A stretch of 64,000 bases of DNA from a virus. The notes beneath the pieces are model-generated. The model had not been told where the DNA came from. It did not search any database and saw nothing but the letters and a program-made list of their open reading frames with translations. The DNA is taken from the IMG/VR virus record IMGVR_UViG_3300031715_000003, positions 1 to 64,000 of that record; one strand, 5' to 3'. Within the stretch, counting starts at the first letter, position 1. The number at the start of each line of letters is the position of its first letter. This document shows, one piece after another, positions 1 through 64,000 of this stretch. The translations under genes were made by a program, and so were the position numbers.

Positions 1-2
1 GG

Positions 3-185
3 TCCAACTCGAATGGACAGATAGCAACCGAGGATGCCGATACGCTGGCGGCGTTTCAAGCGGCGCTCAAGAGCACGCAGTACTTGGCGCTGACATTCGG
101 CGGCGGCTGTTACTACGGGCATGGTGTCAACGTGAGCGGAGGGACCGCGGAGTTCACGCTTCTGACTTACGGATTATTTAAATGA
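3..185 (+). CDS. 3' part of a hypothetical protein (runs off the window start)
   Basis: Frame 3 reads ...LALTFGGGCYYGHGVNVSGGTAEFTLLTYGLFK*. Its stop overlaps the next ATG (ATGA at 182-185). Confidence 0.6.
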   Translation, partial: SNSNGQIATEDADTLAAFQAALKSTQYLALTFGGGCYYGHGVNVSGGTAEFTLLTYGLFK

Positions 186-3100
186 TGAAACTAGCCACTC
201 TTCTGCTGATTCTCGTCGCGCCCTCGTGGGCGACGAACTACTACATCAACGGCAGCACCGGAAACGACGGTAATCCTGGAACGCTCTCGCTTCCGTGGCA
301 GACCATAACTAGGGTCAACTCTGGAACGTACTCGCCTGGTGATAGCATCAATTTCTCAGGTGGCCAGACCTTTTCAGGTAATGCAGTATTCACTACGGGA
401 AGTTGCGGAACTCAGTCTAACCCCATCACGATCACGTCCTACGGATCTGGTTACGCCACGATTAACGGCGGCACTGGTAGCGCAATTGAAATCTACGAGT
501 GCGGTGGATACACAGTCAATAACCTCATCACGGTCGGATCTGGAAACACTACAAACACCGGCGTGGGCGTATTCGCATATCTGGACTTGGCCAACACTAC
601 TCTATACGGTATCACTTTCGGGCCAAATCTTACATCCAGCGGATTCAATTACGGCTTTGGTATCGGCTCATTCAATGGAGCTAGTGGGTATACCAATGTT
701 CTCATCCAAGGTGTCAATGCCTTCGGAAATAATGAGGGCCTTGGGATATATGGAGACAACAGTCCGACAAACGCCTATTTCTGTCACACCAACCTAAACG
801 TTATAAACTCCACGTTCCACGACAATCCAGGGACATCCGGAGGCGGTAACGGAATGTTTATGTCCTCCGTAAATGGTGGCAGCATTAAATATAGCTTGGC
901 ATACAATAACGCCTCTAACGCCAACGGAGGAGTCGGTTTCGAAATCTACGAAGCTCAGAATATAGTACTAGAATATAACGAGTCACACCACAATCACACC
1001 AATGGTGTCAATGATGGCGACGGATTTGACTGCGATGGAGGGTCCGTCAACTGCACGATGCAGTATAACTATTCGCACGACAATGACGGGGCTGGATTCT
1101 TGGACTACGCTTATGGAGGGGGGCCGAACACGACCGGCACGACTATCCGTTACAACGTTTCCCAAAACGATGGTCGCAAGAATGGAAATTCGTGCGTCAG
1201 GGTTGGTAATGGCAGCACAGCGGGCACTGGCCTGAGTGGGTCAGAGATTTATAATAATACATGCTACATCTCTGGAATAGCAAGCCAGTCGGTGGATGGC
1301 ATGGATATTCCATCTGGCAATAGTACCACAAATGTGCACTTTCGTAACAATATCATTGCGGTATCCGCTGGAACCGGAGGAACAGTTAATTTAGTAAATG
1401 TTCCCGGGTCTCACACTGGCCTGTTGTTTCAGAACAATGACTATTGGGCATACTCTGGAGCCACCAATTACAACTGGGGTGGAACCAACTACACCACTTT
1501 CGCGGCGTGGCAGACGGCTTCGGGCCAGGAGAAGATCGGCGGTACCAATGTCGGTCTCACGGAAGACCCCGGATTGGTCTCGCCCGGCAACGGACAAACG
1601 CTGGGACTGCTCGGCAACTCACAGCTTACGGCTTATCGCCTCGCCTCGGATTCGACCATTACATTCGCAGGTCAGAATATGCAGTCGGCCTTTAGCGTGA
1701 ATCCTGGAAATCAAGATTTCTGGGGATATGGCATCCCTTATATGGGAGGCTACAGCGTAGGGGCCAGTCAAGTGCCGTTCACGACTCCCGCAGCGCGAGC
1801 ATTCACGGTTTGCCCGAGCGGCTGCAATTACGCTGATCCAAACAGCGCTGAGTCCGCGCTCACCTCCCTCGCTCCGAACTGGCCGATCCTAGACGCTCCC
1901 TACATCTTCGAATGGACGGCTGGCGATACGTTCACGCAGACGGTGAACCTGCTCAGTCCGAACAATGGCCAGGGATACTTTACCTGCACAGAGACGAGCG
2001 GGAGCGCCGCATTGTCATGCCCGGTTATCCTAGATCCCCAGACGGCCGTCAAGGTAGTGACGGGAATGACAGTGGCGGGTCTAGGCGTGCCGACAGGCGT
2101 AACGGTTTCGTCTATCACCGGAACCGGCCCCTACACCGTTACCCTCACGAGTGCGCCGACGCTCGCGACTGCATATTGCAGTTCGGGAGCGTCACCATGC
2201 CAGACCTGCACTTGGAACGGATCGTCAGTCGTTTGTACCCAAGTCGGCGTGTTTTACTTCGGATCTGCGCAATGGGTAGTGCATCGATCAAGCGCGGAGT
2301 GCGCGCCCCCAGGCCAGCGGGCTGGCTCACAGAACACGACTTACGGACCCAGCGCAACAATCACGCCGGTAGCGGGCATGGCCCTCCTCATCACGCCGTC
2401 CGGGAGGAGCCCAGCTATTCAGGCTAACCCGACGAACGCTCCTGGCGCTCCGGGAGTAAGTTATCACCGCTTTGAATGCCTCGAACTTGCGGAGAGTACG
2501 GTAACAAACCAAGAGGTCTTTCAGGTCGTCCAACTTGGCAATCAACCTCCCGGTGGACAAGCATTGGTCGCACAGCAGGCCTCGGCGATGGCGCACCACA
2601 ATGCATTCAACCACATCTATTCTCATGCATATGTTGACCCGGCGAACAGTAACTTTGCCCATGCGTTCATAACGGACTCAGCCTATCTGGAGATAACAAA
2701 TAGTACCCTGATGGCCTTCCACACATCAGAGGAGGCCCACGGATTTGCTACTGACAATTCGATCGGACCATTCTATCTCAGAAACAACGAATTTGAATCT
2801 ACCGGCATAGGTACCATCTTTGGCGGGAATGCCCCAAATATGGGTGGGGCTAAGGTTACGGGCGCTCAGTTTATTGGGAACTACTATTACCGGCCATGGC
2901 TGTGGCGAGTCACCAGCGGCACGGCGACGCCCGCAAATACTTTCTCCCCATCGACGTGCCTGTACGATTCAAACGGAGGAGAGTCCTATTACGACGCTAC
3001 CAGCAACCACACGTACCTTTGTGTAGCGGGAACTTGGACTGACCAAGGAGCCGGTACTCCCGCGCAGCCCTATTGCAATACGGGCACGTGCACGGCAGGG

Positions 3101-4528
3101 GGCGCACCCAATCTAGTATGCACCACCACAGCGATGAGCACCGCGGTGACCTGCAACGACACGACTGGGGTATCGCCTGGGATGCTGATGTATGGCCCAG
3201 GACCAGCAACTCTCGGCACGGGTGCGTCGGTCTCGACGGTCAATAGCGGTACGTCACTCACGCTAAACGTTAATGCGAACTACACGGCGACCGGTACCGC
3301 CCAGTTCATTCTATCGAGCGGGTTCGGAGGGTCTTTTCCATATTGTGTCGATGGATGCAGCTTTGATAAAAACCAGGAAGAGTTCAAAGAAGTTTTCGGA
3401 GCGTTGAGCGATGGAAACTGGTGGCAGAATGGATGGGCGCCGGGGCTAGCCAGTCAAAGCGGGGAGTGCCTGCTGCAAAACAAAGTGGACTCCAATCTGG
3501 ACGACGTGGTGTCGTATGTCACCTATACTAACAATCGGTGTGATTCCACCCCACAGGGATTGGCGATCGGGCAAGCCGGAATTAATCCATACGTCCATGA
3601 GAACTCCAATTCCGTGTTGATAAACAATCTGTTTACCAACATCGGCCTACCGCAGATAACGCTGCCAGTTTTGGGAATCGGATCTGCCACGATGACATAC
3701 GTGGGCAACTTTGACCGCACCGTGTACCAGAACAATACGATGCTGCTGAACAATTCCCAATTTGGAATGCTCGGCAATGGTGTATTAACGTGCATGGGCA
3801 ACACCTATGGCTTCTTGGCATGGTCCAGCAACGTCGCCAACATCGGCTATGGAAGCTGGTACGACCAGTGTGATTCACTGGGATTCGGTAACAGTTCACC
3901 AGGATTTAACGTGCTAGCGAACGACTACGCCACTTCGGATCTAGGGCTCGGCACCATCATTGTAACGACTCAGTCCGCCTGCGAACCGGGCGCCTATCCG
4001 CCACCGTCTGGGAACTGCGGCCAGATAGGATGGGCGAACGGTGGCTGCAACGGATGCACCTACCCGACATCGCTATCCACGACGTTCCAATCGTACCCGG
4101 CCAATCTTGCCGTTGCGTCTGCGTATCAGGGGACGGGTTATTTGGGCTACGATCCCGGAGCCGATATCAACGTGGTGACGTGGAGCACGAATGGCAATTC
4201 GGGCTGTCCCGGCAGTACTCCATGCGGCGCACCGAATGCGTATTTGGATTTCAGGATAAAAGATCCGCTGGTCATGCCCACATCGGTCACGTGGTATTCA
4301 TATCGCGCGCTGGACACTGGGGCCTGCACCGTAACGATCGCAACACAGCCGCCGGCACCGGGCAGCACTACGCTGACGAGTGGGATCGTTTACGGGCCTA
4401 CCAGTGACGGCGGCGGCAATCCAGAACGGAGCCTGACCGTCACCGGCCTAACGGCCAAAACAGAATATTGGTACACGTTCGTCTGCACTGGAAGTGTGTA
4501 CCGAAGAGGGAATTTCAGCACTCCATGA
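182..4528 (+). CDS. Large Cys/Gly/Thr-rich right-handed beta-helix (pectin-lyase-like) protein with a Sec signal peptide; candidate tailspike or surface protein
   Basis: 1448 aa ORF. N-terminus MMKLATLLLILVAPSWA, a GNDGNPGT..PWQT motif, parallel beta-helix repeats (YNYSHDNDGAG, IRYNVSQND) and many paired Cys. Confidence 0.7.
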   Translation: MMKLATLLLILVAPSWATNYYINGSTGNDGNPGTLSLPWQTITRVNSGTYSPGDSINFSGGQTFSGNAVFTTGSCGTQSNPITITSYGSGYATINGGTGSAIEIYECGGYTVNNLITVGSGNTTNTGVGVFAYLDLANTTLYGITFGPNLTSSGFNYGFGIGSFNGASGYTNVLIQGVNAFGNNEGLGIYGDNSPTNAYFCHTNLNVINSTFHDNPGTSGGGNGMFMSSVNGGSIKYSLAYNNASNANGGVGFEIYEAQNIVLEYNESHHNHTNGVNDGDGFDCDGGSVNCTMQYNYSHDNDGAGFLDYAYGGGPNTTGTTIRYNVSQNDGRKNGNSCVRVGNGSTAGTGLSGSEIYNNTCYISGIASQSVDGMDIPSGNSTTNVHFRNNIIAVSAGTGGTVNLVNVPGSHTGLLFQNNDYWAYSGATNYNWGGTNYTTFAAWQTASGQEKIGGTNVGLTEDPGLVSPGNGQTLGLLGNSQLTAYRLASDSTITFAGQNMQSAFSVNPGNQDFWGYGIPYMGGYSVGASQVPFTTPAARAFTVCPSGCNYADPNSAESALTSLAPNWPILDAPYIFEWTAGDTFTQTVNLLSPNNGQGYFTCTETSGSAALSCPVILDPQTAVKVVTGMTVAGLGVPTGVTVSSITGTGPYTVTLTSAPTLATAYCSSGASPCQTCTWNGSSVVCTQVGVFYFGSAQWVVHRSSAECAPPGQRAGSQNTTYGPSATITPVAGMALLITPSGRSPAIQANPTNAPGAPGVSYHRFECLELAESTVTNQEVFQVVQLGNQPPGGQALVAQQASAMAHHNAFNHIYSHAYVDPANSNFAHAFITDSAYLEITNSTLMAFHTSEEAHGFATDNSIGPFYLRNNEFESTGIGTIFGGNAPNMGGAKVTGAQFIGNYYYRPWLWRVTSGTATPANTFSPSTCLYDSNGGESYYDATSNHTYLCVAGTWTDQGAGTPAQPYCNTGTCTAGGAPNLVCTTTAMSTAVTCNDTTGVSPGMLMYGPGPATLGTGASVSTVNSGTSLTLNVNANYTATGTAQFILSSGFGGSFPYCVDGCSFDKNQEEFKEVFGALSDGNWWQNGWAPGLASQSGECLLQNKVDSNLDDVVSYVTYTNNRCDSTPQGLAIGQAGINPYVHENSNSVLINNLFTNIGLPQITLPVLGIGSATMTYVGNFDRTVYQNNTMLLNNSQFGMLGNGVLTCMGNTYGFLAWSSNVANIGYGSWYDQCDSLGFGNSSPGFNVLANDYATSDLGLGTIIVTTQSACEPGAYPPPSGNCGQIGWANGGCNGCTYPTSLSTTFQSYPANLAVASAYQGTGYLGYDPGADINVVTWSTNGNSGCPGSTPCGAPNAYLDFRIKDPLVMPTSVTWYSYRALDTGACTVTIATQPPAPGSTTLTSGIVYGPTSDGGGNPERSLTVTGLTAKTEYWYTFVCTGSVYRRGNFSTP

Positions 4529-4536
4529 GGGGCTAA

Positions 4537-4692
4537 ATGTGGAAAGAATTTGATCTTTGGATCGGCGGCCATAACGGCGTTCACCCGGTGTGGATGTGGC
4601 TGCCGACGATTGGGGAAGTGCTCTTTTTTGTGGCAGGCTGCGCCGTTGGAGTTGGCGCGCTGTGGCTCGCGAGGAAACTGTGGCACCGTTGA
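4537..4692 (+). CDS. Small membrane protein (51 aa, below the ORF track cutoff)
   Basis: MWKEFDLW...VLFFVAGCAVGVGALWLARKLWHR*. It fills the gap and its TGA overlaps the TTG of the next gene. Confidence 0.55.
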   Translation: MWKEFDLWIGGHNGVHPVWMWLPTIGEVLFFVAGCAVGVGALWLARKLWHR

Positions 4693-7664
4693 GGCTGTCG
4701 ATCGTCGCGGTCTGGACGCTGCTTGCGGCCTCGCTCTGCGCCCAGACGATGCAATCCGGGTCCGGAGCGCCCGGCGCTGGCGTAGGCGCTAATGGAGACC
4801 TCTATAACAGAACGGATACGCACTGGATCTATGGCCCCAAGGCCGGCGGGGCGTGGCCCTCAACCTACTCGGTCATCCTCGGGCGCGGCTGCACGACGGC
4901 GTTTCATATCGATTGGTACTGTACAGGGCGAGGAGTGGGTGGAGTTGATCCCAACATGATCCAGAGTCCTGTTGAGCCTAATCCGCTGTTCGGCGTTGAC
5001 GCCGGGCTGACTGGCAGCACACCGGATGGCACGGTTCACACGACGGCCCAAGTGTTGTCGAAGTACACAACGCCTGACGCCTTTTATGCAGCCGTAGGCT
5101 ATACCGGAATAACACATTACTGGGCCATCACCACCACAGGCAATGATGGCACATGCTCTCGTCAGACGACGGTTGCTCTGGCAGTTGCGAATGCGTGCGC
5201 GACATTTTCTGGAATAGGCGGCGCTCCGGCCGCGGGCGATGCCGTGATCATGCGGGCCGGAACTTATGCTACGAACTGGTCCCCTGGTACCAACGGAACG
5301 GCCGGCAATCCAATTTACGTTATCAATTACCCCGGAGAACACGCCATCATAGATACAGGTCCTCTGGGCGGCACAAACGGTATTTACGTGCCGTTTCTCT
5401 CGTATTACACGATCGACGGACTTGAGATGGTTAACTCCTCTGGCAGCTACGATGGGTCTGGCTGGGGCATCACCATCGGCTACGGTAGCGGAATGGTGAT
5501 TCGCAATTGCTGGATTCACGATTTTGGAGACGACATAATCTCCGGGGACGCCACTATCAACGTTCTGGTGGAAAGGAATGTAGGTAACAACGGAGGCACC
5601 GGGGACGGCCACGATTTCTACCTTGGATCTCGCTTCACGCCCTCGACTGGGGGGATAGTTCAAGACAACGTGATCTACAACGGCGACTCCGCCCCGATGC
5701 AATTCAATGGACGCTTCCCAGGTCTGCTCTTTACCAGGAACATAATCCACGACGGCCAGGGTCATGGGTTGGCTTTTTATAACGGCAGCACCGGCGCGAC
5801 AATCTCGAACAACATTATTTTCCAGGTCGAAAACGACGATATGTTGTGGCTGATATACGACGGCGGATGCAGCGCCATGCCGCCCACTGGTGTGTGTCCC
5901 TACGGATTTGCAAACGACATCATCGTGAACAACACGTTCGTGACGACCTCGGCCAGCGGAGGAGGTCCGGTAGGATACGTCAATGCGTGCAATACAGGTG
6001 GAATGTGTACGCCCACCACCGGCTTGGGGGGAGGGCCGCCATGGAGTTTCGGCAGCAACACATATTCGAACAATGTCATCGTAACCCTGACCGGAGCCTC
6101 AGCACCATTAAACTTTCAAGCAGGCACCATTACGGCAGATGTCAACAGCACCTACAGCAACGACATCTTTAACGGATTCGGAACGTTAGTCGTTGGAACT
6201 CTCAGCACCAACTATACCTGCGCCAGTCTGGCAGGCGTGGCCACGGTGTCCAACTGCGGTACCGCCGACCCGATGCTTATTTCCGCTAGCAATGGAGAGG
6301 CTACCAATAATTTCGACCTACATCTAAGTACAGGATCTCCTGGCATTGGGGCAGGCACCGCTACCAACGCTCCCGCCATTGATATCCAGTGGAACGCCAG
6401 GAACAATCCGCCATCAATCGGGGCCTACGAGTACGGTGGCACATCAGTCCTCACCATCGTATCGCCAACTTCTCTAAGTAATGCGCAGGTGGGGGTCGCC
6501 TATGGTCCGGTGCCTTTCATGGCGACTGGCGGAACAGCCATGGGCTATGTGTGGTCGGTGACATCCTCCTGTCTCCCGAGCGCTCTAAGTTTCTCCGCAG
6601 GGGGAATCCTCAGCGGAACTCCAGGTGGCGGCACGGCAGGGATGTATTCCTGCACCTACACCGTGACCGATTCTGGAAGCAACGTGGCGCACATCACGCT
6701 CAACCTCACGGTGGTTACGACTGCCCCGACGCTGACGAGCCTGTCCCCCAGCTCCACTACGGCCGGCGGTCCGACGTTCACCCTTACCGTGAACGGCAGT
6801 GGGTTCCTCAGCGGCGCTACGGCGTTCTGGAACAGTACGTCTCTAACGACGATGTTCGTGAATAGCGGACAGGTTACCGCGACCGTACCCTCAACTCTGA
6901 TCGCTTCGGCAGGCACCGCTGCCATCACGGCCACGAATCCAGGGAGCGCAGCATCAACCCCTCTCACGTTCACCATCAATCCCGCTCCTCCGCCCGGGTC
7001 TGGTGCCATGATGTTGGGGGGCGCCAAGATACTAAAGGGTACGCTCGAGGGCACCATCATCACGGCTGGAGCCATCACAAACCAACAGACGCCGACGACG
7101 TGCTTGGTTTCCGGGACAACCTGCACGTTTACTATATCGGCGACGACCGCGGGCAACACACTCGTCGTGCTGTTGGACTATCTGGGCGGGACCGTCACTC
7201 CGCCCGGTGGATGGACCCACATTCCCTCTGCTCTTTGCACGGGCACCCAGACCGTGGACGCCTACTACCAGCGAAACACCACCGGGGGGACCACGAGCAT
7301 AGTGTTTACTCAGAGTTCTAGCCTTTGGTACGCGGGAACCATCTACGAGCTACACTCTACAGCGGGCGCGAACTTCCCTCAATTGGACACCGCATCGTGC
7401 AACAACTCTTCGTCCAGCCTGACATCATTCACGGGACCTAATTTGACGCTTGCCGGCTCGGGTGAGGCGATCATCTCTGAAGGTCAGGCGAACAACGGCG
7501 GGGGGATGACTGGCGTAACCAATGCCGGATACAACGTAGTTCCGACGAGCGGAAATGGTGTGGCGACGGCGTATATCCTCAACACCGGGAACGGAACGGG
7601 TGTCACATGGAACTCGATGTCCGCCTCTACCAGGTGGGCCATCAATATGCTGGCGTTCAAATAA
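4689..7664 (+). CDS. Secreted-type beta-helix plus Ig/IPT domain protein; candidate tail fibre, spike or decoration
   Basis: Likely TTG start at 4689 (MRLSIVAVWTLLAASLCAQ). Contains a GANGDLYNRTDT..YGPKAGGAW phage fibre-like motif, beta-helix repeats, an Ig-like repeat and an IPT-like domain (PTLTSLSPSS...LTVNGSGF). Confidence 0.7.
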   Translation: MRLSIVAVWTLLAASLCAQTMQSGSGAPGAGVGANGDLYNRTDTHWIYGPKAGGAWPSTYSVILGRGCTTAFHIDWYCTGRGVGGVDPNMIQSPVEPNPLFGVDAGLTGSTPDGTVHTTAQVLSKYTTPDAFYAAVGYTGITHYWAITTTGNDGTCSRQTTVALAVANACATFSGIGGAPAAGDAVIMRAGTYATNWSPGTNGTAGNPIYVINYPGEHAIIDTGPLGGTNGIYVPFLSYYTIDGLEMVNSSGSYDGSGWGITIGYGSGMVIRNCWIHDFGDDIISGDATINVLVERNVGNNGGTGDGHDFYLGSRFTPSTGGIVQDNVIYNGDSAPMQFNGRFPGLLFTRNIIHDGQGHGLAFYNGSTGATISNNIIFQVENDDMLWLIYDGGCSAMPPTGVCPYGFANDIIVNNTFVTTSASGGGPVGYVNACNTGGMCTPTTGLGGGPPWSFGSNTYSNNVIVTLTGASAPLNFQAGTITADVNSTYSNDIFNGFGTLVVGTLSTNYTCASLAGVATVSNCGTADPMLISASNGEATNNFDLHLSTGSPGIGAGTATNAPAIDIQWNARNNPPSIGAYEYGGTSVLTIVSPTSLSNAQVGVAYGPVPFMATGGTAMGYVWSVTSSCLPSALSFSAGGILSGTPGGGTAGMYSCTYTVTDSGSNVAHITLNLTVVTTAPTLTSLSPSSTTAGGPTFTLTVNGSGFLSGATAFWNSTSLTTMFVNSGQVTATVPSTLIASAGTAAITATNPGSAASTPLTFTINPAPPPGSGAMMLGGAKILKGTLEGTIITAGAITNQQTPTTCLVSGTTCTFTISATTAGNTLVVLLDYLGGTVTPPGGWTHIPSALCTGTQTVDAYYQRNTTGGTTSIVFTQSSSLWYAGTIYELHSTAGANFPQLDTASCNNSSSSLTSFTGPNLTLAGSGEAIISEGQANNGGGMTGVTNAGYNVVPTSGNGVATAYILNTGNGTGVTWNSMSASTRWAINMLAFK

Positions 7665-7699
7665 AGGGAGCCTTTACTGAGGATTGAATAGTGTGACGA

Positions 7700-7981
7700 A
7701 TGCCAGGAACACCGTGGGAGCCAGACCCGCAGACTCAATTTCTAACGCAGCTTCAGGCTGATCTTAAGTACGTCATGCGGACGCTAGACGAGATGCGGAC
7801 CGAGATGAAGGAGGACCGCGACAAAGCGGAACGGAACTTCGTAACCCGCGAAGAATTCAAGGCACTGGAGGAGCGCACCGCCCTCCTATGGAAACTGGTC
7901 TACGGCGTCGTGTCGGTCATAGGGCTATCCTTCCTGGGAGCGCTGGTGAATTCTGTCATGAAGCAGCCAGCGGTGAAATAG
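7700..7981 (+). CDS. Coiled-coil protein with C-terminal TM helix (holin-like)
   Basis: Heptad-rich N-terminal part and hydrophobic C-terminus LVYGVVSVIGLSFLGALV, at the end of the late arm. Confidence 0.5.
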   Translation: MPGTPWEPDPQTQFLTQLQADLKYVMRTLDEMRTEMKEDRDKAERNFVTREEFKALEERTALLWKLVYGVVSVIGLSFLGALVNSVMKQPAVK

Positions 7982-7982
7982 C

Positions 7983-8432
7983 ATGAGGGAGGTCTTGAGG
8001 CAGTTGGTGTTCTGGTCCGCAGTCGTGATGTTGGGAATGTCGGGATTCTTTGCCGGGCTTTCAATTTTGTGGGGGCTGGCGCGGGCGTCCGACATCTTCA
8101 TATTCCGGGCCCCGATAGAGGTTTCGCTTAAGGCTGGTTACTTGTGGATCAAGATGGACTACTGCAAGCCAAAGTATACGCGGCCAGCCGACGTAAGGCT
8201 GGAATTTGACGATACGACGCGGGATTTTCAAGCCCTGATCCCTGAAACGTTTGTGTCGGAACTACCGGTGGGATGTCATGATTACACGGACTACATTCCA
8301 ATTCCACCCATTCTCCCCCCTGGCACGTACCGCGTTAGAATGATCCGCTCGTACCGGATTAACCCGTTCAAGACCATAACGGTCGAAAGTGTATCGAATG
8401 CGATCATGGTCTCGGAACCAAAAACGCAATAA
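7983..8432 (+). CDS. Membrane-anchored hypothetical protein
   Basis: N-terminal TM helix; starts 1 nt after the previous stop. Confidence 0.55.
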   Translation: MREVLRQLVFWSAVVMLGMSGFFAGLSILWGLARASDIFIFRAPIEVSLKAGYLWIKMDYCKPKYTRPADVRLEFDDTTRDFQALIPETFVSELPVGCHDYTDYIPIPPILPPGTYRVRMIRSYRINPFKTITVESVSNAIMVSEPKTQ

Positions 8433-8585
8433 AGGAGCCAATATGGAAGACGAACCGAAGCAGGAAGAAGATCACAAGCCGGAAGAACCTGAGGATCCGA
8501 AAGAGGAACCAGTTCTCGGTGGCCCCGGCGATGGTCCTCCCGGCGACCGCGGCAATTGATATAAATCAAAGAAAAAGCGTGCAGG

Positions 8586-8939
8586 ATGGACGATCAGAAA
8601 CGATGGGAACTCGGAGGTTCTCTCATAGTTGGGATAGGCGCTGCCCTAGCCCGGTTGTTTGGTGCCAGCGCTAAGCGTGGCGCTAGAGAGGATTTGTATG
8701 CTCGGCTTCAGAAAGATGTGGTATCGGTGAGGGCCGACCTGGATGACCTCCAGCGGCAGGGCGATATCGACCACGAAACGATCCGTGATCACGGGCGCCG
8801 GTTGGTGCGCGTTGAAATCAGTGTGGATCGGCTTGAGCAGCTCGAGCCAGAGTTGGAGGGCCTTCACGACTCTATCGGGAGGATTCTGGCGGGCCTGCGG
8901 GACAAGCGCCAGCGTGACCAATCGATCGGCTTAGAGTGA
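8586..8939 (+). CDS. TM plus coiled-coil hypothetical protein (possible lysis-cassette member)
   Basis: N-terminal hydrophobic segment followed by a coiled coil. Last + strand gene before the convergence point. Confidence 0.5.
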   Translation: MDDQKRWELGGSLIVGIGAALARLFGASAKRGAREDLYARLQKDVVSVRADLDDLQRQGDIDHETIRDHGRRLVRVEISVDRLEQLEPELEGLHDSIGRILAGLRDKRQRDQSIGLE

Positions 8940-9534
8940 ACCACCACCACGCAACGCATCCGATGTGCACCGCCATCCGTGCGGCGTCCGCTTCGTAAAA
9001 GTGCCGCTGAGTCCATGGCGGCTTGGTGGCGGCGTTCGAAGTGAACCATAAGAGGAGTGCGCCGGAGTGCGCCATGGCACCCGGAAGAATCGTGCGACCC
9101 CATCCCCATGCCAGCGCCGCCACCAGCACACCAATTGCGTACAACGTTGTCCCAAAGCGAACGTAATAGGCCATGGGATCGCTTCCAGGATAAGGATCGG
9201 GATGTCCGAAGTACAGTGCGCCCGTTGCGAATAGTCCAAAACTGGCGATCCACCCACGGCGCGCGGATCGTTCTCCCTCCCCGCGTGGCCACGTAATCAG
9301 GCACATCGCCTCAAGAGCAGCCGCAACCTCCACGGAAGAGATGATCCATACGCGCCATCCCTGCCACAGCCGGGGAATGCCCCACTGGTAATCCAGCGTG
9401 GTGGAAGCGATCGCCAGGATGAGGAGCGCACGGAAGCAATAGCGGGGAGGACCGGAATGGGTCAGCATAAGCGCCAGCACGCCTACGGAGCCAAGCTGCA
9501 GCGCGATCGGGAGGACGAAGGTGGCGGCGAGCAA
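8872..9534 (-). CDS. Multi-pass membrane protein
   Basis: Several hydrophobic segments; GGAGG SD upstream. Confidence 0.6.
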   Translation of the reverse strand: MLAATFVLPIALQLGSVGVLALMLTHSGPPRYCFRALLILAIASTTLDYQWGIPRLWQGWRVWIISSVEVAAALEAMCLITWPRGEGERSARRGWIASFGLFATGALYFGHPDPYPGSDPMAYYVRFGTTLYAIGVLVAALAWGWGRTILPGAMAHSGALLLWFTSNAATKPPWTQRHFYEADAARMAVHIGCVAWWWFTLSRSIGHAGACPAGPPESSR

Positions 9535-9552
9535 CAGCGTTATTCCTCCGGT

Positions 9553-10260
9553 TTAGCTTTTTGGCGCAGATGATGCGGCGACTTGAACGAAGGACCACTC
9601 CCCGCCGATACCCGCCATGCCTGCGGTGTAGACCGCCTGATACTTCGTGCCGCCGCTGGATTGATCCGCCACTATGGATCCATTCTGGTATGTCGTCTCC
9701 ATGTATGTGAAGCCGGTGGGTGTCTCATTGGTCACGCCTGGTCCTGGATAGCAAATCGTGGTTCCACCGACTTGGTAGCAGGCTTGCACCAGCACATTCG
9801 ACGGAGGAGGAGGTGGCGGTGGAGGGGGTGGGAACTTCGCGGCCACGGCCTCAAGGATAGTGCCAGGAGCTTGGTAGTCATACGTCTCAGGATTCCACTG
9901 CTCAGAAGGAACAAAGCCGGCCGCAGTCGCCAATTGGCCGGCGTATATCAACGCCGTCGCGGGATTGGCGTCTGGCACAGGAGCATTAGTTTGCGCCAGT
10001 ATAAAGTCTTGGCCCTCTCCGATGGCTTCCTGGTAGAGTGCGGCCGGCGAATTGTCGCCTTGGTTGTCGAGCGATAGGATGCTCTGGTTCTCGACGGTCG
10101 CCACCCACCCAGCCATGAAGGACGCCATAGTCGGCATCATTACGGGGAAGCCGTTCATCGACGTCAGCACCCATCCCTGTGGCACAACGGGGCCGACCGT
10201 AGCCATTGCCTTAACCGCCGCTTTAGCCCTGCGGGCCAATCTCTGATGTATCGTAGACAA
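9553..10260 (-). CDS. Hypothetical protein with a poly-Pro linker
   Basis: AAGGAG SD then TTG at 10260; a ten-residue Pro run separates two domains. Confidence 0.6.
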   Translation of the reverse strand: MSTIHQRLARRAKAAVKAMATVGPVVPQGWVLTSMNGFPVMMPTMASFMAGWVATVENQSILSLDNQGDNSPAALYQEAIGEGQDFILAQTNAPVPDANPATALIYAGQLATAAGFVPSEQWNPETYDYQAPGTILEAVAAKFPPPPPPPPPPSNVLVQACYQVGGTTICYPGPGVTNETPTGFTYMETTYQNGSIVADQSSGGTKYQAVYTAGMAGIGGEWSFVQVAASSAPKS

Positions 10261-10317
10261 TTTATTTCTCCTTTGATTTAGAGTGTTGAGGGGCCGCACG
10301 ACGGCGGCCCCACGCTT

Positions 10318-10512
10318 TCAGAACGGATAGCACCCGTAAGTGTCCGCAAAATCTTGCGGAGACCAATAGTATCCGTACACATCTGGCTGGAAGAACGTCA
10401 TGTAGACGGCCCATCCCATTGGTGAGCAGATAGGCCAATTCGGGCCGGATTGCGCCAGGGCGGTCAACGCCGCCACTGCGCTCAACACTACAACTGCGAT
10501 TAGCTTTTTCAT
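10318..10512 (-). CDS. Small secreted protein
   Basis: Signal peptide MKKLIAVVVLSAVAALTALA; AAGGAG SD. Confidence 0.65.
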   Translation of the reverse strand: MKKLIAVVVLSAVAALTALAQSGPNWPICSPMGWAVYMTFFQPDVYGYYWSPQDFADTYGCYPF

Positions 10513-10588
10513 AGGCTCCTTTTAGAGGGAACCTGCCCGGCTTCCCAGATGCTGGACGCAGACGGCGCAATGTCCAGCGAAAATTGAA

Positions 10589-11356
10589 CTACTCCTCTGC
10601 GTCTGATCCGCCGATAATTTGCACCAAGTCTTCTGATCCGCCGATTACCTTCGGCTTGGGCATCTTGTCCATGGCTTTTCTGGTTAGCCCTCGCATGATC
10701 TCCTTGGTGCCGGAGGACAGCCCTGTACTAAGCTGGGGGCGATTCGCAGGGACGCCGTAAATATTAGACCATTCGGGTCCGTTGCTGACCGTGTTGATCA
10801 CCACGTAACAGAGGGATCCGTCGACCTCAACATAGGCGCTTCCGCCCTGCCCGATGAAGGCGTAATCCCAGATACACGTCCCGTCAGATTGCCACCCGCA
10901 TACCCAAAATGTCACGTTCGGGCTGGCCAGCGTACTGGTCGAAACTCCGGCCCACGGCGGTTGGGGTTCGCTGCCTACTGTGTACCCCAATACAAAGCTG
11001 GCCCCTACTCTTCCGATGTCGGGCGAGCCCTTAAACGTAATGCGCTGGTTCACCTCGTCGCACGCGGATATGGTCAGCGTCCAATTTGGTATCACCACGG
11101 CCGGATATCCTGGAGGCGGCTGCGGGACCGCGAATTCAAAACCCAACAAAACCGTACCTCCGACGGCGACCTCGAAGTTCTCCAGCAGACCTCCGGCTGC
11201 CAGCGGAGAGATAACCGCAGCCGGATTGACGTTGCTGTCGATCCCCGGCTGAAACGTGATCGGGCCTATCACTGGCTGACCGACCAAATTACTGCACTGT
11301 TGCTGCGCGACGGCGCAACAGGCAGATGCCAAAACGAGCATTACGACGTGTTTCAT
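10589..11356 (-). CDS. Secreted hypothetical protein
   Basis: Signal peptide MKHVVMLVLASACCAVA; AAGGAG SD. Confidence 0.65.
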   Translation of the reverse strand: MKHVVMLVLASACCAVAQQQCSNLVGQPVIGPITFQPGIDSNVNPAAVISPLAAGGLLENFEVAVGGTVLLGFEFAVPQPPPGYPAVVIPNWTLTISACDEVNQRITFKGSPDIGRVGASFVLGYTVGSEPQPPWAGVSTSTLASPNVTFWVCGWQSDGTCIWDYAFIGQGGSAYVEVDGSLCYVVINTVSNGPEWSNIYGVPANRPQLSTGLSSGTKEIMRGLTRKAMDKMPKPKVIGGSEDLVQIIGGSDAEE

Positions 11357-11366
11357 AGTTTCTCCT

Positions 11367-11750
11367 TTACGTTTCTCTGGACTTCTTGCCCATCCGATTG
11401 TGGTACTTCACGGTCTTGCGCCGCTTGATTTCGCGTTTCCACTTCTTCTTCTGCTGCCGCTTGATCATTAGCTGGCCGTCAACGTCCCGCGATCCATCCT
11501 TGCGTGACTCTCTTAGAAAAGAGCACAAAGCACTAGAGGCCATCCATAGAGCGCATAGAACGGCTCCAGCAAGCATTGGCACACATACGTTAAAATCAAT
11601 CCACGTGAAGACATTCGTTCTGCTTTCGTCCTGTGTAATTCCAAAGATGGGATACCACCAGACGTGAGCAGTGGTATGAATTGCAAATAGCGTGAATATG
11701 ATAGCCAGTATCGCCATGAACACAGAGGCCGTGCACGCCGCCTTTCTCAC
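11367..11750 (-). CDS. Two-TM membrane protein with a basic tail
   Basis: GTG start overlaps the upstream stop; two hydrophobic helices. Confidence 0.5.
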   Translation of the reverse strand: MRKAACTASVFMAILAIIFTLFAIHTTAHVWWYPIFGITQDESRTNVFTWIDFNVCVPMLAGAVLCALWMASSALCSFLRESRKDGSRDVDGQLMIKRQQKKKWKREIKRRKTVKYHNRMGKKSRET

Positions 11751-12286
11751 CGTTGCGCTCCGATCACACCTTGCCAGCATGAACTGGCCTGCAGGGGATA
11801 GCTTGCGGCCGGGTCCACCAGCCCAGCCAGGATTGCGGTGGGGTCGGGAGCCCGCCCTTGGATCTGGCTTGCCAGCGCCACAAGGCTTCCGGTGAGGACC
11901 ACGCCAGCCGTCTCCCACTTCGATTTGTTACGCTCCGCGATATTGATTACGCCAGAAGTCGCGGCTCCGGTAGCGGCTCCCGACAGTATGGGAGTTCCCC
12001 ATCCGAACCACTTGCGCCAGTCATCTGCCGCAGCGTGCTGCATCGCGGCCTTTACCGCTGGCGGGATCAGCGTCACGTATCCCGCGGAGAATGCCTGCCG
12101 ATACAGATCTCCCCCCGATTGCGTTGCCGGCGTAGTCCCCGCACACACCGTCACCGACAGGAGTTGCAGATGCTTCATTGGACGCCCGGTCGCCGTCTTG
12201 AGAACGTCGGCAGACTGCGGGGAGAACGTTGCTGGCAGAAGCTGCGCCGACAGTGGGAGCGCGGCGAAAATAAGGAACCATTTCAC
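11747..12286 (-). CDS. Secreted hypothetical protein
   Basis: GTG start (MKWFLIFAALPLSAQ), coupled to the upstream stop. Confidence 0.55.
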   Translation of the reverse strand: MKWFLIFAALPLSAQLLPATFSPQSADVLKTATGRPMKHLQLLSVTVCAGTTPATQSGGDLYRQAFSAGYVTLIPPAVKAAMQHAAADDWRKWFGWGTPILSGAATGAATSGVINIAERNKSKWETAGVVLTGSLVALASQIQGRAPDPTAILAGLVDPAASYPLQASSCWQGVIGAQR

Positions 12287-12948
12287 TTGGAAGGCCCTGC
12301 TCCAATTCGATACGGTGGCGGGATCCCGTGATCCACTTTCGTATACGGAATGTCCCCGCATAGTTTCCACCCGATGGTAGTTTTGCACCATTTCTGAGAA
12401 TCTGAGTGAACAACGAAGTTATCGATGAAACGATCATCCACCCACTCAGGCTCCATGTGCGGCTCTCCAAGCTCCAGATGGTAATCCCAGTGGCCCTGAA
12501 TTTCCTCTCCCCACTTTCCGACTAGCCTCACGGTGGATTGCTGTTCCAGCAAGAAGTGCCGCTTGCAGTAGAAGGTTCGAGCGAAGCTCATGTAGCCGTC
12601 GAAATTGGCTTCCCCTCCCACTGATCTCCATTCCGAGTCCTTCTGCTCTGGTGCGACGGTTTCACAATCGCGATAAACCTGAGAGCTTTCTTGAGGCAGA
12701 CCAAAATTTACGATCTCTCCAAACCACATGTCCCCGTACTCCGCGACGTATTTGAAGCCGTGGATATCGATCTTGCGCTCGAATTGCCCGCGTAATTCGA
12801 TCACGCCTTCGCGGCAGTGGAACCATTTCTCGACAGAATTCTCAACTACCCGTCGAGCCACTATCGTACAGTCGTGGTACTCAGCAGAGTATGAACCAGA
12901 GGTTTGCCCGACCAGCGGAAGCGCGAGGAGTGCGATGAGGAGCTTCAC
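12283..12948 (-). CDS. Secreted hypothetical protein
   Basis: Signal peptide MKLLIALLALPLVG; GTGA overlap. Confidence 0.6.
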   Translation of the reverse strand: MKLLIALLALPLVGQTSGSYSAEYHDCTIVARRVVENSVEKWFHCREGVIELRGQFERKIDIHGFKYVAEYGDMWFGEIVNFGLPQESSQVYRDCETVAPEQKDSEWRSVGGEANFDGYMSFARTFYCKRHFLLEQQSTVRLVGKWGEEIQGHWDYHLELGEPHMEPEWVDDRFIDNFVVHSDSQKWCKTTIGWKLCGDIPYTKVDHGIPPPYRIGAGPSK

Positions 12949-13454
12949 TCTGCTGATTCCTGTGCAGTGGCACGCTTGGTCTTGCCGTTCTTGGGGGAGT
13001 CTGTTTCGGGAAGTTCCATCTGTTCCTCAGCGTTGAACGTGATCTTTAGTTGTGCCTTGGAATCGGATGGCCCCACGGATTTGATCCACTCCCATACGGC
13101 AGGCATCGCTCCATCGTCCACGGTCGTCACGATGAAGGTGAGTTCCCGACGTTTGGTTTTGCCATCCTCCACATGGGCCTTATGTTTGAAGGCGTGGACT
13201 TTGGAGATGGGGATGTCGAAACGGTAGGGCTTCAGATCCTTCCCGTTTGGCTCGCACATCATGCTGATGCCCGCGAGACTCCCATCGAGCGACCCAGATC
13301 CGTCTCCCTCGCGCTCGAACACCCATCCGAAGGCTTCGCAAACGGGTTGCGTCCACGCAGAGGAGAAACTGATTTCCGCAGTTCTTTGGCCTGCGCTGTT
13401 GCAATAGAAGAGGCACTGCTCAATTGCAGCACCCCGAATCAAAATGCTCGACAT
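12945..13454 (-). CDS. Hypothetical protein
   Basis: GGGAGG SD; 169 aa; coupled to the next gene. Confidence 0.6.
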   Translation of the reverse strand: MSSILIRGAAIEQCLFYCNSAGQRTAEISFSSAWTQPVCEAFGWVFEREGDGSGSLDGSLAGISMMCEPNGKDLKPYRFDIPISKVHAFKHKAHVEDGKTKRRELTFIVTTVDDGAMPAVWEWIKSVGPSDSKAQLKITFNAEEQMELPETDSPKNGKTKRATAQESAE

Positions 13455-13570
13455 GAAACCTCCCTACCTTTTAAGTTTGTCTATTTCTCGCAGAACGAAG
13501 ACTATCCCGGTAATAATCAATATCGCCAGCGCAACAAACATGAGTCCGATATCGTCCGTCGTAGCGCACG

Positions 13571-13750
13571 TCATCCCCCATGCTCCTCTCGATGGCACGC
13601 GCCAGCGAATCCTGTGCACAGAACCGCAAGATTGGCGATCCGGTCGTCTCGCCCTTTAGAGCGGTGCTGAATGTGGTGGCCCTCCCCGCATCCCTGGAGG
13701 TCGCGCCCGCACTTTGCGCAGCGTGGGGAATTATATACTACCGTATACAT
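13571..13750 (-). CDS. Minimal HNH endonuclease (59 aa, not in the ORF track)
   Basis: MYTVVYNSPRCAKCGRDLQGCGEGHHIQHRSKGRDDRIANLAVLCTGFAGACHREEHGG* has CxxC, HH, N and C..CH..H. It overlaps the tnpB 3' end. Confidence 0.65.
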   Translation of the reverse strand: MYTVVYNSPRCAKCGRDLQGCGEGHHIQHRSKGRDDRIANLAVLCTGFAGACHREEHGG

Positions 13751-14841
13751 TCTGAAGAACCTTTCAGTCCCGCAAGGCTCTTCCCGAGCCTAAGAACATT
13801 GATCGATGCATTATGATCGCGATCCAAGTTCGTCCCGCATTCGCAAATATGGCGCCGCTCCTTCAGCGTCTTCCGCACATCTGCACCGCAGTTTGAACAG
13901 CGGATCGATGTGCCCCTGGAGTTAACTGGTATGGCCCATCGCCCGGCACTTTCAGCCTTGTACGATATTTGCCAAATCAGTTCTCCCCATGCGGCATCGA
14001 GGATGGATTTGGCAAGTTTGCCGTGCACCATCCTAGCGATGTTCAGTTTTTCAAAAGCGATCAGGTCGTAGTTGGACACCAACCACTTGCTGACATGATG
14101 GATAAAATTGCGTCTGGCGTCGGCCGCACGCTGGTGCGCACGACGTAATGCCTCTTTGGCGCGGACACGGTTGTTTGACCGCTTTTTCTTTAGCGCTAGA
14201 CGCCGATTTGCCGCCGCGATCTTAGCCTCATGCTTGCGCGTCCAGCGCGGATTATCTATCGAGCGTCCATCGGAAAGAGTCACGAAATTGATTAATCCGA
14301 CATCAATACCGACGGCGCTTGACACCACGACCTTTTCTGGTGCGGCCCCGATATCGCAGCACAGGCTGATTTGCCACCGTTCACCGCGGCGCTTAACTGT
14401 GGCCGTGCGCGGTGTGCCGATAATCAACTGGCTCGACTTGAATTTGAACCAGCCCAGATCTGGAATCCTAATTTTGTTGTCAAGTATCCGCACCTTGCCG
14501 AACAGGAATGAATTGTAACGATGTCTCGAACGGAATCGTGGAAACCCCGGATTTTCACCGCGCTTGCAGCGACGGAAGAAATTCTTAAAGGCTCGCTCTA
14601 GCCGACGTAGGGGCTCCCGCTGAATGTCCACTGCAATCCTGGCGAACTGTGAATCTTTGCGTAGTTCCGTAAGTTCGGCCTGTTGGTCGTAAAGTCCGAT
14701 GTGCTTTCGCTCTAGCTTCCATGCTTCCTTGCGTTCCTGGAGTGCTGCATTGTAGGTCTCCGCGCTATCGCGAAGGATGTCCTCGAAAGCAGCAAGTTGA
14801 GCTTGGTTCGGTCGGAGGCGAAGTGTGTACGTCCGGAACAT
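13738..14841 (-). CDS. tnpB: RNA-guided endonuclease TnpB (IS200/IS605 OrfB family)
   Basis: N-terminus YTLRLRPN, PGFPRFR, RuvC-I GIDVG, RuvC-II IAFEKL, zinc ribbon CSNCG..CECG and RuvC-III DRDHNAS. ATG at 14841. Confidence 0.92.
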   Translation of the reverse strand: MFRTYTLRLRPNQAQLAAFEDILRDSAETYNAALQERKEAWKLERKHIGLYDQQAELTELRKDSQFARIAVDIQREPLRRLERAFKNFFRRCKRGENPGFPRFRSRHRYNSFLFGKVRILDNKIRIPDLGWFKFKSSQLIIGTPRTATVKRRGERWQISLCCDIGAAPEKVVVSSAVGIDVGLINFVTLSDGRSIDNPRWTRKHEAKIAAANRRLALKKKRSNNRVRAKEALRRAHQRAADARRNFIHHVSKWLVSNYDLIAFEKLNIARMVHGKLAKSILDAAWGELIWQISYKAESAGRWAIPVNSRGTSIRCSNCGADVRKTLKERRHICECGTNLDRDHNASINVLRLGKSLAGLKGSSECIR

Positions 14842-14845
14842 GAAA

Positions 14846-15208
14846 CTAATCTCTACGCTCCTGGGTCGATTGGTAGCGGGCATAATGCTCCTCCGCTAAT
14901 TGCTTCATGTTGACCACGTATCGTTTCTCAAATGCTTTTCGTCCGGCGTCGTATTCGCGATGGTAGGCGCGTTCCAGGGGAACGCACGAGGAATCTGGTC
15001 CTTTGCTTCCCATCCCGTTGTTTTGCGTATGAGCGGGATCAATTATCGCTCGCCTCCAAAGCCCACTCCCGGAAACTATCCAAGTATCCCCCTTTATCCC
15101 GGATACGACGCATGGTTGCTCGCAGCACCATTGTCGATAACCGACGTCTCTCATCGGCCCGCGACGAGGTTTCGCGCGCTTCTGCGGAATCCGGCTGCGG
15201 ACCTTCAT
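14846..15208 (-). CDS. DUF968-like putative His-Me finger nuclease
   Basis: YRQW..QPCVVSG, DPAH, GMGSKGPD..VPL...HRE motif pattern. Confidence 0.6.
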   Translation of the reverse strand: MKVRSRIPQKRAKPRRGPMRDVGYRQWCCEQPCVVSGIKGDTWIVSGSGLWRRAIIDPAHTQNNGMGSKGPDSSCVPLERAYHREYDAGRKAFEKRYVVNMKQLAEEHYARYQSTQERRD

Positions 15209-15894
15209 GCGAAAATTCCTTTATCTCTCTTCTGGCGCGCTCGGGATATCGCTTCATGCATGTCGCGTAGTGCTTGGGGGAGTCTGCTTTTGGTGATCGA
15301 CATCATCACGAACGCTTCGTCGGTTTCGCCGTCGTGCGTTATGAGCGCAAAGAGGCCGCCCGGATCAAGTCGAACCTCAATCTCGCAGCCGGTTACCTGG
15401 AAGATTCTGCGTACCAAGCGCTCTGGCGTCATTCTGCACTCCCATCTAGTGGCACGGCAAAGAAGTACGCCACGGTACCATGCATCTGAACGCACACAGC
15501 GTGAGAAAGTTTCCGCGCTGTACTGATCGCCGATGCTGTCTCGTGGTCTAAGTTGCAATGACCGATCTGGACTCCTGGAAACTCTTCGGCATAGGCAGAG
15601 CGTCGGCGACTCTCATCCGCTTCTAACTTGAGGAGGCGCTTCCTCATGGCCTGCTGCTCGCGCCGGCTCACTTGCGTTCTCCCCCCTGCTTCGGCTCCCA
15701 CACTGGGCAATTCTCGTAGTCCGGCCAGATGTACCTTCGACTGTACATTGAGGATTCCAGGCTGATAGCAACCACCGGAAGCTTTGGAATCGGCCAGGAG
15801 CACTCTCCATGCTGGCCCTTAATCGGACGCGGCTTGGAATGCTTGGTCATGCTGAACTTTGCCCATCGGCAGGTTGTGCATTTCCCGTGGCCCG

Positions 15895-16077
15895 TCACTT
15901 GCGTTCCCCTTCACGAAAGAGCCACTGCATGATGGCCGCGAGCGTTCTCCCATCCATCATTTCGCCATTCTCGATTCGGCACAGCGTAGAGGCGGCGATG
16001 CCCATATCCTTCGCCACGTCCCGCACCGTCAGTTCCGACCACCCGCGCCACTTCTTGAGAACCTCTCCGAGTTTCAC
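15895..16077 (-). CDS. XRE/Cro-family HTH regulator
   Basis: LTVRDVAKDMGIAASTLCRIENG. Confidence 0.85.
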   Translation of the reverse strand: MKLGEVLKKWRGWSELTVRDVAKDMGIAASTLCRIENGEMMDGRTLAAIMQWLFREGERK

Positions 16078-16086
16078 TAGGACCTC

Positions 16087-16116
16087 AGCGTATCATAGCT
16101 GATACAGCGATGTCAA
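16087..16116 (-). promoter_or_regulatory. Sigma70-like promoter with a palindromic operator upstream of the XRE gene
   Basis: TTGACA-18-TACGCT on the - strand, overlapped by the inverted repeat GTATCA-N4-TGATAC (16090-16105). Confidence 0.55.
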
Positions 16117-16397
16117 CCGCGATTTTCAGTCGCACGCTTCTATCTCGAATAGCCTGGGAGGATGGTTTCGAAACTCTGGCTTGCTTCGAAAACTCCGATG
16201 GCCTCCCATAGCCAGCATCCGGCGGTGCTGGCGCATGTAATCCTCCAAGGTGACTTGGCGCAGCACGCGCACTGGAATCCCGTCTATGTGCAGAACATCT
16301 CCTACTTGCGGTAGCCGGTTCCAGCACTCTAGGATGATCGTGCCGCCAAGAAGACGCGCGTCTTCAATCCATCCCTTGTCGTCGCAGGTTTCTGATC

Positions 16398-17765
16398 TCA
16401 TTCTCCAATGTCCTCCGCGCGATTCTCAAACCTTGTGAATTGTCCCAGGAAGCGCAAGGGGACAACGCCCGTGGGTCCGTTCCGCTGTTTCGCCACGATC
16501 AGGTCTGCCAGCCCCTTCAGATCCTCCCGGTCGCGTTTATACAGTTCCTCGCGGAAGATGAACAGCACGGTGTCGGCGTCGGCTTCTATTTTGCCAGAAT
16601 CTAGCAAATCGCTCAGCATTGGCCGTTTGTCGCCCGGACGCTTTTCGTTCGCCCGGCTCAACTGCGAGAGGAGGATGATGGGGATGCCCAACTCCATCGC
16701 GAGCCACTTTGTCTGGGTCGTTATGCGGCCAACTTCAATGTTACGATTTTCCGATTTCTCTTTAGACGCCAGTAGTTGAAGGTAATCGATCCCCACCAGC
16801 CCGATTTGCTTCCGCATCTTGCGGGCTACCCGTTGAATCTCCGGCACCCCGATGCCGCTCTTGTCGCATATCCACAGCGGAGCATTCGCGAGCCTATCGA
16901 GAGCTTCCTGTAGCCGCCTGCGGTCCTCTTGGTTCAGGTAGCCGCCGCGGAACTTGTGTTGATCAACGCGCGCCGCCGCGCACACCATCCTGGCCAACAG
17001 GCTGGCACCCGACATCTCAAGGGAGAACACCAGCGCTCCAGTGCCGGCCAGCACCACGTTGGCCACAATGTTCATCAAAAGACTAGACTTTCCTTGTGAT
17101 GGCCTGGCGGCCAAAATTATCAACTCTTCGGGCCGGAAGCCTCCTCCCATCATTTCGTCCAGCTTGCGGTACTTCGTCGCCAGCGTTTCCTGCCGCTGGC
17201 TTGGATCCAGGAACGAAGAGATGCCGCCCGGGTACTGCTCTACGATCTCCATGGGGCTGCGGGCGAGGATTTCGTGCGCCGGCCTGATCTCCTGTAGTTC
17301 TGTTTCGGCGGCTCTGGCGATCTCGGACGCTTCCGTGTTCCCTTCGAGGGCTGCGAGGAAGGCTTTCTTTGCCGAGAGCGCTATAGCCCGCAGATTCGCT
17401 TTCTCCAGCACAATGCGGACGTAGCCCGGCAGGTTGGTGATGTCGGGGAGTTCGGCCGTGATGTCGGCCAGGTAGAGCAAGCCCCCTATGGATTCGAGAT
17501 GGCCGCGCCGCACCAATTCTTCCACCACCATGATGCGGTCCGGGGATTCCCCTCGCTCATGCAGCGCCTGCATCGAGGCAAAGATGCGGCGATGCGGTTC
17601 ATTGCTGAAAGCGTGCTCCCCCAGGGACTCGATTTCGTCCCAACGTGAGCCGTTGAGGAGAACGGTCCCCAGGACTAGCCGTTCTGTTTCAGGACTGGCG
17701 GGGAGCCCGGTTTGGAGCGCGACGGCTCCAGGGTCGAATTGTGGAACAGCGCGGTTGCGTGGCAG
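16398..17765 (-). CDS. dnaB: Replicative DNA helicase DnaB
   Basis: ILAARPSQGKS (Walker A), FSLEM, IDYLQL, LSQLSR, KQRNGPTG. The conserved N-terminus LPASPETERLVLG lies upstream of the track's ATG, so a CTG start at 17765 is inferred. Confidence 0.92.
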   Translation of the reverse strand: MPRNRAVPQFDPGAVALQTGLPASPETERLVLGTVLLNGSRWDEIESLGEHAFSNEPHRRIFASMQALHERGESPDRIMVVEELVRRGHLESIGGLLYLADITAELPDITNLPGYVRIVLEKANLRAIALSAKKAFLAALEGNTEASEIARAAETELQEIRPAHEILARSPMEIVEQYPGGISSFLDPSQRQETLATKYRKLDEMMGGGFRPEELIILAARPSQGKSSLLMNIVANVVLAGTGALVFSLEMSGASLLARMVCAAARVDQHKFRGGYLNQEDRRRLQEALDRLANAPLWICDKSGIGVPEIQRVARKMRKQIGLVGIDYLQLLASKEKSENRNIEVGRITTQTKWLAMELGIPIILLSQLSRANEKRPGDKRPMLSDLLDSGKIEADADTVLFIFREELYKRDREDLKGLADLIVAKQRNGPTGVVPLRFLGQFTRFENRAEDIGE

Positions 17766-17772
17766 GTGCCTC

Positions 17773-19293
17773 CTATGCGGGGAACTCGCGGACGCGGAGA
17801 TTGCTCGGAAAATCTTCTATGTGGCCGCCCTTGCTGTCACTCATGATCCACGGATCTTCTCCGTCAAAACAGTTGGAGCCGCCCTGTTTCATGAAAAAGC
17901 TGGTACCTGCGGTGCGGCATTGATCGCGCACGGCCTCGGCCCATTCCCAATGGAAAGGGCGAGCGCCGGGCCCGCTCTCCCCTCCTACGATTACTTGCGA
18001 AATTCCGCGCAGGTCCAATTCGCCGATGTCCTCCAATAGCGGCTCAATCGAAAGGAATCGGATGGCGGCTGGGGTCTCCCGAAGTACATCAATGCGATCC
18101 TTGCGCGCTTGATCCTCCACGGAGCACCCCGCCCAGCAATTTACGAGCGGCCATTCTATCGGCGCGTCCATATTGCCTTGACGTCCCCGTGCGATATTCC
18201 TAACCTGCGTCGCAGAGACTCCAAAATGATGGGCCAGGGCTTCGCCAGTCTCTCCTCGGGAATGCCTGCGCCTGATCTCGGATACGTCACTCTCGGTTAG
18301 TTTCGAATAGCGGCGATGGTTTCCGTGGCGTTTACTGTCCTCCCAGTTATCGCCTTGAGTACCCCAGCGCAAATTGGCGATGTGGTTATTGGTAGCGTTG
18401 CCGTCCCTATGGCAACCCTGCTCCTCGGCGACGGCAGGCCGATCAAATGCAGTTAGAACCAATCGATGAACCAGTTCTCTATACTGAACGCCATCCTTGT
18501 AAAGCATAACCCTCTGATGGCCCTGATCGCCCTCGTCGGGCGACATTCGTACCAACTTACCAGCAAATCGTGGTTCGTGCCCGACGCGCCGGTGATAGCA
18601 AGCGTTTTGCTTACATTGCTTGCTGCAGTATGATTTAGTTGCGATTCCATCGACTGGCTTACCGCAATATAAACATTCGGAACTGCCATGAGAACTAAGC
18701 ACAAATCCAAGGTTCGAAATGAAATATCCAGGATAGGATTCGATTGGCCTAATCTCTTCCGTTACATGCGTCATTTCCTGAGCGACAGATACGACATCCA
18801 TCTGCTTGGCGATTCTAAAAGGCGTGCGGACCTCTGAGCAATATGTCAGCATCCTACCGGGCCGCTTTGTTAGCACTTGAAACGTGTGCTGAGGACATAG
18901 CGCCATAACCGCGAAAATCCGGTCTATCGCTTCATCTGGCAGCGCTTCGTGGAATAGATCCGACATCGAATTGACGAAGATGCGGCAGGGCTTGCACCAG
19001 TGAAGCGGTTCCATGAGCTTGGATTCGATCAGTTCTACTTTGCCTGTCCACTGAGGATGACCGTTGGCGATGCGGACAAAGCCGTTGAACTTTCCAGCCT
19101 TCTGGATCTTCCCAAATAAATCACCATCTCCTGGGGGTTCGTAATCTGGGGCTTGTGAAAAGCGCGCTGCGATGCGTTCTGCATAACAGTGAACGCAGCC
19201 GGGAGAAACTCGGCTACAACCACGGGTCGGGTTCCACGTTTTACCTTCCGACCCATCTTCCCCGCGCGTCCATTCGATGCTAGTCTTTCCCAT
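17773..19293 (-). CDS. Phage Gp37/Gp68 (DUF5131) protein carrying an in-frame HNH endonuclease
   Basis: IEWT..TWNPTRGCSRVSPGCVHCYA, FVNSMSDLFH, LTKRP, RFLSIEPLL, VIVGGESG.GARP, FFMKQ. Confidence 0.88.
   Translation of the reverse strand: MGKTSIEWTRGEDGSEGKTWNPTRGCSRVSPGCVHCYAERIAARFSQAPDYEPPGDGDLFGKIQKAGKFNGFVRIANGHPQWTGKVELIESKLMEPLHWCKPCRIFVNSMSDLFHEALPDEAIDRIFAVMALCPQHTFQVLTKRPGRMLTYCSEVRTPFRIAKQMDVVSVAQEMTHVTEEIRPIESYPGYFISNLGFVLSSHGSSECLYCGKPVDGIATKSYCSKQCKQNACYHRRVGHEPRFAGKLVRMSPDEGDQGHQRVMLYKDGVQYRELVHRLVLTAFDRPAVAEEQGCHRDGNATNNHIANLRWGTQGDNWEDSKRHGNHRRYSKLTESDVSEIRRRHSRGETGEALAHHFGVSATQVRNIARGRQGNMDAPIEWPLVNCWAGCSVEDQARKDRIDVLRETPAAIRFLSIEPLLEDIGELDLRGISQVIVGGESGPGARPFHWEWAEAVRDQCRTAGTSFFMKQGGSNCFDGEDPWIMSDSKGGHIEDFPSNLRVREFPA
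18170..18760 (-). mobile_element. NUMOD4-HNH-HTH homing endonuclease region inserted in frame (approximate bounds)
   Basis: EEIRPIESYPGYFISNLG (NUMOD4), VHRLVLTAF..CHRDGNATNNHIANLRWGT..DN (HNH) and KLTESDV..LAHHFGVS (HTH). Confidence 0.8.
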
Positions 19294-19344
19294 TCGTTCT
19301 CCCCTCGGTTTCGAGCCACGTCACCGCTACCGCCGCAGGCGAGT

Positions 19345-19623
19345 TCATAGCGTCCTCACAAGGGGAGAACGCTTTCGATCATCCCATCTGTGCACCAGTT
19401 TGCGGCAGTTTGGTGGCGCGATAAAGTTCTGCATGGTTTCCATTTCCGCACTCCCCGGCCATGCATTGGATTTCACTTGACACAGCACGAAATCTGTTGA
19501 TCCAACTCCGACGATGTCCCACGCGCCAAGGGATGCCGCAGATTTCGTGCAGGCATATCCAGCGGCTTCCAGTAGCCGCATACTACGATACTCGTTTCTA
19601 CTTCCCTTTTTTTTGGTGTTCAT
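19345..19623 (-). CDS. Hjc-like PD-(D/E)xK Holliday junction resolvase
   Basis: KGSRNE...LEAAGY..KSAASLGAWDIV...CQVK. Confidence 0.7.
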   Translation of the reverse strand: MNTKKKGSRNEYRSMRLLEAAGYACTKSAASLGAWDIVGVGSTDFVLCQVKSNAWPGSAEMETMQNFIAPPNCRKLVHRWDDRKRSPLVRTL

Positions 19624-20137
19624 CAGGGGCCTCACCTCTCAGAGGACATTGGCGACAACGCGTGTCGTCGGTGGGATAATCACGCGGAGGGCAATCGCTG
19701 CATAGTTCTTCCGATTGCGTACTCCCTGGATCTATGGCGATTACGGTCGGCATCGTTTCTGTGCTCCCTCGGTCGGCTTCCTGCGCCGTTGCTCGGTGGC
19801 CTGTGGACTTACACCGGCTTGGCCTTCGCCGTCGCAGAGCAGCGCGCCGTGCTGCGAGCACGTCCCCGTCTGTCCATGAGTGTTCAGAGCCTCTTGATTG
19901 AGGTTGGCCGATTCGGGGAGCACAGAATCTTTGCGCTTGTCCTCGCGCGTCAGTTTTCCAGTTTCGCAATAGACTTGCTTTTCGCGGCCGACATCCCCGT
20001 GGCGCGGACACTTGTCCTGCTTGAGATAGTACCAGCACCTTCCCACTAGCACTCCATCGGCTGTGGCTTCGATGATGGGGCAATTGTTCGAAAAAGCTGG
20101 GAGAACGGTTTTGGTTGTCATACGCAATCCTCGAACT

Positions 20138-20560
20138 TCACAGGGCATCGGAATCCTCCTTCGGCTCTACCAGCATTTTCATTTTCTTGATGATGTCGCC
20201 AGCGGGAAGCATCTTTTCCTCCCGCGCTGGCTCCTCCAGTTTCTTCTTCGCCTCCAGTTCGGCCAAGTATGCCGCTTCGGAATCATCAGCCGTGAATCCA
20301 GGGGTCTCCAGGCAACTGGCCTCAATTCCATCCGCCGGCGGCCAGCGCCAGCAGAACAGTCCCCGGAACTCTACTGTCCCGCGCCACTCCCCTACTCGGT
20401 CGATCATGGTGCCGATGAGCCAATCGAGTTGCTCTTTGGTCGCCACCATCCGCTGAACCAGCCGCATTACCTCCGCTCGTCCTCCCTCGTCTCCGGGGAA
20501 GTACCGGAGCGCAGCTAAGCGCTCAACTGCTTTTTGGATTTCCATGGGCGTCGGTTTCAT
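20138..20560 (-). CDS. Hypothetical protein downstream of the initiator (possible helicase loader)
   Basis: ATGA-coupled to the initiator; the function is inferred from position only. Confidence 0.45.
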   Translation of the reverse strand: MKPTPMEIQKAVERLAALRYFPGDEGGRAEVMRLVQRMVATKEQLDWLIGTMIDRVGEWRGTVEFRGLFCWRWPPADGIEASCLETPGFTADDSEAAYLAELEAKKKLEEPAREEKMLPAGDIIKKMKMLVEPKEDSDAL

Positions 20561-21684
20561 TGCGGCTGATCCCTCATGAACAATTCGAAGGCTTTGGCGT
20601 TCGTGGTCTCGCTGTGGCTCGCCGATTTATCACGCCCATTCACAATGGCTTTGCGCTCCCATTGTCGCTCCCGCAAGTAGTTCCAAGGGCGTGGGACGAA
20701 CTTCACGGCGCGCTGGGACCACTCTGCAGATTGGAACCGCACGTTTCCCAAGCACGCTATACGCGCACCCATGTCCAGCGCAACCCACTCGGCGGCGCAT
20801 TTTTTCATGTCGTTCTCGGATAACGCAACACCGAGGCTCAGAAATACCCCTATCACGGTTTCAAAATGGCCGTCGTTCTGCGCGAGCATTGCTTCTTGAG
20901 CGGCAGGAGGATCAGCGGTTCTTGCGATAGAGTCCAACCATGCAACGGGGTTTGAGAGAAAAAGATCAATCGGGGAGTGAATTTTTGGAGGTTTTTGGAT
21001 CCTCTGATACAGACGTTCGAGTCCCGCCTGGAGGGTCGGGATGTCGGCTGGAAACGGCCTGAATCGCTCATGGAGCTTTGTGCGATCGCTCCCTCGCAAC
21101 CGTGGCAATCCGCTGGTGCGCCATTCGCGCTCCACGTCGAAGGCGTCGATAGTTTGCTCTGGCGCTACGCTGGCGGGAGCGTTCTCCCCCGATGTGTCTG
21201 GTTTTTCTTCTCGCGCGCGCGTAGAGGTTTTTTCTGTAGTTCTACTCTGAGAAGAACCAGATATAGAATCAGAATCAGAATCAAACGCGCGTGTTCGAAC
21301 ATTGTTCGAACATTGCTCAGAGGAGAACACGCCTGTTTTCTCTTGGTTAGCTCTCCTCGTCTGTCCAGATCGTTTTCCGGACCGCACACGCCGCGCATGT
21401 TTTTCCTCGATGGATGCGCGTTCGCGCTCTTGTCGCGGATTACGTCTTTTGCCGTCCTCCCCCAGGGGGAAACACGGCTCCACTCGGGCCCACTTTTTGG
21501 CGAAAGCCGTCGGCTCATCGCGGAAGCAACGTCTGATCTCCTCTGGGTCGGCCGGCAGGCCGTCGTTCATCCAAGCGTGGTTGAGGCAGCGGACGTAAAG
21601 GCCGAGTTCGCAGTCCTCCATAACGCGAACGCGCACATCTCCATCGAAATCGGCCGGGTACATCGGGTAGTATGGCAGGCTCAT
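20557..21684 (-). CDS. Replication initiator, YdaU/DUF1376-like N-terminus
   Basis: LPYYPMYPADF..D...GLYVRCL..W..GLP.D...RRNPRQ, followed by a low-complexity SDSDS linker that contains DNA repeats. Confidence 0.75.
   Translation of the reverse strand: MSLPYYPMYPADFDGDVRVRVMEDCELGLYVRCLNHAWMNDGLPADPEEIRRCFRDEPTAFAKKWARVEPCFPLGEDGKRRNPRQERERASIEEKHARRVRSGKRSGQTRRANQEKTGVFSSEQCSNNVRTRAFDSDSDSISGSSQSRTTEKTSTRAREEKPDTSGENAPASVAPEQTIDAFDVEREWRTSGLPRLRGSDRTKLHERFRPFPADIPTLQAGLERLYQRIQKPPKIHSPIDLFLSNPVAWLDSIARTADPPAAQEAMLAQNDGHFETVIGVFLSLGVALSENDMKKCAAEWVALDMGARIACLGNVRFQSAEWSQRAVKFVPRPWNYLRERQWERKAIVNGRDKSASHSETTNAKAFELFMRDQPQ
21262..21318. repeat. Iteron-like repeats inside the initiator gene (candidate origin)
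   Basis: AGAATC x3, then the palindrome TGTTCGAACA x2 in an 11-bp tandem with a degenerate third copy. Confidence 0.55.
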
Positions 21685-22121
21685 ACGGCTGCGCCTTCCT
21701 TTTCGAGCGAGAGTGCTTCCAGTTCGGCGTTTCGATTGAACTTTTTACCAGATCGGATCATCTCCGCAATAACCTCCGTGTGCAAGAGATACAGGTTTTT
21801 CATACCGATTCCAGGTCTTTGAACGGAGAGTATCCCCAAACGTTCCAGGATTTCTATATTGGCCATGACCTTTTCGGCGGTGGAAATCCCCAACAGCCTG
21901 TAGCAGATCAGGTTTACAGGAGCCTCTACCCACGGCTGGGATGTATCTACAGAGGCTTTCAGGGCGCGCATTTTCCGATTTGTAGCGCATTCGAAAACGT
22001 ACAAAATGGCCGCTAATCCGACGTCTCCGTAGAACAGGTCCATATAATCCTTCAGGATCACTGCGTACCTGTTTGTGCCTCGTTCGATGCAGGATTTTCT
22101 TACGCTTCTTCTCGAACTCAC
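21681..22121 (-). CDS. Putative winged-helix protein of the replication module
   Basis: AAILYVFE...LLGISTAEKV...LERLGIL pattern; AAGGAG SD. Confidence 0.5.
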   Translation of the reverse strand: MSSRRSVRKSCIERGTNRYAVILKDYMDLFYGDVGLAAILYVFECATNRKMRALKASVDTSQPWVEAPVNLICYRLLGISTAEKVMANIEILERLGILSVQRPGIGMKNLYLLHTEVIAEMIRSGKKFNRNAELEALSLEKEGAAV

Positions 22122-22317
22122 GGACGCTCCTTTTTCATGGCATCCAGTCCGATTGTTGAACTCCCTCGAAGTTTGGGATTGCGGAAGGGATCGGGGAACC
22201 TTTATAATTATAAAAGGTTCCGTCGGTCGGTCGGCTTCCGTTACAAGCCCAACGACTTCGAAGGGCGATCAGGTTTGGCCCTGGTTGCCCTTCCCGTTTT
22301 TAGCGGGAACATCCAAC

Positions 22318-22346
22318 AGTTTAAGCCCTTGTCATTACTCTGTCAA
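22318..22346 (-). promoter_or_regulatory. Strong sigma70-like promoter of the replication operon
   Basis: TTGACA-17-TAAACT on the - strand. Confidence 0.7.
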
Positions 22347-22724
22347 GATCCATCTTGGGGGAGTTCACTTTTGCTTCCATTCCCGAAGCAGCACGCCGGC
22401 GAAGGGAACGCGCTCGAGTAGTTCAGCATCGGCTTCATCCCACGCGATGAGGCACACCTGTCGCATCCGGTAGGTCGATTCACCAGCGTGTCCTCACCAT
22501 TGGCTCACTGGCGTAGCGTGTTATGCCGCCATCTGGGTTAACCAGAGCCACCATACCCTGACGCATAGAAGCCTCGATCTTGTCAAAGCGGGCGTCGGCG
22601 CTGGCGAAGCCTTCCTGTGGCCAAGATGCGACTACCCGCACGGGCGCGGAGGGACGACCACGGCGAACTACGCGCCACCTGCCGAACAGCCTCATGGCTA
22701 GGATTTCGCGAACGTCTATTTCCC

Positions 22725-22901
22725 TCATGATCGAGCCGTCTCCAGGTACTTCCGGCATATCTCCAAGCACTCATCGCAGATTCCGATTTTGTTGTCCAGC
22801 GGCGAGAAAAACAGGTAGTCGACGTCGTGCTGCAGCGCCCGGCAAAAGCTGCACATGGGTTCTTCGCCGTCTTCACGAGGGGAGAGCGTTGTTGGAGTCA
22901 T
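22725..22901 (-). CDS. Stand-alone ClpX-type C4 zinc finger protein
   Basis: CSFCRALQHDVDYLF...IGICDECLEIC matches the ClpX N-domain pattern CSFCG...V..L...ICDEC..C. Confidence 0.75.
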   Translation of the reverse strand: MTPTTLSPREDGEEPMCSFCRALQHDVDYLFFSPLDNKIGICDECLEICRKYLETARS

Positions 22902-23130
22902 CAGAACTCCAAGCAGTTGTCGTATGCTTGCACGAATTTGTAACGGTCCGCTTCTTTCGCTGGCTTTGGGGTGAATCGCCTCTCGCGGTATGTGTTCCCC
23001 CTGCCGCAGACCGGGCATTCGTGAATCTCGGTCATGTACCAATCCCGGCGGGGCGCGTCGGAGTCTGGGATCGACCCATCCGAATCGCGCCCCTTTTCAC
23101 CGTTGCCTATTGTGGCGTGGTGGTCTCGCG

Positions 23131-23370
23131 TCACGGCAGCACTCCTTGGGGGAGTTCCAGCAGAGCGTCACGCTCCGCAACTGCCTCTTCTAACTCGTGC
23201 TCATCTTCGAACGGCTCGCCGTTTTCTTTCACGACTCCGCAGCCTCCACAGGAAGGGCACTCCGAGCGGCCATAGTAGTACGCCACGCATTCCGTGTAGC
23301 CGTACCCGTGGCAGTCGGGGCACTTCTTCACGGTCGAACTCCCCAGCGGCCCATCAGCACGCCAAGCCAC
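23131..23370 (-). CDS. Small protein with CxxCxGxG zinc fingers
   Basis: CPDCHGYG...CPSCGGCG; start uncertain. Confidence 0.55.
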   Translation of the reverse strand: MAWRADGPLGSSTVKKCPDCHGYGYTECVAYYYGRSECPSCGGCGVVKENGEPFEDEHELEEAVAERDALLELPQGVLP

Positions 23371-23407
23371 AACAGGCAGGCGTCCACCATACTGCGCATC
23401 GTGTGTT

Positions 23408-23707
23408 TCATGGTCGTTGATGTCCGATCATGCCGTCCAGAGCCGCGTTGACGCGCTCCTCCGACAGAACTCCCGTTCCTTTGCATGGGCTGCACCGAAT
23501 GCGAAAGTCTCCTCCAGGGATCTCCCCTGAGCCTTGGCAGTCCGGACACGCCGAGTACGGATGCATGCTGCCCTGAACCCATGGTCTCGCTTTTTTGGCA
23601 GTCGCTAGGTTGGAGAAGCGGTTCAGGCTCCCGTCGGGGTGCCGCACGATGATGGGGTGACGCTGTTCGAATGTCATGGGGGAGTTCGCTCCTGAGTTTA
23701 TCATCAT
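23408..23707 (-). CDS. Small protein with CxxCxGxG zinc fingers
   Basis: CPDCQGSG...CSPCKGTG. Confidence 0.6.
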   Translation of the reverse strand: MMINSGANSPMTFEQRHPIIVRHPDGSLNRFSNLATAKKARPWVQGSMHPYSACPDCQGSGEIPGGDFRIRCSPCKGTGVLSEERVNAALDGMIGHQRP

Positions 23708-23975
23708 AATGACAGCGCGGCCATGCGCTCCAACTCGCGCTTGTCCTGCGCCTCCTCCGCAAGCATGATCCCGAGGACGATTCCTTGAGATACCGCAGTA
23801 GCTATGACGGAAACCTGGAGTGCGTTATCGATCCCAATGAAGTCCGTGAAGCATTTCTGGACAAATCCTATGGCCACCCGGCGCACGTCATCAGGGTTAT
23901 GGAATTTCGGAGGCGGAGGTACTCCACGGTCGAGCCATCCCTGGGCGACAGCGGCCATTTCCTCTTTGGTGGTTC

Positions 23976-24242
23976 TCATCGTGTAGTGAACTCCTTTTTG
24001 GGTTTTACGATCATGGCGTGGAACGCTCTCCCCACTGAATTAGCATCCCGTATTGCCTCATGTTCCTGGGGGAGAACGTCTTGGTACACGTATGTGGTTT
24101 TGCCGTGTCCCCTGAAACTGCATTTCTCGCAGGCCGCCCCTTTACACTCGGGACAGGCGAAGCGAGCCTCAAGCGTTCTCCCCTCGGGATCGTAGGCGAG
24201 GGAGAACACATTCGAACTTTTAACGCGCTCGTGCTGGATCAT
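23976..24242 (-). CDS. KTSC-domain protein with a zinc-finger insertion
   Basis: VKSSNVFSLAYDP...LEARF [CPECKG..CEKC] ..YVYQDV...A.SVGRAFH. Confidence 0.75.
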   Translation of the reverse strand: MIQHERVKSSNVFSLAYDPEGRTLEARFACPECKGAACEKCSFRGHGKTTYVYQDVLPQEHEAIRDANSVGRAFHAMIVKPKKEFTTR

Positions 24243-24727
24243 TTGGAAAACGATTCCTCCATTTCTCGTGTGGTGATGATGTGCTCGGCCATCTCAATGC
24301 CAGAGATAAGCCCGCTAGCGTAAGCCGCCGCCAGTACTGAGAGTCCATTTGTAAACATATCGGCTATCAGCCGTGGAAACATCTCCTTCATTAGACCGCT
24401 TTCCGCTATCGCCATGTGCCACTGGCGGCCCACATCCTCAGAATGCCCCCATGAACCCTCTGGAGCAGTTTCGGAAAATGCCAAGCACTTCTTGAACTCC
24501 TCAATGCTGATTGGCTTTACCATTCATCCTCCCCCTAGACCTGGGATACTCTACGATAACGCGCACCTTTACAACCTCCGAAGCCCCGTCTTCCAGAGCG
24601 CCTCGTTCTGCCTGTGCCCTTGTGTTGTACAGATCGGGCTTGCCGTTTTTACCAGTCACGTAAGCCCGTCCCTGCTTGTCTATTAGGCCCCACATATAAG
24701 CCTTTGCCGTCAACACCTTGTTGCTCA

Positions 24728-25615
24728 TTACCATTCGTCCTCCGGTATGGCTTGCGTCTTCGCTGATATCCGCGTTCCAAAATCCCGTTTGCCCACGGCA
24801 CCCTTGATTCCCAAGTCCACCGATTGCCGCTGCTTGGCCCAAGCAGTGAGAAGCGACTGCGCGGCCTCGCGCATCCTCCCCAGACCTTCATCTGGAAACA
24901 GTTCGGGATGATCCGCGATCGAGCGTAAAGCATCTCGAAGATCCGTAATCTCGGCTACCCAGGGCCGCGACGTGGAGAAGCCGGCGAGCCGTGGCGTAGT
25001 GGCGGGCAGGTTTTGGGGGAGTTCAAATTCAGCTTCCTGGATGATGGCTTCGGCTTTGATAGCGGCCTCCTGAACCATGAGGCGAGCTTCCCGGACTTCA
25101 CCTTGCCTCTTTTTCTTCGCGGCTTCCTCTGCGGCTTCGCGCTGGATTCGGGCCGCTTCCTCGCGGGCCTGGCGATCGCGCTCAGCTTGCTCGCGGAGGA
25201 TGCGCCGTTCCTCCTCATGCTGCTCGCGCTCCAGACGTTCCTGGTAGCGCTGGATTTTGAGGTCGAGTCCGGTACATGCGGGCCCGTGCTTCGCTCCTCC
25301 CTTGCAACCAGGAGCATCGGAACACCGCACCCGCATCGCCGCTTTGCAGTCGTCCATCAGCCCCAGGATCATCTTCCACGTCTTGTGGGCCGATTCCCGC
25401 ACTTCTCCGAGGCGCGAGTTGTCCACGATGGCTTCCCAGGCGGCTTGCCGCTGGCACATCTGAACGGCAATTTCGTAAGAGGTTTGGTCCTTCACTTCCA
25501 GCCGATGAGCAGTGTCGATAAAGTCCGGTGCATCCAGGGGGAGTTCGGGCGCTACGGTTAGGTCCAGAACCACCTTTGCGGGAGCGGTGTAACTAGGCAC
25601 GAGCATACTCCCCAA
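24728..25615 (-). CDS. Coiled-coil phage protein of the recombination module
   Basis: Long E/R/A-rich coiled coil, VKDQTSYEIA N-terminal motif and IKGAV C-terminal motif; lies near the nuclease. Confidence 0.55.
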   Translation of the reverse strand: MGSMLVPSYTAPAKVVLDLTVAPELPLDAPDFIDTAHRLEVKDQTSYEIAVQMCQRQAAWEAIVDNSRLGEVRESAHKTWKMILGLMDDCKAAMRVRCSDAPGCKGGAKHGPACTGLDLKIQRYQERLEREQHEEERRILREQAERDRQAREEAARIQREAAEEAAKKKRQGEVREARLMVQEAAIKAEAIIQEAEFELPQNLPATTPRLAGFSTSRPWVAEITDLRDALRSIADHPELFPDEGLGRMREAAQSLLTAWAKQRQSVDLGIKGAVGKRDFGTRISAKTQAIPEDEW

Positions 25616-26476
25616 CGGCCTCTACCGTGGCCTGACGTGCGCGTCCACGTCGGCGCATCTCTGCCAGCACCATCGGGATGATGCGATAGAGGCGCGCGCG
25701 GCCTTGCGTTTCCTCTCTGAGATCGTGCTGGCAGAGCCCCAACCTATTGAAGGCCCGCTCTGCGTCCACCGCTCCAGGTAAGAGCCTAGCCTCAGTATAG
25801 TGGTTGGACGTACCGCAACCATCAAACCCTGCCCTAAGGGAATGGTCAGCCGTGACGATTCCTATGAAGCAGCAGCAGGAATTGAAATGTAGCCGTCCGC
25901 TGCGTGCGTGTGCCAGTAGCCACGTAAGCCGCTCATCAGTGTAAATGTACTCCCCGTCAGCATGGCGCTGCTGCATAAAGGCGCGAAGTATCTGCTTCTG
26001 CTCTCGTAGCCATTCTCGTCGAGTTGTCATCATCATTCGGTCGGTCATATTATGCTTTTCTGTGTACTTGTCGTGGATCTAGACGCTTTGTGTTGCTTAG
26101 TGCAAATCGGGCAGACTTCGCGTCTTGGGCTGACGCATGCTCGGCAACGTGGGCATATCCATCCGACTTCTTGGCCTGCTATCGTCTCCAGTTTTGCTCC
26201 GCATCTTGTGCAAAACTTGGGAACGTACGGTAGCCGTAGGGAACTAGATTTACCGCAGCGCTGACACGGGTATTCTACGAAGTCTCGTTCATTACTCATA
26301 ATTTAGGTTCTCCTATTGTGCCGTTTCCTGTGTCATCCGCAATGCCTCCACGACTTGGGAAGCGTCTAATACGAGAGCATCGCCAGTCATCGCGATAAGT
26401 CTTTCGGTGCTGATGTCTGGCTCGGCGGCCTCTATCTCGTCCCACTTGGCCCGCACGCGTTCGGCAGTCTTCAATT

Positions 26477-27196
26477 TCATTCCCGTTCTCCCCCTGATAG
26501 TTGTGCGTATCCCGGGCCCGTCAATCCGTACTCCATGCGGGCGTTGTAGCAATTCAATGCGCTCCTGAACAGCGTAGTCCAGTAGGTATCATCATACGGC
26601 CTCCCCTTGGGCGTCTCATAAAACGGCTTGTATCGCCCGTCCTTCGACAGTCGCAGCGCCATTTTCTTTAGCACCACGCCAGGGCTCACAAGCGGATGCA
26701 GGGAGTAGCCCTTGCACGGTTTACCTCGCCTAATGAGGAGTTCGTAACCGGCCAATTGTGCGCCCACCAGTACGGGCACCTCGCCAGACTTTATATCCAC
26801 TAGCCGCATGATTGGATCGTCCCCGCAGAAACCAAGACAGTCCAACATCCCGGCAAATCCCCATATAGGATCGATCAGGGCTACTTCCCAGCAGATTCCG
26901 CGAAACTTTTCTTTGCGGCAGAAATCAGAGAACGCTGGCCAGTAGCCTGTCTCAATGTCGTGCGCGGCCTCTAGGATTTCCTCGGCGGGGTTGGGGGGGA
27001 GTTCCAAAGTGGGCTCCCCCCCCCCGTCTATCACGGCGCATCCATCGTGCACGGCTTTGCCGCGGTAGCGATGGACAGGCTCCGCGAAACTGTAGTCGCT
27101 GTAGAGCCCCATGTGGCGCAGGATTTCGGTGTTGGACGGAAGCGCTCTTCCATCCGCAAGGTAGTCGTGCCGCACGGGATCAAATACGAGGGTCAT
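26477..27196 (-). CDS. PD-(D/E)xK exonuclease-like protein
   Basis: FDPVRHDY..G..LPSNTEIL, RGKAVH, FAGMLD, LVDIKSG, QLAGY. Confidence 0.8.
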   Translation of the reverse strand: MTLVFDPVRHDYLADGRALPSNTEILRHMGLYSDYSFAEPVHRYRGKAVHDGCAVIDGGGEPTLELPPNPAEEILEAAHDIETGYWPAFSDFCRKEKFRGICWEVALIDPIWGFAGMLDCLGFCGDDPIMRLVDIKSGEVPVLVGAQLAGYELLIRRGKPCKGYSLHPLVSPGVVLKKMALRLSKDGRYKPFYETPKGRPYDDTYWTTLFRSALNCYNARMEYGLTGPGYAQLSGGERE

Positions 27197-27807
27197 ATGC
27201 GCGTGTGGAACTTCGGATATATCAACTTCTCCCAGATGGGACCCGCTGAGCACTTCTGATGCCCGTTTCCCTTCCGCCAAACGTGCGTCATCCCCTGAAA
27301 TACAGGCATCCATTCCGGCTTGTCCCCGGCAGCACAATACGAGCACATGACCGCCGCAGCGTCCCGCAGAATGCGTTCTTGTTCCGAAATCGTAACGTTG
27401 GGGACTTGGTTGCTCATCGCTCCCTCCTCGCCCTATCCAAATGCTCAGGCCAGCGATTCAGCCGCAAGCGTGCTCCCCCGCAGCAGTCCACCACCTGGAA
27501 CACGGCAGCACGCCGGTAGTCCACTCCACGGCTCAACAACCGCAGGGTAGAACGCTTCCAACTCTTATGCGCGATCGCTACCAGGCCGGTGAGCCCGAGG
27601 AGCGCCAGCAATGGCCTGGCTCCGGACCAAAGGATTTCGAGAAACGTTCGGTCGCTCATTTCGTGGTAGCCTTCTTGCGCCTTCTCCGCTCACGCTGGTA
27701 GTCGCGCATTGCTTGACGGCACGGTTCACAGGCGCATCCGCTGGTGTATCCGGTGATGGTCCCGTGGTGCCTAGCGTTGAAACGCTTGAACGATCTGTAG
27801 GGAGTTT

Positions 27808-28764
27808 TCATTTTGCCGTGACCGTCTTCCCCTTGGGAATCAACTTAAGCGCTTCTTCGGCGGAAGTGTTCTCCCAGTCAATAGCGACCTCCCTCATGGA
27901 TACGCCACAGTCGCGGAGTGCGGCAGCGCAATCTTTGGACAGTCGACAAGCCTTGAGAAATGCCAGCATATCGGGCGCATCGCATTCTGGCAGAAACTCA
28001 ATCAAATCCACGGCGCAATCGCTGTATTGCTGTTCGGCGGCTGCTATTGCGGCTTCCTTAAGTTCGTTGCGTCCTTCCGGCCATGTGGCCAATTTCTTCA
28101 TCAGTTTGGCCCAGCCCTGTCGCACTTCTTTGCCGAACTTCCTCTGCTCCTCAAGGATTCTCCCACTATGCAATTCGATTAATGGGGGGAGAAGCCTCAG
28201 CACCTTGTCGTAGCGCGTATCTGGCGGTTTGACAAACTCGTCCCCGCCCATAAGCCCCGTTAAAAACTCCTGGAAGCGCTGGCGTATTTCAGCCCGATCC
28301 ATCTTGCGATTCTGGCCCATAAAGGTGACGTACTCCGATAGGGCTGCTGCTTGAGTCGAGGGGGAGTCCGCTTTTACCACGAAAGGATTGCCCGGTTTTT
28401 CGCCCTCCACCGGGCCGGAGGTAGGAGGTGCACCGTTCGCCGAATGGGCTTCAGCGGACGGGCCCCGCGAACTCGCTACATTGCGTTGCGCCTGTTGCCG
28501 GAACGCGGCATCGGATCGGTCTCCGCGCTCCTCGGCCCGCACATTGGCACCAGAGCGGTAGTCCTCGATGTCGCGCTCCACGTCGCGCAGGCACATGGCG
28601 TAGAGTTCCAGACCGATCTCCTCTTCCTCGGCTTTGGAGCATTGCGTCTTGCGCGAAGAGAATACGTCGGCGGTCTGGTAGTTGCCCAGGTTGAGCTTGC
28701 GCGAGAATGAGCGCGTCACTTCGATGTAGGCATCTTGGGGGATCATCGCCAATCTTCTCTCCAA
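27808..28764 (-). CDS. Hypothetical protein of the recombination module
   Basis: 318 aa ORF; SRKLNLGNYQT N-terminal motif. Confidence 0.55.
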   Translation of the reverse strand: MERRLAMIPQDAYIEVTRSFSRKLNLGNYQTADVFSSRKTQCSKAEEEEIGLELYAMCLRDVERDIEDYRSGANVRAEERGDRSDAAFRQQAQRNVASSRGPSAEAHSANGAPPTSGPVEGEKPGNPFVVKADSPSTQAAALSEYVTFMGQNRKMDRAEIRQRFQEFLTGLMGGDEFVKPPDTRYDKVLRLLPPLIELHSGRILEEQRKFGKEVRQGWAKLMKKLATWPEGRNELKEAAIAAAEQQYSDCAVDLIEFLPECDAPDMLAFLKACRLSKDCAAALRDCGVSMREVAIDWENTSAEEALKLIPKGKTVTAK

Positions 28765-29132
28765 TCTGGTTCCTGCGCGGTTCCTTTCGATTGCGTTCTC
28801 CCCTCATATTTGGCCCAGCCACGATTGGGGAGTAAGTTTCCATCCTCGGTCTTGCGCTTCGCGAACAAGCCGCCTCCGTGTCGCAATTGCCCGAAGCTCA
28901 GCCGTGCTCCACACTCGCCACATCCGAGTTCGTAGTAATCGCAGTCCTCTCCCTTTTTGTCTTTAGCAACGCGGTGGCGGTACTGGAGATTGGTTTTGTT
29001 GCACATTCCACAGGCGGAATCAGCCCCGAAAGTGGCTTCCAGTTCCGCGATCTGTTTCCACAGGGCTTTGTGAGTTTCGCCCGTTACCTGGAAGACGATT
29101 CTCCCATTGGAGGTTTTGTAAGTGGCGGTCAT
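28743..29132 (-). CDS. Zinc-binding phage protein
   Basis: CGMC...YYELGCGECGARLSFGQ; ATG at 29132. Confidence 0.6.
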   Translation of the reverse strand: MTATYKTSNGRIVFQVTGETHKALWKQIAELEATFGADSACGMCNKTNLQYRHRVAKDKKGEDCDYYELGCGECGARLSFGQLRHGGGLFAKRKTEDGNLLPNRGWAKYEGRTQSKGTAQEPDWREDWR

Positions 29133-30130
29133 CGGGGGAGTTCCTTTTCTAGTAGCTTGACCACACCTCTCATAACATCGCTGATGTGGCACATCGTGAG
29201 GATAAATAATACCATCATCATGAACGCAAGCAAAGTGAACGCTAAGGACGTGTCTGATGGTGTCGTGCAAGTATCCGCATTGGAGAGGAGTATTAAAAGG
29301 GACATGCATCTTCCTCCAGTGGTTGCGGCACCCGCACCGCGACGTTGATAGTGTCCATTCTCGTGCTCCCATCTTCGTTCACGCAAAATGAACACGCGGG
29401 ATCGGAATCCTCGACGTAGCAGCGGTTAGGCGTCTCGTCACCTTCCCAGTGACCGCCTCGAAGCTGCGCTGGTTCTCCCCCGGTGCGCCCGCAGTTGGGA
29501 CACGGCTTGGGCACTCCGCAAAAGTTGCACAGACCTCCGGTACTGACTTCGGCACCGCAGCGATAACAGACTACATTTACCGGAACTTGGGGCTGGTGTA
29601 CGCCAGCCCCTTCCGCCACGACAAGTTCGGCCGGCGTTCGCGCGTACAGTGTTTCCGGCACCCCTGCCGCAGAACTTTGTGCCGAGCCCGCACTTATGGA
29701 GGAAGAAGTTGCGGGCCCGGCCGTACAGGGGAGAGCGCACTCCCCTGAAGTCGCTTCCCGCAGAGCATCCGCCACCTTTTCGGCTAGGTGGCCGTACGGG
29801 AGAAATAGTTGCACAGAATCGCCGTGTTTCCCCGTGATATAGACAGCGGAGAACGGATGGTTGCAATCCGGGAAGTGGGTTACGGTGATGTCCGCAGCGT
29901 CCACGTTGAGGTACACATTGGTCGAAGTCATGCGCAGCACCTCGCAAATACTATTTGCTCCGTCATGAGGGCAGCCTTAGCCATTGCGCTGGCCGCATCC
30001 GTTGGGATTCCTTCGGCAATGGCCTGAAGTACTTCTATGTGAAGATCGTCCGCGAGAGAATGCGCGATTTCGTCGTCGTGTTTCTTTTTCCGGATCTCCT
30101 CTACGGCTTTTTCTATTTCTTCTAGCGTAA

Positions 30131-30319
30131 TCATGGTTTTGTCTCCTGGACGGCAGGAGCGCACTCCCCTCGGTGATGTCGCGGCTTATTCTTCTCAGCG
30201 AACTCCTTAGTGTACTTGCCGCAGGGACAGCGCTCCGTCCGTCTTTTTCGTCCTGGTCTCTTCCGTAGGGAGGCCAGATACCGAGCGGCCTCGCTACGTT
30301 TTTGCTTTTTCGTCATCAC
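30131..30319 (-). CDS. Small basic protein directly behind a promoter (candidate regulator)
   Basis: K/R-rich 62 aa with CPCG and a nearly leaderless start. Confidence 0.5.
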   Translation of the reverse strand: MMTKKQKRSEAARYLASLRKRPGRKRRTERCPCGKYTKEFAEKNKPRHHRGECAPAVQETKP

Positions 30320-30326
30320 GTTCCTT

Positions 30327-30362
30327 AGATAACATATCGCTTTTTTATCCGCTAGTCAAGAT
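30327..30362 (-). promoter_or_regulatory. Early promoter copy 2
   Basis: TTGACT-17-TATGTT with spacer GCGGATAAAAAAGCG shared with the promoter at 36.33 kb. Confidence 0.75.
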
Positions 30363-31297
30363 GGGATACGCTTTTATTTTTTGTCCCCGACTGGCGTTTC
30401 TGGTTGCCACCATTGGATGCTCTGGATGGAGTCGATCTGAAGTAGTCTCCGGGGATTGGTTCCGTTAAGAGCTTCTGAGATCAGCGTGCCCGCTGCTTCG
30501 AGTTCGCTAATGTACGAAATCGCCTTTGCGTCCGATAGCGCATCGAAAGCCAAATAGATTCCGCGCATTTGGTCAACGCAAGTGGTGAAGATTTTCATTC
30601 CGTGCTCTTCTCGGGGAGAACCCTTTCGGATCTCTTGTTCGTGCGGATCTTCTCCAGTGCGGCCATGGCGTATTCGGCACCCGCATGGAAGGCGTCGTTG
30701 AGGATATCGGCTTCGTGCTCTGCGTCGTCCAGGGACTCGTAGGACGTGCTCCCGCAGATTCCATCGGGACGGCGCACCATCCATGACTTACCCGCGCCAC
30801 AATGCTTGCATCCGGGTTTATCCACAACAACGGTATAGGGCTGTCTCATTTCATCGGACTCCTCTCCATCTGAATCTCGTTTCGTGCGGCGCAGAGCCGC
30901 GTGTACACGGGGAGTTCCGCGCCGTCTCCGGGTTGGTACTCCCCGCAAATCTCCGTGAACAGCGCATCGCTTCCACTCAACCACTCGAGATGCTGGCGAA
31001 TCTCTTGAAACCGTTCTCCCCAGCTCGAAACAGCGTATTGCAGAACCCCGGTTGTGGGCTTGCGCTGGCGGGGAGAACGGGCCTGACGGACAACGGGCTC
31101 CCTCCAGCGCTTGCGCTTGGCATCCCATACGGGCTCGGGGCGGATACTGGGGTCCAGGATGCTGGCCAGCCGCCAATCCGCAGTCCACCACTCGCGCGCC
31201 TTCTTGTCCCAACGGAAGCCAGCGGATTTGACTTGTGCGTTTTGAGACATCGATGCGCACGCCACGTAGCGTTCTCCCCGGTGGATTACGGGAATCA

Positions 31298-31939
31298 TCA
31301 CCCGATTGTCAGGAGTGCGGGATTCAGTACGCCGCCGCTTTCGTTGGCCTTCTCTCCCTCTGTTCCGATCTGGGTCTTTAAGTTGTGCCAACGACGAAGG
31401 GCTTCCCCATGAATCCAACATTTTGCCAGCATTGCGACAGCGGCCCCGAACATAAATCCGGTGATACCCTCGTCGTCCGCAATGTGCGATGCGTCGTTCG
31501 CACAATTCTCCAAAGTGTCGCCGTTGGAGATTCTCGCTTCCATTAAGCGCGCCCATTTATCGGCGTAGCGAACCACTCCAGATCCGTAAGGATCGGTGTT
31601 TTTGGCGACCCAGGAAGCCCATAATTCGGGATCGCGCAACGTCAACGTGCCCGGTGCTGTCAATAGCGCTCCTTTTAAAGCGGCATCCTTGCGGCGCTGG
31701 TCCTCCTCATACTGGCGCTGTTGCTCTGCGTATTCCGGCGAAGCCAACCATTTCTGGTGGCGTGTGTCGGACTCAGAGTCGTAAAAATTGACGATCTTGT
31801 CCACGGTATCACCGGGCCAAGCTGTCAGTTCTATATCATTGAATTTAGTGGTGACGGCGCTTTTGGACTCATCCGCAAGCGCGATTATGGCTTCGGCGCA
31901 TTCGCGTATATGCTGGCCTGCCTTTGATTCGTAAGTCAT
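31298..31939 (-). CDS. Hypothetical phage protein
   Basis: AAGGAG SD; 213 aa; DDEGITGFMFGAAV..L..CW.HGE.LRRWHN. Confidence 0.65.
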   Translation of the reverse strand: MTYESKAGQHIRECAEAIIALADESKSAVTTKFNDIELTAWPGDTVDKIVNFYDSESDTRHQKWLASPEYAEQQRQYEEDQRRKDAALKGALLTAPGTLTLRDPELWASWVAKNTDPYGSGVVRYADKWARLMEARISNGDTLENCANDASHIADDEGITGFMFGAAVAMLAKCWIHGEALRRWHNLKTQIGTEGEKANESGGVLNPALLTIG

Positions 31940-32153
31940 TCAATTCTCCTTTTTTTCTGAGCAAATTCGCTCGCTAGTGGCGTCCCACAGGAGAGCCGTC
32001 TCCCCCGAGATTGGTCTCCCCCAAAGGAACGCCCTAAGCGCGAGAATCAGCCCTACTGTCCTCGCAAGCCTGTTGGCGGGTAGCACACGGCCATGAGCCG
32101 GCGCTCCACGCGGCGCCGGATGCGCCACACGCGGATCTTACGCAATATCCACT

Positions 32154-32567
32154 TCATAGTTTCCCTCCTTTCCGCAGGTTTAGTGCGAATCGAGCGCGCT
32201 TGCCGATTGCGCCGGGGAGTTTGGCCGCGGCGCGAAGTTTTCGTGCGGGGAGTTCGCTTCCGGCCGGAACTCCCAAATCGCGATGAAGCTGGCCCGGCGT
32301 CAACTTCGACGAAGCAACCTTGCGGAGCCACTCGCGCGCTACTTCGGACTCCTCGGAGCCGTCATCGTAACCGACTCGCCTGAAGACGTTCGCGCTTGCG
32401 AACCCACCGTACATGCGCGCATTCCACGCGGTGACTGCGGCCTTGGGTGTGGCCGCCACAATCATGGCGGGGCATCCCGAGCACCTGACTCCACCACAGG
32501 TCGCGACGCTGCGGATACGTTTGGCCTCACTGCCGCAAAACGGACACGGCAGAAGTTTGGTCTTCAT
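32154..32567 (-). CDS. Lar-like (restriction alleviation) zinc domain fused to a basic domain homologous to ORF 48926-49108
   Basis: LLPCPFCGS...VRCSGC...AAVTAWNAR, then GQLHRDLGVP.G..LPARKL.AAAK..G.IGKRAR.A. Confidence 0.65.
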   Translation of the reverse strand: MKTKLLPCPFCGSEAKRIRSVATCGGVRCSGCPAMIVAATPKAAVTAWNARMYGGFASANVFRRVGYDDGSEESEVAREWLRKVASSKLTPGQLHRDLGVPAGSELPARKLRAAAKLPGAIGKRARFALNLRKGGKL

Positions 32568-32787
32568 CGTTCTACCCTCCTTGCCGTGCGTTCCCGCCGG
32601 CGCGCAGCGGCGGCGTTCTCCGCGCCCAGCTTCCACAGTTGGTCATACGTTGCGGTGTAGGAATGCCTGGTTCCTTTGAGCCTGATGGTGATGTAGGTGG
32701 CGGCCAGCTCGATTACGATGGGTCGTATCTTGCCGCGCTCCCGCACCGATTGCAGCGTTTCGCGTTTGATGGGCTTGAGTGTGGTGG

Positions 32788-33132
32788 TCATCGCGCGCGC
32801 TCCCGTGGCTTCCAGTGCACGTCATAGAACCAGAGCGACATCAGATAGGCGCAAGCAGCTTCCTTATGCTCATGTTGCGGCTGAAACGATCGCGCAATGG
32901 CTTGAACGTGGTTGAACGCCTTCACTGTGTCGATCCCTACTTTAGGCGTGAACCTGACATCCTCTACTCCAAAGAAAAACATATCACTAAAGAAGCCATT
33001 CCAGAGCGTACGGCCGTGCTTGAACTCCTCTGGGATGGCTTCGAAGGCAGGCATGAGCGAAAACACATCCGCTGGCCCGAAGGCCATATCCAGCCCGGTT
33101 ACTTCGGTGGGAGCAGTGAAATCTGTCGTCAC
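32788..33132 (-). CDS. Hypothetical phage protein
   Basis: GGAGG SD; SFQPQHEHKEAACAYLMSLWF motif. Confidence 0.6.
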   Translation of the reverse strand: MTTDFTAPTEVTGLDMAFGPADVFSLMPAFEAIPEEFKHGRTLWNGFFSDMFFFGVEDVRFTPKVGIDTVKAFNHVQAIARSFQPQHEHKEAACAYLMSLWFYDVHWKPRERAR

Positions 33133-33647
33133 TTCGCAACCTCCTGCGGGAGTTCGCTTTCAGCCGATTCCGTTCTCCCCGTCAGCCAGAATTTATTGCC
33201 GTCTACAATTGCTTGGCAGATGATGCGGAGTCGGTCGCGAGCGGATGCCGGGCGTTCTTCCTCGAATGGCCACGGATATCTCATAGGGCTCCATCCTTCG
33301 AAGATCGCCTCGACGCGCGTTCGGCTTGCTTTGTCTAGTGGTAGACGCGGAAGATAGATGTTGTCCTCAATGTAGAGGTATCCATTGGTGCGGAAATTGA
33401 GGTCAATTGCGTCCTCCCGAATGGCTTGGGCAACGAGAAATGCCCCGAGCGCGCAGACGTGGCACTCCACGCCCGACAATGCGAGCTGCTGAAGGTCGAT
33501 AGGGCCATCGCCCTCCCATTGCTCAACCCGCACGTAACTTATTTCCGTGAGTTCGAGTTTTACCGGCCCCTTGTAGTCGTGGTCCAGGTATCGCAGCACG
33601 TCGGCTGCAAGCATTTCGATGGTCAGTGGTTGTTGTTCTTCGGACAT
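33129..33647 (-). CDS. Hypothetical early protein
   Basis: ATG follows the repeated AGGAGG element; contains CHVCALGA. Confidence 0.6.
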   Translation of the reverse strand: MSEEQQPLTIEMLAADVLRYLDHDYKGPVKLELTEISYVRVEQWEGDGPIDLQQLALSGVECHVCALGAFLVAQAIREDAIDLNFRTNGYLYIEDNIYLPRLPLDKASRTRVEAIFEGWSPMRYPWPFEEERPASARDRLRIICQAIVDGNKFWLTGRTESAESELPQEVAK

Positions 33648-33656
33648 CAGTTGTTT

Positions 33657-33726
33657 GAGCCTCCTATTGCTCACCCGAGGGGAGCACGGTCGCGGGTGTG
33701 CTCCCCTTCGGCGCGCATCAGGAAAC
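33657..33726 (-). repeat. SD-sequestering intergenic element, copy 4
   Basis: GTTTCCTGATGCGC-hairpin-GAGCAATAGGAGGCTC. Confidence 0.8.
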
Positions 33727-34068
33727 GTCTTTCACAACACGCAAAGCGACATCGTAAAGGCCAGGATTAGCGAAGTCTCCAAGATTGGCCTCGGATGAAT
33801 GCTTGTTCGTCAGATGCATTCTGGCTTCCGAGACGTGCGCGTAAACTGCGCCGGAGCCTGGCCCTTCCCGCTCAATAGTCTTATCGCGCTGGTTGACCAG
33901 CATGTGAATCCAATACGATCCGTCGGTGCAGCGCTCAATATCGATCTCCCCGCCAGGGAACTTGACTCGGAAGCTGTCGTGTTCCGGCTTGCGCGGATTG
34001 CCCTCCAATTCGACACCAACGACGCTATCCCCAAAGGATTTGATTCTCAGGTGTTCGCCTGTTTTCAT
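33718..34068 (-). CDS. Hypothetical early protein
   Basis: ATG at 34068 follows the element; its stop lies inside the next element. Confidence 0.6.
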   Translation of the reverse strand: MKTGEHLRIKSFGDSVVGVELEGNPRKPEHDSFRVKFPGGEIDIERCTDGSYWIHMLVNQRDKTIEREGPGSGAVYAHVSEARMHLTNKHSSEANLGDFANPGLYDVALRVVKDVS

Positions 34069-34075
34069 AGTTTGT

Positions 34076-34169
34076 GAGCCTCCTATTGCTCGATGGCCGC
34101 CGTCTCCGCGCGGAAAAGATAGGAGACTTGGGAATCTTGCCCCACGGCGGCCGTCGCGCACCAGGAAGC
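34076..34169 (-). repeat. SD-sequestering intergenic element, copy 3
   Basis: GCTTCCTGGTGCGC-long hairpin-GAGCAATAGGAGGCTC. Confidence 0.8.
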
Positions 34170-34694
34170 TGGCGCGCGCCCGCATTAGCCGGGTTTCATG
34201 CGATTATCCCGGCGAGTTTGTCGCGCAAGATGTCCAGGTGCAACTCGAACATCCGAACCGCTTCCTTGCGGGTCTTGAGGAGCCCAGGGCCGAACTTGCT
34301 GCGGTAGCTCCAAGTCCAGTGATAGCGGCCAACCTTGCGGATGGGATAGCCGTCGCTTCCAAAGTGGTCAACGTGCGTCAGGATGAAAGCCTCGTCCTCA
34401 TCGAGCCGTCCGGCGCTGCGGGTGACTAGTCCGCCGTAATCAGTAAAGGATTGGGGGGAGTTCATTGTCGGATCTCCTCTGTGCGGACGAAAGGGCCATT
34501 ACCGAACTCCCTGATGTTGCGGTGGGCCTCGCACCTATTGGCGCGCGATAGTCCATCGGGTGATGGGATCACGCCCAGGCCGAGCAAGGCTTGGCGGGTA
34601 CTTTCCGTTCTGGTGGTTATCAGGACGTTGGTAGCGGGGTCTCCGCATTCGTGCCCATAGGTTCCGGGAGCGGCGAACTGGCATTTGGGGGAGT

Positions 34695-34943
34695 TCATTT
34701 CTGGCCCTCTTTCTGCGCCCAAGCGTTCTTTGCTCCCTTGGTGCTTTTGCTCTTGTAGCAGATGGCGCACGGCTTCAGCTCGTGCTGTTCAGCGTCTTTG
34801 CGATCGGCGTGGAGCACGTTCTTGGTTTTGCTCAGGTGCTCGCACTGAGAAGATGCGTGGTACGTCTTCCCATTGGGCGAGAAGTACACGGTTTCGGCCA
34901 GCAGCATCCCCGAAGCCAGAACGAAAGCGATGAGCTTATTCAT
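34695..34943 (-). CDS. Small secreted metal-binding protein
   Basis: Signal peptide plus VY.SPNGKTYH...C..L...PCAIC. Confidence 0.6.
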   Translation of the reverse strand: MNKLIAFVLASGMLLAETVYFSPNGKTYHASSQCEHLSKTKNVLHADRKDAEQHELKPCAICYKSKSTKGAKNAWAQKEGQK

Positions 34944-35121
34944 TAGCGTGCTCCCCCAATGACCGTCCCCTTAACCAGTGAGGCAATGTCATGGACAACG
35001 GACGTGCGCCAAATCCAGGCCAAGCCGATATTGTCGGTCCATTCATCTCCGTCCTCCCCGCAGCGGTAGTAATGGCCGTCCTCATTGACCACAAGGAAAA
35101 GATTGTGTTTCATGCTATTTT

Positions 35122-35183
35122 GAGCCTCCTATTGCTCATTGGGGGAGCACGTTAGCGGACTCCCCCAAGGCGCACCAGGAAAC
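35122..35183 (-). repeat. SD-sequestering intergenic element, copy 2
   Basis: GTTTCCTGGTGCGC-hairpin-GAGCAATAGGAGGCTC, ahead of a 56 aa ORF (34943-35113). Confidence 0.8.
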
Positions 35184-35567
35184 AGGCTCCGAATCCCCAC
35201 CGCTCGGAGCAACACGGTTCGCACGTTCGCCTGCAGCCCGGAGACATCAGGTGCGAGCGATGTTGGGGTAATCAGGCGCATTGAGCGTAATCCACGCCGC
35301 CGAGAGGCGTCATTTTGGCGCTCGCGCGCATCACGATCTCGCCGTCCTGGTATTCCTCTGCGGTTAGATGGACGACGATGGAGCGCTCACCGGAGTCCGC
35401 ATAATCATATGAGTCAGCGAAATCCTCGAGCGCCTCAATGAGCGTGTCGCCCTCGGCCAGATCGTAGTAGTAGCCCATGACTTCATCGGCGATGCGGATC
35501 TCGCGCCCGGTGCCGGCTAGTTCGCTTTTATAGTTGTGCTGGTAAGTTCCGTTTGCCATATTTCGCC

Positions 35568-35828
35568 TCAAAGCTGAACCAGAACGCGGTTAACGTCGTT
35601 CTCGAACGTGTAGACTTGGTCGCCGTTCTCCAGACCACCTTTCATGAGCGGTCCAGCCCATCCGAACTTCCGGCAGAGCGCGATGGCGGCTCCATCGTGG
35701 GCTTTGTCGGCGCTGTCGAACTGGCTGACCTTGACGGTGACGCGGTTCTTGGGATGGCCGGTTGTGGCGGAAACCGTTGATGGTTTGGTCACGTCGGCGC
35801 CGTGGTATCGGGTAATGATTGCTTTCAT
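35568..35828 (-). CDS. Hypothetical early protein
   Basis: MKAIITRYHGA...; ATG follows the element. Confidence 0.65.
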   Translation of the reverse strand: MKAIITRYHGADVTKPSTVSATTGHPKNRVTVKVSQFDSADKAHDGAAIALCRKFGWAGPLMKGGLENGDQVYTFENDVNRVLVQL

Positions 35829-35835
35829 TTTGTGC

Positions 35836-35901
35836 GAGCCTCCTATTGCTCAGCCAGGGGAGAAGACCGAAAGCGTTCTCCCCTGAAGCGCACTAGGAAA
35901 C
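35836..35901 (-). repeat. SD-sequestering intergenic element, copy 1
   Basis: GTTTCCTAGTGCGC-hairpin-GAGCAATAGGAGGCTC. Confidence 0.8.
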
Positions 35902-36297
35902 CACAGGGTCGGAGTTGAAGGACCAGCGCAGCTCGGTCACTTTGCCACGGACAAAACAACGGCCGTCCTGATGGCCTGAACGAGTGGAGCCGCAATTCAG
36001 GCATTTTTCCAGTTGCCGATCTCCCGACATGGCTTCTTGAGCTTCCATAGTCAGAACCAAATGCGTCACTCCAGGCAGTGCGATATCGGCCATTGGGCAG
36101 AACACCGAATAGCTGGCGGCGAGTTTCGTCCACCCGTCCGTTACGCTAGCGGCATCGGTGTATTCCACAAATGCATCCAGCCCATCTAACCGGATTCGCA
36201 GTTTCACCTTAAATCCGTTCTGGTCCGGAAGAATACCGTGGCCTAGCAGCCGTGCGCGACGGCTTGTGCCTTGCTCCACAAATTCCCTCAAGTTCAT
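35893..36297 (-). CDS. First gene of the leftward (early) arm, hypothetical
   Basis: Follows the promoter and an SD-in-loop hairpin CAGGG-AAATAGGAG-CCCTG. Confidence 0.6.
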   Translation of the reverse strand: MNLREFVEQGTSRRARLLGHGILPDQNGFKVKLRIRLDGLDAFVEYTDAASVTDGWTKLAASYSVFCPMADIALPGVTHLVLTMEAQEAMSGDRQLEKCLNCGSTRSGHQDGRCFVRGKVTELRWSFNSDPVVS

Positions 36298-36325
36298 TGT
36301 TTCCAGGGCTCCTATTTCCCTGTGG

Positions 36326-36362
36326 AGATAAGATACCGCTTTTTTATCCGCAGTGTCAAGAT
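36326..36362 (-). promoter_or_regulatory. Early promoter copy 1
   Basis: TTGACA-18-TATCTT with spacer GCGGATAAAAAAGCG and an A/T-rich UP tract. Confidence 0.8.
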
Positions 36363-36429
36363 TTATTTTTGTTCTCCCCGCAAGTTTCAGAAAATGCTAC
36401 CATAAAACCGAAAGCGTTCTCCCCTTAGT

Positions 36430-37044
36430 ATGTTGGTAGCACCAGAAAACGGGCGCATTCGAGGCAAGCGAGACATCCTCAGCAACCCAGAGCGGAAATT
36501 CGCGGATGCCATTGCTCAGGGCAAATCGAAAGAGGACGCCCTCGCAGCCGCTGGCTACAGTTCCAAGTGCGGTAAATCCCAAGCCTGGAAACTCCTTTCG
36601 CGCAAGCGCGTGATCGACCGCATTGCGGAAACCAACATCGAAATTGCCCGCCAAGTGGCCGTCTACAGCGCGCGCTCCCTTAGCGAGATCCCAAACTTGG
36701 CTGAAGTCACCCTGAATAGAACCCGTATCGTGTCTTTCCTTGTGGTGGTGGCTCAGGAAGCAAGAAAAGCCGGGCAGTATGCATCAGCGATAACTGGAAT
36801 GGTTCAAGCGGCTAAAGTTTCTGGCGCTTATGTTGAGCGAACAGAGCAAGCTGTTGAGTTTCAACTGCTTGAGAAGGCAGCGGCGGGCAACATGAGCGAG
36901 TTGACGGATGATCAGGTGGAGCGGATGACGCGGGCGCTGGAAGTGATGGCGTGGGGCTCGGATAGAGCACGCATCGAAGCCGAAAGACGGAAACAAGGCA
37001 TCATAGAAGCCAGCGCGGAAGCCGTTGAAACGAAAGATAGTTAG
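36430..37044 (+). CDS. terS: Terminase small subunit
   Basis: LSNPERKFA...G.S..DA..AAGYS....QAWKLL...V..RI N-terminal HTH, and ELTDDQV in the C-terminus. Confidence 0.7.
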   Translation: MLVAPENGRIRGKRDILSNPERKFADAIAQGKSKEDALAAAGYSSKCGKSQAWKLLSRKRVIDRIAETNIEIARQVAVYSARSLSEIPNLAEVTLNRTRIVSFLVVVAQEARKAGQYASAITGMVQAAKVSGAYVERTEQAVEFQLLEKAAAGNMSELTDDQVERMTRALEVMAWGSDRARIEAERRKQGIIEASAEAVETKDS

Positions 37045-37455
37045 ATTTCCTACGAACAATTACCTTATTTCCTTGTATAATAGGCTGCATGAGAAGCCAT
37101 TTGTTACAAGAAACTCTGCCAGAGATCAAGAAGCGCGGACGCCCACAGCGTATTGTTCGATGCGACTGTGGCGACCGAATGCCCTCGTTCGAGTTCCAGC
37201 ACCACTATTCAGGCTGCGATGCGTTCTGGAAAAAGCACGGCGCCGTGGAGACGGATCAGGATATTTCGGTTCGTTGTTACGTGAAGCACGGAGTCAGCCT
37301 GATGAAGTGGTGCGAGGAGAACGTTGAAGGCTGGTCCAGCGCCTCATGGCAGGAGAAAGAGGAGGTTCTGGAAGCTGAGCACGCGCGGATCGATGAGATT
37401 CAGTTCTCGTTGTGAGCCGGCTTGGATCGCGCGGCGGGCCTGGCTTCCGGCTTCG

Positions 37456-37523
37456 GCCCCTCCCTTCCTTCCCGACCACCCCACCCCACAGTACCCTCGC
37501 CCCCCCCACCCCCCACCCCCCCC
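37456..37523. other. C-rich tract (G-quadruplex-capable on the - strand)
   Basis: Successive C runs of 3-8 nt in non-coding DNA after terS. Confidence 0.6.
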
Positions 37524-37604
37524 TTCGATTTAATTCACCGATCAGCACGAAGTTGATTCTGGAAAGAAGGCCACCGGCCTAAGAATCAACGATATAAAAT
37601 ATAG

Positions 37605-37634
37605 TTGACACCGTGCTCAGTGCCGATGTAAACT
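37605..37634 (+). promoter_or_regulatory. Rightward sigma70-like promoter
   Basis: TTGACA-18-TAAACT, with ATG 7 nt downstream (leaderless). Confidence 0.7.
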
Positions 37635-37641
37635 TAACGCA

Positions 37642-38205
37642 ATGGAACGGAAGAGATATTGGGCGCATGTGGATGGAGCGGGGCAAGCGGGTACGGAGTT
37701 GATCACTTCAGGGTGGGGCGAATGGATGCCGGAGGCTGGCGACATCTTCACGATCGATGGAGTCTATGGAGTGAATCCTGATGGCGAAAGCTGGACAGGA
37801 CGGCTCCAGTATTTTGCGATGCAGGAAAGTCCGAAGAAACTAGCCACTAATGGTAATGCGGTTTTGACCATCGCGCCCGCGATCATCCCAAGTGGGAAGT
37901 TCAGGACGGTAACGAACTCGCCGGCGAACGGGGCACGGATTCAACCGGTTGATCCTATACTCTTTGGAAGCGACCTCCCTAAGGGGAGAACGGTTTTGAA
38001 GACTAAGGAATTGAAGGAGTTAAGGAAAGCGCTGTCACAACAGCACGGGGCGATGGCCAAGATTGCTAGGTCGCTTGGGATCTCGAGGACGGCTGTATCG
38101 TTGGTGCTGAATGGGGTGAGCAAGAGCGAGAGGGTGTTGAAGGCTTGTAAGGCAGCGGTGAGGGGAGAACGCTTTGGAAACCAAGGTCCGCGGGTGGATA
38201 ATTAA
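37642..38205 (+). CDS. Coat-protein I-domain-like module fused to a Cro/XRE-like HTH
   Basis: The N-terminal half aligns with the coat segment AGQ.G...GD....GVY.VNP...TG.LQ.F...I.P.II..G...TVTNSPANGA. The C-terminal half reads MAKIARSLGISRTAVSLVLNG. Confidence 0.8.
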   Translation: MERKRYWAHVDGAGQAGTELITSGWGEWMPEAGDIFTIDGVYGVNPDGESWTGRLQYFAMQESPKKLATNGNAVLTIAPAIIPSGKFRTVTNSPANGARIQPVDPILFGSDLPKGRTVLKTKELKELRKALSQQHGAMAKIARSLGISRTAVSLVLNGVSKSERVLKACKAAVRGERFGNQGPRVDN

Positions 38206-38725
38206 GAACCGGTCGGATGGAACTGGATCGGCGAAGTTCAGTGAGTGCGAGCGCTATCGCTACACTCTGACCAGGAGTTTTGCGCCTGGGATAGTGATGC
38301 CGCGGCACGTGAACTTCATTATGCTGAACCCGTCGACCGCCGACCATAACCAGAACGATCCGACGGTGGAGCGGTGCGAGCGCCGGGCACGCGCTTGGAG
38401 ATTTGACGGGCTGACGGTGACGAATCTATTCGCGTGGAGGGCGACCGATCCGTCTGAACTACTCAAAGTGGCGGATCCCGTCGGGCCAGACAACGATTGG
38501 AATTTAGTGCACGAGGCCAAAATGGGAGCTGATTTAGTCGTATGCGGATGGGGCGGAAATAGCCGGTTCACACGCAACAGAGCCATCCATGTCGTTAGTC
38601 TCCTGTTGAATGCGGCCGTGCCGCTGACGTATTTGCGACTGTCGCAGAGGACTGGACAGCCTTGTCATCCTCTTTACTTGCCGTACTCCGAGTTGCCTAA
38701 AGTCTGGTGGGACGAGCGCGTCTAG
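38174..38725 (+). CDS. DUF1643 family protein
   Basis: AKFSECERYRYTLTR, FIMLNPSTAD..NDPTV.RC, NLFAWRATDP, CGWG, HPLY. Confidence 0.85.
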   Translation: METKVRGWIIKNRSDGTGSAKFSECERYRYTLTRSFAPGIVMPRHVNFIMLNPSTADHNQNDPTVERCERRARAWRFDGLTVTNLFAWRATDPSELLKVADPVGPDNDWNLVHEAKMGADLVVCGWGGNSRFTRNRAIHVVSLLLNAAVPLTYLRLSQRTGQPCHPLYLPYSELPKVWWDERV

Positions 38726-39245
38726 GGAGAACGGATTTGGCGAACAACCGGCTTCATTTCACTTTGCGGCTCATTGGCGCTATTATGGCGGGCGGCATCA
38801 CGGGAGTGGTGTTGGGCTGGCTGACCTATCGAAACTGAGGGGAGAACGATAGCGAAATGATCAAAAAAATGGAACAAGCGGACGGGCAGAGTTGCTGGAA
38901 TAAGGCTCATGAGGAAGAAATGGTTTTCGTGCTGCTCGAGCGCGATCTAGCCGCCCCCTATGCGATACGGGAGTGGGCCAAGAAGCGGATAGAACTTGGC
39001 AAGAACACCACGGACGATCATCAGATCAAAGAGGCGTTGGGCGCCGCGCTCTTCATGGAGAGACGAGATAAATCCGCAGAACTTTTGCCGAACGAGGCAA
39101 AACGACATACTTGGGAGTATGTCCATATGTCCGACGGACGGCGCGTCAAAAGATGCAGCCTCTGCTGGTGCGCCTACGAGTTTGGATACGACTTGCCCTG
39201 TACAGCAAAGCCGAAAGAGCTGCTTAGGGAGAATGAACCAGGCTG

Positions 39246-39275
39246 TTGACGTACTCCCCCAAAGAGGCGCATAAT
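39246..39275 (+). promoter_or_regulatory. Possible promoter overlapped by the dispersed motif
   Basis: TTGACG-18-CATAAT, with GTACTCCCC at 39251. Confidence 0.5.
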
Positions 39276-40209
39276 CCAATCATCACGGGCCATGACGGAA
39301 GAAGAAAAGCGCGCGCTTATTGCTGAGTTTCTTAAAGCGCTCTCCCCTGATGAGCGTGCACGTGTAGTGTGCGGGGCCAGCGGGGAGAACGCTTCTGAAC
39401 CCGTTAAAGAAATCCAGAAAATTCCGGATCCGCGCTACCAATATAGACCACAGATCCCGGCTGACTACACGGTGCCGCCCAAGCCGGCAGGCTGGCTGAA
39501 ATGAAATGCTGCGACTGCGGTGCCATCAACGTTCCGGGCAACCATCTCGGCACAGTACAGCGTTGCCGCCGCTGTCTCGACCGGCTACTGATCCGGACGC
39601 TTCGGCCCCACGTTCTTAAATCTCCGCTGCTGCGAAAATGGAACCAGGAGATTGAGGCAGTTCTGCCAAAACGGCTCTCCCGTGAAGAAAAGGAGGGGAG
39701 AGCGATATTGATCATGAAGGCTAGCAATGGAACCTGAACAAAGACTCCCTGCGATAAACGGGACCAATGCTGGAGAATGGAACCACTCTGAGGTAGAGTA
39801 CAATGCCTGCCAGAGCACCAATGGACCGATGAAGGATTGCCCGTCGTGCGGTGGGACTGGTAAGATTTCAGAAAGCGCACTACCATGAAAAGGCTCTTCT
39901 CCATCACCGGATGGGAGTACAAGTGGATCTTTGAAATTCGGCGTGGACCCTTCCGATCGTTTCACCTCATGATCAGACGTGAACTAAAGAGGTGGCTATG
40001 ACGGTACTCCTCTCACGTCCTTATCGTCCCGCCATGGCTTGTGAAGCGTGTTGCTTCGGGGGGAGTACGCACGCGGTCTGGTGCAGCAAAGCCCAAAGTT
40101 TCATGGAGGCGTGGGATGCTGTTACGTGGCTCCCTGGATCGCCACGTGCCGCCAGAGAAGCCGCTATGCACCCGGCGTCTCACTCTCCACCGAAAGTGAA
40201 CTCCCCCCA

Positions 40210-40788
40210 ATGAATACTGAACAGCAAACTCCAGAAGCCACATGCGATGAAATCGTAGCGGCCGTGTGCGATCTCCCCGAAATACCCAAGATAGGATGGA
40301 CCGTCGCAATACGGCGGCGACTTCCATTCGATGCTCTCGGGAAGTGTCCCATGACCCAGCAAATTCCAGTCGTCCTCGAACCAGAACTCTGGGCCAAGGT
40401 CATCGCCTGCATCATGATGAATCCGAAAATCAAAGCTACGGCCAGATGGCTGAATCCTACGTCCGCCTCTAAACATTCGGGCCGAACTCCTCCCGTAACA
40501 TTGGCCGACGCCATAAATCTAGCGCGGATGCTCGAGAAGTCTTTCCACGGGTGGCTGGCCGGAGTCTACGGCTCGGTTCTCAATGGGGAGGGCCGCGACG
40601 GAGATATCCTATTGACTCCGTGGCGAGAGGTTGCGATACCGCTGGTAGAGTTCGTGGAGAGCGCCACCAGCATGAAGATGTTGAAATCTGAGGCAGGGTT
40701 GATGGCGCACTCATATCTTATGATGGATCGGGACGGCAGGATCTTCGACCTTCGCTGGACGTATCCGTACTCTCCGAGGTACCAATGA
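40210..40788 (+). CDS. Hypothetical protein with a nucleotidyltransferase-like GS..DxD motif
   Basis: VYGSVLNGEGRDGDILL. Confidence 0.4.
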   Translation: MNTEQQTPEATCDEIVAAVCDLPEIPKIGWTVAIRRRLPFDALGKCPMTQQIPVVLEPELWAKVIACIMMNPKIKATARWLNPTSASKHSGRTPPVTLADAINLARMLEKSFHGWLAGVYGSVLNGEGRDGDILLTPWREVAIPLVEFVESATSMKMLKSEAGLMAHSYLMMDRDGRIFDLRWTYPYSPRYQ

Positions 40789-41129
40789 GTCCCAAAGAAT
40801 CAACTCCCCTGATGGAGGCGTGGGCCAAAGAACTGGCGCGCCAGATGCTGGAGCCACGCGATGGCGACTCTTCCGAATCCGTTCTCCTACGAGTCGCGAT
40901 CGCGCTCGTACAGGCTCGAGCAAAAGAAGCGCGGCATCTGGCCGGCGCATTCACCATCAAGAGCACCGACCCACATAATCCCCTCTGGGAATTTCACCGC
41001 TCCCTCGCGCGGCACCTAACGGACCGCGAGCATCTACTGGAGCAGTTCGCCCTGGACATGGCTGGCTTTAAAGAGGAGACGGCGATCGAACTCCCCGGAA
41101 TGCTTCAATAACAGACATAATTTTCTGCC

Positions 41130-41280
41130 TTGACTTTGTAGGGTATTCCGCCGTAAGATGGCCTTGCATCTCTCGTCGGGTCTGCTCCTGGCATGTCATC
41201 ACGCAGCGCTACACGGCAACGCGACGCAACGCAAGGAAATCGCACTGGGGGATAACAAACCAGAAATCGAACTCCCCCAG
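41130..41280 (+). ncRNA. Candidate ncRNA: promoter, 5-nt periodic tract and hairpin (copy A)
   Basis: TTGACT-18-TAAGAT; C at every 5th base from 41162 to 41232; CGCAACGCAAGGAAA; CTGGGGG..CCCCCAG stem. Confidence 0.5.
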
Positions 41281-41328
41281 GGCTAAATGGTTCAGTGATT
41301 CCGATAAAATGCAAGCAGGGAGAACACC

Positions 41329-41496
41329 ATGGCGATCCTATCCTTTATACTTCTGGTTTTCGCATTTGTGCTTTTCGTTCTGGCGGGCTTGGGCCTCCCC
41401 AGTCCTCCAGTGCCGCGCGGCAACCTGATCGGCTGGGGGCTGGCGTGTTGGGTTCTAGCGGAGATCCTAATGCACACCCCGCCATTGATTCACTGA
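41329..41496 (+). CDS. Small two-TM protein (55 aa)
   Basis: GGGAG SD; MAILSFILLVFAFVLFVLAGLG...LIGWGLACWVLAEIL. Confidence 0.6.
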   Translation: MAILSFILLVFAFVLFVLAGLGLPSPPVPRGNLIGWGLACWVLAEILMHTPPLIH

Positions 41497-41606
41497 ACGA
41501 ACGGACGCGATACAATAGCGGACATCGGGTCGGGCTCCGAAAGGAACCCGAAAATCAAACCCAACAATTTACCCTGTAAAAGGGGAGATCAACAACTGAA
41601 GCGGTA

Positions 41607-41633
41607 GAGAGCCGGGGGCGACCTCGGCTCTTT
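41607..41633 (+). terminator. Intrinsic terminator-like hairpin
   Basis: AGAGCCGGGG-GCGA-CCTCGGCTCT followed by TT. Confidence 0.6.
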
Positions 41634-41709
41634 CCGTTATCCCCACCGAAACGTTACAATCTTGTGCATTGCAATCCATAAGATCTTGCGCTACACTTGT
41701 CCTTAAAGA

Positions 41710-41931
41710 ATGCCAGAAGATCTGCCGGTTTTCGACGAACGCGTGGAGTTTCAGGGCACAACATACCTGCGGGAGTTAACATCCGATGCTCTCCGAACTC
41801 TCGGCAGGATGGGCAAAGTAGTGATCCTTAGAGATGGGACGGAGCGATTGTCTGCCCTCATTCCTTACGATCAATACGTCAAGCTTAATGAGATGGCCTT
41901 CGGTAAATCGAAGGAAGTTAAGAGCCAATGA
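41710..41931 (+). CDS. Phd/YefM-like antitoxin-fold protein
   Basis: LRE...L......VVILRDG....ALIPYDQY..L, with its own promoter TTGCAA-17-TACACT (41669-41697). Confidence 0.55.
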   Translation: MPEDLPVFDERVEFQGTTYLRELTSDALRTLGRMGKVVILRDGTERLSALIPYDQYVKLNEMAFGKSKEVKSQ

Positions 41932-41962
41932 CCGGTAGAGTCGGGGGAGAAAGAACACAACA

Positions 41963-42742
41963 ATGGAAGTTAAGATAACAGGAAAGCGGCTCGGGAAGCG
42001 TGCTCCTCGCTTGGATCCACGCACCCCACAGCTTAAGAACTATATCCGAGTTACGCCTCCCATTCCGCCTCCCGAGGTCAGTTGGATCACCAAGGCAACC
42101 GCTGCGGAACCATGGCCCATGCTAGCCAACGACACGCTTGGGGATTGTGTTGAGGCCGCCCAACTCCATATGATCGAGCAGTGGATCTACTACGGATCTG
42201 GGACGGTCCAACAGGCCCACAACAACGATGCCATCAAGCTATACGAAGCCGAGGGCGGATACGTGCCGGGGGATCCCAATACGGACAACGGAACCGACAT
42301 GCTGACGGCCCTTAACTATTGGAAAAACACCGGTGCCAAAATAGGGACCGTAGTTCATAAGATCGCGGGATACGTGAAGGTGGATCCCACCAACGACACC
42401 GAAGTCCAGATGGCCATCTGGGTATTCGGAAATCTCTTCACCGGGATACAACTGCCTTTGTCGGCCCAAGTCCAGACGTCTTGGACTGTACCGGCCGGCG
42501 GACCGTACGGGGATGGGTCACCGGGGTCGTGGGGGGGGCATTGCGTCCCGATAATGGCCCGCTCTCCCGAAAGCTGCACCTGCATTACGTGGGGTTCGGT
42601 ACTGAAGATGAGCCACAATTTCTTCAGCGATTACGTCGACGAGTGCTACGCAGTTCTGGCCCCCGATTGGCTCAATGCCGCTTCCGTATCACCCGGTGGT
42701 CTTGATCTGGCGCAACTACAGGCAGACCTCGCGGCACTTTAG
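41963..42742 (+). CDS. Papain-like cysteine peptidase-like protein
   Basis: MLANDTLGDCVEAA (catalytic Cys), WGGHCV (His) and ITWG. Confidence 0.65.
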   Translation: MEVKITGKRLGKRAPRLDPRTPQLKNYIRVTPPIPPPEVSWITKATAAEPWPMLANDTLGDCVEAAQLHMIEQWIYYGSGTVQQAHNNDAIKLYEAEGGYVPGDPNTDNGTDMLTALNYWKNTGAKIGTVVHKIAGYVKVDPTNDTEVQMAIWVFGNLFTGIQLPLSAQVQTSWTVPAGGPYGDGSPGSWGGHCVPIMARSPESCTCITWGSVLKMSHNFFSDYVDECYAVLAPDWLNAASVSPGGLDLAQLQADLAAL

Positions 42743-42988
42743 GAGAAGCCCAAATGTGGATGACGGATTACATCAGAGAAGTAAAAAAGCAGTTTCGGGA
42801 TCTGTACGGGTTCAAACCCACAGATGACTGCTCGCCGGATGATCCAGTCTACGAAGAGGGGAAGGTCCCGGACGGAGTCTACCCGATGATCATCGAAGGG
42901 AAGATGGACTTTTTGGAAATTAAGTGCGGCAAAATTAACTGCTGCAACGAGAAACCAAAAGGACCGTTGCAGTACGTAGGATAGGCAA

Positions 42989-44092
42989 GTGACTCCTGTC
43001 GCCCATCCCAACGTTCATCGCCCATGGTCTCAATGGAGCGAAGAGCAGAAACTTCACGTCGCGACCTGCTATTCCAACCCCTTTCGATGGAGGACGCGGC
43101 GGGAACTGGCGGACGATTTTCGCCGGCACATGGAGCAGTCTCCCAACGTCATGCTTCACTTCGGGGAACTCGCTTATGGAGAACGCCCGTTTGAGGTCAC
43201 GGGAGAAGATCCGCGGGACGTGCAACTGCGAACCCACCACGAATTATTCCACAAAGAAAACATCCTCAATGCCGTAATCCGGCGCTTTCCTCCAGACTGG
43301 CAATACGGAGCCTGGATCGATGCGGACTTCCATTTCACACGCCACGATTGGGCCCTTGAGGCAATCCACCAACTCCAGCACTACGATTTCGTTCAGTTGT
43401 TCTCAAGCTACTCCGATGTGACCGGAAGAACTTACGGGCAAGGGCATCTGCCGACGCGCGTCAACACTGGCTTTGCATTCAACTATGTCCAGCGCGGCTG
43501 CGCCATGCCGGAGGGATTCCGGGATGGTGGCTGGACCATTGCAAAAGAGAAAGGAGAAGGCTACGACGACGTAACCAAGAAATCCTCCATGCTCTCTCCC
43601 GGTGGCTGGGGACGGGTTCGGGATGGCGTTGGGGCCACGGGCGGAGCTTGGGCGTTTAGGCGGTCCGCGTTCGATACCGTCGGGGGGCTCCTCGACAAAT
43701 GCATCCTGGGACACGGCGACTGGTTCATGACGTTCGGGCTGGTGGGACAGACAGCTCCCGATATGCACCATGAGCAGTACACCGATGATTACAGGAATGT
43801 GATCGTTAGCTGGCAGCAAAACGCCGCCCGGCTACACAAGAACATCGGGTACGTGGATTGCTTTGCGGTCCATCATTTCCATGGGTCTAAGATCAAACGC
43901 GCCTATTCCCATCGTGATCTGATTCTTGCACAACACAGGTTCCGCCCATCAACTGATTTGGTTCAGGACTGGCAGGGCATCTATCAACTTTCTCCACACC
44001 GGCCAGAATTGCGGGATGCCATTAGGGCTTACTTCATCAGCCGCAACGAAGACGATCCTAATTTGTACGGCGGGGAAAAGACGCTGGTATGA
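42989..44092 (+). CDS. Putative GT-A fold glycosyltransferase
   Basis: LFHKENILN, AWIDAD (DxD), GGAWAFRR..FD.VGGL, LGHGD, HHFHG. Confidence 0.6.
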   Translation: MTPVAHPNVHRPWSQWSEEQKLHVATCYSNPFRWRTRRELADDFRRHMEQSPNVMLHFGELAYGERPFEVTGEDPRDVQLRTHHELFHKENILNAVIRRFPPDWQYGAWIDADFHFTRHDWALEAIHQLQHYDFVQLFSSYSDVTGRTYGQGHLPTRVNTGFAFNYVQRGCAMPEGFRDGGWTIAKEKGEGYDDVTKKSSMLSPGGWGRVRDGVGATGGAWAFRRSAFDTVGGLLDKCILGHGDWFMTFGLVGQTAPDMHHEQYTDDYRNVIVSWQQNAARLHKNIGYVDCFAVHHFHGSKIKRAYSHRDLILAQHRFRPSTDLVQDWQGIYQLSPHRPELRDAIRAYFISRNEDDPNLYGGEKTLV

Positions 44093-44362
44093 TCTGGCAA
44101 AACTGGGTTGGTCTTGGAATTGAGGCGGTGTGCGTAATGCTATTCCTCTGGAAAGAGGAAGATGGCGGGAAGCGAATTTTTTCCCTACTGCTGAACATCA
44201 TTATTGCCGCTATGCTTTTGTGGAGATGAAGCCAATGGACATACCGGAACGTTGTAAGTTATGCGGCTGCAAACTAACTTTGGTGCAGGAGCATGCGGTA
44301 GATTTCGAATGCGGATCCAGATTCTACCGGGAAACGGGAAACTGGTACCGTGGTACTTCCTC

Positions 44363-44908
44363 ATGAGCCTAAAGTACCGGGAGTCCATCGTCGACCTCCA
44401 CCAGGAACTCAAGTTCCCCATCGAGCAACTCAAACTGCAGAAGGATCGCGTCATTATCCGCGACCTCCAGGAAGAAGAAAAAGTCGGCTCGATCTGGATT
44501 CCCGAAGTCAGCCGTGACCAGTCGCGATTGCGCTGGGGCATCGTGGTGGCGGTTGGGCCGGGCGAAACATACATTGAGCGCGTCATTAGCCGCTACACCA
44601 CGACTCCTGATGGATATCCAGAGACCCATAGAATCCCCATCATGTGCAGCAAATGCAGGGGAGGACGCTTTGTGCGGATTCCGCCACGTCAAAGTCAGCA
44701 GGGCCTGGAACCGGGAGCCAGCCTCCCCTGCGAAAAGTGCCGGGGTACCGGTCGTGGGCGTCTTCCCCTGGACGTAAAGGTGGGGGACAAGGTACTGTAC
44801 GACCGGCGCAGGGAAGCCGAGTTCTTCTGGCAAGGACAGCGCTACAACATCGTGTACGAGGAACAAGCGATAATAGGAATCTATACGGGGAGTTCGGATG
44901 GCGGTTAA
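44363..44908 (+). CDS. groES: GroES/cpn10 co-chaperonin with a zinc-finger insertion
   Basis: DRVII....EEKVGSIWIP, GIVVAVGPG, PLDVKVGDKVLY, GQRY.IV.E..IIGI. Confidence 0.85.
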   Translation: MSLKYRESIVDLHQELKFPIEQLKLQKDRVIIRDLQEEEKVGSIWIPEVSRDQSRLRWGIVVAVGPGETYIERVISRYTTTPDGYPETHRIPIMCSKCRGGRFVRIPPRQSQQGLEPGASLPCEKCRGTGRGRLPLDVKVGDKVLYDRRREAEFFWQGQRYNIVYEEQAIIGIYTGSSDGG

Positions 44909-45578
44909 AGTTTCCGATGTAGAGAGCATGAAAGACATGGCTGGAATACCGGTTCATCCGGGAGACCGCGTTCTATGTTTCAATGCCGTCCCTTCAGGCT
45001 GGACCATGGATCAAGTCCGCGCTAAGATCAGAGGGGAATTGGAGCACCCGGGAGTACCTGGCGTGCTATTTGAGAAAAACGGCTTGCTGTACATTCGCCA
45101 CTCCGATGGAGGAACCACTGGGTGCGATCCAAGTGATCCAGACTTCGGCGTCCGAGTTTTGACGCCATCAATGGGGAGTACGCATGCCGATTGATTGGAC
45201 AGCGCCGCTCGAATTCGCCACCAGAGAAGATCGGGCCATTTGGCCCAACGTGAAACTGCTCCACACGCTCTCCGGGGATTATCTACCAAGAGTTGTCGTA
45301 GCGGCCGATAGCAAAGGTAGGGATGCTGTCCTGTTTTTTTCTGAAGACGGAACGGGTGACCGCGGGACTCTGCGCAATGTTCCGGGCAACGCTCTGGGTA
45401 GGGCTGCGTTTTTCGGCTACCATAAACAGCGGCAGCGCGCGTTCGATGATTATAAGATAGCGGTCGATTGGGCTGAAGCCAACCAGAATCTTTGGATCGC
45501 CGCAGCCTGGGCCGCCATCAAAGAATACGAAAGTTCTGAGGGGAGTTCAGAAGCAGACTCCCCCGCAAAGGAGAAAAC

Positions 45579-46322
45579 ATGAAACACAGACTGTTGGCAT
45601 CCGCACTCCTCACGGCGTGCATGGCCTTTGGACAAACCAGCACATGGGTGGGCAGCACTTTGGTAGCTGGTTCAAATTGCTTAATTATGAACGGCGTACC
45701 TGCGGGGACATTCGTTTGCGACCCAGCAGGCAGCATTCCGGCGAAGCCACAAAAGCCACGGCTTCCCAACTTCACCAAGGCGCAACTCCTCGCCTCAGTC
45801 CATATAATCCCGGCCGCCAGCATCGCCGGTCCAGAGTATATGAAGGTGGCGAAAGCGATCTCCCTGAAGTCTGCCGCTACCGACGAATCGCAGATGGGAG
45901 AACTGCTCAATCGGCATGGCTTCAAGATCTTCGACTTCGACAAAGTCGATACCTACCTGTACAACAAGGCGCTACAGCAAAAGGCGGGAACCAGATGGGT
46001 TTGGAAGCCGCTCCGCACCCGCGACCATGACTGGCTCCAGAATACCGGCCTAACGTATCGGCAATTTGATGGATTTGGATACGTCGATAACGTCAAGTAC
46101 GTGCATGCGATTCCCGAAAAGACTCTTGATAAAATAGCCTGCCTGATTGACGAGATGCCCGAAGCCCTTTTTCTGGTGAGCGATTACGAAGTCATCAAGC
46201 CCGATCCATTCCTCGCCGTGACGACTGCCGATATGCTAGAAGCCCATCGGCTATTCATCATCGACATGTGGGATGAGCCGGGCTTCGGGGAGAACGCTCC
46301 CAGTATCGTGGCTAGCAGGTGA
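45579..46322 (+). CDS. Secreted-type hypothetical protein
   Basis: Signal peptide MKHRLLASALLTACMAFG; AAGGAG SD. Confidence 0.6.
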   Translation: MKHRLLASALLTACMAFGQTSTWVGSTLVAGSNCLIMNGVPAGTFVCDPAGSIPAKPQKPRLPNFTKAQLLASVHIIPAASIAGPEYMKVAKAISLKSAATDESQMGELLNRHGFKIFDFDKVDTYLYNKALQQKAGTRWVWKPLRTRDHDWLQNTGLTYRQFDGFGYVDNVKYVHAIPEKTLDKIACLIDEMPEALFLVSDYEVIKPDPFLAVTTADMLEAHRLFIIDMWDEPGFGENAPSIVASR

Positions 46323-46833
46323 CGCAATGGAGCCAACTAACTATTCCGGAGTAGGGTTGCAGCCGCAATATGTTGGGCCGGGAGCTTCGCTTGGTCAGCA
46401 AGTCAACAACGCTACCGCTCAGCCGGTCGAGCCGAACCTAGCCAAAAAGTTGGAAGAGGCCCAGGGATACCTTATGCAACTCCACGACATTCTTGGAAGC
46501 ATCGAGGAATCGCTACAGGGGCCGCAACCCAACAAGAATGGCACGGCTGGTTCCACTGTTGATCGCGTTCTTTCAATCAACGAGCGCGCGGCCATCATCT
46601 CGAAACTTGCGGCCAACGCCGTCGGCTGGGCCGGCACCATCAAAGCGAAGCTATCATAAGCGTTCTCCCCCGATGATGCCCCACCTCCTCATTGCTGTCG
46701 GCGCGTTTTACTGCGGATTCCTCTGTGCGGTCGCGGAGGTATATCGCCGTGAGCGCACAAAGCACGGGTGGGAGGAACTGGAGCGCTGGCGCCGCAAATA
46801 CATCCTCGGTCCAGGAGGGGTCGGAGAACGTCC

Positions 46834-47133
46834 ATGATCGCGCGCTTCGTACTTATATTTCTGCTGGCGTGGGGCGCAATGGCGTGGCAGGATCGTCCTA
46901 TCCCGGACTATCCAGGGGACGACAATCCCCAACACAATGGCCAACCGATGTGGTGCCAAGCGCGTGACGAGAACGGTCACAAGAAGAACTGCGGCGTGTG
47001 CGACATGCACTGCAGCCAGGATGGAACGCCTATCGAGTCTAACAAATGCCGGGTATATTGTCGGCATGGGGCCTGCCGCTGTCATCGTCCGTGCATCACC
47101 AGCACTCCCAAGGGGGAGCACGGTCGCAGTTAA
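46834..47133 (+). CDS. Small secreted Cys-rich protein
   Basis: Signal peptide MIARFVLIFLLAWGAMA followed by about 9 Cys. Confidence 0.55.
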   Translation: MIARFVLIFLLAWGAMAWQDRPIPDYPGDDNPQHNGQPMWCQARDENGHKKNCGVCDMHCSQDGTPIESNKCRVYCRHGACRCHRPCITSTPKGEHGRS

Positions 47134-47134
47134 T

Positions 47135-47338
47135 ATGCAAACCATGACGCGTGCAGAATGGGACATTTTAGCTGTAGCGACGGACGCCTTTGACGACAAG
47201 TTGAAAGCCAAACGTTGGCTAGATCAGCCGAGCATTGAACTCGGTAATAAGCGCCCCATAGACATGGTCAACACCGTGGCGGGATACCGCGCGGTGGCGC
47301 ATGTGCTCAACAACATCAAGTGGGGTATCCCTGCCTGA
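47135..47338 (+). CDS. Xre/MbcA/ParS antitoxin C-terminal domain (DUF2384-like), orphan
   Basis: A..AF.D..KA.RWL.QP...LGNKRPIDMV.T.AG...V..VL..I.WG..A. Confidence 0.8.
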   Translation: MQTMTRAEWDILAVATDAFDDKLKAKRWLDQPSIELGNKRPIDMVNTVAGYRAVAHVLNNIKWGIPA

Positions 47339-47901
47339 TGCGGGCGCACGACGTCTTCCACCAAAACGATGGAGAGGTCACCAAGCAGTACTACGCCGAC
47401 CTCTGCAAGTTAGGACCATTGGGGGAGATCGCCGTAGCGTTGTTCCGCGCGCAGAAGCGCTCCAGCCGGGCGAAGGATTACCGGCGCGGCCGTTTCAGGA
47501 GAGCGGCCTACGATGTGAAGTCCTGGAGCATGCAACAACTCTGCGGTCTGCTGGCCCTGCACGGCGGGGAGTTCAGATGGGGCTGGAAAGAAGATCCCGA
47601 TGTACTGTTCGGACAAGACGCTTCGTTCGTGCTATACGTCGATCTCCCCCAAGGATTCGGCCAAGTCTCATTTCACTCTCCCAGCCGCATGGATGGTCCA
47701 GAGTACGTGGGCGAGTGGGACGGCCATAAAGGGATGAGCGAGGAGCGCATCATTGCGTTCTGCGATTGGGTAGAAAATGGCGTGTGGGCTACCCCCGTAA
47801 AGTTGAGCGTGCCGGAGATACAGGAGCAGTATAATCAGCACCTGTCGGTGATGATCGAAACCCAGATGTCACTTCTGGAATTGAGGACCTCCGATGAATG
47901 A
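47338..47901 (+). CDS. Hypothetical phage protein
   Basis: TGATG coupling; VLYVDLP..GQVSFH...Y.GEWDG motif. Confidence 0.6.
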   Translation: MRAHDVFHQNDGEVTKQYYADLCKLGPLGEIAVALFRAQKRSSRAKDYRRGRFRRAAYDVKSWSMQQLCGLLALHGGEFRWGWKEDPDVLFGQDASFVLYVDLPQGFGQVSFHSPSRMDGPEYVGEWDGHKGMSEERIIAFCDWVENGVWATPVKLSVPEIQEQYNQHLSVMIETQMSLLELRTSDE

Positions 47902-48295
47902 TCCCCGCACCCGTGCTCAACGATGCTCCGATGCCGTAGCCCGGTTCTGCGGTTCGTGGTCCTTCATCATCGTCTTCACCGTGATCGTTCTCCTCTGGAT
48001 CGGCGTCAACACCCTATGGCTGATATTTCGTGCGGTCTTCGACCCATATCCATTCATCGCCCTGAACCTGTTCCTCACTATCATTAGCACCTTCCAGGGA
48101 CCGCTCATCATGATGAGCCAGAACCGGCAGGCAGAGCGCGAGCACGAGGCCACGCTGAAAATTTTAGAGGAGATTCATAACGCTCTGTACAGCCTTCCGC
48201 CGAGCGTTGAACGTGCGGACGTTCTCTACGGAGGACACCTTCAGGATCATCCGTCATTGCGAGCGTCCTCCCCCTCTGATAACCTGAAGCCATAA
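47894..48295 (+). CDS. DUF1003 membrane protein
   Basis: D.VARFCGSWSFI, FDPYPFIALNL.L, QGPLIMMSQNRQ. Confidence 0.85.
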   Translation: MNDPRTRAQRCSDAVARFCGSWSFIIVFTVIVLLWIGVNTLWLIFRAVFDPYPFIALNLFLTIISTFQGPLIMMSQNRQAEREHEATLKILEEIHNALYSLPPSVERADVLYGGHLQDHPSLRASSPSDNLKP

Positions 48296-48326
48296 ACGCC
48301 ACCACGAAAGTTGGAGGAATTGTTTT

Positions 48327-48410
48327 ATGGCCGAAAAATGGATAGCGGGTGCGATTAAACACGGCAGCAGTGGTTTCGGGTGCGTGAAATTTCCACGCCA
48401 GAAGCGATGA
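48327..48410 (+). pseudogene. Truncated duplicate 5' end of the small basic protein gene
   Basis: GGAGG SD plus MAEKWIAGAIKH, then it runs into the antisense LAGLIDADG ORF. Confidence 0.6.
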
Positions 48411-48882
48411 GTAGCGTGCGGAATCGGCCATGAAATCCTGGTTTGTATCCGAGTTGCTTACCGATGCAGCGCAGGCTGTGGCCCGCGCGGTAAAGTTCCT
48501 GGATACGCGGGAGCAGTTTCTCCCCGACAGTAGGACGATTAATCCATTCCATTATCTGCTTCAACCTAGCTGCCTTTTCTGGAGCCATGAACCCAACCTT
48601 TTCTGCGTAGATCCTAATGCTGTCTGCCCTGCAGATGTGCAGTGTCCGGCAGGGCTTACGGTTTCTTCTCCGTCTGATGGACCATTCGGAAAATTCGATG
48701 CCGAGCATCGCCAGGTATTCCTGGCATGTATCCATGAGGAGCGCATCAGTGTTGGTCACCGTAAGGTAGTAGGCCGTGTGCTTGCGTCCACTGGATTCCT
48801 TTCGAAAAGAAACCGAACCTTCGCCGTCAAAGAACCCGCGAAGCCAACCGGCCATGAAGTCTTTGGATACTTTTCGCAACAT
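48355..48882 (-). CDS. Free-standing LAGLIDADG homing endonuclease with a C-terminal HTH
   Basis: WLRGFFDGEGSV, VTNTD..L, VGF..PEK..RL; antisense to its neighbours. Confidence 0.85.
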   Translation of the reverse strand: MLRKVSKDFMAGWLRGFFDGEGSVSFRKESSGRKHTAYYLTVTNTDALLMDTCQEYLAMLGIEFSEWSIRRRRNRKPCRTLHICRADSIRIYAEKVGFMAPEKAARLKQIMEWINRPTVGEKLLPRIQELYRAGHSLRCIGKQLGYKPGFHGRFRTLLIASGVEISRTRNHCCRV

Positions 48883-48925
48883 GCCTTATATAGTAGCACT
48901 TGTAATCCAACTAAAGGAGTAGAAA

Positions 48926-49108
48926 ATGGCTGAAAAATGGATTCAGAAGGCCAACATCAAAAAGGGCGCCCTTCACCGGCAACTTGGAGTCCCGCAGGGA
49001 GAAAAGATCCCAGCCAAGAAACTAGCTGCCGCCGCAAAGAAGGGCGGCACACTTGGGCACCGGGCGAGGCTGGCCCAGACGCTCAAGGGTATGGCGAACC
49101 AAAAGTAG
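48926..49108 (+). CDS. Small basic (K/A-rich) phage protein
   Basis: AAGGAG SD; MAEKWIQKANIKKGALHRQLGVPQGEKIPAKKL. Confidence 0.75.
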   Translation: MAEKWIQKANIKKGALHRQLGVPQGEKIPAKKLAAAAKKGGTLGHRARLAQTLKGMANQK

Positions 49109-49337
49109 TGGCGAGCGAACTCCCCATCTGCAAGACCTGCGGAGCATCGCTTGATGGATGCCCTGTGGTCATTACTGAGGGGAACACGTTCCACAGATTC
49201 TGGACGGACTGCCGCAGAACCAATGAACGTCTGAGGACCAGCGCAGCCGATCTCCTCGAAGAGAACCAGCAGTTGCGCGGACTCCTAAAGGCAGCGATAA
49301 AAACCGCAGAAGACAATGACCGCCGCAGGAAGCGATA

Positions 49338-50906
49338 GTGGCAGCCCTCAACCAAGAATCCGTAGAGAAGAGCGCGAGCGCATTCCAAGCGGAACTAGCG
49401 CGGCGCCGGGAATCTCGCCCTGAGAACCTCACCCGCTTCAAGGAAGACCCACTGGGCTTTATCCGGTGGGATTTCCCATGGGGGAGACCTGGGCCGCTCG
49501 AACGGTTCGAAGGCCCCGACGTATGGCAGGTGGACTTCCTCACGGAACTGGGGGAACTCATTCGGAAGCGCGAGTTCGACGGAGTCAACTCTGTTGCGCC
49601 CATCAGGATGACGCGCACTGCTGGCAAGGGCGTGGGGAAGTCGGTAATGGCCGCCTTCCTCACCAGTTTCCTTTTGAAGTGTTGGAAACTCTCCAAGGGG
49701 ACCGTCACGGCCAACACCTACGTCCAACTTGAAACCAAGACGTGGGCGACCATCAGCCAGTGGCTCAGAATGTCGCGATCGTCCTCCCCCTTTGAAATTC
49801 GCGACTCCGGCGTCTACCACAGAGTGGAGCGCAAGGCGTGGTCTTGCACTCCCCAGACATCGGACGAAAAGAACAAGGAAGCGTTCGCCGGCCAGCACGC
49901 CGCCACCTCAGTACAGTACTACATTTTTGATGAGTCCTCGGCCATAGCCGATACCATCTTCAAGGAAGCCGAGCGCGGACTTGTGGATGGTATGCCCATG
50001 ATATTCGTGTTTGGGAACCCGACCAAATCCACCGGTACGTTCTTCCGTATCAATTTCGGAGACGAGAAGGAACGATGGAACCACGGCATCATCGATTCCC
50101 GAACCTGTAAGATTCCCAACAAACAGGAACTCGAAGACACCATCAGGCTGGCCCCGGGCGGGGAGGACGATGACGACGTCCGCGTCTATATCCGCGGACT
50201 TCCGCCATTGTCGAACCCATCGATGCAGGTCATCGATCCTCAGCGAGTCTACGACGCGCAGAAACGGACTCCCGAAGTCCTGGATGACGAACCGCTAGTG
50301 GCGGGCGTCGACCTGTCGCGCGGCGGCGGCGACCCGGCCGTCGTCCGCTTCCGCCGTGGCAATGACGCGCGTAGCATTGCGCCTCGAAAGCTTTCTCCCC
50401 AGGAGACGCGCGATTCCATGCAGGTGGTAGGGTACTTGTCTGATTTGGCGAAGCATTCCTTTGGGGGGAGGAAGGTGGCGGCGTTCTTTATTGACGGGGG
50501 CTCCATGGGCGGCCCCATCATTGATCGTCTGCACCAGCTCGGGCTGAATCAATTCATCGAAGTGCAGTTCGGAGGCGGAGCCCCGCAGCCGGATCGCTAC
50601 GCAAACATGCGGGCCTGGATGTGGTTTCAATTGGCTGAGGCGCTGGGGAGTCGGCTCGCGATTGACAAGGACCCCGTTCTGGAATTGGACTTGACGTCAG
50701 TGGCACCAGGCAGGCGCGACAAAAAGAACCGATTTGTTTTGGAATCGAAGGAATCTATGAAAGCGCGGGGATTGGCCTCCCCCAATGACGGTGATGCGCT
50801 GGCCCTCACTTACGCGCGGACGGTAGGACCGCAGCGCCCAGAGCGCATTCCACCGAAAAGGAACTACAACATCAAGCCCGAGGCTGGTTCCTGGATGGGG
50901 CTATAA
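49338..50906 (+). CDS. terL: Terminase large subunit
   Basis: AGKGVGKS (Walker A), YYIFDES (Walker B), FGNPT, and nuclease motifs AGVDLSRGG, FIDGG and SPNDGDALALT. Confidence 0.92.
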   Translation: MAALNQESVEKSASAFQAELARRRESRPENLTRFKEDPLGFIRWDFPWGRPGPLERFEGPDVWQVDFLTELGELIRKREFDGVNSVAPIRMTRTAGKGVGKSVMAAFLTSFLLKCWKLSKGTVTANTYVQLETKTWATISQWLRMSRSSSPFEIRDSGVYHRVERKAWSCTPQTSDEKNKEAFAGQHAATSVQYYIFDESSAIADTIFKEAERGLVDGMPMIFVFGNPTKSTGTFFRINFGDEKERWNHGIIDSRTCKIPNKQELEDTIRLAPGGEDDDDVRVYIRGLPPLSNPSMQVIDPQRVYDAQKRTPEVLDDEPLVAGVDLSRGGGDPAVVRFRRGNDARSIAPRKLSPQETRDSMQVVGYLSDLAKHSFGGRKVAAFFIDGGSMGGPIIDRLHQLGLNQFIEVQFGGGAPQPDRYANMRAWMWFQLAEALGSRLAIDKDPVLELDLTSVAPGRRDKKNRFVLESKESMKARGLASPNDGDALALTYARTVGPQRPERIPPKRNYNIKPEAGSWMGL

Positions 50907-50948
50907 TGATGGACGGGTTAAGCATTAGAGCTTCCTATCAATCGACTT

Positions 50949-51106
50949 GGGGGGAGTACGGCGACAGACGTTCTCCCCCCGTTTTTCCTTGCGTTGCGAT
51001 GCTATGCGCCGACGAGATTTGCGGAGACGAGATACGCCAGGCTCCGACGAGCGCCGACATGCCGTGACTTCCTTACGACTATACCAAGATTATGGTATCT
51101 TCTGAA
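50949..51106 (-). ncRNA. Candidate ncRNA: promoter, 5-nt periodic tract and hairpin (copy B)
   Basis: TTCAGA-17-TATAGT on the - strand; G at every 5th + strand base from 50991 to 51066; same 15-bp end as copy A; GGGGGGAG..CTCCCCCC stem. Confidence 0.5.
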
Positions 51107-51392
51107 GCAGGAGATTCCTGATGACGAGTGCCAGCGGCAAGAGGCCCACACGGCCTGAAAAACGCAAAGTGCTTCACTTCCATGGAGAGCCAGCGCAAAA
51201 CGGTTTTCTCATTCATCACAGATTGGAGCCCCGGAAAATTCCACGCGCTGGCGGAGGGAGTATGCCGGCAATGGATGACGTGGATCCGAAACCCTATATG
51301 GCCACCGACAAGCAGTCCGCGCTCGATCACATCAGCGGATTGATGGATCAAATGGGGCCGTCCGATCAGAGTCCGGACCAAGCCGTCGCAGG

Positions 51393-51620
51393 GTGAAATT
51401 CCCGCTGACCATGACCCGCATCGATCCAGTATTGCTCCTGCTCTTCCTCGGGATGCTGGTCTTCACCGGGTTGTTGCTCCTCATCTCTAAGTGGAGTCCC
51501 AACGATGGCCAGACCTTCCAGGTAATTTCCGGCTTGCTCACCGCCTTCTCTGGCGCATTCTTTCTCCGCATCAAGCCCAAAACCGAAGATAAGACACCAC
51601 CGGAACCGCCGGGGCAGTAG
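51393..51620 (+). CDS. Two-TM small membrane protein (holin-like topology)
   Basis: Two hydrophobic helices and a charged C-terminal tail. Confidence 0.5.
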   Translation: MKFPLTMTRIDPVLLLLFLGMLVFTGLLLLISKWSPNDGQTFQVISGLLTAFSGAFFLRIKPKTEDKTPPEPPGQ

Positions 51621-51632
51621 AATAGAGGGAGC

Positions 51633-52070
51633 ATGAACGGTCTCCTCTGTCCTCGATGCGAAAAGCCGCTCTCGAAGCATCATGAGGGGGAGTGCCCTCG
51701 CCACCACGTCAGTCGGCGCTTCTTTTTGGGATTTTTGGGAACCGCATTTGGAGCCGCAGCGGCCGCAAGCGTTCTCCCCAATGTAGAACTAGATGCGCCC
51801 CAAGGCGACGGGATACTCGTAACGGCAACGCCCAAGATTCACTCTGGTGCCACCATCACGGCTGAGCATTGGGGAAATTGGTACTGGATGGGGACGTCCT
51901 CAGATCCGCGCGCTAGGGCGATGTGCGAGGACGCCAAGCAGATTGCCGCCCGTCGCCACCGCTCCGTAATCGTGAGGAACAATGGTCAGGTGGTATGCCA
52001 TGTGGACTTCGACAAAAATGGGAAGATGGTGGTGACGGAATATCCCACCGAAGGAGATCGGCTTTTGTGA
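51633..52070 (+). CDS. Hypothetical protein with an internal twin-arginine motif
   Basis: CPRC..H...C, then SRRFFLGFLGTAFGAAAAA. Confidence 0.55.
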   Translation: MNGLLCPRCEKPLSKHHEGECPRHHVSRRFFLGFLGTAFGAAAAASVLPNVELDAPQGDGILVTATPKIHSGATITAEHWGNWYWMGTSSDPRARAMCEDAKQIAARRHRSVIVRNNGQVVCHVDFDKNGKMVVTEYPTEGDRLL

Positions 52071-52323
52071 AAGCGACGTTCGTTATCGAAGTGGACAACA
52101 TCTCGGTTGGCGCGATCCCACAACTTCAGCGCTACCTAGAGCGTCAGGTGGAACTGATCAGTTGGCCGGGAGGTCCATCCGGAAGTGTGCGGCGCTGCGA
52201 ACGTGCTGCCTACAAGTTGGCGGAAATGTGCTCTGGCGCAGATATGGCGAACCAGACTCAGGGGGCATGCTTGGCACCTGGCCAGAGTCTTGAGGAGTTC
52301 TGCGACCTCTACGGGAGGTTTGC

Positions 52324-52620
52324 ATGATAACGCGAAGAGGACTGATTGCGGCAATCGCGGCGGTGTTTCTGCCGAGCCGCAAGCGTACTCCCCCAAATAC
52401 GCTGTACTGGCGAAAGCCTATCCTGGTCCCCGTTACCCACGGCGACTGGCCATGGCTACAGCCGGTTTCAGAGCCAGAACTGGAGACTGAATCTGTCTGC
52501 CTTCTCACAAACCGCGCCATCGTCGGAGAAATGCTCGATGTCCTTCATCGGGACATAGTGATAGCCAAAAAGGTAAATCGCAGGTACGAACAGAGATTAG
52601 GAGCATCATGGCCAAGTTAA
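52324..52620 (+). CDS. Tat-like leader fused to a coat N-arm-like segment
   Basis: MITRRGLIAAIAA...LLTNRAIVGEMLDVLHRDIVIAKKVNRRYE compared with coat FLTIGMVTYEMLMVLHNLVVAAKKANRNYE. Confidence 0.7.
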   Translation: MITRRGLIAAIAAVFLPSRKRTPPNTLYWRKPILVPVTHGDWPWLQPVSEPELETESVCLLTNRAIVGEMLDVLHRDIVIAKKVNRRYEQRLGASWPS

Positions 52621-53484
52621 GCAGCAAGCCATCCGAGGGTACGATTGAATCTCCCCCCACAGCGCAGCGCCGGGCCGCGTTCAACACGGAGATGGGAATC
52701 CAGAACCGGCGAGTCACGGGGGTGACACGGAATCTCTTGCGCGCCTACCAGCAGTCGCCCGGGAGGTTCCTACCCAAGACCAAGGCCCTGGACGTGCTGG
52801 CCAATATGCGGAAGCCCGGCGAGAAGGGGGCGGTATGAGGCTTGTCGGCCTGTACGTGCGCGCGCATCGTACTGACAGAATCATGCTTAATCCGACAGGG
52901 CGAGGTCTCTACCGTCAGTTCCGCATCGGGTCGAACCAGAACATCGATTGGTTTGAACGTCGCCATCCCAAGGCATTCGTTTTCCCTGACAGGTGGCACT
53001 GGAGGGGAGCACGCTCTTGAAGCACAAGGAGTTGTACTTGCATTCACACCGATGGGTGAAGCATTCTGGGAGTAGAACGCACTCCTATTGGGTATCGCCG
53101 CACAACGGCAAGATTTACATCAGGGCGTTCGCGGTCCAGATCCAACGTGGTTACGACAAGAGGGCCATTTGTGAATCGCTCAAAAAAGAAGCAATGAAAC
53201 AAAAATCGGCGCCACCGTGTGCGGCGCAAACAGAACCGCCAAAAGATGTGTCTGCCCCAGCGGCCGAAGGGGCGACTCTAGCGTGACGTGCCGCAAAACG
53301 GCGATATCGTTCTCATTAGGCAATCGATAGGGGGCAAGACCCACTACTTCATGATCGATAACGTGAGCCCCGAGCGATATGATCGCACCGCCATCCAGGA
53401 GGAGGACGGAATCGCTAGGCTTGCCGTGCAGCACGCTTCTACAATTTCCGCCGACGTGATGGAGGAAGAAAGCAGGCTCCCCTA

Positions 53485-53748
53485 GTGGAACAACAACTCC
53501 CGCGATACCGCTGCCACAAAGAAGTGCGGTCCTTCAAGATCGACCAGATCAATCCTGGGAGACTGGACGGCCAAGGCCCTGGTGCCACACTCGTCTCGTT
53601 GACGATTCCATTGTCCATTTCCGTTGGAGAAGAGTATCTCCACAAGCATGACCCTGAGCCGGGTGGATATTACGTCCGGTACGCTGACGGATACGAATCG
53701 TTCTCCCCATGCGCTGCATTTGAGGAAGGCTATACGCTGATATCCTGA
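53485..53748 (+). CDS. Conserved-type small phage protein
   Basis: LPRYRCHKEV...PEPGGYYVRYADGYESFSP..AFEEGY. Confidence 0.65.
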   Translation: MEQQLPRYRCHKEVRSFKIDQINPGRLDGQGPGATLVSLTIPLSISVGEEYLHKHDPEPGGYYVRYADGYESFSPCAAFEEGYTLIS

Positions 53749-53945
53749 TGCCAGAATTCCTCGAGCAAAAACTTCGCTCCGAATACGCCGCCAAAGGGAA
53801 GAAGGGGAGAGCGCTCGACGCGGTGGTATACGGCACTCTGAACACCATCGGGGCGATGAGGGGCAATAAAATTACAAAAAAAGGGCGAGCCATGGAGCGC
53901 AAGCACGAGCGTGATACCATTTCCTCTATGGCCAATCGAAAATGA
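53748..53945 (+). CDS. Small basic phage protein
   Basis: TGATG coupling; VYGTLNTIGAMRGNK.T.KG. Confidence 0.6.
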   Translation: MPEFLEQKLRSEYAAKGKKGRALDAVVYGTLNTIGAMRGNKITKKGRAMERKHERDTISSMANRK

Positions 53946-54976
53946 CACCAGCGAACCAACTGCAAGGAATCCCGGAAGGCGTGGAGGTCATCGACTACTT
54001 GCCAGCCAGCTCCGATGATTTCGAACTCCTCCGCTTCTTCGATGACCCCATCATCATCAAGGGAGGGCGCCCGCACGCTTCGATCTCGATCCGGGTTAAG
54101 CCAGCGCAAGGCTATTGCTTCATCGAGGGGAAACTCCTCCAGCAGGCCGATATCAGGGCGCTCGGCACGACGACGCTGCAAACATATTCGGCCACGAAGG
54201 TTCTCCCTCCGACCGTCATTATGGCAACCATCAAGTTTTCGGTGGAGAACGCTATCGATCAGGCAGCGGTGGAGCAGGCGCTGGAAGGGTTGCGCCAAGT
54301 GCGGGGATTCAATTCGTTGGAGAAGGCATGAATATGGCAGAACTAAATCCGATTACTGACGTAGAACGTTATATCGACGCCAAACTTCAAGAAGGATTGA
54401 CGGCGCTGGAAATCAAGATCAAGATTGCGATCGCCGTGGAGGATGCGCGCATCGCGCTAGCCCGTGCCCTTCAACTCGATGATGATCCGAAGAACAAAGC
54501 CAACTACAGCGCGGCACTGACGGCTCTGGGGGAATAGTGGACTTCGAGCGATATCTCCTTAAAGCCCTCGGTGGTGCCGATGATGGATTGCTCTCCCTGA
54601 GGGTGGAACCGCTGGAAGACGGATCTGGCCACTACGTTTACGTGGACCCACTGGGCGATAAGGAAGTCTTTATGCTGAAAGGCAACGAGCTGGTCCCATT
54701 CGGATTTTTCGATCCCGCCGAAAGACCAAAAGCGTTCTCCCCCGATGAGTCACCGCTTCAAACGTCCTAAGCAGTTCCTCAATCAGGGAACTCCCCTGGC
54801 GAGACTGCGGAAGCACGTAGAGCAGATCCAGACTCAGGAGCAGTTCGACGCCTTCCTGGAAAAGCTCAGACCTGATATTCGTGCCGCCGGACTCCCCATG
54901 ATCGAATCCTGGCTAAAGTTTGCTCCTCGAAACCTTGCTACCAAGGCCAACGCATCACGCGCTGCCGAGTTAGCCG

Positions 54977-55213
54977 TTAGCGAGGGGGAGTACGCTGTAG
55001 AAATTGAGACCGGGCCTTTATTCTCCTAAGGCGGCCCACCACGGCAAACAATCGCCCTAGATTGGTATGCTTGTGTCCGATGTGCCAGCCTCCGCACTCC
55101 TCGCATTCGTAAGGAGTCATCCCGCCGTACCCCTTTTTGGTCATAGCGCGGCAAGCGTTCGATGCGGTTTCCCGATGCCGGTACCGAACCTTTCCCGTGG
55201 CTTCGCACGTCAT
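54977..55213 (-). CDS. Small zinc-finger protein, antisense to the late arm
   Basis: C..TGKVRY...A......PYECEECGGWHIG. Confidence 0.55.
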   Translation of the reverse strand: MTCEATGKVRYRHRETASNACRAMTKKGYGGMTPYECEECGGWHIGHKHTNLGRLFAVVGRLRRIKARSQFLQRTPPR

Positions 55214-55273
55214 CTCTCCCCTGCTGGGCCCTCCCGGCGCACTTTCCATTTTAGACCAGTTCTCCCCCAACAT

Positions 55274-55303
55274 TTGCATTTCAAAACATTTCTGCTGTAT
55301 AGT
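55274..55303 (+). promoter_or_regulatory. Promoter of the portal-scaffold-coat operon
   Basis: TTGCAT-18-TATAGT, followed by a leader of about 100 nt with three hairpins. Confidence 0.6.
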
Positions 55304-55407
55304 GTGAATCAGCGGGGACTTCCCCGCCAATAAGAGAAGAACACCGCACCTGACCCGTCGTGATGACGGTGATGGTCGACCCCGGAAGTTTCGGGGGGAG
55401 TTCATAG

Positions 55408-57642
55408 ATGGATCCAAACTCCGTCACGGCGATGTCGCCGGCGCAGGTCCATTCGTGGCCTGTGCCGATGAATCCCCAATCCTATTCGGGCCAAATTTTT
55501 ACCGACGCCGACGCCGAAGACGCGTTCCTCAAAGAAGCGCTGGAGCGTTTCAAAACCGCCGAAGACGCCGAACGCAAGCTCCGCGAAGAGATGGAGGAAG
55601 ACCATCGCTTTGCCTGCGGAACCCAGTGGCCCCAAACCATCCAAGCACAGCGCCATGCCCAGGATCGACCCACCCTCTCGATCAACCGCGTCCCTGAATT
55701 CGTCTCCCACGCCGTAAATAACCTTCGTCAGAACCGGCCGATGATCAAGATCGTCCCAGTGGGGGACGGTGCCACCACCGACATCGCCAACCTTCGGCAG
55801 GGGCTGGTCCGCCACATCCAGCAGAAATCCAAGGCGGAGACAGTTTTTGACGAAACGGCCCACATGATGTTCGAAATGGGGTTGTCGTGGATCCGCGTGG
55901 TGGCCGATTGGGCCAATCCTGAATCTTTCGATCAGGAACTCTTTATCCGCTGGATCCGCAATCCCTTTACGGTCTACTGGGACCCGTTCTGCACGCAGCC
56001 GGACTGGTCCGACATGAAGTGGCTCTTCATCATCGAGGACCTTACCAAAGCGGAATTCCAGACACGCTTTGGGGAAGACGCACTAGCGATGAGTTGGCCC
56101 ACCACGGAAAGCGGAAACTCCACTCCCTCGTGGTTCCCGGAGGGCAAGATTCGGATTGCCGAGTACTTCCGGGTCAAGATCGTGGAGGACAAGCTCTGCC
56201 AGCTTGAGGACAAGACCACGCGGCTATTCTCGGAACTCCCCAAAGGCATGTATTTCGTGGCCGAGGTAGAGAACGGCAAACCCGGCGAACTCGGACTTTT
56301 TGAAGAAGAGACGAAAGCGTATGTCGGCAAAGCTCGCGAGACCAATGTACCAGAGGTCTGGCACTACCTGATGAGCGCCCGCAAGGTGCTGTCGAAGACG
56401 AGGTGGTTAGGGTCGCGCATTCCCGTTCTCCCCTGCATTGGACACCAGACGGAATTTGAAGGCGAACTCAGCGTGGAGGGCATGGTGCGGTGGGCACGGG
56501 AACCGCAGCGCATGTACAACTACATGTACTCCTCCTTTGTGGAAGCGGTGGCGCTTACGCCCAAGGCGCCGTTCATCGCGGAGGTGGATCAGATCCCGGA
56601 TGGCAATGCAGAAGAGTGGGAGAAGGCGAACCAAAAGCCGGTTGCCGTCCTGCGATACAAGGCCAGGTCAGAAGGCGGCCAACTTCTTCCTCCCCCCATG
56701 CGGCAACCCGCCACTCCCGATATCGCGGCGTTTAGCGCCGGGCTGCAGATGTCGGATGCCAACCTCAAAGCCGTCTTCCGAATCTACGATGCTTCGCTTG
56801 GACAGCGGGGCCCCCAGGAGTCTGGGCTTGCGATCAATGCCCGCAAGGTGGAGTCCGATACCGGGATTTTCAACTGGGGCGATAACTTCCTGAGGTGCCT
56901 CCACAACGTCGGCTGGGTCCTGAATGAACTCCTACCGTTCTACTACAACAGCCCGGGGAAGGTGATCCGCATCCTCCAGGATGATGACTCCCGCAAGGAA
57001 GTCGTAATGAACCAAGCATTCCTCGAACAGGGACAGAAAAGGATTTACGATCTCGAACAACAGGGGGAGTACGGAGTAGATATTTCGACCGGGCCATCCG
57101 TCCAGACGCTGCGGCAGGAGAAGGTCAAGGGCATGATCGAGTTTTTCCAACTGTACCCTGCAGGTCTCCAAGCCTGCGCCCATGTCCTGGTAAAAGAATT
57201 CGATTTCCCTGGAGCGGAGAAGATTTCGGCGCAACTCGAGAAGCTTCTCCCACCGGCCCTGCAGACGCCCGATCCGGACTCCCCGCCTGATCCCAATCAA
57301 CTTCAATCGCAGATCGGGATACTGACGCAGCAGAACCAGCAACTATTGGCGGCCCTCAAGGAAGCGAGCGACAAATTCAACCTCGAAGCCATGAAGCAGT
57401 TGCACGCCGATTGGCGCAACCAGCAGACCCAGGAAGTGCAATTGGCACTGGGGCTGAGCCGCACGGGCTCCGAGGAAATCAAGTTTTTATTCGACCGGAT
57501 GTTCAGCGAGATGGAGCAACTGCGCCAGCAAGTGGCGGCAGGCTCTCCGGGAACTCCGGCGACGCCGGGAGTGAACTCCCCTCCGGCGACTCCGACTTTA
57601 CCTCCAACGGCGGGAGGGCAGACGCCGTCCGTGGGTCCCTGA
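55408..57642 (+). CDS. Portal protein, P22 gp1-like
   Basis: FACGTQW, RPTLSINR, VYWDP, GMVR.AREPQRMYNY, ESGLAINARK and V.ISTGPS..T.RQE; followed by scaffold and coat. Confidence 0.92.
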   Translation: MDPNSVTAMSPAQVHSWPVPMNPQSYSGQIFTDADAEDAFLKEALERFKTAEDAERKLREEMEEDHRFACGTQWPQTIQAQRHAQDRPTLSINRVPEFVSHAVNNLRQNRPMIKIVPVGDGATTDIANLRQGLVRHIQQKSKAETVFDETAHMMFEMGLSWIRVVADWANPESFDQELFIRWIRNPFTVYWDPFCTQPDWSDMKWLFIIEDLTKAEFQTRFGEDALAMSWPTTESGNSTPSWFPEGKIRIAEYFRVKIVEDKLCQLEDKTTRLFSELPKGMYFVAEVENGKPGELGLFEEETKAYVGKARETNVPEVWHYLMSARKVLSKTRWLGSRIPVLPCIGHQTEFEGELSVEGMVRWAREPQRMYNYMYSSFVEAVALTPKAPFIAEVDQIPDGNAEEWEKANQKPVAVLRYKARSEGGQLLPPPMRQPATPDIAAFSAGLQMSDANLKAVFRIYDASLGQRGPQESGLAINARKVESDTGIFNWGDNFLRCLHNVGWVLNELLPFYYNSPGKVIRILQDDDSRKEVVMNQAFLEQGQKRIYDLEQQGEYGVDISTGPSVQTLRQEKVKGMIEFFQLYPAGLQACAHVLVKEFDFPGAEKISAQLEKLLPPALQTPDPDSPPDPNQLQSQIGILTQQNQQLLAALKEASDKFNLEAMKQLHADWRNQQTQEVQLALGLSRTGSEEIKFLFDRMFSEMEQLRQQVAAGSPGTPATPGVNSPPATPTLPPTAGGQTPSVGP

Positions 57643-57664
57643 GGGATCCGCAGAAAAGAGAACT

Positions 57665-58930
57665 ATGGCAATCAGAATGGACTCGAACACTCAAGAGGAT
57701 TTTCAGCAGGTCATCAAGCACTACGGGTTGGAAAACCTACCCGAAGCGCAGGCGGCTTCCGAAGAGACTCCAGTGTCGGAACCACCCTCCGAATCCAAGG
57801 AAGAGCCTGGCGGGGAACCCGCTGGGGAGCCCAAGGATAAAAGCGCGGCCCCTCCGGAGGAGGTCAAAACAGAAACAACGCAGGAGGCTCCTCCTGTAGG
57901 GGAAACCGAAGACGAAAAGAAGAGAAAGAGTGGATGGGCCCGCAAGGTCGAGAAACTAACGGCCCAAGTAGATGCGATTCGTGAGCAACTAGAGAGCGAA
58001 CGCGGCAACTCCCGTGGCCTCCAGGAACGCCTGGAGGAAGCGGAGCGACGACTTGCGGATGCGACGGGATCAGAACCGGAGCCTGAGGTAGAACAGGGCC
58101 CGGTTCGTCCCAAGCGTCCCAAGACGCCGACCCTGGCAGAGCACGACGGCGATTACGAGAAGTGGAGTGCGGCTATGGTGCAGCACGATGTCCTCCTCGA
58201 CAAATACGAGGAGGAGATGGAGCAGTACCGCACGCAAGTCACGGAACGGGCGATCGCTGAAAATAGTGCCAGGGCCGAACAACAACTCCGGGAAAACGAA
58301 ATTGTCCGCAGTTTCGTGGATCGCCGGGATGCCGGAAAGAAGATTCTGGCCGAATCCTTGGATTCCGAGGAAGTCTCATGGGCCGAACTATTCGGGGATG
58401 GCAACGGCAATCCCGGGATTGTCCGCGACAGCTTCATGGACGCTCCTGCCGACAATCCGCAAGGTGGTGCGGCGGCGGCCAGGGACTGGATCAATCGCAA
58501 ATCCAAGAATCCGGCTCTTTTGCTCTATCACTTCGGTCTTGATTCCATACACAGCGGCGCGGAGAACCAGCGCTTCCGCGATATGGATGCCTTCGATCAA
58601 ATCGTCGAACTCAAGGCGCTAGATGAGCGTTTGGGAGCGGAAATTGCGGCCAAGAAAAACGGCCGCACTGAAGCAGCCCCACCGCCAAGACAAGAGCGTA
58701 CTCCCCAGCAGGAACCTCCCGCAAGAACACAACCACGTCCCGCCCACAGGGTACCGGAACCTCCGATCCCAACCGTCGGTGGCCACTCCATACGAGCGAC
58801 CGCCGATTCAACGGCTCAACTGGCCAGACTCTACGAGGAAGGCCGTAAGACCGGGGATATGAGTGCCTACCGGCAAGCGCGGGAACAGCAGAGAGCTGCT
58901 GAAGTCGCGGCGGGGAGGATACGCCCTTAA
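57665..58930 (+). CDS. Scaffolding protein
   Basis: Acidic disordered N-terminus, coiled coil and PEPPIPTVGG near the C-terminus; lies between portal and coat. Confidence 0.75.
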   Translation: MAIRMDSNTQEDFQQVIKHYGLENLPEAQAASEETPVSEPPSESKEEPGGEPAGEPKDKSAAPPEEVKTETTQEAPPVGETEDEKKRKSGWARKVEKLTAQVDAIREQLESERGNSRGLQERLEEAERRLADATGSEPEPEVEQGPVRPKRPKTPTLAEHDGDYEKWSAAMVQHDVLLDKYEEEMEQYRTQVTERAIAENSARAEQQLRENEIVRSFVDRRDAGKKILAESLDSEEVSWAELFGDGNGNPGIVRDSFMDAPADNPQGGAAAARDWINRKSKNPALLLYHFGLDSIHSGAENQRFRDMDAFDQIVELKALDERLGAEIAAKKNGRTEAAPPPRQERTPQQEPPARTQPRPAHRVPEPPIPTVGGHSIRATADSTAQLARLYEEGRKTGDMSAYRQAREQQRAAEVAAGRIRP

Positions 58931-58956
58931 GATCCCGGCCGGGAGAACAAAACCGA

Positions 58957-60207
58957 GTGGCTAATTCATTTCTCACCATCGGCATGGTCACATACGAAAT
59001 GCTGATGGTGCTTCACAACCTTGTGGTGGCGGCCAAGAAAGCGAACCGCAACTACGAGAAACAATTCGCGCGAGTGGGCGCCAAGATCGGACAACAGGTC
59101 CAGATCCGCAAGCCCCCGCTCTACACCGTCACGGATGGTCCTACGTTTGTCGCGCAGGATTACGCCGAAACCAGCGTCCCCTTGACGCTCAACAAGCACA
59201 AACAGGTGGGCGTTGAGTTCCTCAATGATGACCTCGTGCTCAGCATGGACGATTTCCGTGGTAGATTCCTCGAGCCCGCCATCGTTCCCCTTGCGAACAT
59301 TGTCGACACCGACATCATGTCGCTCTACACCATGGCTTGGGAATTCACCGGCACCCCCGGCGTCACCCCGGCCCAAGACCTGCCGTTCCTAGACGCCAAA
59401 ACCCTGATAACGGCCAATGCCGCCGGCGGAAGAATGTGGCCCATGATCGTCAGTTTGACCACTGACGCTCGCCTGTCCAGCGGCCTGGCTGGACGCTTCA
59501 ACCCCCAAAAGGACATCTCGGGTCTGTACCTTGAAGGTTCGATGGGGCCCGCTCTGGGATGGGACTTCTACAAGACTCAGAACGTCCAGATCTTCACCAC
59601 CGGAGCATGGTCGGCCAGCGTCCCTGCGACCGGCATCACGGTGAATCTCGCCGGACAAACCGGTTCCACCATCAACGTGACTGGGGCGACCGCTGGTGTC
59701 AACAACATCGGTCTCCTCGGCGATATCGTCCAGTTCGCTGGTGTCTACAAGGTCAACCCCGTAACGTACCTCAACACCGGGTTGCTCCAAAACTTCGTCC
59801 TCACGGCCAACGTAAATTCGGACGGCGGTGGCAACATCGCGCTCCCCATCAGCCCCCCGATCATCATCGTGGGCAAGGGCCAGACCGTAACGAACTCCCC
59901 GGCCAATGGCGCGCAGGTGCTGGTGTGGGGGAATCAGAACGTCGCGCAGGTGGCCAGCGTCACCTCCGCTCAGTGCATGGGATGGGCCTCGGAAGCCGTC
60001 ACCATGGCGATGGCCGATCTCAAGGTCTTCGGTGAAGGCGAGGGCGTAAAGTGCACCCGCATGGCCGACGACGATCTCGGGATGAGCGTGCTGTATACAC
60101 GCGGAGTGGACATTCGCGAATTCTCCGAGATTTCGCGCATGGACATCCTCTACGGCATGACCATGCCTCGTCCGGAACACGCCGTCAGGGTGGCGGCGAT
60201 GTCGTAA
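58957..60207 (+). CDS. Major capsid protein, P22 gp5-like
   Basis: MANSFLT, KIGQQVQIRKP, DLVLSMDDF..RFLEPA..LAN.VD, I-domain GVYKVNP and RMDILYG....RPE.A.R. Confidence 0.93.
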   Translation: MANSFLTIGMVTYEMLMVLHNLVVAAKKANRNYEKQFARVGAKIGQQVQIRKPPLYTVTDGPTFVAQDYAETSVPLTLNKHKQVGVEFLNDDLVLSMDDFRGRFLEPAIVPLANIVDTDIMSLYTMAWEFTGTPGVTPAQDLPFLDAKTLITANAAGGRMWPMIVSLTTDARLSSGLAGRFNPQKDISGLYLEGSMGPALGWDFYKTQNVQIFTTGAWSASVPATGITVNLAGQTGSTINVTGATAGVNNIGLLGDIVQFAGVYKVNPVTYLNTGLLQNFVLTANVNSDGGGNIALPISPPIIIVGKGQTVTNSPANGAQVLVWGNQNVAQVASVTSAQCMGWASEAVTMAMADLKVFGEGEGVKCTRMADDDLGMSVLYTRGVDIREFSEISRMDILYGMTMPRPEHAVRVAAMS

Positions 60208-60240
60208 GGGGGAGCGTACTCCCAAAGGAGAACCATAACC

Positions 60241-61110
60241 ATGAAAACCTTTAGACTGATCGCTCTCTTGTCTCTGGCCAGCGCCATTGGCTCTGCCCAA
60301 TTGAACGTGACATCGACCACGCTCGCGGCTGCCGTTACGTCGGCCAGTTGTCCGGCGGCTGGCTGCACCGTGACGCTTACCAGCGCCACTGGTGTCGTGG
60401 CCCAAGGTCCCAACAACCAAATCAATACCGTGCTCTACGTGGATCGCGAACTGATGTGGGTCACCAACTTCATCAGCGGCACCACTTACGGAGTGCAACG
60501 CGGCAAAAACCAAACGCGCCCGTGGACTCACTCCAGTGGCGCGACCGTCTACCTCGGACCTCCCACCAACAACTTCCTCGCTAACAATGGGACTTCGGCG
60601 GAGACTTGGGGGAGTTGCGTGGCGACCAACGAATACAGTCTCCCCAAGATCTATGTCACAACCGGAGACATCTTCCAGTGCTACAACGGTGCGAATGGAG
60701 GGAATTGGTTCTTGGTCGGGAGTGGCACCGGGGTGACGGTAGGGAAGTCTCTTTCGGCCTTCTGCACCGGAACGGTCGGTAGCGCCGAGACTGAATTCCT
60801 CAACGACGCGGCCTGCTCTGGAGCCACCGCAAACCTCGCGAAAAACGTAGTCGTAACCGGTGGAACGCTGGCAAACCTTAGGGTTTACAGCACTGCGGTC
60901 GCCGTCGGAGGAACCAACAAGGACGTGATGACCGTTTTCAAGAACGGCAGCGCCACCACCATCACCTGTACGATTGCGGCTTCGGCCGCGACGTGCTCTG
61001 ACTCGGGTCATTCCGTCATGACGGTACCGGGTGACGTCATATCGTTCCAATTCGTGACCGCCACTTCCGATACCGCCGCCAATATGGTGGCCTCAGTCGG
61101 TCTGTACTGA
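60241..61110 (+). CDS. Putative virion decoration protein with a signal peptide
   Basis: MKTFRLIALLSLASAIGSA; TTLAAAVT..LYVDRELM..VQRG..T....H.SGATV; directly after the coat gene. Confidence 0.6.
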   Translation: MKTFRLIALLSLASAIGSAQLNVTSTTLAAAVTSASCPAAGCTVTLTSATGVVAQGPNNQINTVLYVDRELMWVTNFISGTTYGVQRGKNQTRPWTHSSGATVYLGPPTNNFLANNGTSAETWGSCVATNEYSLPKIYVTTGDIFQCYNGANGGNWFLVGSGTGVTVGKSLSAFCTGTVGSAETEFLNDAACSGATANLAKNVVVTGGTLANLRVYSTAVAVGGTNKDVMTVFKNGSATTITCTIAASAATCSDSGHSVMTVPGDVISFQFVTATSDTAANMVASVGLY

Positions 61111-61169
61111 CACACAAGGGGACAGGGGGAAGACGCTTTCGAGCGTTCTCCCCCTGAAGGGCCAAATAA

Positions 61170-61604
61170 ATGAAAATGCTGATGCGAATCTGGTGCGGTG
61201 CGTTGCTGGCCTTCATGTTATTTGTAGTGGGGGTATCGGCCGAGCCGCAGCAGGGCAGGATCATCACCATCACGGCGGGAACGGCCATCAGGCTGATTCT
61301 TAACCCCACCACCGTCAAGCCGGTGCTGGCCAACTCCATGCTGATCCAGGTGCAGCATGCAGGAAGTGGCCTCGTTTATGTCCTCAACGCCAACCCGCAG
61401 CAAACATGCGCCCTGGGGAATGCTACGACGACGGAGGTGGCGGAACTGGCCCCAGCTACATCGACAGAGCCCGGGGGATCATTCACGTTCCCTAGCAATG
61501 GGTCGGCAACCACCGGTTCCAGCGGGTTCGATGTCCGGTACTGGTGCGTCGATGGATCCAACAGCGGCGACACCGTGATTGTGTCGTGGGATGTAAGGAA
61601 TTGA
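61170..61604 (+). CDS. Beta-rich protein with a signal peptide in the head module
   Basis: MKMLMRIWCGALLAFMLFVVGVSA. Confidence 0.6.
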   Translation: MKMLMRIWCGALLAFMLFVVGVSAEPQQGRIITITAGTAIRLILNPTTVKPVLANSMLIQVQHAGSGLVYVLNANPQQTCALGNATTTEVAELAPATSTEPGGSFTFPSNGSATTGSSGFDVRYWCVDGSNSGDTVIVSWDVRN

Positions 61605-61617
61605 GAGGAGAACGTTC

Positions 61618-61893
61618 ATGAAAACAGGCAAGACGGCCCAGGATTATCGGGAGACGGGCTGGAAGAAGCAGCCCAAGCCGCCCGAAAAGAGGCTGCCAGA
61701 TCCCGGGAGCGAATTCCCCAAGCATGTCGTGTGCTTCGACGGAGCGAAGCGGACGGTTAACTCCGCGGAGGAGGAAGCACAGTGTACCAGAGCTGCGGAG
61801 GTTGAACCACTGCCAGCGGAAGAGAAGAAAGAGGAGTCGGCGGCCGCGCCGGAGCCACCCAAGGAGGAAACTCCGACGGAGCATGCGGCCTAG
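61618..61893 (+). CDS. Small head-module protein (E[FY]PK paralogue 1)
   Basis: EFPKHV...TVNSAEEE. Confidence 0.6.
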   Translation: MKTGKTAQDYRETGWKKQPKPPEKRLPDPGSEFPKHVVCFDGAKRTVNSAEEEAQCTRAAEVEPLPAEEKKEESAAAPEPPKEETPTEHAA

Positions 61894-61905
61894 CTGTTTC
61901 TGGGT

Positions 61906-62274
61906 ATGGCCGAGGAACTTCGTCCGCTGACATACGCGGAGCGCAAGCGCGAAGAGCGACGAGAGAAATGGGAGTTTGCTTTCGGCAAGGAACGGACAAT
62001 GCCATTAAGGGAAAATGCCACGCCACAGGAAGTCCATGAATACCCCAAGTGGGTTACGGACCGCCAGACTGGACTCCGCATCATCGTCCACAGCCGCGAG
62101 GAGGAGGAGAGGCGCGCGGAGGCTCCTTCTCCTTTTCCTCCCTCAAATGAGGCGCCAAAACAGGAAGCGGCCAAAACCGAACTCCCCCAGAAGAAGCGCC
62201 GGGGAGCACCGTTCCCGTTCCGCACCAATGCTGGATATGAAGAAATGAAACGAGCGCAGGACGCGGCCCAGTGA
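61906..62274 (+). CDS. Small head-module protein (E[FY]PK paralogue 2)
   Basis: EYPKWV...IVHSREEE. Confidence 0.55.
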   Translation: MAEELRPLTYAERKREERREKWEFAFGKERTMPLRENATPQEVHEYPKWVTDRQTGLRIIVHSREEEERRAEAPSPFPPSNEAPKQEAAKTELPQKKRRGAPFPFRTNAGYEEMKRAQDAAQ

Positions 62275-63029
62275 GCATCACGTTCATACAGCTAGCGTCC
62301 GATGCCTTGAGCGATATCAAGCAACTCGGTATCGGCCAAAGCCCCAGTCCGGAGCAAATTACGCAGGCGTTAAATTACGCCAACCGGATGCTCGGTAAGT
62401 GGAGCACGCAGCGGCTGTTCCTCTACACCGTTGCCAAGTTACCGTTCGCCGCGACAGCCAACGTCCAGGACTACACCATCGGGCCGTCCGGTGCTACCTT
62501 TACCGCTGTGCGACCGACATTCGTGGAAGCCGCCCAGGTGACGCCACCGGGGAGTTCCCTCTACCTTCCGCTGAGCATCCTGGACATAACCAAATGGGGA
62601 GCCATCAGGGATAAGGGCGCTACGTGTAGCGCGTCAGGCGTTCCACAGGACGTCTGGATTGAGTACGCCTATCCAAACCTCGGATTCCATCTGTGGACCA
62701 TTCCGTCCAACGCCTGCACCATCTACCTGTCGGCATGGCAACCCCTGCCACAATTCGTAACGGCCTTTGACGTTTTGAGCTTTCCGCTTGGGTATGAGGA
62801 AGCCATACAGAAAAATCTTGCCGTAGAATTAAGTCCGGCGTATGACATGCCCGTGGACCCTACTCTTGCGGCCCTAGCGATGGACGGAATGGCGAAAATA
62901 CAAGCCGTCAACCAGCAGAGCCTCGGTGGTGCGCTAGGCGATAGTCAACTCCTCACGGCCCCGAATCTTGCGAATCCAAATCCCACGGCGACAGCGGCCC
63001 CGCCGCCGGGCTCCCCCCAGAGGCAATAG
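62271..63029 (+). CDS. Head-tail adaptor (P22 gp4-like), paralogue 1
   Basis: AL...GQSPSPE...AL...NRML..W, YTIGPSG, FPLGYEEAI..NLAVELSPAY. Confidence 0.7.
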   Translation: MSITFIQLASDALSDIKQLGIGQSPSPEQITQALNYANRMLGKWSTQRLFLYTVAKLPFAATANVQDYTIGPSGATFTAVRPTFVEAAQVTPPGSSLYLPLSILDITKWGAIRDKGATCSASGVPQDVWIEYAYPNLGFHLWTIPSNACTIYLSAWQPLPQFVTAFDVLSFPLGYEEAIQKNLAVELSPAYDMPVDPTLAALAMDGMAKIQAVNQQSLGGALGDSQLLTAPNLANPNPTATAAPPPGSPQRQ

Positions 63030-63032
63030 CAC

Positions 63033-63848
63033 ATGGGGAACTACATCAGCCCTAGCGTCATCAGTCCCTCAAGCTACACTGTCACGGCTTGGACGCTACA
63101 GGACATGATCACGCAGGCCATGCGGATGGCCCACGCGCTGAAGATGCCAGGGCAAGGCGCCAGCCCCAGCGAACTTCAGGAGGGGCTGGACGTTTGCAAC
63201 CATATGGTAGACGGCTGGAAGCTGGAAAACCTCCTGATCCCGTTCTTCATCCGGACAGTTGTTTTGCTACAGACCAACCAGAAGACCTACGGCGTCGGGC
63301 CCGGTCAGGACTGGGACATCGAACGACCAGAGAAGATCCACTACGCCAGCTTCCTGATCAATCCGAGCACCAGCACGGAATGCGAAATCCCCATGGAAGT
63401 GGTGCTGACGTATCAGGAGTTCGCCGCCATCGTGGCGAAGAACGTTACGGCATCCATCCCGCTGGCTATCTATTACCAGAACACTCTCCCCTATGGGACG
63501 GCGCAACTGTGGCCGGTCCCGAGCGCCACCACGACCCAAGTAGCGCTATACACGCAGTGGGCTCTCCAGGAATTCAATACGGTGGACGACAATCTCGTGA
63601 CGCCCAAGGGATTCCGCGAGATGATCATGTACAACCTGGCGGTTCGGGTACGGCAACGCGCCAGCGAGACCAGAGTATTGGCGGTCCCGATGGACCCCAC
63701 GGTTTACCAGATGGCGCTTGAGACGAAACAGCGGGTGAAAAATCAGTTCATCAAGCCCATATACGTCGGGTCCGATCCGGCAGCGATCGGACGCCGGCAG
63801 GGCAGGTGGTACGGGGGCATGGCGCAAGCTTGGACGCCGTACAGTTAA
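63033..63848 (+). CDS. Head-tail adaptor (P22 gp4-like), paralogue 2
   Basis: GQGASPSE..EGL...NHMVDGW, YGVGPG, LWPVPS, PKGFREMIMYNLAVR. Confidence 0.7.
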   Translation: MGNYISPSVISPSSYTVTAWTLQDMITQAMRMAHALKMPGQGASPSELQEGLDVCNHMVDGWKLENLLIPFFIRTVVLLQTNQKTYGVGPGQDWDIERPEKIHYASFLINPSTSTECEIPMEVVLTYQEFAAIVAKNVTASIPLAIYYQNTLPYGTAQLWPVPSATTTQVALYTQWALQEFNTVDDNLVTPKGFREMIMYNLAVRVRQRASETRVLAVPMDPTVYQMALETKQRVKNQFIKPIYVGSDPAAIGRRQGRWYGGMAQAWTPYS

Positions 63849-64000
63849 GAAAGGAACCTATGGCTTGGATAGCGGTAGAGGCGGGTCGGCTCATCAACAC
63901 GGAATTCCTCTCGAACGTGGAGTTCAACCATCGTCTGAAGCACGGGCACTGCATGTCGGCTGGCGTGGTCATTGCGAGCGATAGCCGGATGGCCTACGAC

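Follow-up and report, generated by a model that had tools for sequence, protein, structure and literature searches.

A dense, orientation-blind 17-bp word dispersed through a phage genome and absent from its relatives

Composition and distribution of the word

The window analyzed here, 64,000 nt of the 94,224-bp genome of an uncultured phage, holds a field of a short dispersed word that extends from position 12219 to 62557 and contains 79 exact copies of the 9-mers GTTCTCCCC, GTGCTCCCC, GTACTCCCC or GAACTCCCC (41 in the written orientation, 38 reverse-complemented), together with nearly all of the 137 matches that the word's matrix returned for the window at a threshold of ≥12 bits. Exact 9-mers begin at 12219, the last being at 62549, and none occurs in 1–12218, in agreement with an earlier note, made from the letters alone, that had seen no strict copy in the first 12 kb. 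The refined matrix gave a 17-bp asymmetric consensus, GGGGAG-W-A-C-G-c-T-n-n-y-G-R (also written GGGGAG-WWCG-nT-nnn-GR), with three conserved blocks at matrix positions 0–5, 8–11 and 15–16 that span ~1.5 helical turns. Across the whole genome there are 171 matrix sites, or one per 0.55 kb, versus ~6 in Markov-3 simulations, so that the enrichment is above that estimated in the earlier note (about 73 copies, with about 3 expected). Relative to an order-3 Markov expectation for both strands of the whole genome, GGGGAGAAC was found 42 times versus 2.0, GGGGAGTTC 30 times versus 2.2 and the 10-mer GGGGAGAACG 34 times versus 0.6, and k-mers from the word core are the top over-represented k-mers genome-wide at each k from 6 to 10. 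The observation of a dispersed, over-represented word is thus confirmed. An extended form, AGCGTTCTCCCC, occurs 13 times; 15 coordinates had been listed for this extension, of which 11 carry it exactly and the other four do not. The top-scoring word in the genome is GGGGAGTACGCTTGCGG (52377..52393, − strand, 24.1 bits).

Word density forms a plateau of 2.8–3.0 per kb across the non-structural DNA (12–55 kb) instead of the peak at 30–40 kb that had been described, and beyond the window the word is sparser but persists as far as ~88.9 kb of the 94.2-kb genome. Outside this phage, such density and saturation are so far known only for the DNA-uptake tags of bacteria. The proposal that the word is genome-wide holds for most of the genome, with the exemption of a compositionally foreign, word-poor block of 18 kb that runs from 88 kb across the record ends to 12 kb (1..12000 in the window) and contains tail-fibre/tailspike genes and a leftward gene set. 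This block has three sites, carries the word at two of its 23 usable positions and has a tetranucleotide correlation of 0.59 versus 0.89–0.95. The word is a property of long-resident phage DNA and is missing from imported DNA.

Copies at promoters, gene starts and hairpins

Consensus-grade copies cluster at 35800..39500, where six of the 15 sites scoring ≥21 bits are located and ≥20 bits is reached by half of the sites there, versus 4–17% elsewhere (permutation P 0.007–0.03, for a window picked after seeing the data). Within this cluster is a small-terminase-like gene (terS, 36430..37044, + strand), the first gene in a rightward operon and 12 kb away from terL. Its 204-aa product, gp36430, was identified through profile matches to phrog_641 (E 2.4e-8) and phrog_51 (E 1.2e-6), both over residues 18–78, a match to the solved Pam5 small terminase (E 1.4e-4, residues 17–139) and Atlas Terminase_2 clusters (0.95). 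It is nearly an orphan, with one relative only, and no TerS relatives were found in IMG/VR. There are no word copies in the terS ORF. A perfect-consensus word, GGGGAGAACGCTTTCGG (36408..36424, − strand, 23.3 bits), lies between the rightward promoter's extended −10 (TGCTACCAT, 36395–36403) and the terS ATG, starting 5 nt past the former and stopping 5 nt short of the latter; judged from the −10, the predicted terS transcript, which is without a Shine-Dalgarno sequence, would have this word at ~−2 to +15. A weaker word with the core GGGGAGAAC (36363..36379, − strand, 15.1 bits) is flanked by the −35 of a leftward promoter (TTGACA, − strand, 36354–36359) and the rightward promoter's −35 position. 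A further word core on the − strand (39251..39259, GTACTCCCC on the + strand) overlaps the −35/spacer region of TTGACG-18-CATAAT, a sigma-70-like promoter at 39246–39275. These positions bear out the promoter copies, at 36371 and 39251, of the earlier note. Also in the cluster is a coat-fragment/HTH gene (37642..38205, + strand) whose product, gp37642, has profile matches to an HTH family (phrog_925, E 3.9e-5) and a major head family (phrog_283, E 2.6e-4). This gene shares a 67-nt repeat with the coat gene and holds two of the strongest words, at 37983 (22.7 bits) and 38162 (22.5 bits).

Inverted pairs of the word, which had been proposed to form stems, do fold, at −14 to −28 kcal/mol. A pair at 50951/50970 (50949..50980, + strand) forms a hairpin of −22.9 kcal/mol with a U-run behind it; this is the terminator that follows terL and, read on the opposite strand, it closes a guide-like RNA gene. 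The pair at 33679/33698 (33679..33706, − strand) lies in an early leader and folds into a hairpin of −28 kcal/mol, and a long palindrome composed of a degenerate and a full word (61123..61156, + strand, −25 kcal/mol) is located between two structural genes. The second perfect-consensus word (35867..35883, − strand) is the 5' arm of a −20.7 kcal/mol hairpin that belongs to a repeated early-leader element.

Several copies adjoin start codons. Two adjacent ORFs had been reported to start with MNSP, and both do indeed begin ATGAACTCCCCC. The word at 54726..54742 (− strand) ends 2 nt upstream of the ATG of gene 54745–55029, and antisense copies also abut start codons at 29135 and 36424. A sense copy at 55395..55403 (+ strand) is placed 7 nt before the portal ATG (55408), and is among eight of the 86 sense copies that are positioned 5–12 nt upstream of called start codons and that may double as ribosome-binding sites. 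Identity as a Shine-Dalgarno sequence was rejected on the basis that just these eight are suitably placed and that 85 copies are antisense. The earlier view that the sites are neither Shine-Dalgarno nor polar therefore stands in the near-equal orientations, with the qualification that those eight may have a second role.

Selection on the DNA and absence from other sequences

Relative to transcription, 86 matrix sites are sense and 85 antisense, and GGGGAGNNC is divided 80:80, consistent with the balance of orientation, independent of transcription direction, that had been claimed. Both orientations were present on the + strand in nearly every site-holding 4-kb bin of 12–88 kb, and a polarity switch was absent. 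Approximately two-thirds of the sites are intragenic and copies in genes occupy every reading frame. A codon-preserving null had been suggested as a check, and the enrichment persists under it: the called CDS contain 65 sites versus 9.0 ± 2.7 when the proteins were kept and synonymous codons shuffled (z ~21), and versus 4.5 ± 2.2 when codon order was shuffled. Of the positions at which the protein is compatible with the word, 54–56% are filled in the non-structural DNA and 40% in the structural genes. The ~171 copies have near-Poisson spacing. In the genes shared with the relative L012, 16 of 17 sites were alignable, all 16 without gaps, and at 15 of these the amino acid differs; by this comparison, the word sites arose through point substitution in aligned codons, usually with an amino-acid change. 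A miniature mobile element or REP-like repeat was rejected based on the repeat unit of ≤24 nt, the intragenic location of two-thirds of the copies and the 16 gap-free alignments. The earlier proposal of a DNA-level code under selection is upheld by the survival of the enrichment under codon nulls, the indifference to orientation, the saturation of >50% and the substitutions that changed protein. The word is a nucleotide-level, orientation-blind, all-frame signal under strong "more is better" selection.

The word is also private to its lineage, being absent from relatives and from all other sequences searched. Relatives L012–L015, whose capsid proteins are 52–65% identical, had no word excess (7 sites versus 7.1 under the null, and 67 in the equivalent region here), the remainder of the L012 contig had none either, and the relatives examined show no comparable word of their own. 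The consensus 17-mer was identified in 11 IMG/VR contigs and 66 JGI metagenome contigs, all of them isolated chance matches. Among 401 evenly drawn Pseudomonadota genomes, the maximum was 14 per Mb versus 360 here, and in five follow-up genomes the extended word was present at 0.5–1 per Mb versus 212 per Mb here. An equally dense host signal, which had been put forward as grounds for refutation, was thus not encountered, as no searched genome or contig had an elevated word density.

Candidate readers and competing explanations

The reading that we tentatively favor, which in our estimation falls somewhat short of an even chance, is that of a reader encoded by the phage and a label of self. The word would be a recognition site in duplex DNA for a sequence-specific protein of this phage lineage, and would act as a private label on the phage's own long-resident DNA, with every added copy bringing benefit. 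We infer that the reader is a protein, given that three conserved blocks would suit a monomer with two DNA-contacting modules or neighboring subunits of a ring, and also that it is phage-encoded.

One of the closest known likenesses is to the DNA-uptake words of bacteria, the DUS of the Neisseriaceae and the USS of the Pasteurellaceae. These have a core of ~9–10 bp and a weaker one-sided extension, occur at least at about one copy per kb in equal orientations, lie in genes in all frames with favored tripeptides, form terminators as inverted pairs and are missing from imported DNA. The phage word shares the core and extension, the dense copies in genes, the equal orientations, the use of all frames with favored tripeptides, the inverted pairs as terminators and the nearly word-free imported block. 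In contrast, DUS and USS belong to bacterial chromosomes and are read by a competence receptor, whereas the carrier here is a phage, for which no word-bearing host was present among the sequences searched, and whose virion-delivered genome has no known need of uptake.

With regard to the identity of a phage-encoded reader, among the proteins proposed in the earlier note the 32154 product is a Lar-type restriction-alleviation protein, the 48926 product has an ortholog in a relative without the word, and the I-domain/HTH protein continues to be a candidate. gp37642 is a second candidate reader, and gp36430, which the earlier note had not named, is better placed, with a perfect word directly before its gene. 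Judged by position and family knowledge, gp36430 is the best-placed candidate of all, and packaging or self labeling is the leading candidate function given the clustering of consensus-grade copies around an orphan terS gene. Near-orphan status is common to both this TerS and the word. The N-terminal HTH of TerS proteins reads asymmetric elements of ~16–22 bp in or beside terS, as in P22 pac, the lambda R sites and SPP1 pacL/pacR, an arrangement resembled here by the perfect word 5 nt ahead of terS and the strongest words around it. Unlike pac and cosB, which to our knowledge are confined to one region in each phage, there are 171 dispersed sites here. Pac-like sites in the chromosome of the P22 host are accidental (PMC11260489), and a literature search found no precedent for a genome-wide pac word. 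If TerS were the reader, the word would be a pac-like packaging label in ~170 copies, such that terminase would engage phage DNA anywhere along its length and in both directions while ignoring host or satellite DNA. Headful packaging, when it draws on a concatemer, is tolerant of any start point. A pac word spread genome-wide would be a novelty, and this specific version, which draws on position and family knowledge, is one we regard as unlikely.

A somewhat unlikely alternative to a phage-encoded reader is that a host helicase-nuclease of the RecBCD/AddAB type reads the word as a Chi-like switch from degradation to repair (or, less plausibly, that another host machine reads it as an uptake-type tag), and that the phage enriched it because it is without its own recombinase and nuclease inhibitor. 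The "more is better" saturation fits a signal with a limited recognition probability per site, the G-rich core resembles known Chi sequences, and a search of 67 non-structural proteins detected neither a recombinase nor a Gam/Abc-type inhibitor nor a DNA polymerase. The even split of orientations could fit a headful genome that is circularly permuted and may end at any point. There is also a published parallel, in that the Rec-less lambdoid phages LLS and MD8, and P1, have accumulated Chi far above chance while lacking recombination genes, and their recently imported segments are without Chi (PMC12315714), as the foreign block here is spared the word. However, Chi in those phages reaches at most one per 1.9 kb, crowds toward one end and is strongly oriented (20:3 and 32:0; PMC12315714), whereas the word is ~3.5 times as dense, evenly spread and divided 86:85 with no regional polarity, unlike Chi, which is expected to be biased with respect to the direction of replication or to a DNA end. 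Chi is moreover a contiguous, one-oriented host octamer (5–8 nt among known Chi sequences) and not a gapped 17-bp span, and the word has no known host counterpart, with an excess in none of the sampled genomes or metagenome contigs and nothing comparable in the relatives.

Quite unlikely, in our view, is a stoperator-like system, in which a phage repressor would bind the word as an operator at promoters and as a roadblock inside transcription units, shutting down or timing gene expression. The site is asymmetric and operator-sized, and copies are found at early promoters, where those at 36363–36379 and 36408–36424 cover the terS promoter at its −35 and its start and adjoin the leftward early promoter, and the copy at 39251 covers the −35 of the 39246 promoter; the word is also 2-fold enriched in non-coding DNA and at ≤25 nt from the start or stop of a gene. 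At ~3 sites per kb, though, such promoter overlaps are weakly above chance. The repressor of Cluster A mycobacteriophages (L5 gp71/TipsytheTRex) is a phage-encoded monomer with two DNA-binding modules whose dispersed, asymmetric sites number slightly over 20, most of them in short gaps between genes and all strictly co-oriented with transcription, and a reversed site loses function (PMC9283540). In this phage, co-orientation is lacking (86:85), there are ~7 times more sites than in L5, two-thirds of them are intragenic and regulation hardly explains saturation of >50%. Cluster A phages are temperate, whereas no lysogeny module was detected here, as neither an integrase nor an immunity repressor was found in a profile search of the 67 proteins of 8–55 kb, in which the absence of hits is weak evidence.

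We consider it very unlikely that the word is instead a strand-specific site, at which an enzyme of the phage or the host would act on the word-carrying strand by nicking it, priming on it or initiating recombination-dependent replication there. Neighboring sites do alternate in orientation above chance (runs z 3.1, or 2.0 once hairpin pairs were collapsed), gaps per strand are slightly more regular than random, and the slight excess of opposite-orientation neighbors is a hint that the two strands may count separately, and this would favor a strand-reading process over a duplex binder. Among the proteins of the phage are a DnaB helicase, a primosomal protein and a fusion of an HNH endonuclease with DUF5131, but there is no polymerase, and nick-associated words occur in T5-, phiKMV- and tf-like phages. 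Conversely, known nick motifs number tens at most, ~85 nicks per strand with 18 opposed pairs ≤60 bp apart would fragment the chromosome, and the alternation fades with distance and is explicable by avoidance of close direct repeats.

Highly improbable is a non-adaptive drive (biased repair or conversion) or a role in RNA as a Shine-Dalgarno, anti-Shine-Dalgarno or hairpin element: the likeness of GGGGAG to a Shine-Dalgarno sequence, the eight start-proximal sense copies and the several stable hairpins or terminators are countered by equal orientations, by clear ribosome-binding sites of this phage that are AGGAGG/AAGGAG, by neighbor pairs ≤60 bp apart (23) at about the level we estimate for random placement, and by a repeat unit of ≤24 nt with no indels at sites and no visible copied template. 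A described RNA family was rejected, there being no Rfam matches at the gathering threshold in the window. The target rule of VIPR requires 3-nt periodic xNN units over 27–48 bp (bioRxiv 10.64898/2026.04.26.720920), and identity as a VIPR target or part of the conserved vrRNA tail was rejected, given that the word lacks a 3-nt period and contains six invariant bases in a row. The arrays of the main VIPR locus contain no word hairpins, and word-built terminators end just two genes, both for orphan RNAs.

Word counts, matrix and selection on the DNA

The dispersed 9-mers reported in the earlier note were confirmed, and its counts all held or were surpassed: there were 79 exact copies of its four 9-mers in the window, these were as balanced in orientation as it had claimed (41 versus 38), and the region from 1 to 12 kb was free of strict copies, the first being at 12219. 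Based on an order-3 Markov model, k-mers of this motif were the most over-represented of the genome at each length from 6 to 10, and GGGGAGAACG occurred in 34 copies versus 0.6 expected. When the GGGGAG sites were aligned, an extension was apparent on one side only, and an iteratively refined matrix gave the consensus GGGGAG-W-A-C-G-c-T-n-n-y-G-R, with about 16-17 bits across 17 bp (referred to here as the word). At a threshold of at least 12 bits this matrix identified 171 sites in the genome, 137 of them in the window, compared to about 6 in Markov-3 simulations trained on this same genome.

The core inference of the earlier note, that the motif is a DNA-level code under selection, was supported by codon shuffles, orientation and saturation. 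In the codon-preserving shuffle that it had proposed, the strict 9-mer was found 65 times in called genes versus 9.0 +/- 2.7 when synonymous codons were shuffled and proteins kept, and versus 4.5 +/- 2.2 when codon order was shuffled. Sites were divided 86 to 85 relative to the direction of transcription and occupied all three frames in both orientations. Among protein-compatible positions, defined as those where the encoded protein permits the word via synonymous codons alone, 56% carried it at 12-36 kb, 54% at 36-55 kb and 40% in the structural genes. Saturation above 50% means that every added copy still paid, and it argues for local sampling of the DNA (marking, scanning or loading) over a few regulatory operators.

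Genes common to this phage and L012, its syntenic outgroup, contained 17 sites, of which 16 were in gap-free aligned codons and one had no aligned L012 codons. At 15 of the 16 aligned sites at least one amino acid differed, for example GKYA to GEYG in the portal protein. From the gap-free codons and the amino acid differences, we infer that the word arose by point substitution, at a cost to the proteins, and not by insertion. The longest repeat unit was about 24 nt; a unit of at most this length, together with the lack of indels relative to L012, ruled out a mobile mini-element. Shine-Dalgarno sites, already rejected in the earlier note, were ruled out by the 86:85 split, with only 8 sense copies lying 5-12 nt upstream of start codons. 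Those eight may also serve in ribosome binding; where ribosome-binding sites are clear in this phage, they read AGGAGG. Other sequences that resemble the word are FtsK KOPS GGGNAGGG and SpoIIIE SRS GAGAAGGG, both of which need the polarity that is absent here, 6-mers of the BREX/Type IIL type with A at position 5, which a phage should avoid and not enrich, and the 16S rRNA helix-27 stretch GGGGAGUACG.

Genome layout and distribution of the word

The window covers the initial 64 kb of one 94,224-bp contig, an IMG/VR virus record with a CheckV completeness of 98%. This tailed phage has a P22-type portal, coat and large terminase. Its portal protein has only about 32% identity to those of P22-like phages, and megablast against cultured phages gave no match. 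Genes are directed rightward from 0.2 to 8.4 kb, leftward from 8.6 to 36.3 kb, and rightward again over the remainder of the contig (36.4 kb onward). The leftward block encodes DnaB, an HNH/DUF5131 protein, a primosomal protein, TnpB and Tad4. In the 67 proteins encoded at 8-55 kb we detected neither a DNA polymerase or methyltransferase nor a recombinase or integrase, and no tRNAs were found in the 64-kb window. The TnpB of this early region (13738-14883, minus strand) is full-length with OrfB_IS605 and Cas12f-like TNB domains, no TnpA was seen with it, and its best plasmid match, searched as a lead to the host, had only 41% identity. Two anti-defence proteins were identified, a Tad4 Thoeris inhibitor (31298-31939, minus strand; E 2e-31) and a Lar-type restriction-alleviation protein (32157-32636, minus strand; E 1e-8). 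The 215-aa product of a gene at 44261-44908 (plus strand) contains a GroES (Cpn10) domain (residues 58-104) and is a possible phage co-chaperonin.

Throughout the non-structural DNA, on both sides of the divergent promoters, sites occurred at a uniform density of 2.8-3.0 per kb. The conserved structural genes had 1.4 sites per kb, and a contiguous 18-kb block, which starts at 88 kb and continues past the record ends to 12 kb, had 0.16. In that block, only 2 of 23 usable positions were filled, and its tetranucleotide correlation with the rest of the genome was 0.59, compared to 0.89-0.95 for other pieces of equal size (word masked). We read this block, which carries the tail fibres and neighbouring genes, as a recent import, which makes the word a feature of DNA that has long been resident in the genome. 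Two very large genes also lie in the block, at 182-7664 (plus strand). The first encodes 1448 aa, and the second encodes about 1000 aa that include a beta-helix and an Ig-like domain; their products are probably host-recognition proteins that were exchanged recently.

Two thirds of sites were inside genes, but there was an enrichment of about 2-fold in uncalled DNA and close to gene ends (within 25 nt). Even spacing was ruled out, as the distribution was near Poisson (CV 0.95). Neighbours were of opposite orientation more often than expected by chance, at 78% for distances of up to 60 bp, 66% at 61-200 bp and 53% beyond 500 bp, which fits an avoidance of close direct repeats together with the use of inverted pairs as hairpins. 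Consistent with the earlier report of inverted pairs forming stems, their predicted folds ranged from -14 to -28 kcal/mol, and the hairpin of the pair after terL is followed by a U-run. A leader of about 30-60 nt (TGAGCAATAGGAGGCTC...) is present in four copies before early genes at 33651-35860 (minus strand), three of which are preceded by a word-containing hairpin. In two orphan guide-like RNA genes, 41100-41320 (plus strand) and 50930-51100 (minus strand), pentamer arrays end in ...GCAACGCAAGGAAA followed by a terminator hairpin built from the word. Word hairpins are absent from the arrays at the main VIPR locus (80.5-82.6 kb). A known RNA family was ruled out for the word, as the window gave no Rfam match. 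Published VIPR targets have a 3-nt period over 27-48 bp (bioRxiv 10.64898/2026.04.26.720920). The word has no such period and is lacking from the main VIPR arrays, and it was thereby ruled out as a VIPR target or part of a vrRNA.

Relatives, databases and bacterial genomes

For the capsid protein, over 1,700 relatives were identified; the top one had 69% identity, and many were encoded on 77-97-kb contigs. Four IMG/VR members of the clade (L012-L015; capsids 52-65% identical) were examined and none had an excess of the word. In L012 there were 7 matrix hits versus 7.1 expected and versus 67 in the equivalent region of this phage, with zero hits in the remaining non-structural part of the contig. 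The strongest 9-mer of L012 had a z of 8.7, versus 28.6 in this phage, with no other L012 word near such a level, and an apparent echo in L012, ACGCTTTCG (5 versus 0.24), was gone under the full matrix. Scanning for the consensus 17-mer identified 11 IMG/VR and 66 JGI metagenome contigs, each with a single hit and background density around it. Across 401 evenly drawn Pseudomonadota genomes, which sample about 1% of species-level genomes, the highest density of the 10-mer core was 14 per Mb, versus 360 per Mb here; one of these genomes, G388, is unpublished and nothing rests on it. A mild excess of the 10-mer in five sampled genomes was not the word, since the extended word was present at 0.5-1 per Mb in them versus 212 here. 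A literature search on the word returned only primers. As far as these relatives, contigs and sampled genomes go, the word looks private to this lineage.

Other words differed among the relatives. CGATCG was nearly absent from L012 (0 versus 20.9 expected), L013 (2 versus 12.3) and L014 (0 versus 3.5), a pattern suggestive of PvuI-type restriction in their hosts, and L015 was enriched for the cyanobacterial HIP1 palindrome GCGATCGC (12 versus 2.5). This phage had no CGATCG avoidance and merely a mild HIP1 excess (24 versus 8.7), and the HIP1/cyanobacterial lead from L015 did not extend to it or to the other relatives.

Hyper-abundant genomic words occur in a few bacterial groups (uptake sequences, Chi, HIP1), and to our knowledge those in phages are only host Chi or a few dozen repressor sites. 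Among known dispersed recognition words this one is remarkable in being phage-private, orientation-blind and more saturated than any phage example found. Here, a virus has its own, apparently private, word on over half of the protein-permitted positions of its non-structural DNA, with no likeness in the relatives examined. Such a word implies that each copy brings a strong benefit, through a process that has yet to be described for phages; the options include self-labelling for packaging, protection, and discrimination between phage DNA and that of the host or satellites. The system is tractable, with a defined 17-bp word, 171 natural sites, the imported 18-kb block as an internal negative control, and two candidate genes for the reader (the protein that recognises the word) adjoining the best sites.

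Candidate readers and rival explanations

The matrix is asymmetric, with three conserved blocks over about 1.5 helical turns, a shape that would suit a protein with two DNA-contacting modules or neighbouring subunits of a ring. Among the few annotated candidates, the product of the small-terminase-like gene at 36430-37044 (plus strand) stands out as a candidate reader. Over its N-terminal HTH, this protein matched phrog_641 (2.4e-8) and phrog_51 (1.2e-6), it aligned to a solved small terminase through the oligomerisation core (1.4e-4), and its nearest Atlas clusters were Terminase_2. Only one relative was found among 5.8 billion proteins (82% identical, on a 1.2-kb contig), with none in IMG/VR and no ortholog on the L012 contig. 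The gene heads the rightward operon and is the only recognisable small-terminase gene; it lies 12 kb upstream of terL (49338-50906), beside which there is no such gene. Dozens of small unannotated genes separate the two, another 4.5 kb of small genes lies between terL and the portal gene, and the P22-type late operon looks to have been enlarged through insertions. A perfect-consensus word (36408-36424) separates the extended -10 (36395-36403) of the promoter from the ATG at 36430. A weaker word lies over the -35 position of the same promoter, and another perfect copy is 541 bp to the left of the first. Consensus-grade words were concentrated at 35.8-39.5 kb, which has 6 of the 15 sites of at least 21 bits (permutation P 0.007-0.03, for a window chosen post hoc).

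Small terminases use their HTH domains to read asymmetric pac/cosB elements of about 16-22 bp, located within terS or adjacent to it, and any start point along a concatemer is acceptable for headful packaging. Given these two properties, a genome-wide pac-like label is mechanistically possible, although unprecedented and unproven. We speculate, while considering it rather unlikely, that the packaging signal has become a genome-wide private label, with the orphan small terminase reading the word and the ~170 copies engaging terminase anywhere and in either direction. Under this proposal, word-labelled phage DNA would win out over host DNA and over satellites that hijack packaging. Such an arms race would explain the runaway saturation, and it fits with the phage carrying a satellite-silencing VIPR system. 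If terminase is the reader, the view of packaging specificity and of phage-satellite competition would change, and the word would provide a portable "package me" tag.

A Chi-like word of the host would account for the per-copy benefit, the missing recombination genes and the word-free import, all of which have counterparts in published Chi-rich phages (PMC12315714). However, Chi in those phages is nearly all in one orientation, at no more than 1 per 1.9 kb, and is the contiguous octamer of the host (PMC12315714), whereas the word is gapped, spans 17 bp, has no polarity, is 3.5 times as dense as the published Chi maximum, and had no host counterpart in the sampled genomes and contigs. The copies at promoters and the asymmetry of the site fit a stoperator-like repressor network, but stoperators function in a single orientation and number a little over 20 sites (PMC9283540). 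The slight alternation of strand between neighbouring words would be consistent with nicking or priming sites, but the genome would then fragment at the 18 opposed pairs within 60 bp.

In addition to the small-terminase-like protein, the second candidate reader is the product of a coat-fragment/HTH gene (37642-38205) within the 35.8-39.5 kb cluster of words. A 67-nt stretch of the coat gene (59846-59912) recurs in this early HTH gene (37868-37934) with 70% identity, which confirms the duplication of a coat fragment and its fusion to a DNA-binding domain. Within the repeat, the coat copy has the core of the word (GAACTCCCC) and the HTH paralog has GAACTCGCC at the corresponding position.

Follow-up and report, generated by a model that had tools for sequence, protein, structure and literature searches.

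Four intercistronic RNA elements predicted to mask early-gene ribosome-binding sites in a phage resemble the RNase III sites of T7

Introduction

The early operon of phage T7, which is transcribed by the host polymerase, carries several RNase III sites (R0.3, R0.5, R1, R1.1 and R1.3). Cleavage by RNase III can also expose a ribosome-binding site that is otherwise occluded, as in the N leader of phage lambda. Occlusion until RNase III cleavage has likewise been documented for Escherichia coli adhE and for lambda cIII (PMC5371410). An idealised E. coli RNase III substrate comprises 22 bp; where the target contains mismatches or loops, cleavage of a single strand is favoured, which leaves a stabilising 3′ hairpin (PMC3867540). 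In T4-type phages, promoter-early stem-loops (PeSLs) combine a strong sigma70-like promoter with a terminating stem-loop, and recombination between repeated intergenic cassettes has been documented (PMC2839356). Furthermore, the Shine–Dalgarno (SD) sequences of the T4 genes e, soc, 49 and I-TevI are masked on long transcripts, and a late internal promoter relieves the masking (PMC3014915).

Here, we describe an RNA element that occurs four times in the early operon of an uncultured phage. The window analysed is a stretch of 64,000 nucleotides, positions 1 to 64,000 of the IMG/VR virus record IMGVR_UViG_3300031715_000003 (94,224 bp). The elements look like a compact version of the T7 RNase III sites and not like a new type of switch.

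Results

Repeat family

The minus strand carries four exact copies of a 16-nt box, GAGCAATAGGAGGCTC, at 33657, 34076, 35122 and 35836; the chance expectation is 0.47 matches with up to three mismatches allowed. The box includes an SD sequence, and each is partnered by an upstream arm of 12–14 nt. The 5′ arm TTCCTRRTGCGC was found in exactly four perfect copies, at 33713, 34156, 35170 and 35888. The spacing between arm and box is variable (32–64 nt), and the whole module measures 62–94 nt. The four copies are laid out as follows.

Copy A, 35836–35901, minus strand: 5′ arm 35888–35901, upper hairpin 35852–35887, 3′ box 35836–35851
Copy B, 35122–35183, minus strand: 5′ arm 35170–35183, upper hairpin 35138–35169, 3′ box 35122–35137
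Copy C, 34076–34169, minus strand: 5′ arm 34156–34169, branched upper part 34092–34155, 3′ box 34076–34091
Copy D, 33657–33726, minus strand: 5′ arm 33713–33726, upper hairpin 33673–33712, 3′ box 33657–33672

The boxes of copies A to D end 7, 8, 7 and 9 nt before ATG codons at 35828, 35113, 34068 and 33647, respectively. The exact counts of arms and boxes agree with the original prediction of four minus-strand copies of arm, hairpin and SD box, and the distances with its placing of an ATG 7–9 nt past each box. No further box was present in the whole 94,224-bp record at up to one mismatch. A covariance-model search, which had been suggested together with that prediction, was seeded with the four copies; it recovered those four only from the whole genome and revealed no fifth, diverged copy. 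The ribosome-binding site at 26316 resembles the box and has neither arm nor hairpin, and it was not counted as a further copy.

Organisation of the early operon

A single sigma70-like promoter precedes the early polycistron that contains all four elements, and the gene map places them between cistrons. On the minus strand, no other promoter-like site and no terminator-like site was detected down to approximately 30360. The features of the operon that concern the elements are listed below.

36330–36359, minus strand: sigma70-like early promoter of the leftward operon (TTGACA, 18-nt spacer, TATCTT; 10/12 consensus matches)
36304–36322, minus strand: gene-1 leader hairpin (5-bp stem, SD in a 9-nt loop; −5.7 kcal/mol)
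35893–36297, minus strand: gene 1, 134 aa, ORFan; TAG stop inside the 5′ arm of copy A
35568–35828, minus strand: gene 2, 86 aa; start served by copy A
34943–35113, minus strand: gene 4, 56 aa; start served by copy B
33718–34068, minus strand: gene 8, 116 aa; served by copy C; TGA stop inside the 5′ arm of copy D
33129–33647, minus strand: gene 9, 172 aa, ORFan; served by copy D

As had been proposed, an upstream stop codon falls within the 5′ arm of two copies. The TAG of gene 1 (35895–35893) and the TGA of gene 8 (33720–33718) occupy the same position within the arms of copies A and D, respectively. Copies B and C have TGG instead of a stop codon at that position, and no annotated gene ends in their 5′ arms. 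The strongest SDs in the region are those of the locked genes, and gene 1, the first gene, is the only one of the set with an unlocked SD. Its leader hairpin begins approximately 1 nt past the predicted transcription start.

The repeats flank ORFans, in which neither unusual composition nor paralogy was seen. Domain searches of genes 1–10 brought up neither an RNA-binding nor a nuclease domain, the fold of gene 1 was poorly predicted, and the ESM Atlas gave nothing informative for it. A phage-encoded RNase III is absent.

Predicted fold and its alternative

Folding revealed a common architecture in all four copies. The 5′ arm pairs with the SD in an 8-bp lower stem, two conserved 1×1 purine mismatches, the second of them G/A, flank a 3-bp step near the middle of the helix, and a variable hairpin forms the top. 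This long stem, which hides the SD, was the minimum-free-energy fold of every isolated copy, with z-scores against shuffled sequences of −3.4 to −5.5. Copies A, B and D reached −35.6, −36.0 and −43.7 kcal/mol with 26, 24 and 25 stacked pairs, and their SDs were paired with p ≥ 0.98, ≥ 0.99 and ≥ 0.97, respectively. Copy C reached −51.0 kcal/mol in isolation and comprises 21 stacked pairs followed by a three-way junction. These helices have the length of about 20–22 bp or more, or two A-form turns, expected of an RNase III substrate. When 40 nt of upstream context were included, a competing partner for the 5′ arm of copy C appeared and SD pairing dropped to p = 0.39, so that the pairing probability in this copy spans 0.39–1.0.

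When the 5′ arm was removed or held single-stranded, all four copies refolded to a small hairpin whose loop displays the SD. The original prediction had described a two-state element in which a long stem with purine mismatches conceals the SD and a local hairpin displays it. Both folds were predicted for all four copies; free switching between them did not hold up, since the closed form is favoured over the open form by 11–17 kcal/mol. At this difference an active opener would be needed, and on the modelled energies the element is a lock that an outside event, either cleavage or a ribosome, would open, not an equilibrium switch. The gene-1 leader, which had been assigned the same design, does fold in this way at 36304–36322: its loop is the loop of the 3′ box, and the letters of its stem differ.

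Conservation and covariation

The arm, the box and the purine mismatches are conserved in sequence, whereas the upper hairpins are completely divergent and could not be aligned with one another. Each of them is nevertheless stable (z −2.4 to −5.4) and borders directly on the conserved arms. The only piece shared between arm and box is a motif dispersed over the genome, on both strands and also within genes.

The 3′ arm is invariant across the four copies. No compensatory covariation was detected among them, and at the only two paired positions that vary, the change is confined to one side; with a 3′ arm this uniform, the covariation test has no power here. Nearly every nucleotide of the box has a dual pairing role, which explains much of its invariance. 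The exact conservation of 16 nt exceeds what pairing alone requires, and a sequence-specific protein or gene conversion may be the cause instead.

Searches for relatives

Rfam gave no match in the whole window at gathering thresholds, and at E ≤ 1 the segment 33500–36450 gave one chance-level match only, outside the elements. Similarly, a nucleotide search of the 4-kb region against 50,697 phage records returned no match. The exact 16-mer occurs in IMG/VR as 36 single-copy matches, which were rejected as relatives as none has the 5′ arm and hairpin; apart from one distant capsid match, those 36 records share no proteins with this phage. A gapped arm-plus-box pattern gave 10 matches in IMG/VR and 94 in GTDB genomes, in every case singly, in unrelated taxa and without full boxes.

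Protein queries gave a comparable picture. Genes 1 and 9 and the portal protein identified no close relatives in IMG/VR, and genes 1 and 9 had no match among cultured phages (tblastn). The portal is only ~32% identical to P22-like portals. Gene 10 belongs to a wide family, whose closest homologue (65% identity) lies on a 66-kb contig. None of 151 gene-10 family loci is syntenic with this operon, and the covariance model found no match in the 97 of them over which it was run. One family locus (L089) has a repeated SD box of a different, terminator-plus-SD design and was set aside. A genome-wide scan for hairpins with an SD in the loop was too noisy for use.

Discussion

We propose, with moderate confidence, that the elements are T7-style processing signals for host RNase III that also mask an SD, with unmasking by ribosomes possible in copies A and D. 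As transcribed, the SDs of genes 2, 4, 8 and 9 would be locked by the lower stem, in which they pair with the upstream arm. Each element would form a helix of approximately two turns, with a conserved lower stem, a mismatched middle and a stable variable top. By analogy with the five T7 early sites, host RNase III would most likely cut this helix near its mismatched middle; since the phage encodes no such enzyme, that of the host is assumed. This would leave the upstream message with a protective hairpin at its 3′ end. The downstream message would begin at or near the 3′ box and refold so that a small 5′ hairpin displays the SD in its loop. The processed 5′ end would take the same form as the primary 5′ end ahead of gene 1. 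A ribosome halted at the stop codon within the 5′ arm of copy A or D may also unmask the SD, and coupling and processing may act together there. We infer the cleavage, the enzyme and the effect on translation from the repeats, their position, their fold, its energetics and the refolding observed here.

The proposal has to be weighed against translational coupling without any cleavage, in which a ribosome on the upstream frame melts the 5′ arm and frees the SD, so that genes 2, 4, 8 and 9 would be made only in step with upstream translation. The shared position of the gene 1 and gene 8 stops in the arms of copies A and D suits such coupling, as does the release of the SD in every copy whose 5′ arm is held single-stranded. 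Frames that could serve it also exist at the other two copies: at copy B, a 50-codon frame runs from 7 nt before the gene 3 stop through the element to a TAG in the 3′ box, and at copy C, a frame from an ATG at 34185 crosses the element in frame with gene 8. However, both through-frames are unannotated and lack an SD, the copy B frame is atypical (GC2 0.57), and the arms of B and C have TGG where a stop would be expected. These copies keep the full structure without an annotated gene end in the arm, which suggests that the structure is not only a coupling device. Moreover, a helix of 24–26 bp and −36 to −51 kcal/mol far exceeds what masking needs, and coupling does not explain the conserved mismatch geometry. 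We thus regard coupling alone as unlikely. It is less probable again that the elements are operators for a sequence-specific RNA-binding protein, either an early phage product such as that of gene 1 or a host factor, whose opening, stabilising or cleaving of all four would make them a small regulon. The conservation of box, arm and mismatches beneath diverging hairpin tops, the restriction of the elements to four genes of one operon, and the position of gene 1 as first and not locked would all fit an operator, but neither an RNA-binding nor a nuclease domain was found in genes 1–10, gene 1 is an ORFan whose fold is poorly predicted, and dual pairing largely explains the invariance of the box. 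A bolder version, in which the product of the first gene or of another early ORFan opens or cleaves the mismatch-bearing helix, making the elements a phage-run translational regulon and not simple host RNase III sites, appears slightly more doubtful still; if true, the four locked genes would be released in a timed step after infection.

Two further explanations were considered. The repeats might act as DNA, either as repressor operators or ‘stoperators’ or as homology patches for gene shuffling in the manner of PeSLs. The box is partly palindromic, with 4-bp inverted ends around an 8-bp centre, a similar palindrome lies at +1 of the early promoter, the repeat-flanked genes are ORFans, and cassette recombination has precedent in T4-type phages (PMC2839356). 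Nevertheless, every copy is on the transcribed strand and coincides exactly with a ribosome-binding site, and an arm complementary to the box at a variable 32–64 nt fits a stem in RNA, not a site in DNA. The arms of the palindrome near the promoter differ in sequence, promoter and terminator are both missing, which sets the elements apart from PeSLs, and the flanked genes show neither compositional oddity nor paralogy, so that a DNA-level role is very improbable. An internal promoter, through which long early transcripts would be locked and later ones starting between arm and box translated, is the most improbable explanation considered. Such control is documented in T4 (PMC3014915), and transcripts from the box onward would resemble the gene-1 leader, but no sigma70-like promoter occurs in the elements and the sequence from arm to box is not conserved.

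If the reading as masked RNase III sites is right, the elements would open no new category of regulation. [quoted passage not shown] The operon would then provide a natural test of how RNase III cleavage, 3′- and 5′-hairpin capping and SD display contribute to early-gene expression. The module would also offer a compact intercistronic insulator part for synthetic operons.

Among the known systems, the suggested analogy with PeSLs failed. The elements share with PeSLs the form of repeated intergenic cassettes among small early ORFans and a G-run/C-run stem-loop. However, membership was rejected, as both the promoter in the cassette and the terminator stem-loop are missing: no sigma70-like promoter or terminator-like T run lies in or beside the elements, no hairpin is followed by a T run, and the minus strand contains no terminator-like match from 30000 to 36300. 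The resemblance to T4 e, soc, 49 and I-TevI lies in an upstream complementary arm that sequesters the SD on long transcripts; those genes have a late promoter inside the structure, whereas no internal promoter was found here.

The analogy with the T7 RNase III sites was upheld for layout when R0.3–R1.3 were folded with the same tool. In both phages, several copies occupy one early operon transcribed by the host polymerase, paired conserved flanks enclose an irregular middle and a variable top over approximately two helical turns, and the structure stands directly before the start codon of the next gene. The resemblance is one of design only, as no conserved letters are in common. Conservation in T7 falls on the base of the upper stem, and the SD lies downstream of the helix, whereas in this phage the conserved part is the lower stem, with the SD as its 3′ strand; the T7 irregularity is an asymmetric internal loop, whereas here it consists of two 1×1 purine mismatches. 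Unlike in T7, the upstream stop codon can fall inside the helix, and cleavage in this phage is a prediction. With adhE and cIII, the elements share an SD buried in a long, plausible RNase III substrate, from which loss of one strand frees the SD. Those are single leaders of single genes, whereas this phage uses one standard module four times between cistrons.

Organization of the elements in the early operon

The virus record (94,224 bp, rated 98% complete, with the window as its first 64 kb) encodes a P22-like portal (~32% identity), a large terminase and a major head protein on the plus strand, and a helicase, a primosomal protein, an HNH endonuclease and a transposase on the minus strand, with divergent transcription from ~36300-36430. 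A sigma70-like promoter with 10/12 consensus matches was located at 36359-36330 (minus strand). Because no further promoter-like or terminator-like site was detected on this strand over ~6 kb past this single promoter, the following four elements were regarded as intercistronic signals within one early message.

35836-35901, minus strand: element A, box at 35836, ATG of gene 2 at 35828
35122-35183, minus strand: element B, box at 35122, ATG of gene 4 at 35113
34076-34169, minus strand: element C, box at 34076, ATG of gene 8 at 34068
33657-33726, minus strand: element D, box at 33657, ATG of gene 9 at 33647

Each element comprises a 14-nt 5' arm, a variable upper hairpin and a 16-nt 3' box containing the Shine-Dalgarno (SD) sequence. 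The 16-nt box occurs in exactly four copies, all on the minus strand, and no fifth copy with one mismatch or fewer was present in the whole 94,224-bp record; the chance expectation is 0.47 matches even with three mismatches allowed. Likewise, the 12-nt core of the 5' arm is perfectly matched at exactly four sites, one lying 32-64 nt upstream of each box, and the box-to-ATG distance is 7-9 nt. Genes 1 (TAG) and 8 (TGA) have their stop codons at an identical position within the arms of A and D, respectively, where B and C have TGG. These results bore out all descriptive statements of the original prediction, namely four boxes, four arms, the ATG spacing and stop codons in two arms. The nine genes around the elements are ORFans in Pfam and nearly so in PHROGs, and show neither mutual paralogy nor odd composition.

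On the plus strand, a C-rich low-complexity tract of ~90 nt (37440-37530), in which C runs are interrupted by A or T, sits between the end of the ORF at 37089-37415 and a promoter-like site at 37605. In addition, the replication gene block contains the following two features.

13738-14883, minus strand: IS200/IS605-type transposase homologue (phrog_506, E 3e-96)
17773-19293, minus strand: 506-aa HNH-endonuclease-containing protein

Two unannotated frames run across elements B and C.

35129-35281, minus strand: 50-codon frame through element B, beginning 7 nt before the gene 3 stop and ending at a TAG within the 3' box
34068-34185, minus strand: 39-codon N-terminal extension of gene 8 through element C, from an in-frame ATG at 34185

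The latter stays open because the base preceding the box is C in copy C alone and T in the other copies, which removes a TGA. Since neither frame has an SD and the composition of the B frame is unusual, both are treated as no more than candidate translated frames.

Predicted closed and open states of the elements

Each copy was folded from the first base of the arm to the last base of the box, and one minimum-free-energy architecture was common to all four. In the predicted lower stem, 8 bp join the arm to the SD hexamer and adjacent bases; above it come a 1x1 purine/A mismatch, a 3-bp step, a 1x1 G/A mismatch, a C-G pair and the variable upper part. Stacked pairs number 26 in A, 24 in B, 25 in D and 21 in C, where a three-way junction follows, and the lower stem is lengthened in copy-specific ways by flanking bases that are not conserved. 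The folding energies of A, B, C and D are -35.6, -36.0, -51.0 and -43.7 kcal/mol, with z-scores of -3.4 to -5.5 against dinucleotide shuffles. The upper hairpins cannot be aligned among copies, and each is stable alone (z -2.4 to -5.4). In A, B and D, the SD hexamer has a pairing probability of at least 0.97 whether or not 40 nt of upstream context are included. For copy C this probability is 1.0 alone and 0.39 in context, because an upstream GC-rich stretch competes for the arm.

A 10-nt motif (GGGGAG, two free bases, CG) was found 81 times in the window versus 3.8 expected, on both strands and both within and between genes. It ranges from 12219 to 63016 and on to ~87 kb of the record, with none in the first 12 kb; relaxed to 9 nt (GGGGAG, two free bases, C), it is present 160 times in the 94-kb record. 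In B and D the upper hairpin is built of inverted pairs of this motif, in A of one motif opposite a degenerate partner, and two more copies (36371, 36416) flank the early promoter.

The 3' arm is invariant across the four paralogous copies. Two variable paired positions of the 5' arm still pair through one-sided changes (U-G to C-G and G-U to A-U), and the third is a mismatch that is a purine in every copy. Pairing was therefore trivially 100%, beyond which shuffle and slide controls could not tell it from chance. Because the 3' arm never varies, covariation across the four copies has no power and speaks neither for nor against the stem.

When the 14-nt arm was held single-stranded, all four copies refolded into the upper hairpin and a 4-5-bp local hairpin with the SD in its loop; RNA starting at the box folded likewise, leaving the SD unpaired. 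The closed state does not require the final four bases of the box; their invariance is explained by the local hairpin. The second state of the proposed two-state element was thus recovered by constrained refolding, but equilibrium switching was not upheld, as the closed form is favoured by 11.4, 12.0, 16.6 and 14.6 kcal/mol in the four copies. Therefore, the elements behave in these folds as a lock that something external must open, for example cleavage or ribosome occupancy of the arm.

Moreover, the gene 1 leader, folded from its predicted start (~36323), forms a 5-bp hairpin with a near-identical SD-bearing loop and different stem letters, in agreement with the design foreseen for it. As folded, this leader is one compensated instance that supports the local hairpin, and it shows the form of an unlocked 5' end in the operon.

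Search for relatives

Among cultured phages, nucleotide and protein searches turned up no match apart from distant ones to the portal. Hits of exact and gapped patterns in IMG/VR and in 185,579 species genomes were scattered and single, none of them containing the full element, and no Rfam family matched. Genes 1 and 9 and the portal retrieved no close kin from IMG/VR; a search of 5.8 billion proteins recovered one homologue of gene 1, an identical protein encoded by a near-twin assembly that, at 94,252 bp, exceeds the present record by 28 bp. Gene 10 has a widespread family of homologues, the best of which (65% identical) lies on a 66-kb contig. None of the 151 loci fetched via gene 10 was syntenic with the early operon, and R1, a covariance model built from the four copies, had no match in 97 of them.

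An identical 16-nt box was observed at one gene junction in a family of related viral contigs from IMG/VR (fetched loci L005, L007, L008, L011, L013, L015, L017-L019, L023-L026, L029, L031, L034 and L037). There it directly follows a GTTTCC-containing stretch and lies 0-1 nt before the ATG, with no hairpin in between the stretch and the box and no proteins in common with the phage. This box probably reflects convergence on a strong SD context.

Proposed mechanism and alternatives

Taken together, the elements are likely RNA-level intercistronic structures that mask the SD. In the complete model, to which we give even chances, host RNase III would cleave close to the mismatches in the middle of the helix, giving an upstream message capped by a 3' hairpin and a downstream message with an SD-display hairpin at its 5' end, resembling that of gene 1. 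At A and D, ribosomes would add to the unmasking: one that stops at the end of gene 1 or gene 8 would sit on the arm and leave the SD of gene 2 or gene 9 free.

Such coupling could also operate without any cleavage, an explanation we consider unlikely. Although no annotated gene ends in the arms of B and C, both retain the full helix; moreover, the helix is much longer than masking requires and the mismatch geometry is conserved, and processing is favoured over coupling alone for these reasons. Control by a specific RNA-binding protein acting on the elements appears less likely still, and roles of the repeats at the DNA level are improbable. Unmasking of the SD by an internal promoter, none of which was found, is the most doubtful of these explanations.

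Comparison with known systems

The five T7 early sites were folded with the same tool, at positions set by cleavage coordinates that we take to be correct, as the T7 record does not mark these sites. At these assumed positions, several copies lie in one host-transcribed early operon with conserved pairing flanks, an irregular middle and a variable top, and four of the five precede the next start by 25-35 nt. The expected likeness to T7 early RNase III sites therefore holds in design, with no sequence in common. In contrast to T7, the conserved lower stem has the SD itself as its 3' strand, and its 5' strand can include the upstream stop codon. No RNase III gene was found in the phage.

The idealised E. 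coli RNase III substrate is 22 bp; where the target contains mismatches or loops, cleavage of a single strand is favoured and a stabilising 3' hairpin remains (PMC3867540). Ribosome-binding sites occluded until RNase III cleavage are described for adhE and lambda cIII (PMC5371410). By analogy, the elements would unite these substrate rules with such occlusion. Promoter-early stem-loops (PeSL) of T4-type phages are defined by a strong sigma70-like promoter and a terminating stem-loop (PMC2839356); this suggested analogy failed, as the elements have neither a promoter-like nor a terminator-like site. Masking in T4 e, soc, 49 and I-TevI needs an internal promoter (PMC3014915), none of which was found in the present elements. 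The elements thus represent a novel sequence family and a compact version of an established design, a case that is neat, experimentally tractable and unsurprising to the specialist.

Follow-up and report, generated by a model that had tools for sequence, protein, structure and literature searches.

The insertion domain (I-domain) of P22-type coat proteins is a textbook accessory domain inserted in the HK97 capsid fold. The locus described here holds a relative of this domain outside the coat gene of a phage, in an open reading frame (ORF) that continues into a predicted helix-turn-helix (HTH) fold. The phage is uncultured; its IMG/VR entry of 94,224 bp is judged to be 98% complete, and the window analysed in this work is the first 64 kb (64,000 nucleotides) of that entry.

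The coat I-domain and its counterpart outside the coat gene

The phage encodes a P22-type portal (PF16510, E 2e-138), a large terminase (terL, 49338-50906), a scaffold (57665-58930) and a P22-type coat protein of 416 aa (58957-60207; PF11651 P22_CoatProtein, E 6e-21; phrog_283, E 5e-61). It has no close relative in IMG/VR, where the best coat match is 40% identical. Genes are directed leftward up to ~36300 and rightward from 36430. The ORF of interest (37642-38205 (+)), which opens at the first start codon that follows a stop, comes third in the rightward arm; it has the same direction as the structural genes, lies ~11 kb upstream of terL, is preceded by a gene at 36430-37044 (+) and then by a 108-aa ORF, and is followed by a DUF1643-family gene. 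Its 187-aa product (P0001) comprises an I-domain-like barrel, a linker and an HTH segment.

An initial annotation had aligned residues ~10-100 of this product with the phage's own coat on the strength of four motif pairs. The alignment is real and all four pairs are present: by BLASTP, P0001 residues 10-100 and coat residues 229-321 are identical at 39 of 94 positions (41%; E 2e-13), and the same pair was recovered by a six-frame search of the genome itself. The corresponding coat DNA, the paralogous segment, lies at 59641-59919 (+) within the coat gene. Coat residues 236-300 match the Sf6 I-domain (6mpo), which identifies the coat segment as the I-domain, and P0001 matches the CUS-3 I-domain (6mnt) weakly at the sequence level. 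A phmmer search with P0001 yielded 329 matches in 1.8 billion representatives, nearly all the full-length ones aligning at coat residues 225-320. Identity of the barrel to several coats of other phages is 47-51%, as against 41-43% to the coat encoded by the same genome. No other coat segment was found in the ORF, and P0001 gives no match to PF11651.

The likeness extends to the predicted fold. In the AlphaFold2 model, obtained with an input alignment of 63 relatives, residues 8-102 (37663-37947 (+)) form a six-stranded beta-barrel at pLDDT 90-98. With this predicted model as query, the first-ranked Foldseek match in the PDB is the CUS-3 I-domain 6mnt (E 1.9e-4; TM 0.60 normalised by target), with coat chains of P22, CUS-3 and Sf6 ranking next; in BFVD, Gp5 major capsid proteins head the list along with I-domain constructs. 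All the family-wide conserved residues are kept in the barrel (G12, Q15, G33, F58, P79, G85, V90 and P94). Modelling and structural comparison thus support an I-domain-like fold of the P22 type for the N-terminal half of P0001, rather than a different one. Among the other Foldseek matches to this type of barrel are the T5 Dit protein pb9, tailspike N-terminal barrel modules and F1-ATPase subunits (N-terminal barrel); phrog_1302 ('distal tail protein') gives weak matches to both the coat I-domain and P0001. However, pb9 and the tailspike barrels resemble P0001 in fold only, at 10-19% identity, which is far weaker than the match to coats.

In P22, the I-domain comprises residues 222-345 and is inserted in the A-domain; it makes inter-subunit contacts, and salt bridges involve its D-loop (239-254), e.g. 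E81-K249 (PMC9965877). The barrel of P0001 is like the I-domains of P22-type coats (PF11651; P22 gp5 222-345; PDB 2m5s, 6mnt, 6mpo) in sequence, in its predicted six-stranded fold and in its conserved core residues. In contrast to them, it does not interrupt a coat of HK97 fold, it lacks N-arm, P-, E- and A-domain elements, and it measures ~95 aa where the P22 domain has 124. Its gene is also 21 kb away from that of the coat, in an early or middle region, and an HTH comes after the barrel.

A search of the genome with the whole coat returned three places, namely the coat gene, the barrel ORF and a gene at 52324-52620 (+). The latter (98 aa; E 7e-7) encodes a Tat-like leader (MITRRGLIAAIAA...) and a C-terminal helix that is 50% identical to residues 5-42 of the coat N-arm. 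The phage therefore keeps two different coat-related pieces as separate small genes. As for the I-domain, a second copy is rare: of 25 IMG/VR records whose coats are related (completeness 90% or more in 11), each was matched by the barrel sequence at a single place, its coat gene, and by tblastn the nine GenBank phages with a match likewise had one place each.

Free-standing I-domain proteins and the age of the copy

The best 150 of the 329 phmmer matches include about a dozen complete small proteins, with a Met start and 108-159 aa in length, that consist of the barrel alone. Those devoid of a leader (P0074, P0090, P0095, P0138, P0150 and P0046) span 108-127 aa. In the remaining six (P0008, P0054, P0064, P0097, P0107 and P0109), the barrel is preceded by a Tat-like leader made of RR-x-F-L/I, a hydrophobic stretch and then small residues, a theme that is found alike in the 52324-52620 product. 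The contigs that encode them are all metagenomic and short and show hardly any gene context. The P0090 cluster has six members of identical size and at least 94% identity to P0090, from three sources. At locus L012, the only one with a free-standing gene in a metagenome scan with P0154, the gene of this cluster forms a complete ORF with an ATG that overlaps the preceding ORF's stop codon; ORFs that look HNH-like and vWA-like by eye lie before it. The AlphaFold2 model of P0090 (pLDDT 87.5, pTM 0.81) matches the P22 and CUS-3 coats and the CUS-3 I-domain. The ends of P0097 and P0107 resemble coat C-termini (CRIVG / CRVLG), as if an N-terminal leader, the I-domain and the last coat strand had been joined.

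The free-standing proteins and P0001 have in common the start Y-W-x-x-V-D-G-A-x-Q and the motif I-x-P-x-I-I-P-S-G-x-aromatic. The I-I-P-S-G-x-aromatic part is also present in some coats, and a search of IMG/VR DNA for IIPxGxYxNV gave only coats and chance matches, so the motif does not mark out the free-standing proteins. Of the two ends of a complete small ORF, the barrel of P0001 has the start (ATG 37642, with homology from residue 5); an in-frame stop is absent, and a TAA is found one base out of frame where the stop would be expected. P0001 differs from the set in two respects, as none of the free-standing proteins has an HTH, and the export leader carried by half of them is absent from P0001. 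Such leaders do not fit a role of the family as a whole in reading capsid assembly in the cytoplasm.

A rare and unnamed gene family of predicted free-standing I-domain proteins therefore exists, and no report of I-domain homologues outside coat proteins was found in the searchable literature, in which coverage of I-domain papers is incomplete. With about twelve metagenomic relatives, the locus of P0001 shows that the barrel also occurs as a gene product in its own right. This makes the origin of the I-domain a testable question, namely whether a free gene was captured by the coat or the domain was released from it: free-standing genes could be the source of the insertion domain of P22-type coats, or they could reflect recurrent export from coat genes. 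The family stands as a finding even if the fusion were to be a one-base artefact, and the novelty of the locus likely lies in this family and in its joining to a regulator here, more than in a sensor or decoy function.

The barrel copy is not young. At the DNA level, the barrel and the coat segment of the same phage differ with dN 0.61-0.69 and a saturated dS of 1.2-1.9, and 22 of the 39 identical residues are encoded by a different codon (17 by the same one). Decay of the I-domain part, with a dN/dS near 1, had been named in the initial annotation as something that would speak against its reading, and it is not borne out. This pattern, the retention of all the conserved residues and the confident fold point to purifying selection instead, and they argue for a copy that is both old and constrained. 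A recent duplication of the phage's own coat is ruled out by the saturated dS and by an identity no higher than that to foreign coats. Tree building is less decisive: FastTree groups the barrel with the free-standing proteins; in IQ-TREE, where many branches are long and this grouping is not statistically resolved, P0008 is nearest by tree path; and a clade of the barrel and the phage's own coat is not rejected by the AU test (p = 0.117). The barrel may derive from an old duplication of the coat I-domain within the genome.

The HTH segment, the junction and the upstream signals

The C-terminus had been described as a Cro-like HTH, and such a domain is indeed present, with weak sequence support. 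It occupies residues 119-187 (37996-38205 (+)), where AlphaFold2 predicts helices at 121-133, 137-145, 149-156 and 163-173 with pLDDT 70-78, followed by a disordered tail (174-187). The recognition stretch IARSLGISRTAVSLVLNG, within the helical region 121-173, resembles FruR/LacI. The best HTH profile match is phrog_925 'HTH DNA binding protein' (E 3.9e-5), and the segment falls below every curated family cut-off tested: in Pfam, it reaches 18.6 bits for HTH_8 (cut-off 22), 15.1 for HTH_3 (cut-off 23) and 11.2 for LacI (cut-off 27), and for TIGR04111 it scores 20.5 (E 3.3e-4) against a cut-off of 34. No close sequence relatives of the segment were found. Its structural look-alikes in the Atlas are HTH proteins (TM 0.53-0.67); the proteins it resembles are stand-alone ones of ~68-74 aa from phages and Acidobacteriota, and Bro-N, KilA-N and AntA proteins in their C-terminal domains. 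Taken as a whole, the predicted helix-turn-helix fold is real, albeit weak in sequence matches.

With small phage regulators of the Cro/CII/LacI type, P0001 has in common a helical HTH of ~60 aa; with Bro-N, KilA-N and AntA proteins, it has in common a layout in which the N-terminal module varies and the HTH stands at the C-terminus. What sets P0001 apart from all of these is that its N-terminal partner is a capsid-derived barrel; no report of such a barrel as a partner in the Bro-N, KilA-N, AntA or small HTH families was found in the searchable literature.

The two halves are connected by a linker (residues 103-118, 37948-37995 (+)) that is modelled as disordered, with residues 109-116 at pLDDT under 50, and that holds signals resembling those of a gene boundary (37980-37998 (+)). 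These are a TAA in frame +2 (37980-37982), the motif GGGGAGAAC (37983-37991) and an in-frame TTG (37996-37998, codon 119), so that the internal Shine-Dalgarno sequence and the TTG that had been proposed as a start for the HTH alone are both in place. The gap between GGGGAGAAC and the TTG is 4 nt, or 7 nt when counted from the GGAG core, the latter distance being 6 nt at the start of the DUF1643 gene. Strong ribosome-binding sites of this phage have the common context GG(G)GAGAA(C), which is found before the coat gene, before 38857, before the gene at 17773-19293(-) and before the DUF1643 gene, and more loosely before the portal gene. A second copy of GGGGAGAAC at 38162-38170 precedes the TTG of the DUF1643 gene, and the HTH-coding segment is flanked by two direct copies of GGGGAGAACG-N-TTT. 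On these grounds, an HTH-only product of 69 aa initiated at the internal TTG is plausible.

In the frame of the out-of-frame TAA there is a TGA at 37950, and one extra base anywhere in 37951-37979 would consequently turn the locus into a barrel ORF ending at 113 aa and a 69-aa HTH gene with a normal start, sizes that fit the free-standing relatives of each half. The same order of stop, motif and start is seen at nearby true junctions, at 38723-38740 (TAG 38723) and 38836-38859 (TGA 38836). From this gene-boundary layout, the halves probably were two genes until a short time ago, if they are not so still. Across both strands of the window there are 43 copies of the motif GGGAGAAC (e.g. 37983, 38162, 38724, 38839, 19303(-), 35882(-) and 61152(-)), not all of them at gene starts; true ribosome-binding sites are among them, as are hairpin arms (35882, 50977, 61152), and other copies are neither. 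At 38159, a TGA directly ahead of the motif is out of frame with the ORF crossing it, and the TAA may thus be the usual context of the motif and not a former stop. As read from the DNA, the in-frame state reflects either a true fusion, probably of recent date, or an error or variant of a single base.

How widespread the fused architecture is was addressed by several searches, including one for the same arrangement in related phages, and no second case was found. Among 1.84 billion representatives, no protein has both halves, matches covering either residues 10-100 or 117-174; no homologue of the whole fusion was retrieved by a near-length search of 5.8 billion proteins, nor from IMG/VR, from GenBank phages (tblastn) or among short HTH relatives. 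Loci neighbouring DUF1643 genes gave the same outcome, none of 44 having an I-domain or this HTH nearby. The barrel-HTH architecture is, on the sequences at hand, real in the record and unique, and, being a singleton, it provides nothing to show that selection maintains the fused state. An identical 187-aa protein has been recorded by JGI/IMG and by ENA, on two contigs of different size (the longest of 94,252 bp). This argues mildly against a chance assembly slip; both contigs may derive from the same reads.

At the level of expression, the ORF had been credited with a consensus promoter of its own. A promoter-like site, TTGACA-18 nt-TAAACT, does exist at 37605-37634 (+); with 10 of 12 matches it is a good site rather than a consensus one, and an imperfect palindrome (37609-37622) lies between its -35 and -10. 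The predicted +1 (37641/37642) coincides with the A of the ATG and no Shine-Dalgarno sequence is found in the 30 nt before ATG 37642, so the mRNA is probably leaderless. By rough arithmetic, sites of the type TTGAC-N17-19-TANNNT are near chance in number (9 seen, ~6 expected) and the class is not enriched; similar promoter-like sites lie at sensible intergenic places at 36359 (leftward) and 41130. Just upstream of the promoter-like site there is a C-rich, G-poor tract of ~90 nt (~37440-37530 (+); G-rich on the other strand) that may function in Rho utilisation or form a G-quadruplex. Between the two, at 37552-37590 (+), a perfect 9-bp inverted repeat, GTTGATTCT ... AGAATCAAC, encloses an inner GGCC-ACC-GGCC stem. 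The predicted hairpin (-15.5 kcal/mol, z = -3.25) lacks a U-run; as a pair the repeat occurs nowhere else, and no enrichment of its half-site is seen in the window. The element may act as an operator or in the manner of a terminator. Together, the tract and the hairpin could insulate the gene from upstream transcription. At the other end, the TTG start of the DUF1643-family gene (38174-38725 (+); PF07799, E 2e-36; phrog_3230), which has its own GGGGAGAAC, falls within the barrel-HTH ORF, so that the two share 32 nt (38174-38205), and the residues encoded there belong to the tail (174-187) that is modelled as disordered.

Possible roles of the proposed composite gene

We give about an even chance to the reading that P0001 is the product of a composite gene, in which a paralogue of the coat I-domain has been joined to an HTH and that acts as a DNA-binding regulator equipped with a protein-contact module. 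According to this account, the first 110 residues would be a free-standing cytoplasmic paralogue of the coat I-domain that folds on its own, and the last 69 a Cro/CII/LacI-like HTH of a kind that is usually a phage protein of ~70 aa. Two neighbouring small genes would most likely have been joined in frame, because the junction still has a ribosome-binding motif and a TTG start. The promoter-like site would give rise to a leaderless mRNA and to the 187-aa barrel-HTH protein, and the internal TTG would probably yield, in addition, the 69-aa HTH-only protein, which could modulate the full-length one. The product would regulate, through DNA binding, the rightward early/middle gene arm, and the barrel would serve in self-association or in the binding of a partner, and not as part of the capsid. 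What favours a regulator with a protein-contact module is the combination of an HTH of the small-regulator type with a capsid-derived barrel that is predicted to fold independently.

An alternative takes the locus as two genes, a 113-aa I-domain protein and a 69-aa Cro-like HTH, that act separately and appear fused owing to a one-base indel, be it an error or a variant in the population. Such a layout is what the TAA directly before GGGGAGAAC and the TTG would predict, as at the true junctions 38723-38740 and 38836-38859; the split matches the sizes of the leaderless I-domain proteins (108-127 aa) and of the HTH look-alikes (~68-74 aa), and protein searches (5.8 billion and 1.8 billion) retrieved no fused homologue. 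However, the same 187-aa protein is recorded at JGI/IMG and ENA, although possibly from the same reads, the TAA could be motif context like the out-of-frame TGA at 38159, and indel errors would be rare per site if the record is a short-read assembly. We regard this account as possible, if on the unlikely side. A further idea, that the open frame is the decaying remnant of a second coat, open by chance, could appeal to the presence of two separate coat-derived pieces in the genome; yet the barrel is exactly domain-sized and confidently folded, its gene has its own start signals, all the family-wide conserved residues are kept and many changes at conserved residues are synonymous. With its conserved residues, fold and dN/dS pattern against it, a remnant is hardly probable at all and was rejected.

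The initial annotation had proposed more specific roles, a regulator that reads capsid assembly or a superinfecting phage's coat, or an early decoy for capsid-sensing immunity. In the most novel form of these, the barrel would keep properties of capsid contact and transcription would be coupled to assembly by titration onto the coat or procapsids of the phage itself or of a rival; alternatively, the protein would be an early coat mimic that counters capsid-sensing defence. We give this a small chance. P0001 is nonetheless a specific candidate for a module that comes from a capsid and has found a new use, in regulation or in conflict with the host. P22 itself couples scaffold synthesis to assembly, a precedent for a regulator whose barrel would dock on the coat or procapsids of its own phage or of a co-infecting relative, moving the HTH off or onto DNA. 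The gene is co-directional with the structural genes and ~11 kb upstream of terL, and the barrel derives from a capsid surface domain that makes inter-subunit contacts in P22 (PMC9965877). An assembly sensor is improbable, however: the coat has its own I-domain, which leaves no obvious free docking site; export leaders are found on half of the free-standing relatives; the barrel resembles foreign coats at least as closely as that of its own phage; and the fusion is unique. Defence proteins that bind major capsid proteins directly, such as CapRel SJ46, are known (PMC9712102), and a coat look-alike expressed early could occupy a host system of this sort before the real coat appears. A decoy would be in keeping with the promoter-like site of the gene and with the neighbouring leftward early arm, where anti-defence genes are found, a Tad4-like Thoeris inhibitor (31298-31939 (-); PF25186, E 2e-31) and a Lar-type restriction-alleviation protein (32154-32636 (-); PF14354, E 1e-8). 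It is nevertheless quite improbable, there being no link between I-domains and any known sensor and no obvious purpose for the HTH in a decoy. The export leaders of the relatives, the singleton fusion and the gene-boundary junction favour a plainer account over both sensor and decoy.

Several other genes of the phage deserve mention. The 204-aa product of 36430-37044 (+), the gene that heads the rightward arm 12 kb upstream of terL, matches small-terminase HTH regions with its N-terminus (phrog_641, E 2e-8) and has no relative in IMG/VR. At 44261-44908 (+), a GroES/Cpn10-like domain (PF00166, E 1e-11) lies within a 215-aa phage protein. Directly after the coat gene, the products of 60241-61110 and 61170-61604 (+) begin with leaders like Sec-type signal peptides (MKTFRLIALLSLASAIGSAQ... 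and MKMLMRIWCGALLAFMLFVVGVSAEPQ..., respectively).

What the first reader, a model, noticed from the sequence alone, without database searches (positions are those of the whole stretch)
41130..41280. Promoter-driven non-coding tract with strict 5-nt periodicity (copy A)
Seen: C at 15 consecutive positions spaced 5 nt apart (41162-41232: CCTTG CATCT CTCGT CGGGT CTGCT CCTGG CATGT CATCA CGCAG CGCTA CACGG CAACG CGACG CAACG CAAGG) while the other positions vary. The tract starts just after TTGACT-18-TAAGAT and ends in CGCAACGCAAGGAAA plus a G/C stem that contains the dispersed motif. Known: ring proteins such as TRAP read RNA at 5-nt spacing, and 5 bp is half a DNA turn. Inference: a small RNA or DNA lattice that binds an oligomeric protein, possibly a decoy.
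Basis: partly seen in the sequence, partly recalled or inferred. Interest (0 to 1): 0.75.

Follow-up and report, generated by a model that had tools for sequence, protein, structure and literature searches.

The report
Stand-alone VIPR guide RNA gene
The 5-base-periodic tract is a self-contained gene for a VIPR guide RNA (vrRNA), the CRISPR-like phage system first described in 2026, and it lies about 39 kb from the phage's own Vipr protein gene. It is real and functional-looking, but it belongs to a kind that is already known.

Summary
C occupies 15 consecutive positions spaced 5 nt apart (41162-41232), a run that no shuffle of the genome reached. The tract sits between a sigma-70-like promoter and a G/C hairpin. 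A second copy lies on the minus strand (51066-50987). Six or more further tracts lie outside the window at 80.5-82.7 kb of this 94-kb phage.

Those outer tracts flank a 187-aa gene. Its family profile matches the solved SUSP1 Vipr protein (E 2.4e-8), and its model (pLDDT 93) folds like Cas7, Csm3 and Cmr4. IMG/VR relatives of that gene are flanked by C-N-N-G-G arrays that end in the same CAACG-CAAGG as copies A and B.

The tract is therefore a vrRNA of a VIPR system (bioRxiv 10.64898/2026.04.26.720920). In the published model one Vipr protomer binds each 5-nt unit, the scaffold bases are sequestered, and the two variable bases read double-stranded DNA while skipping one target base per unit.

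The TRAP and decoy ideas are not supported.

I found no natural target for A or B. Two features stand out: the scaffold is relaxed (canonical GG in 19-27% of units, against 73% in relatives), and the cassettes stand alone in a phage that also carries vipr.

The scan had already called VIPR on this genome, in note e1-5988497.

The parts
41130..41159 (+). Sigma-70-like promoter of copy A (TTGACT, 18-nt spacer, TAAGAT)
   Evidence: 9 of 12 matches; 2 promoter-like sites found in the region against 0.3 expected from shuffles.
41162..41236 (+). Repeat tract of vrRNA copy A. It has 15 units of 5 nt (C, two variable guide bases, then G/C, then G/T). The last two units (CAACG CAAGG) are conserved across the family.
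   Evidence: C is present in 15/15 units, canonical GG in 3/15, and G or T at the last position in 13/15.
41225..41239 (+). Conserved 3' end shared with copy B (15-mer ending in CAAGGAAA). CAAGG closes vrRNAs in this phage and in its relatives.
   Evidence: exactly two copies in the window; same ending in the 80-82 kb tracts and in L003-L006.
41242..41283 (+). G/C hairpin closing copy A (8-bp core stem, 20-nt loop, no T-run). It is a putative 3' structure or terminator and belongs to a set of GGGGAG..CTCCCC hairpins in this phage.
   Evidence: tail alone folds at -17.2 kcal/mol, z = -1.75; about 8 similar hairpins genome-wide.
51078..51106 (-). Promoter of copy B (TTCAGA, 17-nt spacer, TG-extended TATAGT)
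   Evidence: 9 of 12 matches, with TG before the -10 hexamer.
50987..51066 (-). Repeat tract of vrRNA copy B: 16 units on the minus strand, antisense to the flanking genes and just after the large terminase gene.
50949..50980 (-). G/C hairpin closing copy B (8-bp stem GGGGGGAG / CTCCCCCC)
   Evidence: tail alone folds at -21.6 kcal/mol, z = -2.2.

Best explanation
Copy A (41130-41283) is a stand-alone gene for a VIPR guide RNA (vrRNA). Copy B (51106-50949, minus strand) is a second one.

Shown here:
- A promoter-like site is followed by 15-16 five-nt units with an invariant C, two hypervariable bases and a constrained G/C-G/T pair, then a conserved CAACG-CAAGG end and a G/C hairpin.
- The same phage encodes a Vipr protein, a minimal Cas7-like RAMP, at genome 80641-81204. 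That gene is surrounded by tracts of the same grammar and sits next to a conserved accessory gene.

Inferred from the published VIPR work:
- The RNA of about 120 nt is transcribed from its own promoter.
- Vipr protomers bind one per unit and form a helical filament. They sequester the three scaffold bases and present the two variable bases.
- The complex binds double-stranded DNA whose sequence matches the variable dinucleotides, with one skipped base per unit (a 44-bp site for copy A). Binding silences transcription there, most likely in a competing phage, satellite or prophage.

The target of A and B is not known.
For: - Periodicity is far beyond chance, and the tract recurs 8 or more times in one 94-kb genome.
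- A profile of the 187-aa protein family (55 of 708 homologs) matches PDB 36pp_D 'SUSP1 Vipr protein' at E 2.4e-8, including the G-loop.
- The AlphaFold model has pLDDT 93.4. Its best Foldseek matches are Cas7 of type VII, Csm3, Cmr4 and Cmr6, at E 1e-7 to 2e-4.
- Four IMG/VR loci encoding 50-56% identical Vipr proteins carry C-N-N-G-G arrays next to the gene, and these end in CAACG-CAAGG-AAA like copies A and B.
- A homolog of the 173-aa neighbouring gene lies beside vipr in three of those loci.
- Published definition: vrRNAs are about 100 nt, with 9-16 YNNGG units plus a 3' tail; vipr is flanked by long intergenic vrRNA regions; there is no self-target at 80% or above (10.64898/2026.04.26.720920).
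- The best own-genome matches of A and B by the 1-nt-skip rule are 19/30 and 21/32. This is the shuffled-guide level and below 80%.
- Read by the same rule, a neighbouring guide of this phage (81576-81641) has its best own-genome hit in the adjacent accessory gene. The best hits in L004 and L006 fall within a few codons of the same offset in that gene's homologs. Relatives' proteins allow 23-24 of 28. The published code therefore appears to hold in this clade.
- Solo and orphan vrRNAs on phages and satellites are documented (10.64898/2026.10.15.759431).
Against: - No RNA data exist, so transcription, the RNA ends and Vipr binding are all inferred.
- The scaffold departs from the canonical GGY. 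Only 3 of 15 units in A and 3 of 16 in B have GG, and in SUSP1 altering GGY abolished silencing. Function therefore needs a Vipr with relaxed recognition.
- No natural target was found for A or B. This covers the own genome, 5 related virus records, 120 Vipr homologs read at codon level, and exact 9-10-unit seeds in IMG/VR, JGI metagenomes and GTDB genomes. The few seed hits scored 20-23 of 30-32 overall, which is chance level.
- The hairpin is of a type found elsewhere in the phage, so it may be a generic terminator rather than a VIPR-specific tail.
- No ortholog of cassette A or B was seen in another genome.
Confidence: 0.85

Rival explanations
1. A and B are vrRNAs, but they act as redirecting or anti-VIPR guides rather than ordinary offensive guides. 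They would load a rival's Vipr, or the phage's own, and send it to decoy or repeated sites or to a rival's VIPR locus, as described for satellite solo vrRNAs.
For: The 2026 competition preprint shows solo vrRNAs that redirect Vipr to host REP elements, and phage-borne vrRNAs aimed at rivals' vipr genes or vrRNAs. A and B stand alone with their own promoters, far from vipr.
Against: Neither guide matched 120 Vipr homologs read at codon level (best 19/30 and 21/32, the null level). Neither matched the vipr/vrRNA loci L003-L006. The phage has its own vipr, so ordinary guide use is the simpler reading. The host genome is unknown, so repeat decoys could not be tested.
Confidence: 0.1
2. A and B are decaying, non-functional remnants of guide cassettes moved out of the array.
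For: Canonical GG is present in only 19% of their units. No target was found, and no orthologous cassette was seen elsewhere.
Against: C is intact in 31 of 31 units, the 15-nt 3' end is identical in both copies, and both keep a promoter-like site and a hairpin. The tracts beside vipr show the same relaxed scaffold, with GG in 27% of all 139 units in the genome. The relaxed scaffold is therefore the system's own grammar, not decay.
Confidence: 0.04
3. The tract is a TRAP-like regulatory RNA or protein sponge, or a DNA lattice, unrelated to VIPR.
For: The 5-nt spacing resembles TRAP's triplet-plus-2-nt-spacer sites. In the 80-82 kb cluster the tracts run into Shine-Dalgarno sequences.
Against: The phage has no TRAP family protein, while the positive control worked. 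A Vipr homolog is present, with arrays of the same grammar beside it in four other viruses. Rfam gave no match.
Confidence: 0.01

Closest known systems
VIPR vrRNAs (Viral Interference Programmable Repeat systems; type II of Escherichia phage SUSP1 and the Pseudomonas fulva prophage), bioRxiv 10.64898/2026.04.26.720920 and 10.64898/2026.04.26.720927
   Same: - Tandem 5-nt units with an invariant pyrimidine, two hypervariable bases and a G-rich pair; 15-16 units, within the published 9-16.
- An inferred RNA of about 120 nt with a conserved 3' end and a structured tail.
- A minimal RAMP (Vipr) gene in the same phage, flanked by more such tracts, plus an accessory gene.
- No self-target at 80% or above.
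   Different: - The scaffold is relaxed to (G/C)(G/T)C, with GG in only 19-27% of units.
- The Vipr protein matches SUSP1 Vipr only over its C-terminal half. The SUSP1 guanine contacts D177 and R138 align with R and a hydrophobic residue.
- The tail is a simple G/C hairpin of a kind found elsewhere in the phage, not the SUSP1 pseudoknot.
- The cassettes lie 30-39 kb from vipr.
- The VIPR type was not assigned.
Solo / orphan vrRNAs (bioRxiv 10.64898/2026.10.15.759431)
   Same: vrRNA units encoded away from any vipr-vap operon, each as a self-contained unit on a mobile element.
   Different: The described cases sit on satellites or on phages that have lost vipr, in Enterobacteriaceae. Here the phage keeps vipr, the cassettes sit in the structural/packaging half (one antisense after terL), and the lineage is an environmental phage with a 57% G+C genome.
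Non-canonical VIPR repeat units (bioRxiv 10.64898/2026.10.21.760802; YNNNG, NNNGG and NNNNG in the discovery paper)
   Same: Five-nt arrays beside Vipr-like folds whose fixed trinucleotide departs from GGY.
   Different: The published variants have other fixed or singly degenerate trinucleotides (for example GAC, CAC, WGT). Here two positions are degenerate and only C is fixed, while relatives with 50-56% identical Vipr keep GG.
Class 1 CRISPR crRNA with a Cas7 backbone
   Same: A RAMP filament coats a guide RNA at fixed register and flips bases out periodically. The predicted fold of the 187-aa protein matches Cas7, Csm3 and Cmr4.
   Different: The register is 5 nt with two read bases per unit, not 6 nt with five. 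There is no repeat-spacer array, no other cas genes and no adaptation genes.
TRAP-binding sites in Bacillus trp leaders
   Same: Triplets separated by 2-nt spacers, read by an oligomer.
   Different: TRAP reads GAG/UAG triplets with an 11-mer ring. No TRAP gene is present here.

Membership tests
VIPR vrRNA | Tandem 5-nt units YNNGG (GGY/NN), at least 4 units and typically 9-16 | tested here: inconclusive
   A has 15 units and B has 16, with Y = C in every one. Canonical GG is present in only 3 units of each copy and never in two consecutive units. In the relaxed published form YNNNG, the last 5 units of A qualify; G or T fills the last position in 94% of A+B units. The periodicity and the pyrimidine criterion are met, but the strict GG criterion is not.
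VIPR vrRNA | Two hypervariable positions between conserved scaffold positions | tested here: met
   Across 139 units of this genome, positions 2-3 are spread across all four bases (no base above 39%). C is 100%, position 4 is G/C in 82%, and position 5 is G/T in 95%.
VIPR vrRNA | Conserved 3' extension (tail) with secondary structure after the repeats | tested here: met
   A and B share an identical 15-mer at the end of the tract. In each copy an 8-bp G/C stem begins 6-8 nt downstream of CAAGG. CAAGG closes vrRNAs in this phage and in L003-L006. The tail differs from the SUSP1 pseudoknot, and the hairpin type is not exclusive to vrRNAs.
VIPR system | A Vipr protein (minimal single-RRM RAMP with G-loop and thumb) encoded by the same element | tested here: met
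   The candidate is L001:16641-17204 (187 aa). Its family profile matches PDB 36pp_D 'SUSP1 Vipr protein' at E 2.4e-8. The model has pLDDT 93, and its top folds are Cas7, Csm3 and Cmr4.
VIPR system | vipr flanked by long intergenic regions that encode vrRNAs, plus an accessory (vap) gene | tested here: met
   Tracts of 10-36 units fill the gaps at genome 80.5-82.7 kb. A homolog of the 173-aa neighbouring gene lies beside vipr in L003, L004 and L006. Its relation to the published vap1-6 was not tested.
VIPR vrRNA | Expressed as an RNA of about 100 nt that co-purifies with Vipr | not testable with these tools
   I have only promoter-like sites and an inferred length of about 120 nt from promoter to hairpin.
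VIPR vrRNA | A natural DNA target matching at least 80% of the variable dinucleotides under the 1-nt-skip rule | tested here: inconclusive
   None was found for A or B. The public collections could only be scanned with exact 9-10-unit seeds, so targets with scattered mismatches would be missed.
VIPR vrRNA | No self-targeting at 80% or above on the source genome | tested here: met
   The best own-genome scores are 19/30 (63%) for A and 21/32 (66%) for B, equal to the shuffled-guide null.
TRAP-binding RNA | A TRAP (TrpBP, PF02081) protein and GAG/UAG triplets | tested here: not met
   PF02081 is absent from the phage, and the Bacillus subtilis control was positive. The conserved triplet is (G/C)(G/T)C.

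The most novel reading that the evidence does not exclude
This phage's Vipr may have shifted its repeat recognition so that only the C, plus a loose G/C-G/T pair, is required. Relatives with 50-56% identical Vipr keep GG. A shifted recognition code would make this phage's guides orthogonal to rival Vipr proteins, so they could not be hijacked or redirected. The two promoter-to-hairpin cassettes in the packaging/structural half would then be independently timed guides against a competitor that has not yet been sampled.
Probability: 0.2. Interest if true: 0.6.

Novelty: new member of a known kind. Interest (0 to 1): 0.4.

Why it matters
VIPR was described only in 2026, and mostly from enterobacterial and Pseudomonas phages. 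This finding adds a nearly complete (about 98% by the database's estimate) 94-kb environmental phage with three useful features.
- It carries at least eight vrRNA tracts, two of them self-contained cassettes 30-39 kb from vipr.
- Its scaffold keeps only the pyrimidine strictly. That makes it a natural test of how much of GGY a Vipr protein needs.
- It gives two clean, short, promoter-to-hairpin units that could be tested directly for expression, Vipr loading and programmable silencing.

The finding also shows that a simple search for period-5 runs recovers vrRNAs that a strict YNNGG search would miss.

Tried and rejected
- **Rfam:** gathering thresholds on the window and E-value mode on the 80-83 kb region gave no family, and no hammerhead between tracts. 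There are no tRNA or tmRNA genes.
- **Small-protein reading:** the 42-aa and 40-aa ORFs over copies A and B are rejected. A 5-nt period cannot come from codons, the two peptides resemble each other only where the DNA is identical, and copy A's ATG overlaps the -10 hexamer.
- **Decayed microsatellite:** rejected.
- **TRAP:** rejected.
- **First fold:** folding the 187-aa protein without an alignment gave pLDDT 34 and was useless.
- **Pfam and PHROGs:** neither named the neighbouring genes, apart from terminase and two families of unknown function.
- **Target hunts:** all were negative or at chance level.
  - Own genome.
  - Loci L003-L015.
  - Five whole related virus records, 221 kb in total.
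  - Vipr homologs read at codon level.
  - Exact seeds in viral contigs: three scans returned nothing; a fourth returned 3 hits, the two rescored at 22/32 and 20/32.
  - Exact seeds in metagenome contigs: 2 hits, rescored 23/30 and 22/30, matching the roughly 2 expected by chance.
  - Exact seeds in genome contigs: two scans, no hits.
- **Orphan tract near the 259-aa gene:** relatives of the gene next to copy A carry no orphan tract nearby, and the complete 103-kb and 38-kb relatives have no vipr.

Full report
**The observation.**
- One search shows C at 41162 and at every fifth base up to 41232, which is 15 steps. The in-phase neighbours are G at 41157 and A at 41237.
- A scan of the window for same-base runs at spacings of 2-12 found only two period-5 runs above 8: this one, and 16 G's at 50991-51066, which are C's on the minus strand.
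- In 200 shuffles of the whole genome the longest period-5 run was 8-14.
- TTGACT-18-TAAGAT at 41130-41159 is a 9-of-12 sigma-70-type site.
- The tract ends in a 15-mer that occurs exactly twice in the window, once at the end of each copy. An 8-bp G/C stem follows, with the dispersed GAACTCCCC on its 3' arm.
- Copy B has its own TG-extended promoter-like site. It lies antisense between the large terminase gene and the next gene.

**Beyond the window.**
- The window belongs to a single 94,224-bp virus record.
- Scanning that record showed the two copies are a minority. Between 80.5 and 82.7 kb there are period-5 C runs of 36, 20, 14, 14, 14 and 10 units, all on the + strand.
- These runs fill the gaps between small genes, and most end in CAAGG, often as CAAGGAG just before an ATG.
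- Over 139 units the profile is: C 100%; two variable positions; G or C 82%; G or T 95% and never C.
- The element is therefore a triplet (G/C)(G/T)C alternating with two free bases.

**The lead.**
- My own first guess was a 5' leader bound by an oligomeric RNA-binding protein. I had also noticed that the 187-aa gene inside the cluster has a RAMP-like glycine-rich loop.
- The scan's earlier notes (e1-5988497) stated that this phage carries a VIPR system.
- I then read the source papers.
- VIPR systems consist of Vipr, a minimal RAMP, and vrRNAs of about 100 nt. Each vrRNA has 9-16 YNNGG units followed by a conserved structured tail.
- One Vipr protomer binds each unit in a helical filament, sequesters GGY and presents NN.
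- The complex binds double-stranded DNA that matches the NN dinucleotides with one skipped base per unit, and it silences transcription there. Natural targets are competing phages, satellites and prophages.

**Testing membership myself.**
- The 187-aa protein has 708 homologs, all unnamed.
- A profile of 55 of them matches PDB 36pp_D, 'SUSP1 Vipr protein', at E 2.4e-8 across the C-terminal half, including the G-loop.
- With that alignment the AlphaFold model reaches pLDDT 93.4. Its best Foldseek matches are Cas7 of type VII, Csm3, Cmr4 and Cmr6.
- Four IMG/VR loci encode proteins 50-56% identical to it.
- Each locus has arrays of C-N-N-G-G units next to the gene. Several of these end in CAACG-CAAGG followed by A's, the same ending as copies A and B.
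- A homolog of the 173-aa neighbouring gene lies beside vipr in three of those loci, as expected of an accessory gene.
- No TRAP protein is present, and Rfam has no match.

**Does the published code hold in this clade?**
- I read the guide at 81576-81641 by the 1-nt-skip rule.
- Its best own-genome match (20/28) falls in the adjacent accessory gene.
- Its best matches in L004 (20/28) and L006 (18/28) fall within a few codons of the same offset in that gene's homologs.
- Read at codon level, relatives' proteins allow 23-24 of 28.

**Targets of A and B.**
- The best own-genome matches are 19/30 and 21/32. That equals the shuffled-guide null and is below the 80% threshold, which fits the published absence of self-targeting.
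- I found nothing in related loci or in five whole related virus records.
- I also found nothing in 120 Vipr homologs read at codon level.
- Public collections could only be scanned for exact seeds of 9-10 units. Six scans gave no hits or hits at the expected chance number, and the whole-guide scores of the hits I rescored (20-23 of 30-32) were no better than random outside the seed.
- The targets remain unknown.

**What is unusual.**
- Canonical GG occurs in 27% of this phage's units and 19% of the units in A and B, against 73% in the relatives' arrays. C never varies.
- In the SUSP1 structure, G1 is read by H17 and D177, G2 by R138 and W178, and the pyrimidine sits in a pocket that includes R179.
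- In the alignment R179 matches an invariant R of this family and W178 an invariant F. D177 aligns with R, and R138 with a hydrophobic residue.
- This fits a divergent type. It does not explain why this phage in particular relaxes GG, because its relatives share those residues.
- Non-canonical units and orphan vrRNAs have both been reported, so these are variations within a known kind.
- The closing hairpins belong to a set of about eight GGGGAG..CTCCCC hairpins in the genome. They may be generic terminators rather than VIPR-specific tails.

**Verdict.**
The TRAP and decoy analogies are not.
- The element is a stand-alone vrRNA gene of the phage's VIPR system: a new member of a known, very recently described kind.
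- The scan had already recognised VIPR on this genome. This report adds independent protein-level confirmation, the anatomy of the two orphan cassettes, the relaxed scaffold statistics and a negative target search.

Noticed in passing
L001:16360-18740 (genome 80360-82740, outside the window): This is the VIPR module proper. It holds a 42-aa zinc-ribbon ORF, vipr (187 aa), a 67-aa ORF and a 173-aa accessory-like gene. vrRNA tracts fill every gap. The CAAGG(AG) that ends a tract also serves as the Shine-Dalgarno sequence of the next gene, so Vipr loading could also control translation of vipr and its neighbours.
   Followed up: partly
L001:18196-18375 (genome 82196-82375): One tract runs for 36 uninterrupted units, far beyond the 9-16 units reported per vrRNA. 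It may be two or three guides in a staggered or unprocessed array.
   Followed up: no
window 29728, 30909, 33679, 35857, 45540, 50951, 61154: A family of GGGGAG..CTCCCC hairpins (18-36 nt, no T-run, readable on both strands) includes the stem closing copy B; the stem closing copy A is of the same type. The phage-wide excess of GAACTCCCC (81 hits with at most 1 mismatch, against 18 expected) is partly made of their arms.
   Followed up: partly
genome 81785-81825 (L001:17785-17825), minus strand: The guide at 81576-81641, read with one skipped base per unit, has its best own-genome match (20/28) in the adjacent accessory gene. Relatives' versions of that motif (V-S/T-Y-x-E-L-x-x-L-I-G-R-D-I) allow 23-24 of 28.
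   Followed up: partly
window 41963-42742: This 259-aa gene (PHROG 19005, function unknown) is conserved at 54-61% identity in complete 103-kb and 38-kb viruses that have no vipr and no orphan tract nearby.
   Followed up: partly
window 41329-41496: A 55-aa hydrophobic ORF with a good ribosome-binding site starts 46 nt after copy A's hairpin. It would be co-transcribed if the hairpin does not terminate transcription.
   Followed up: no
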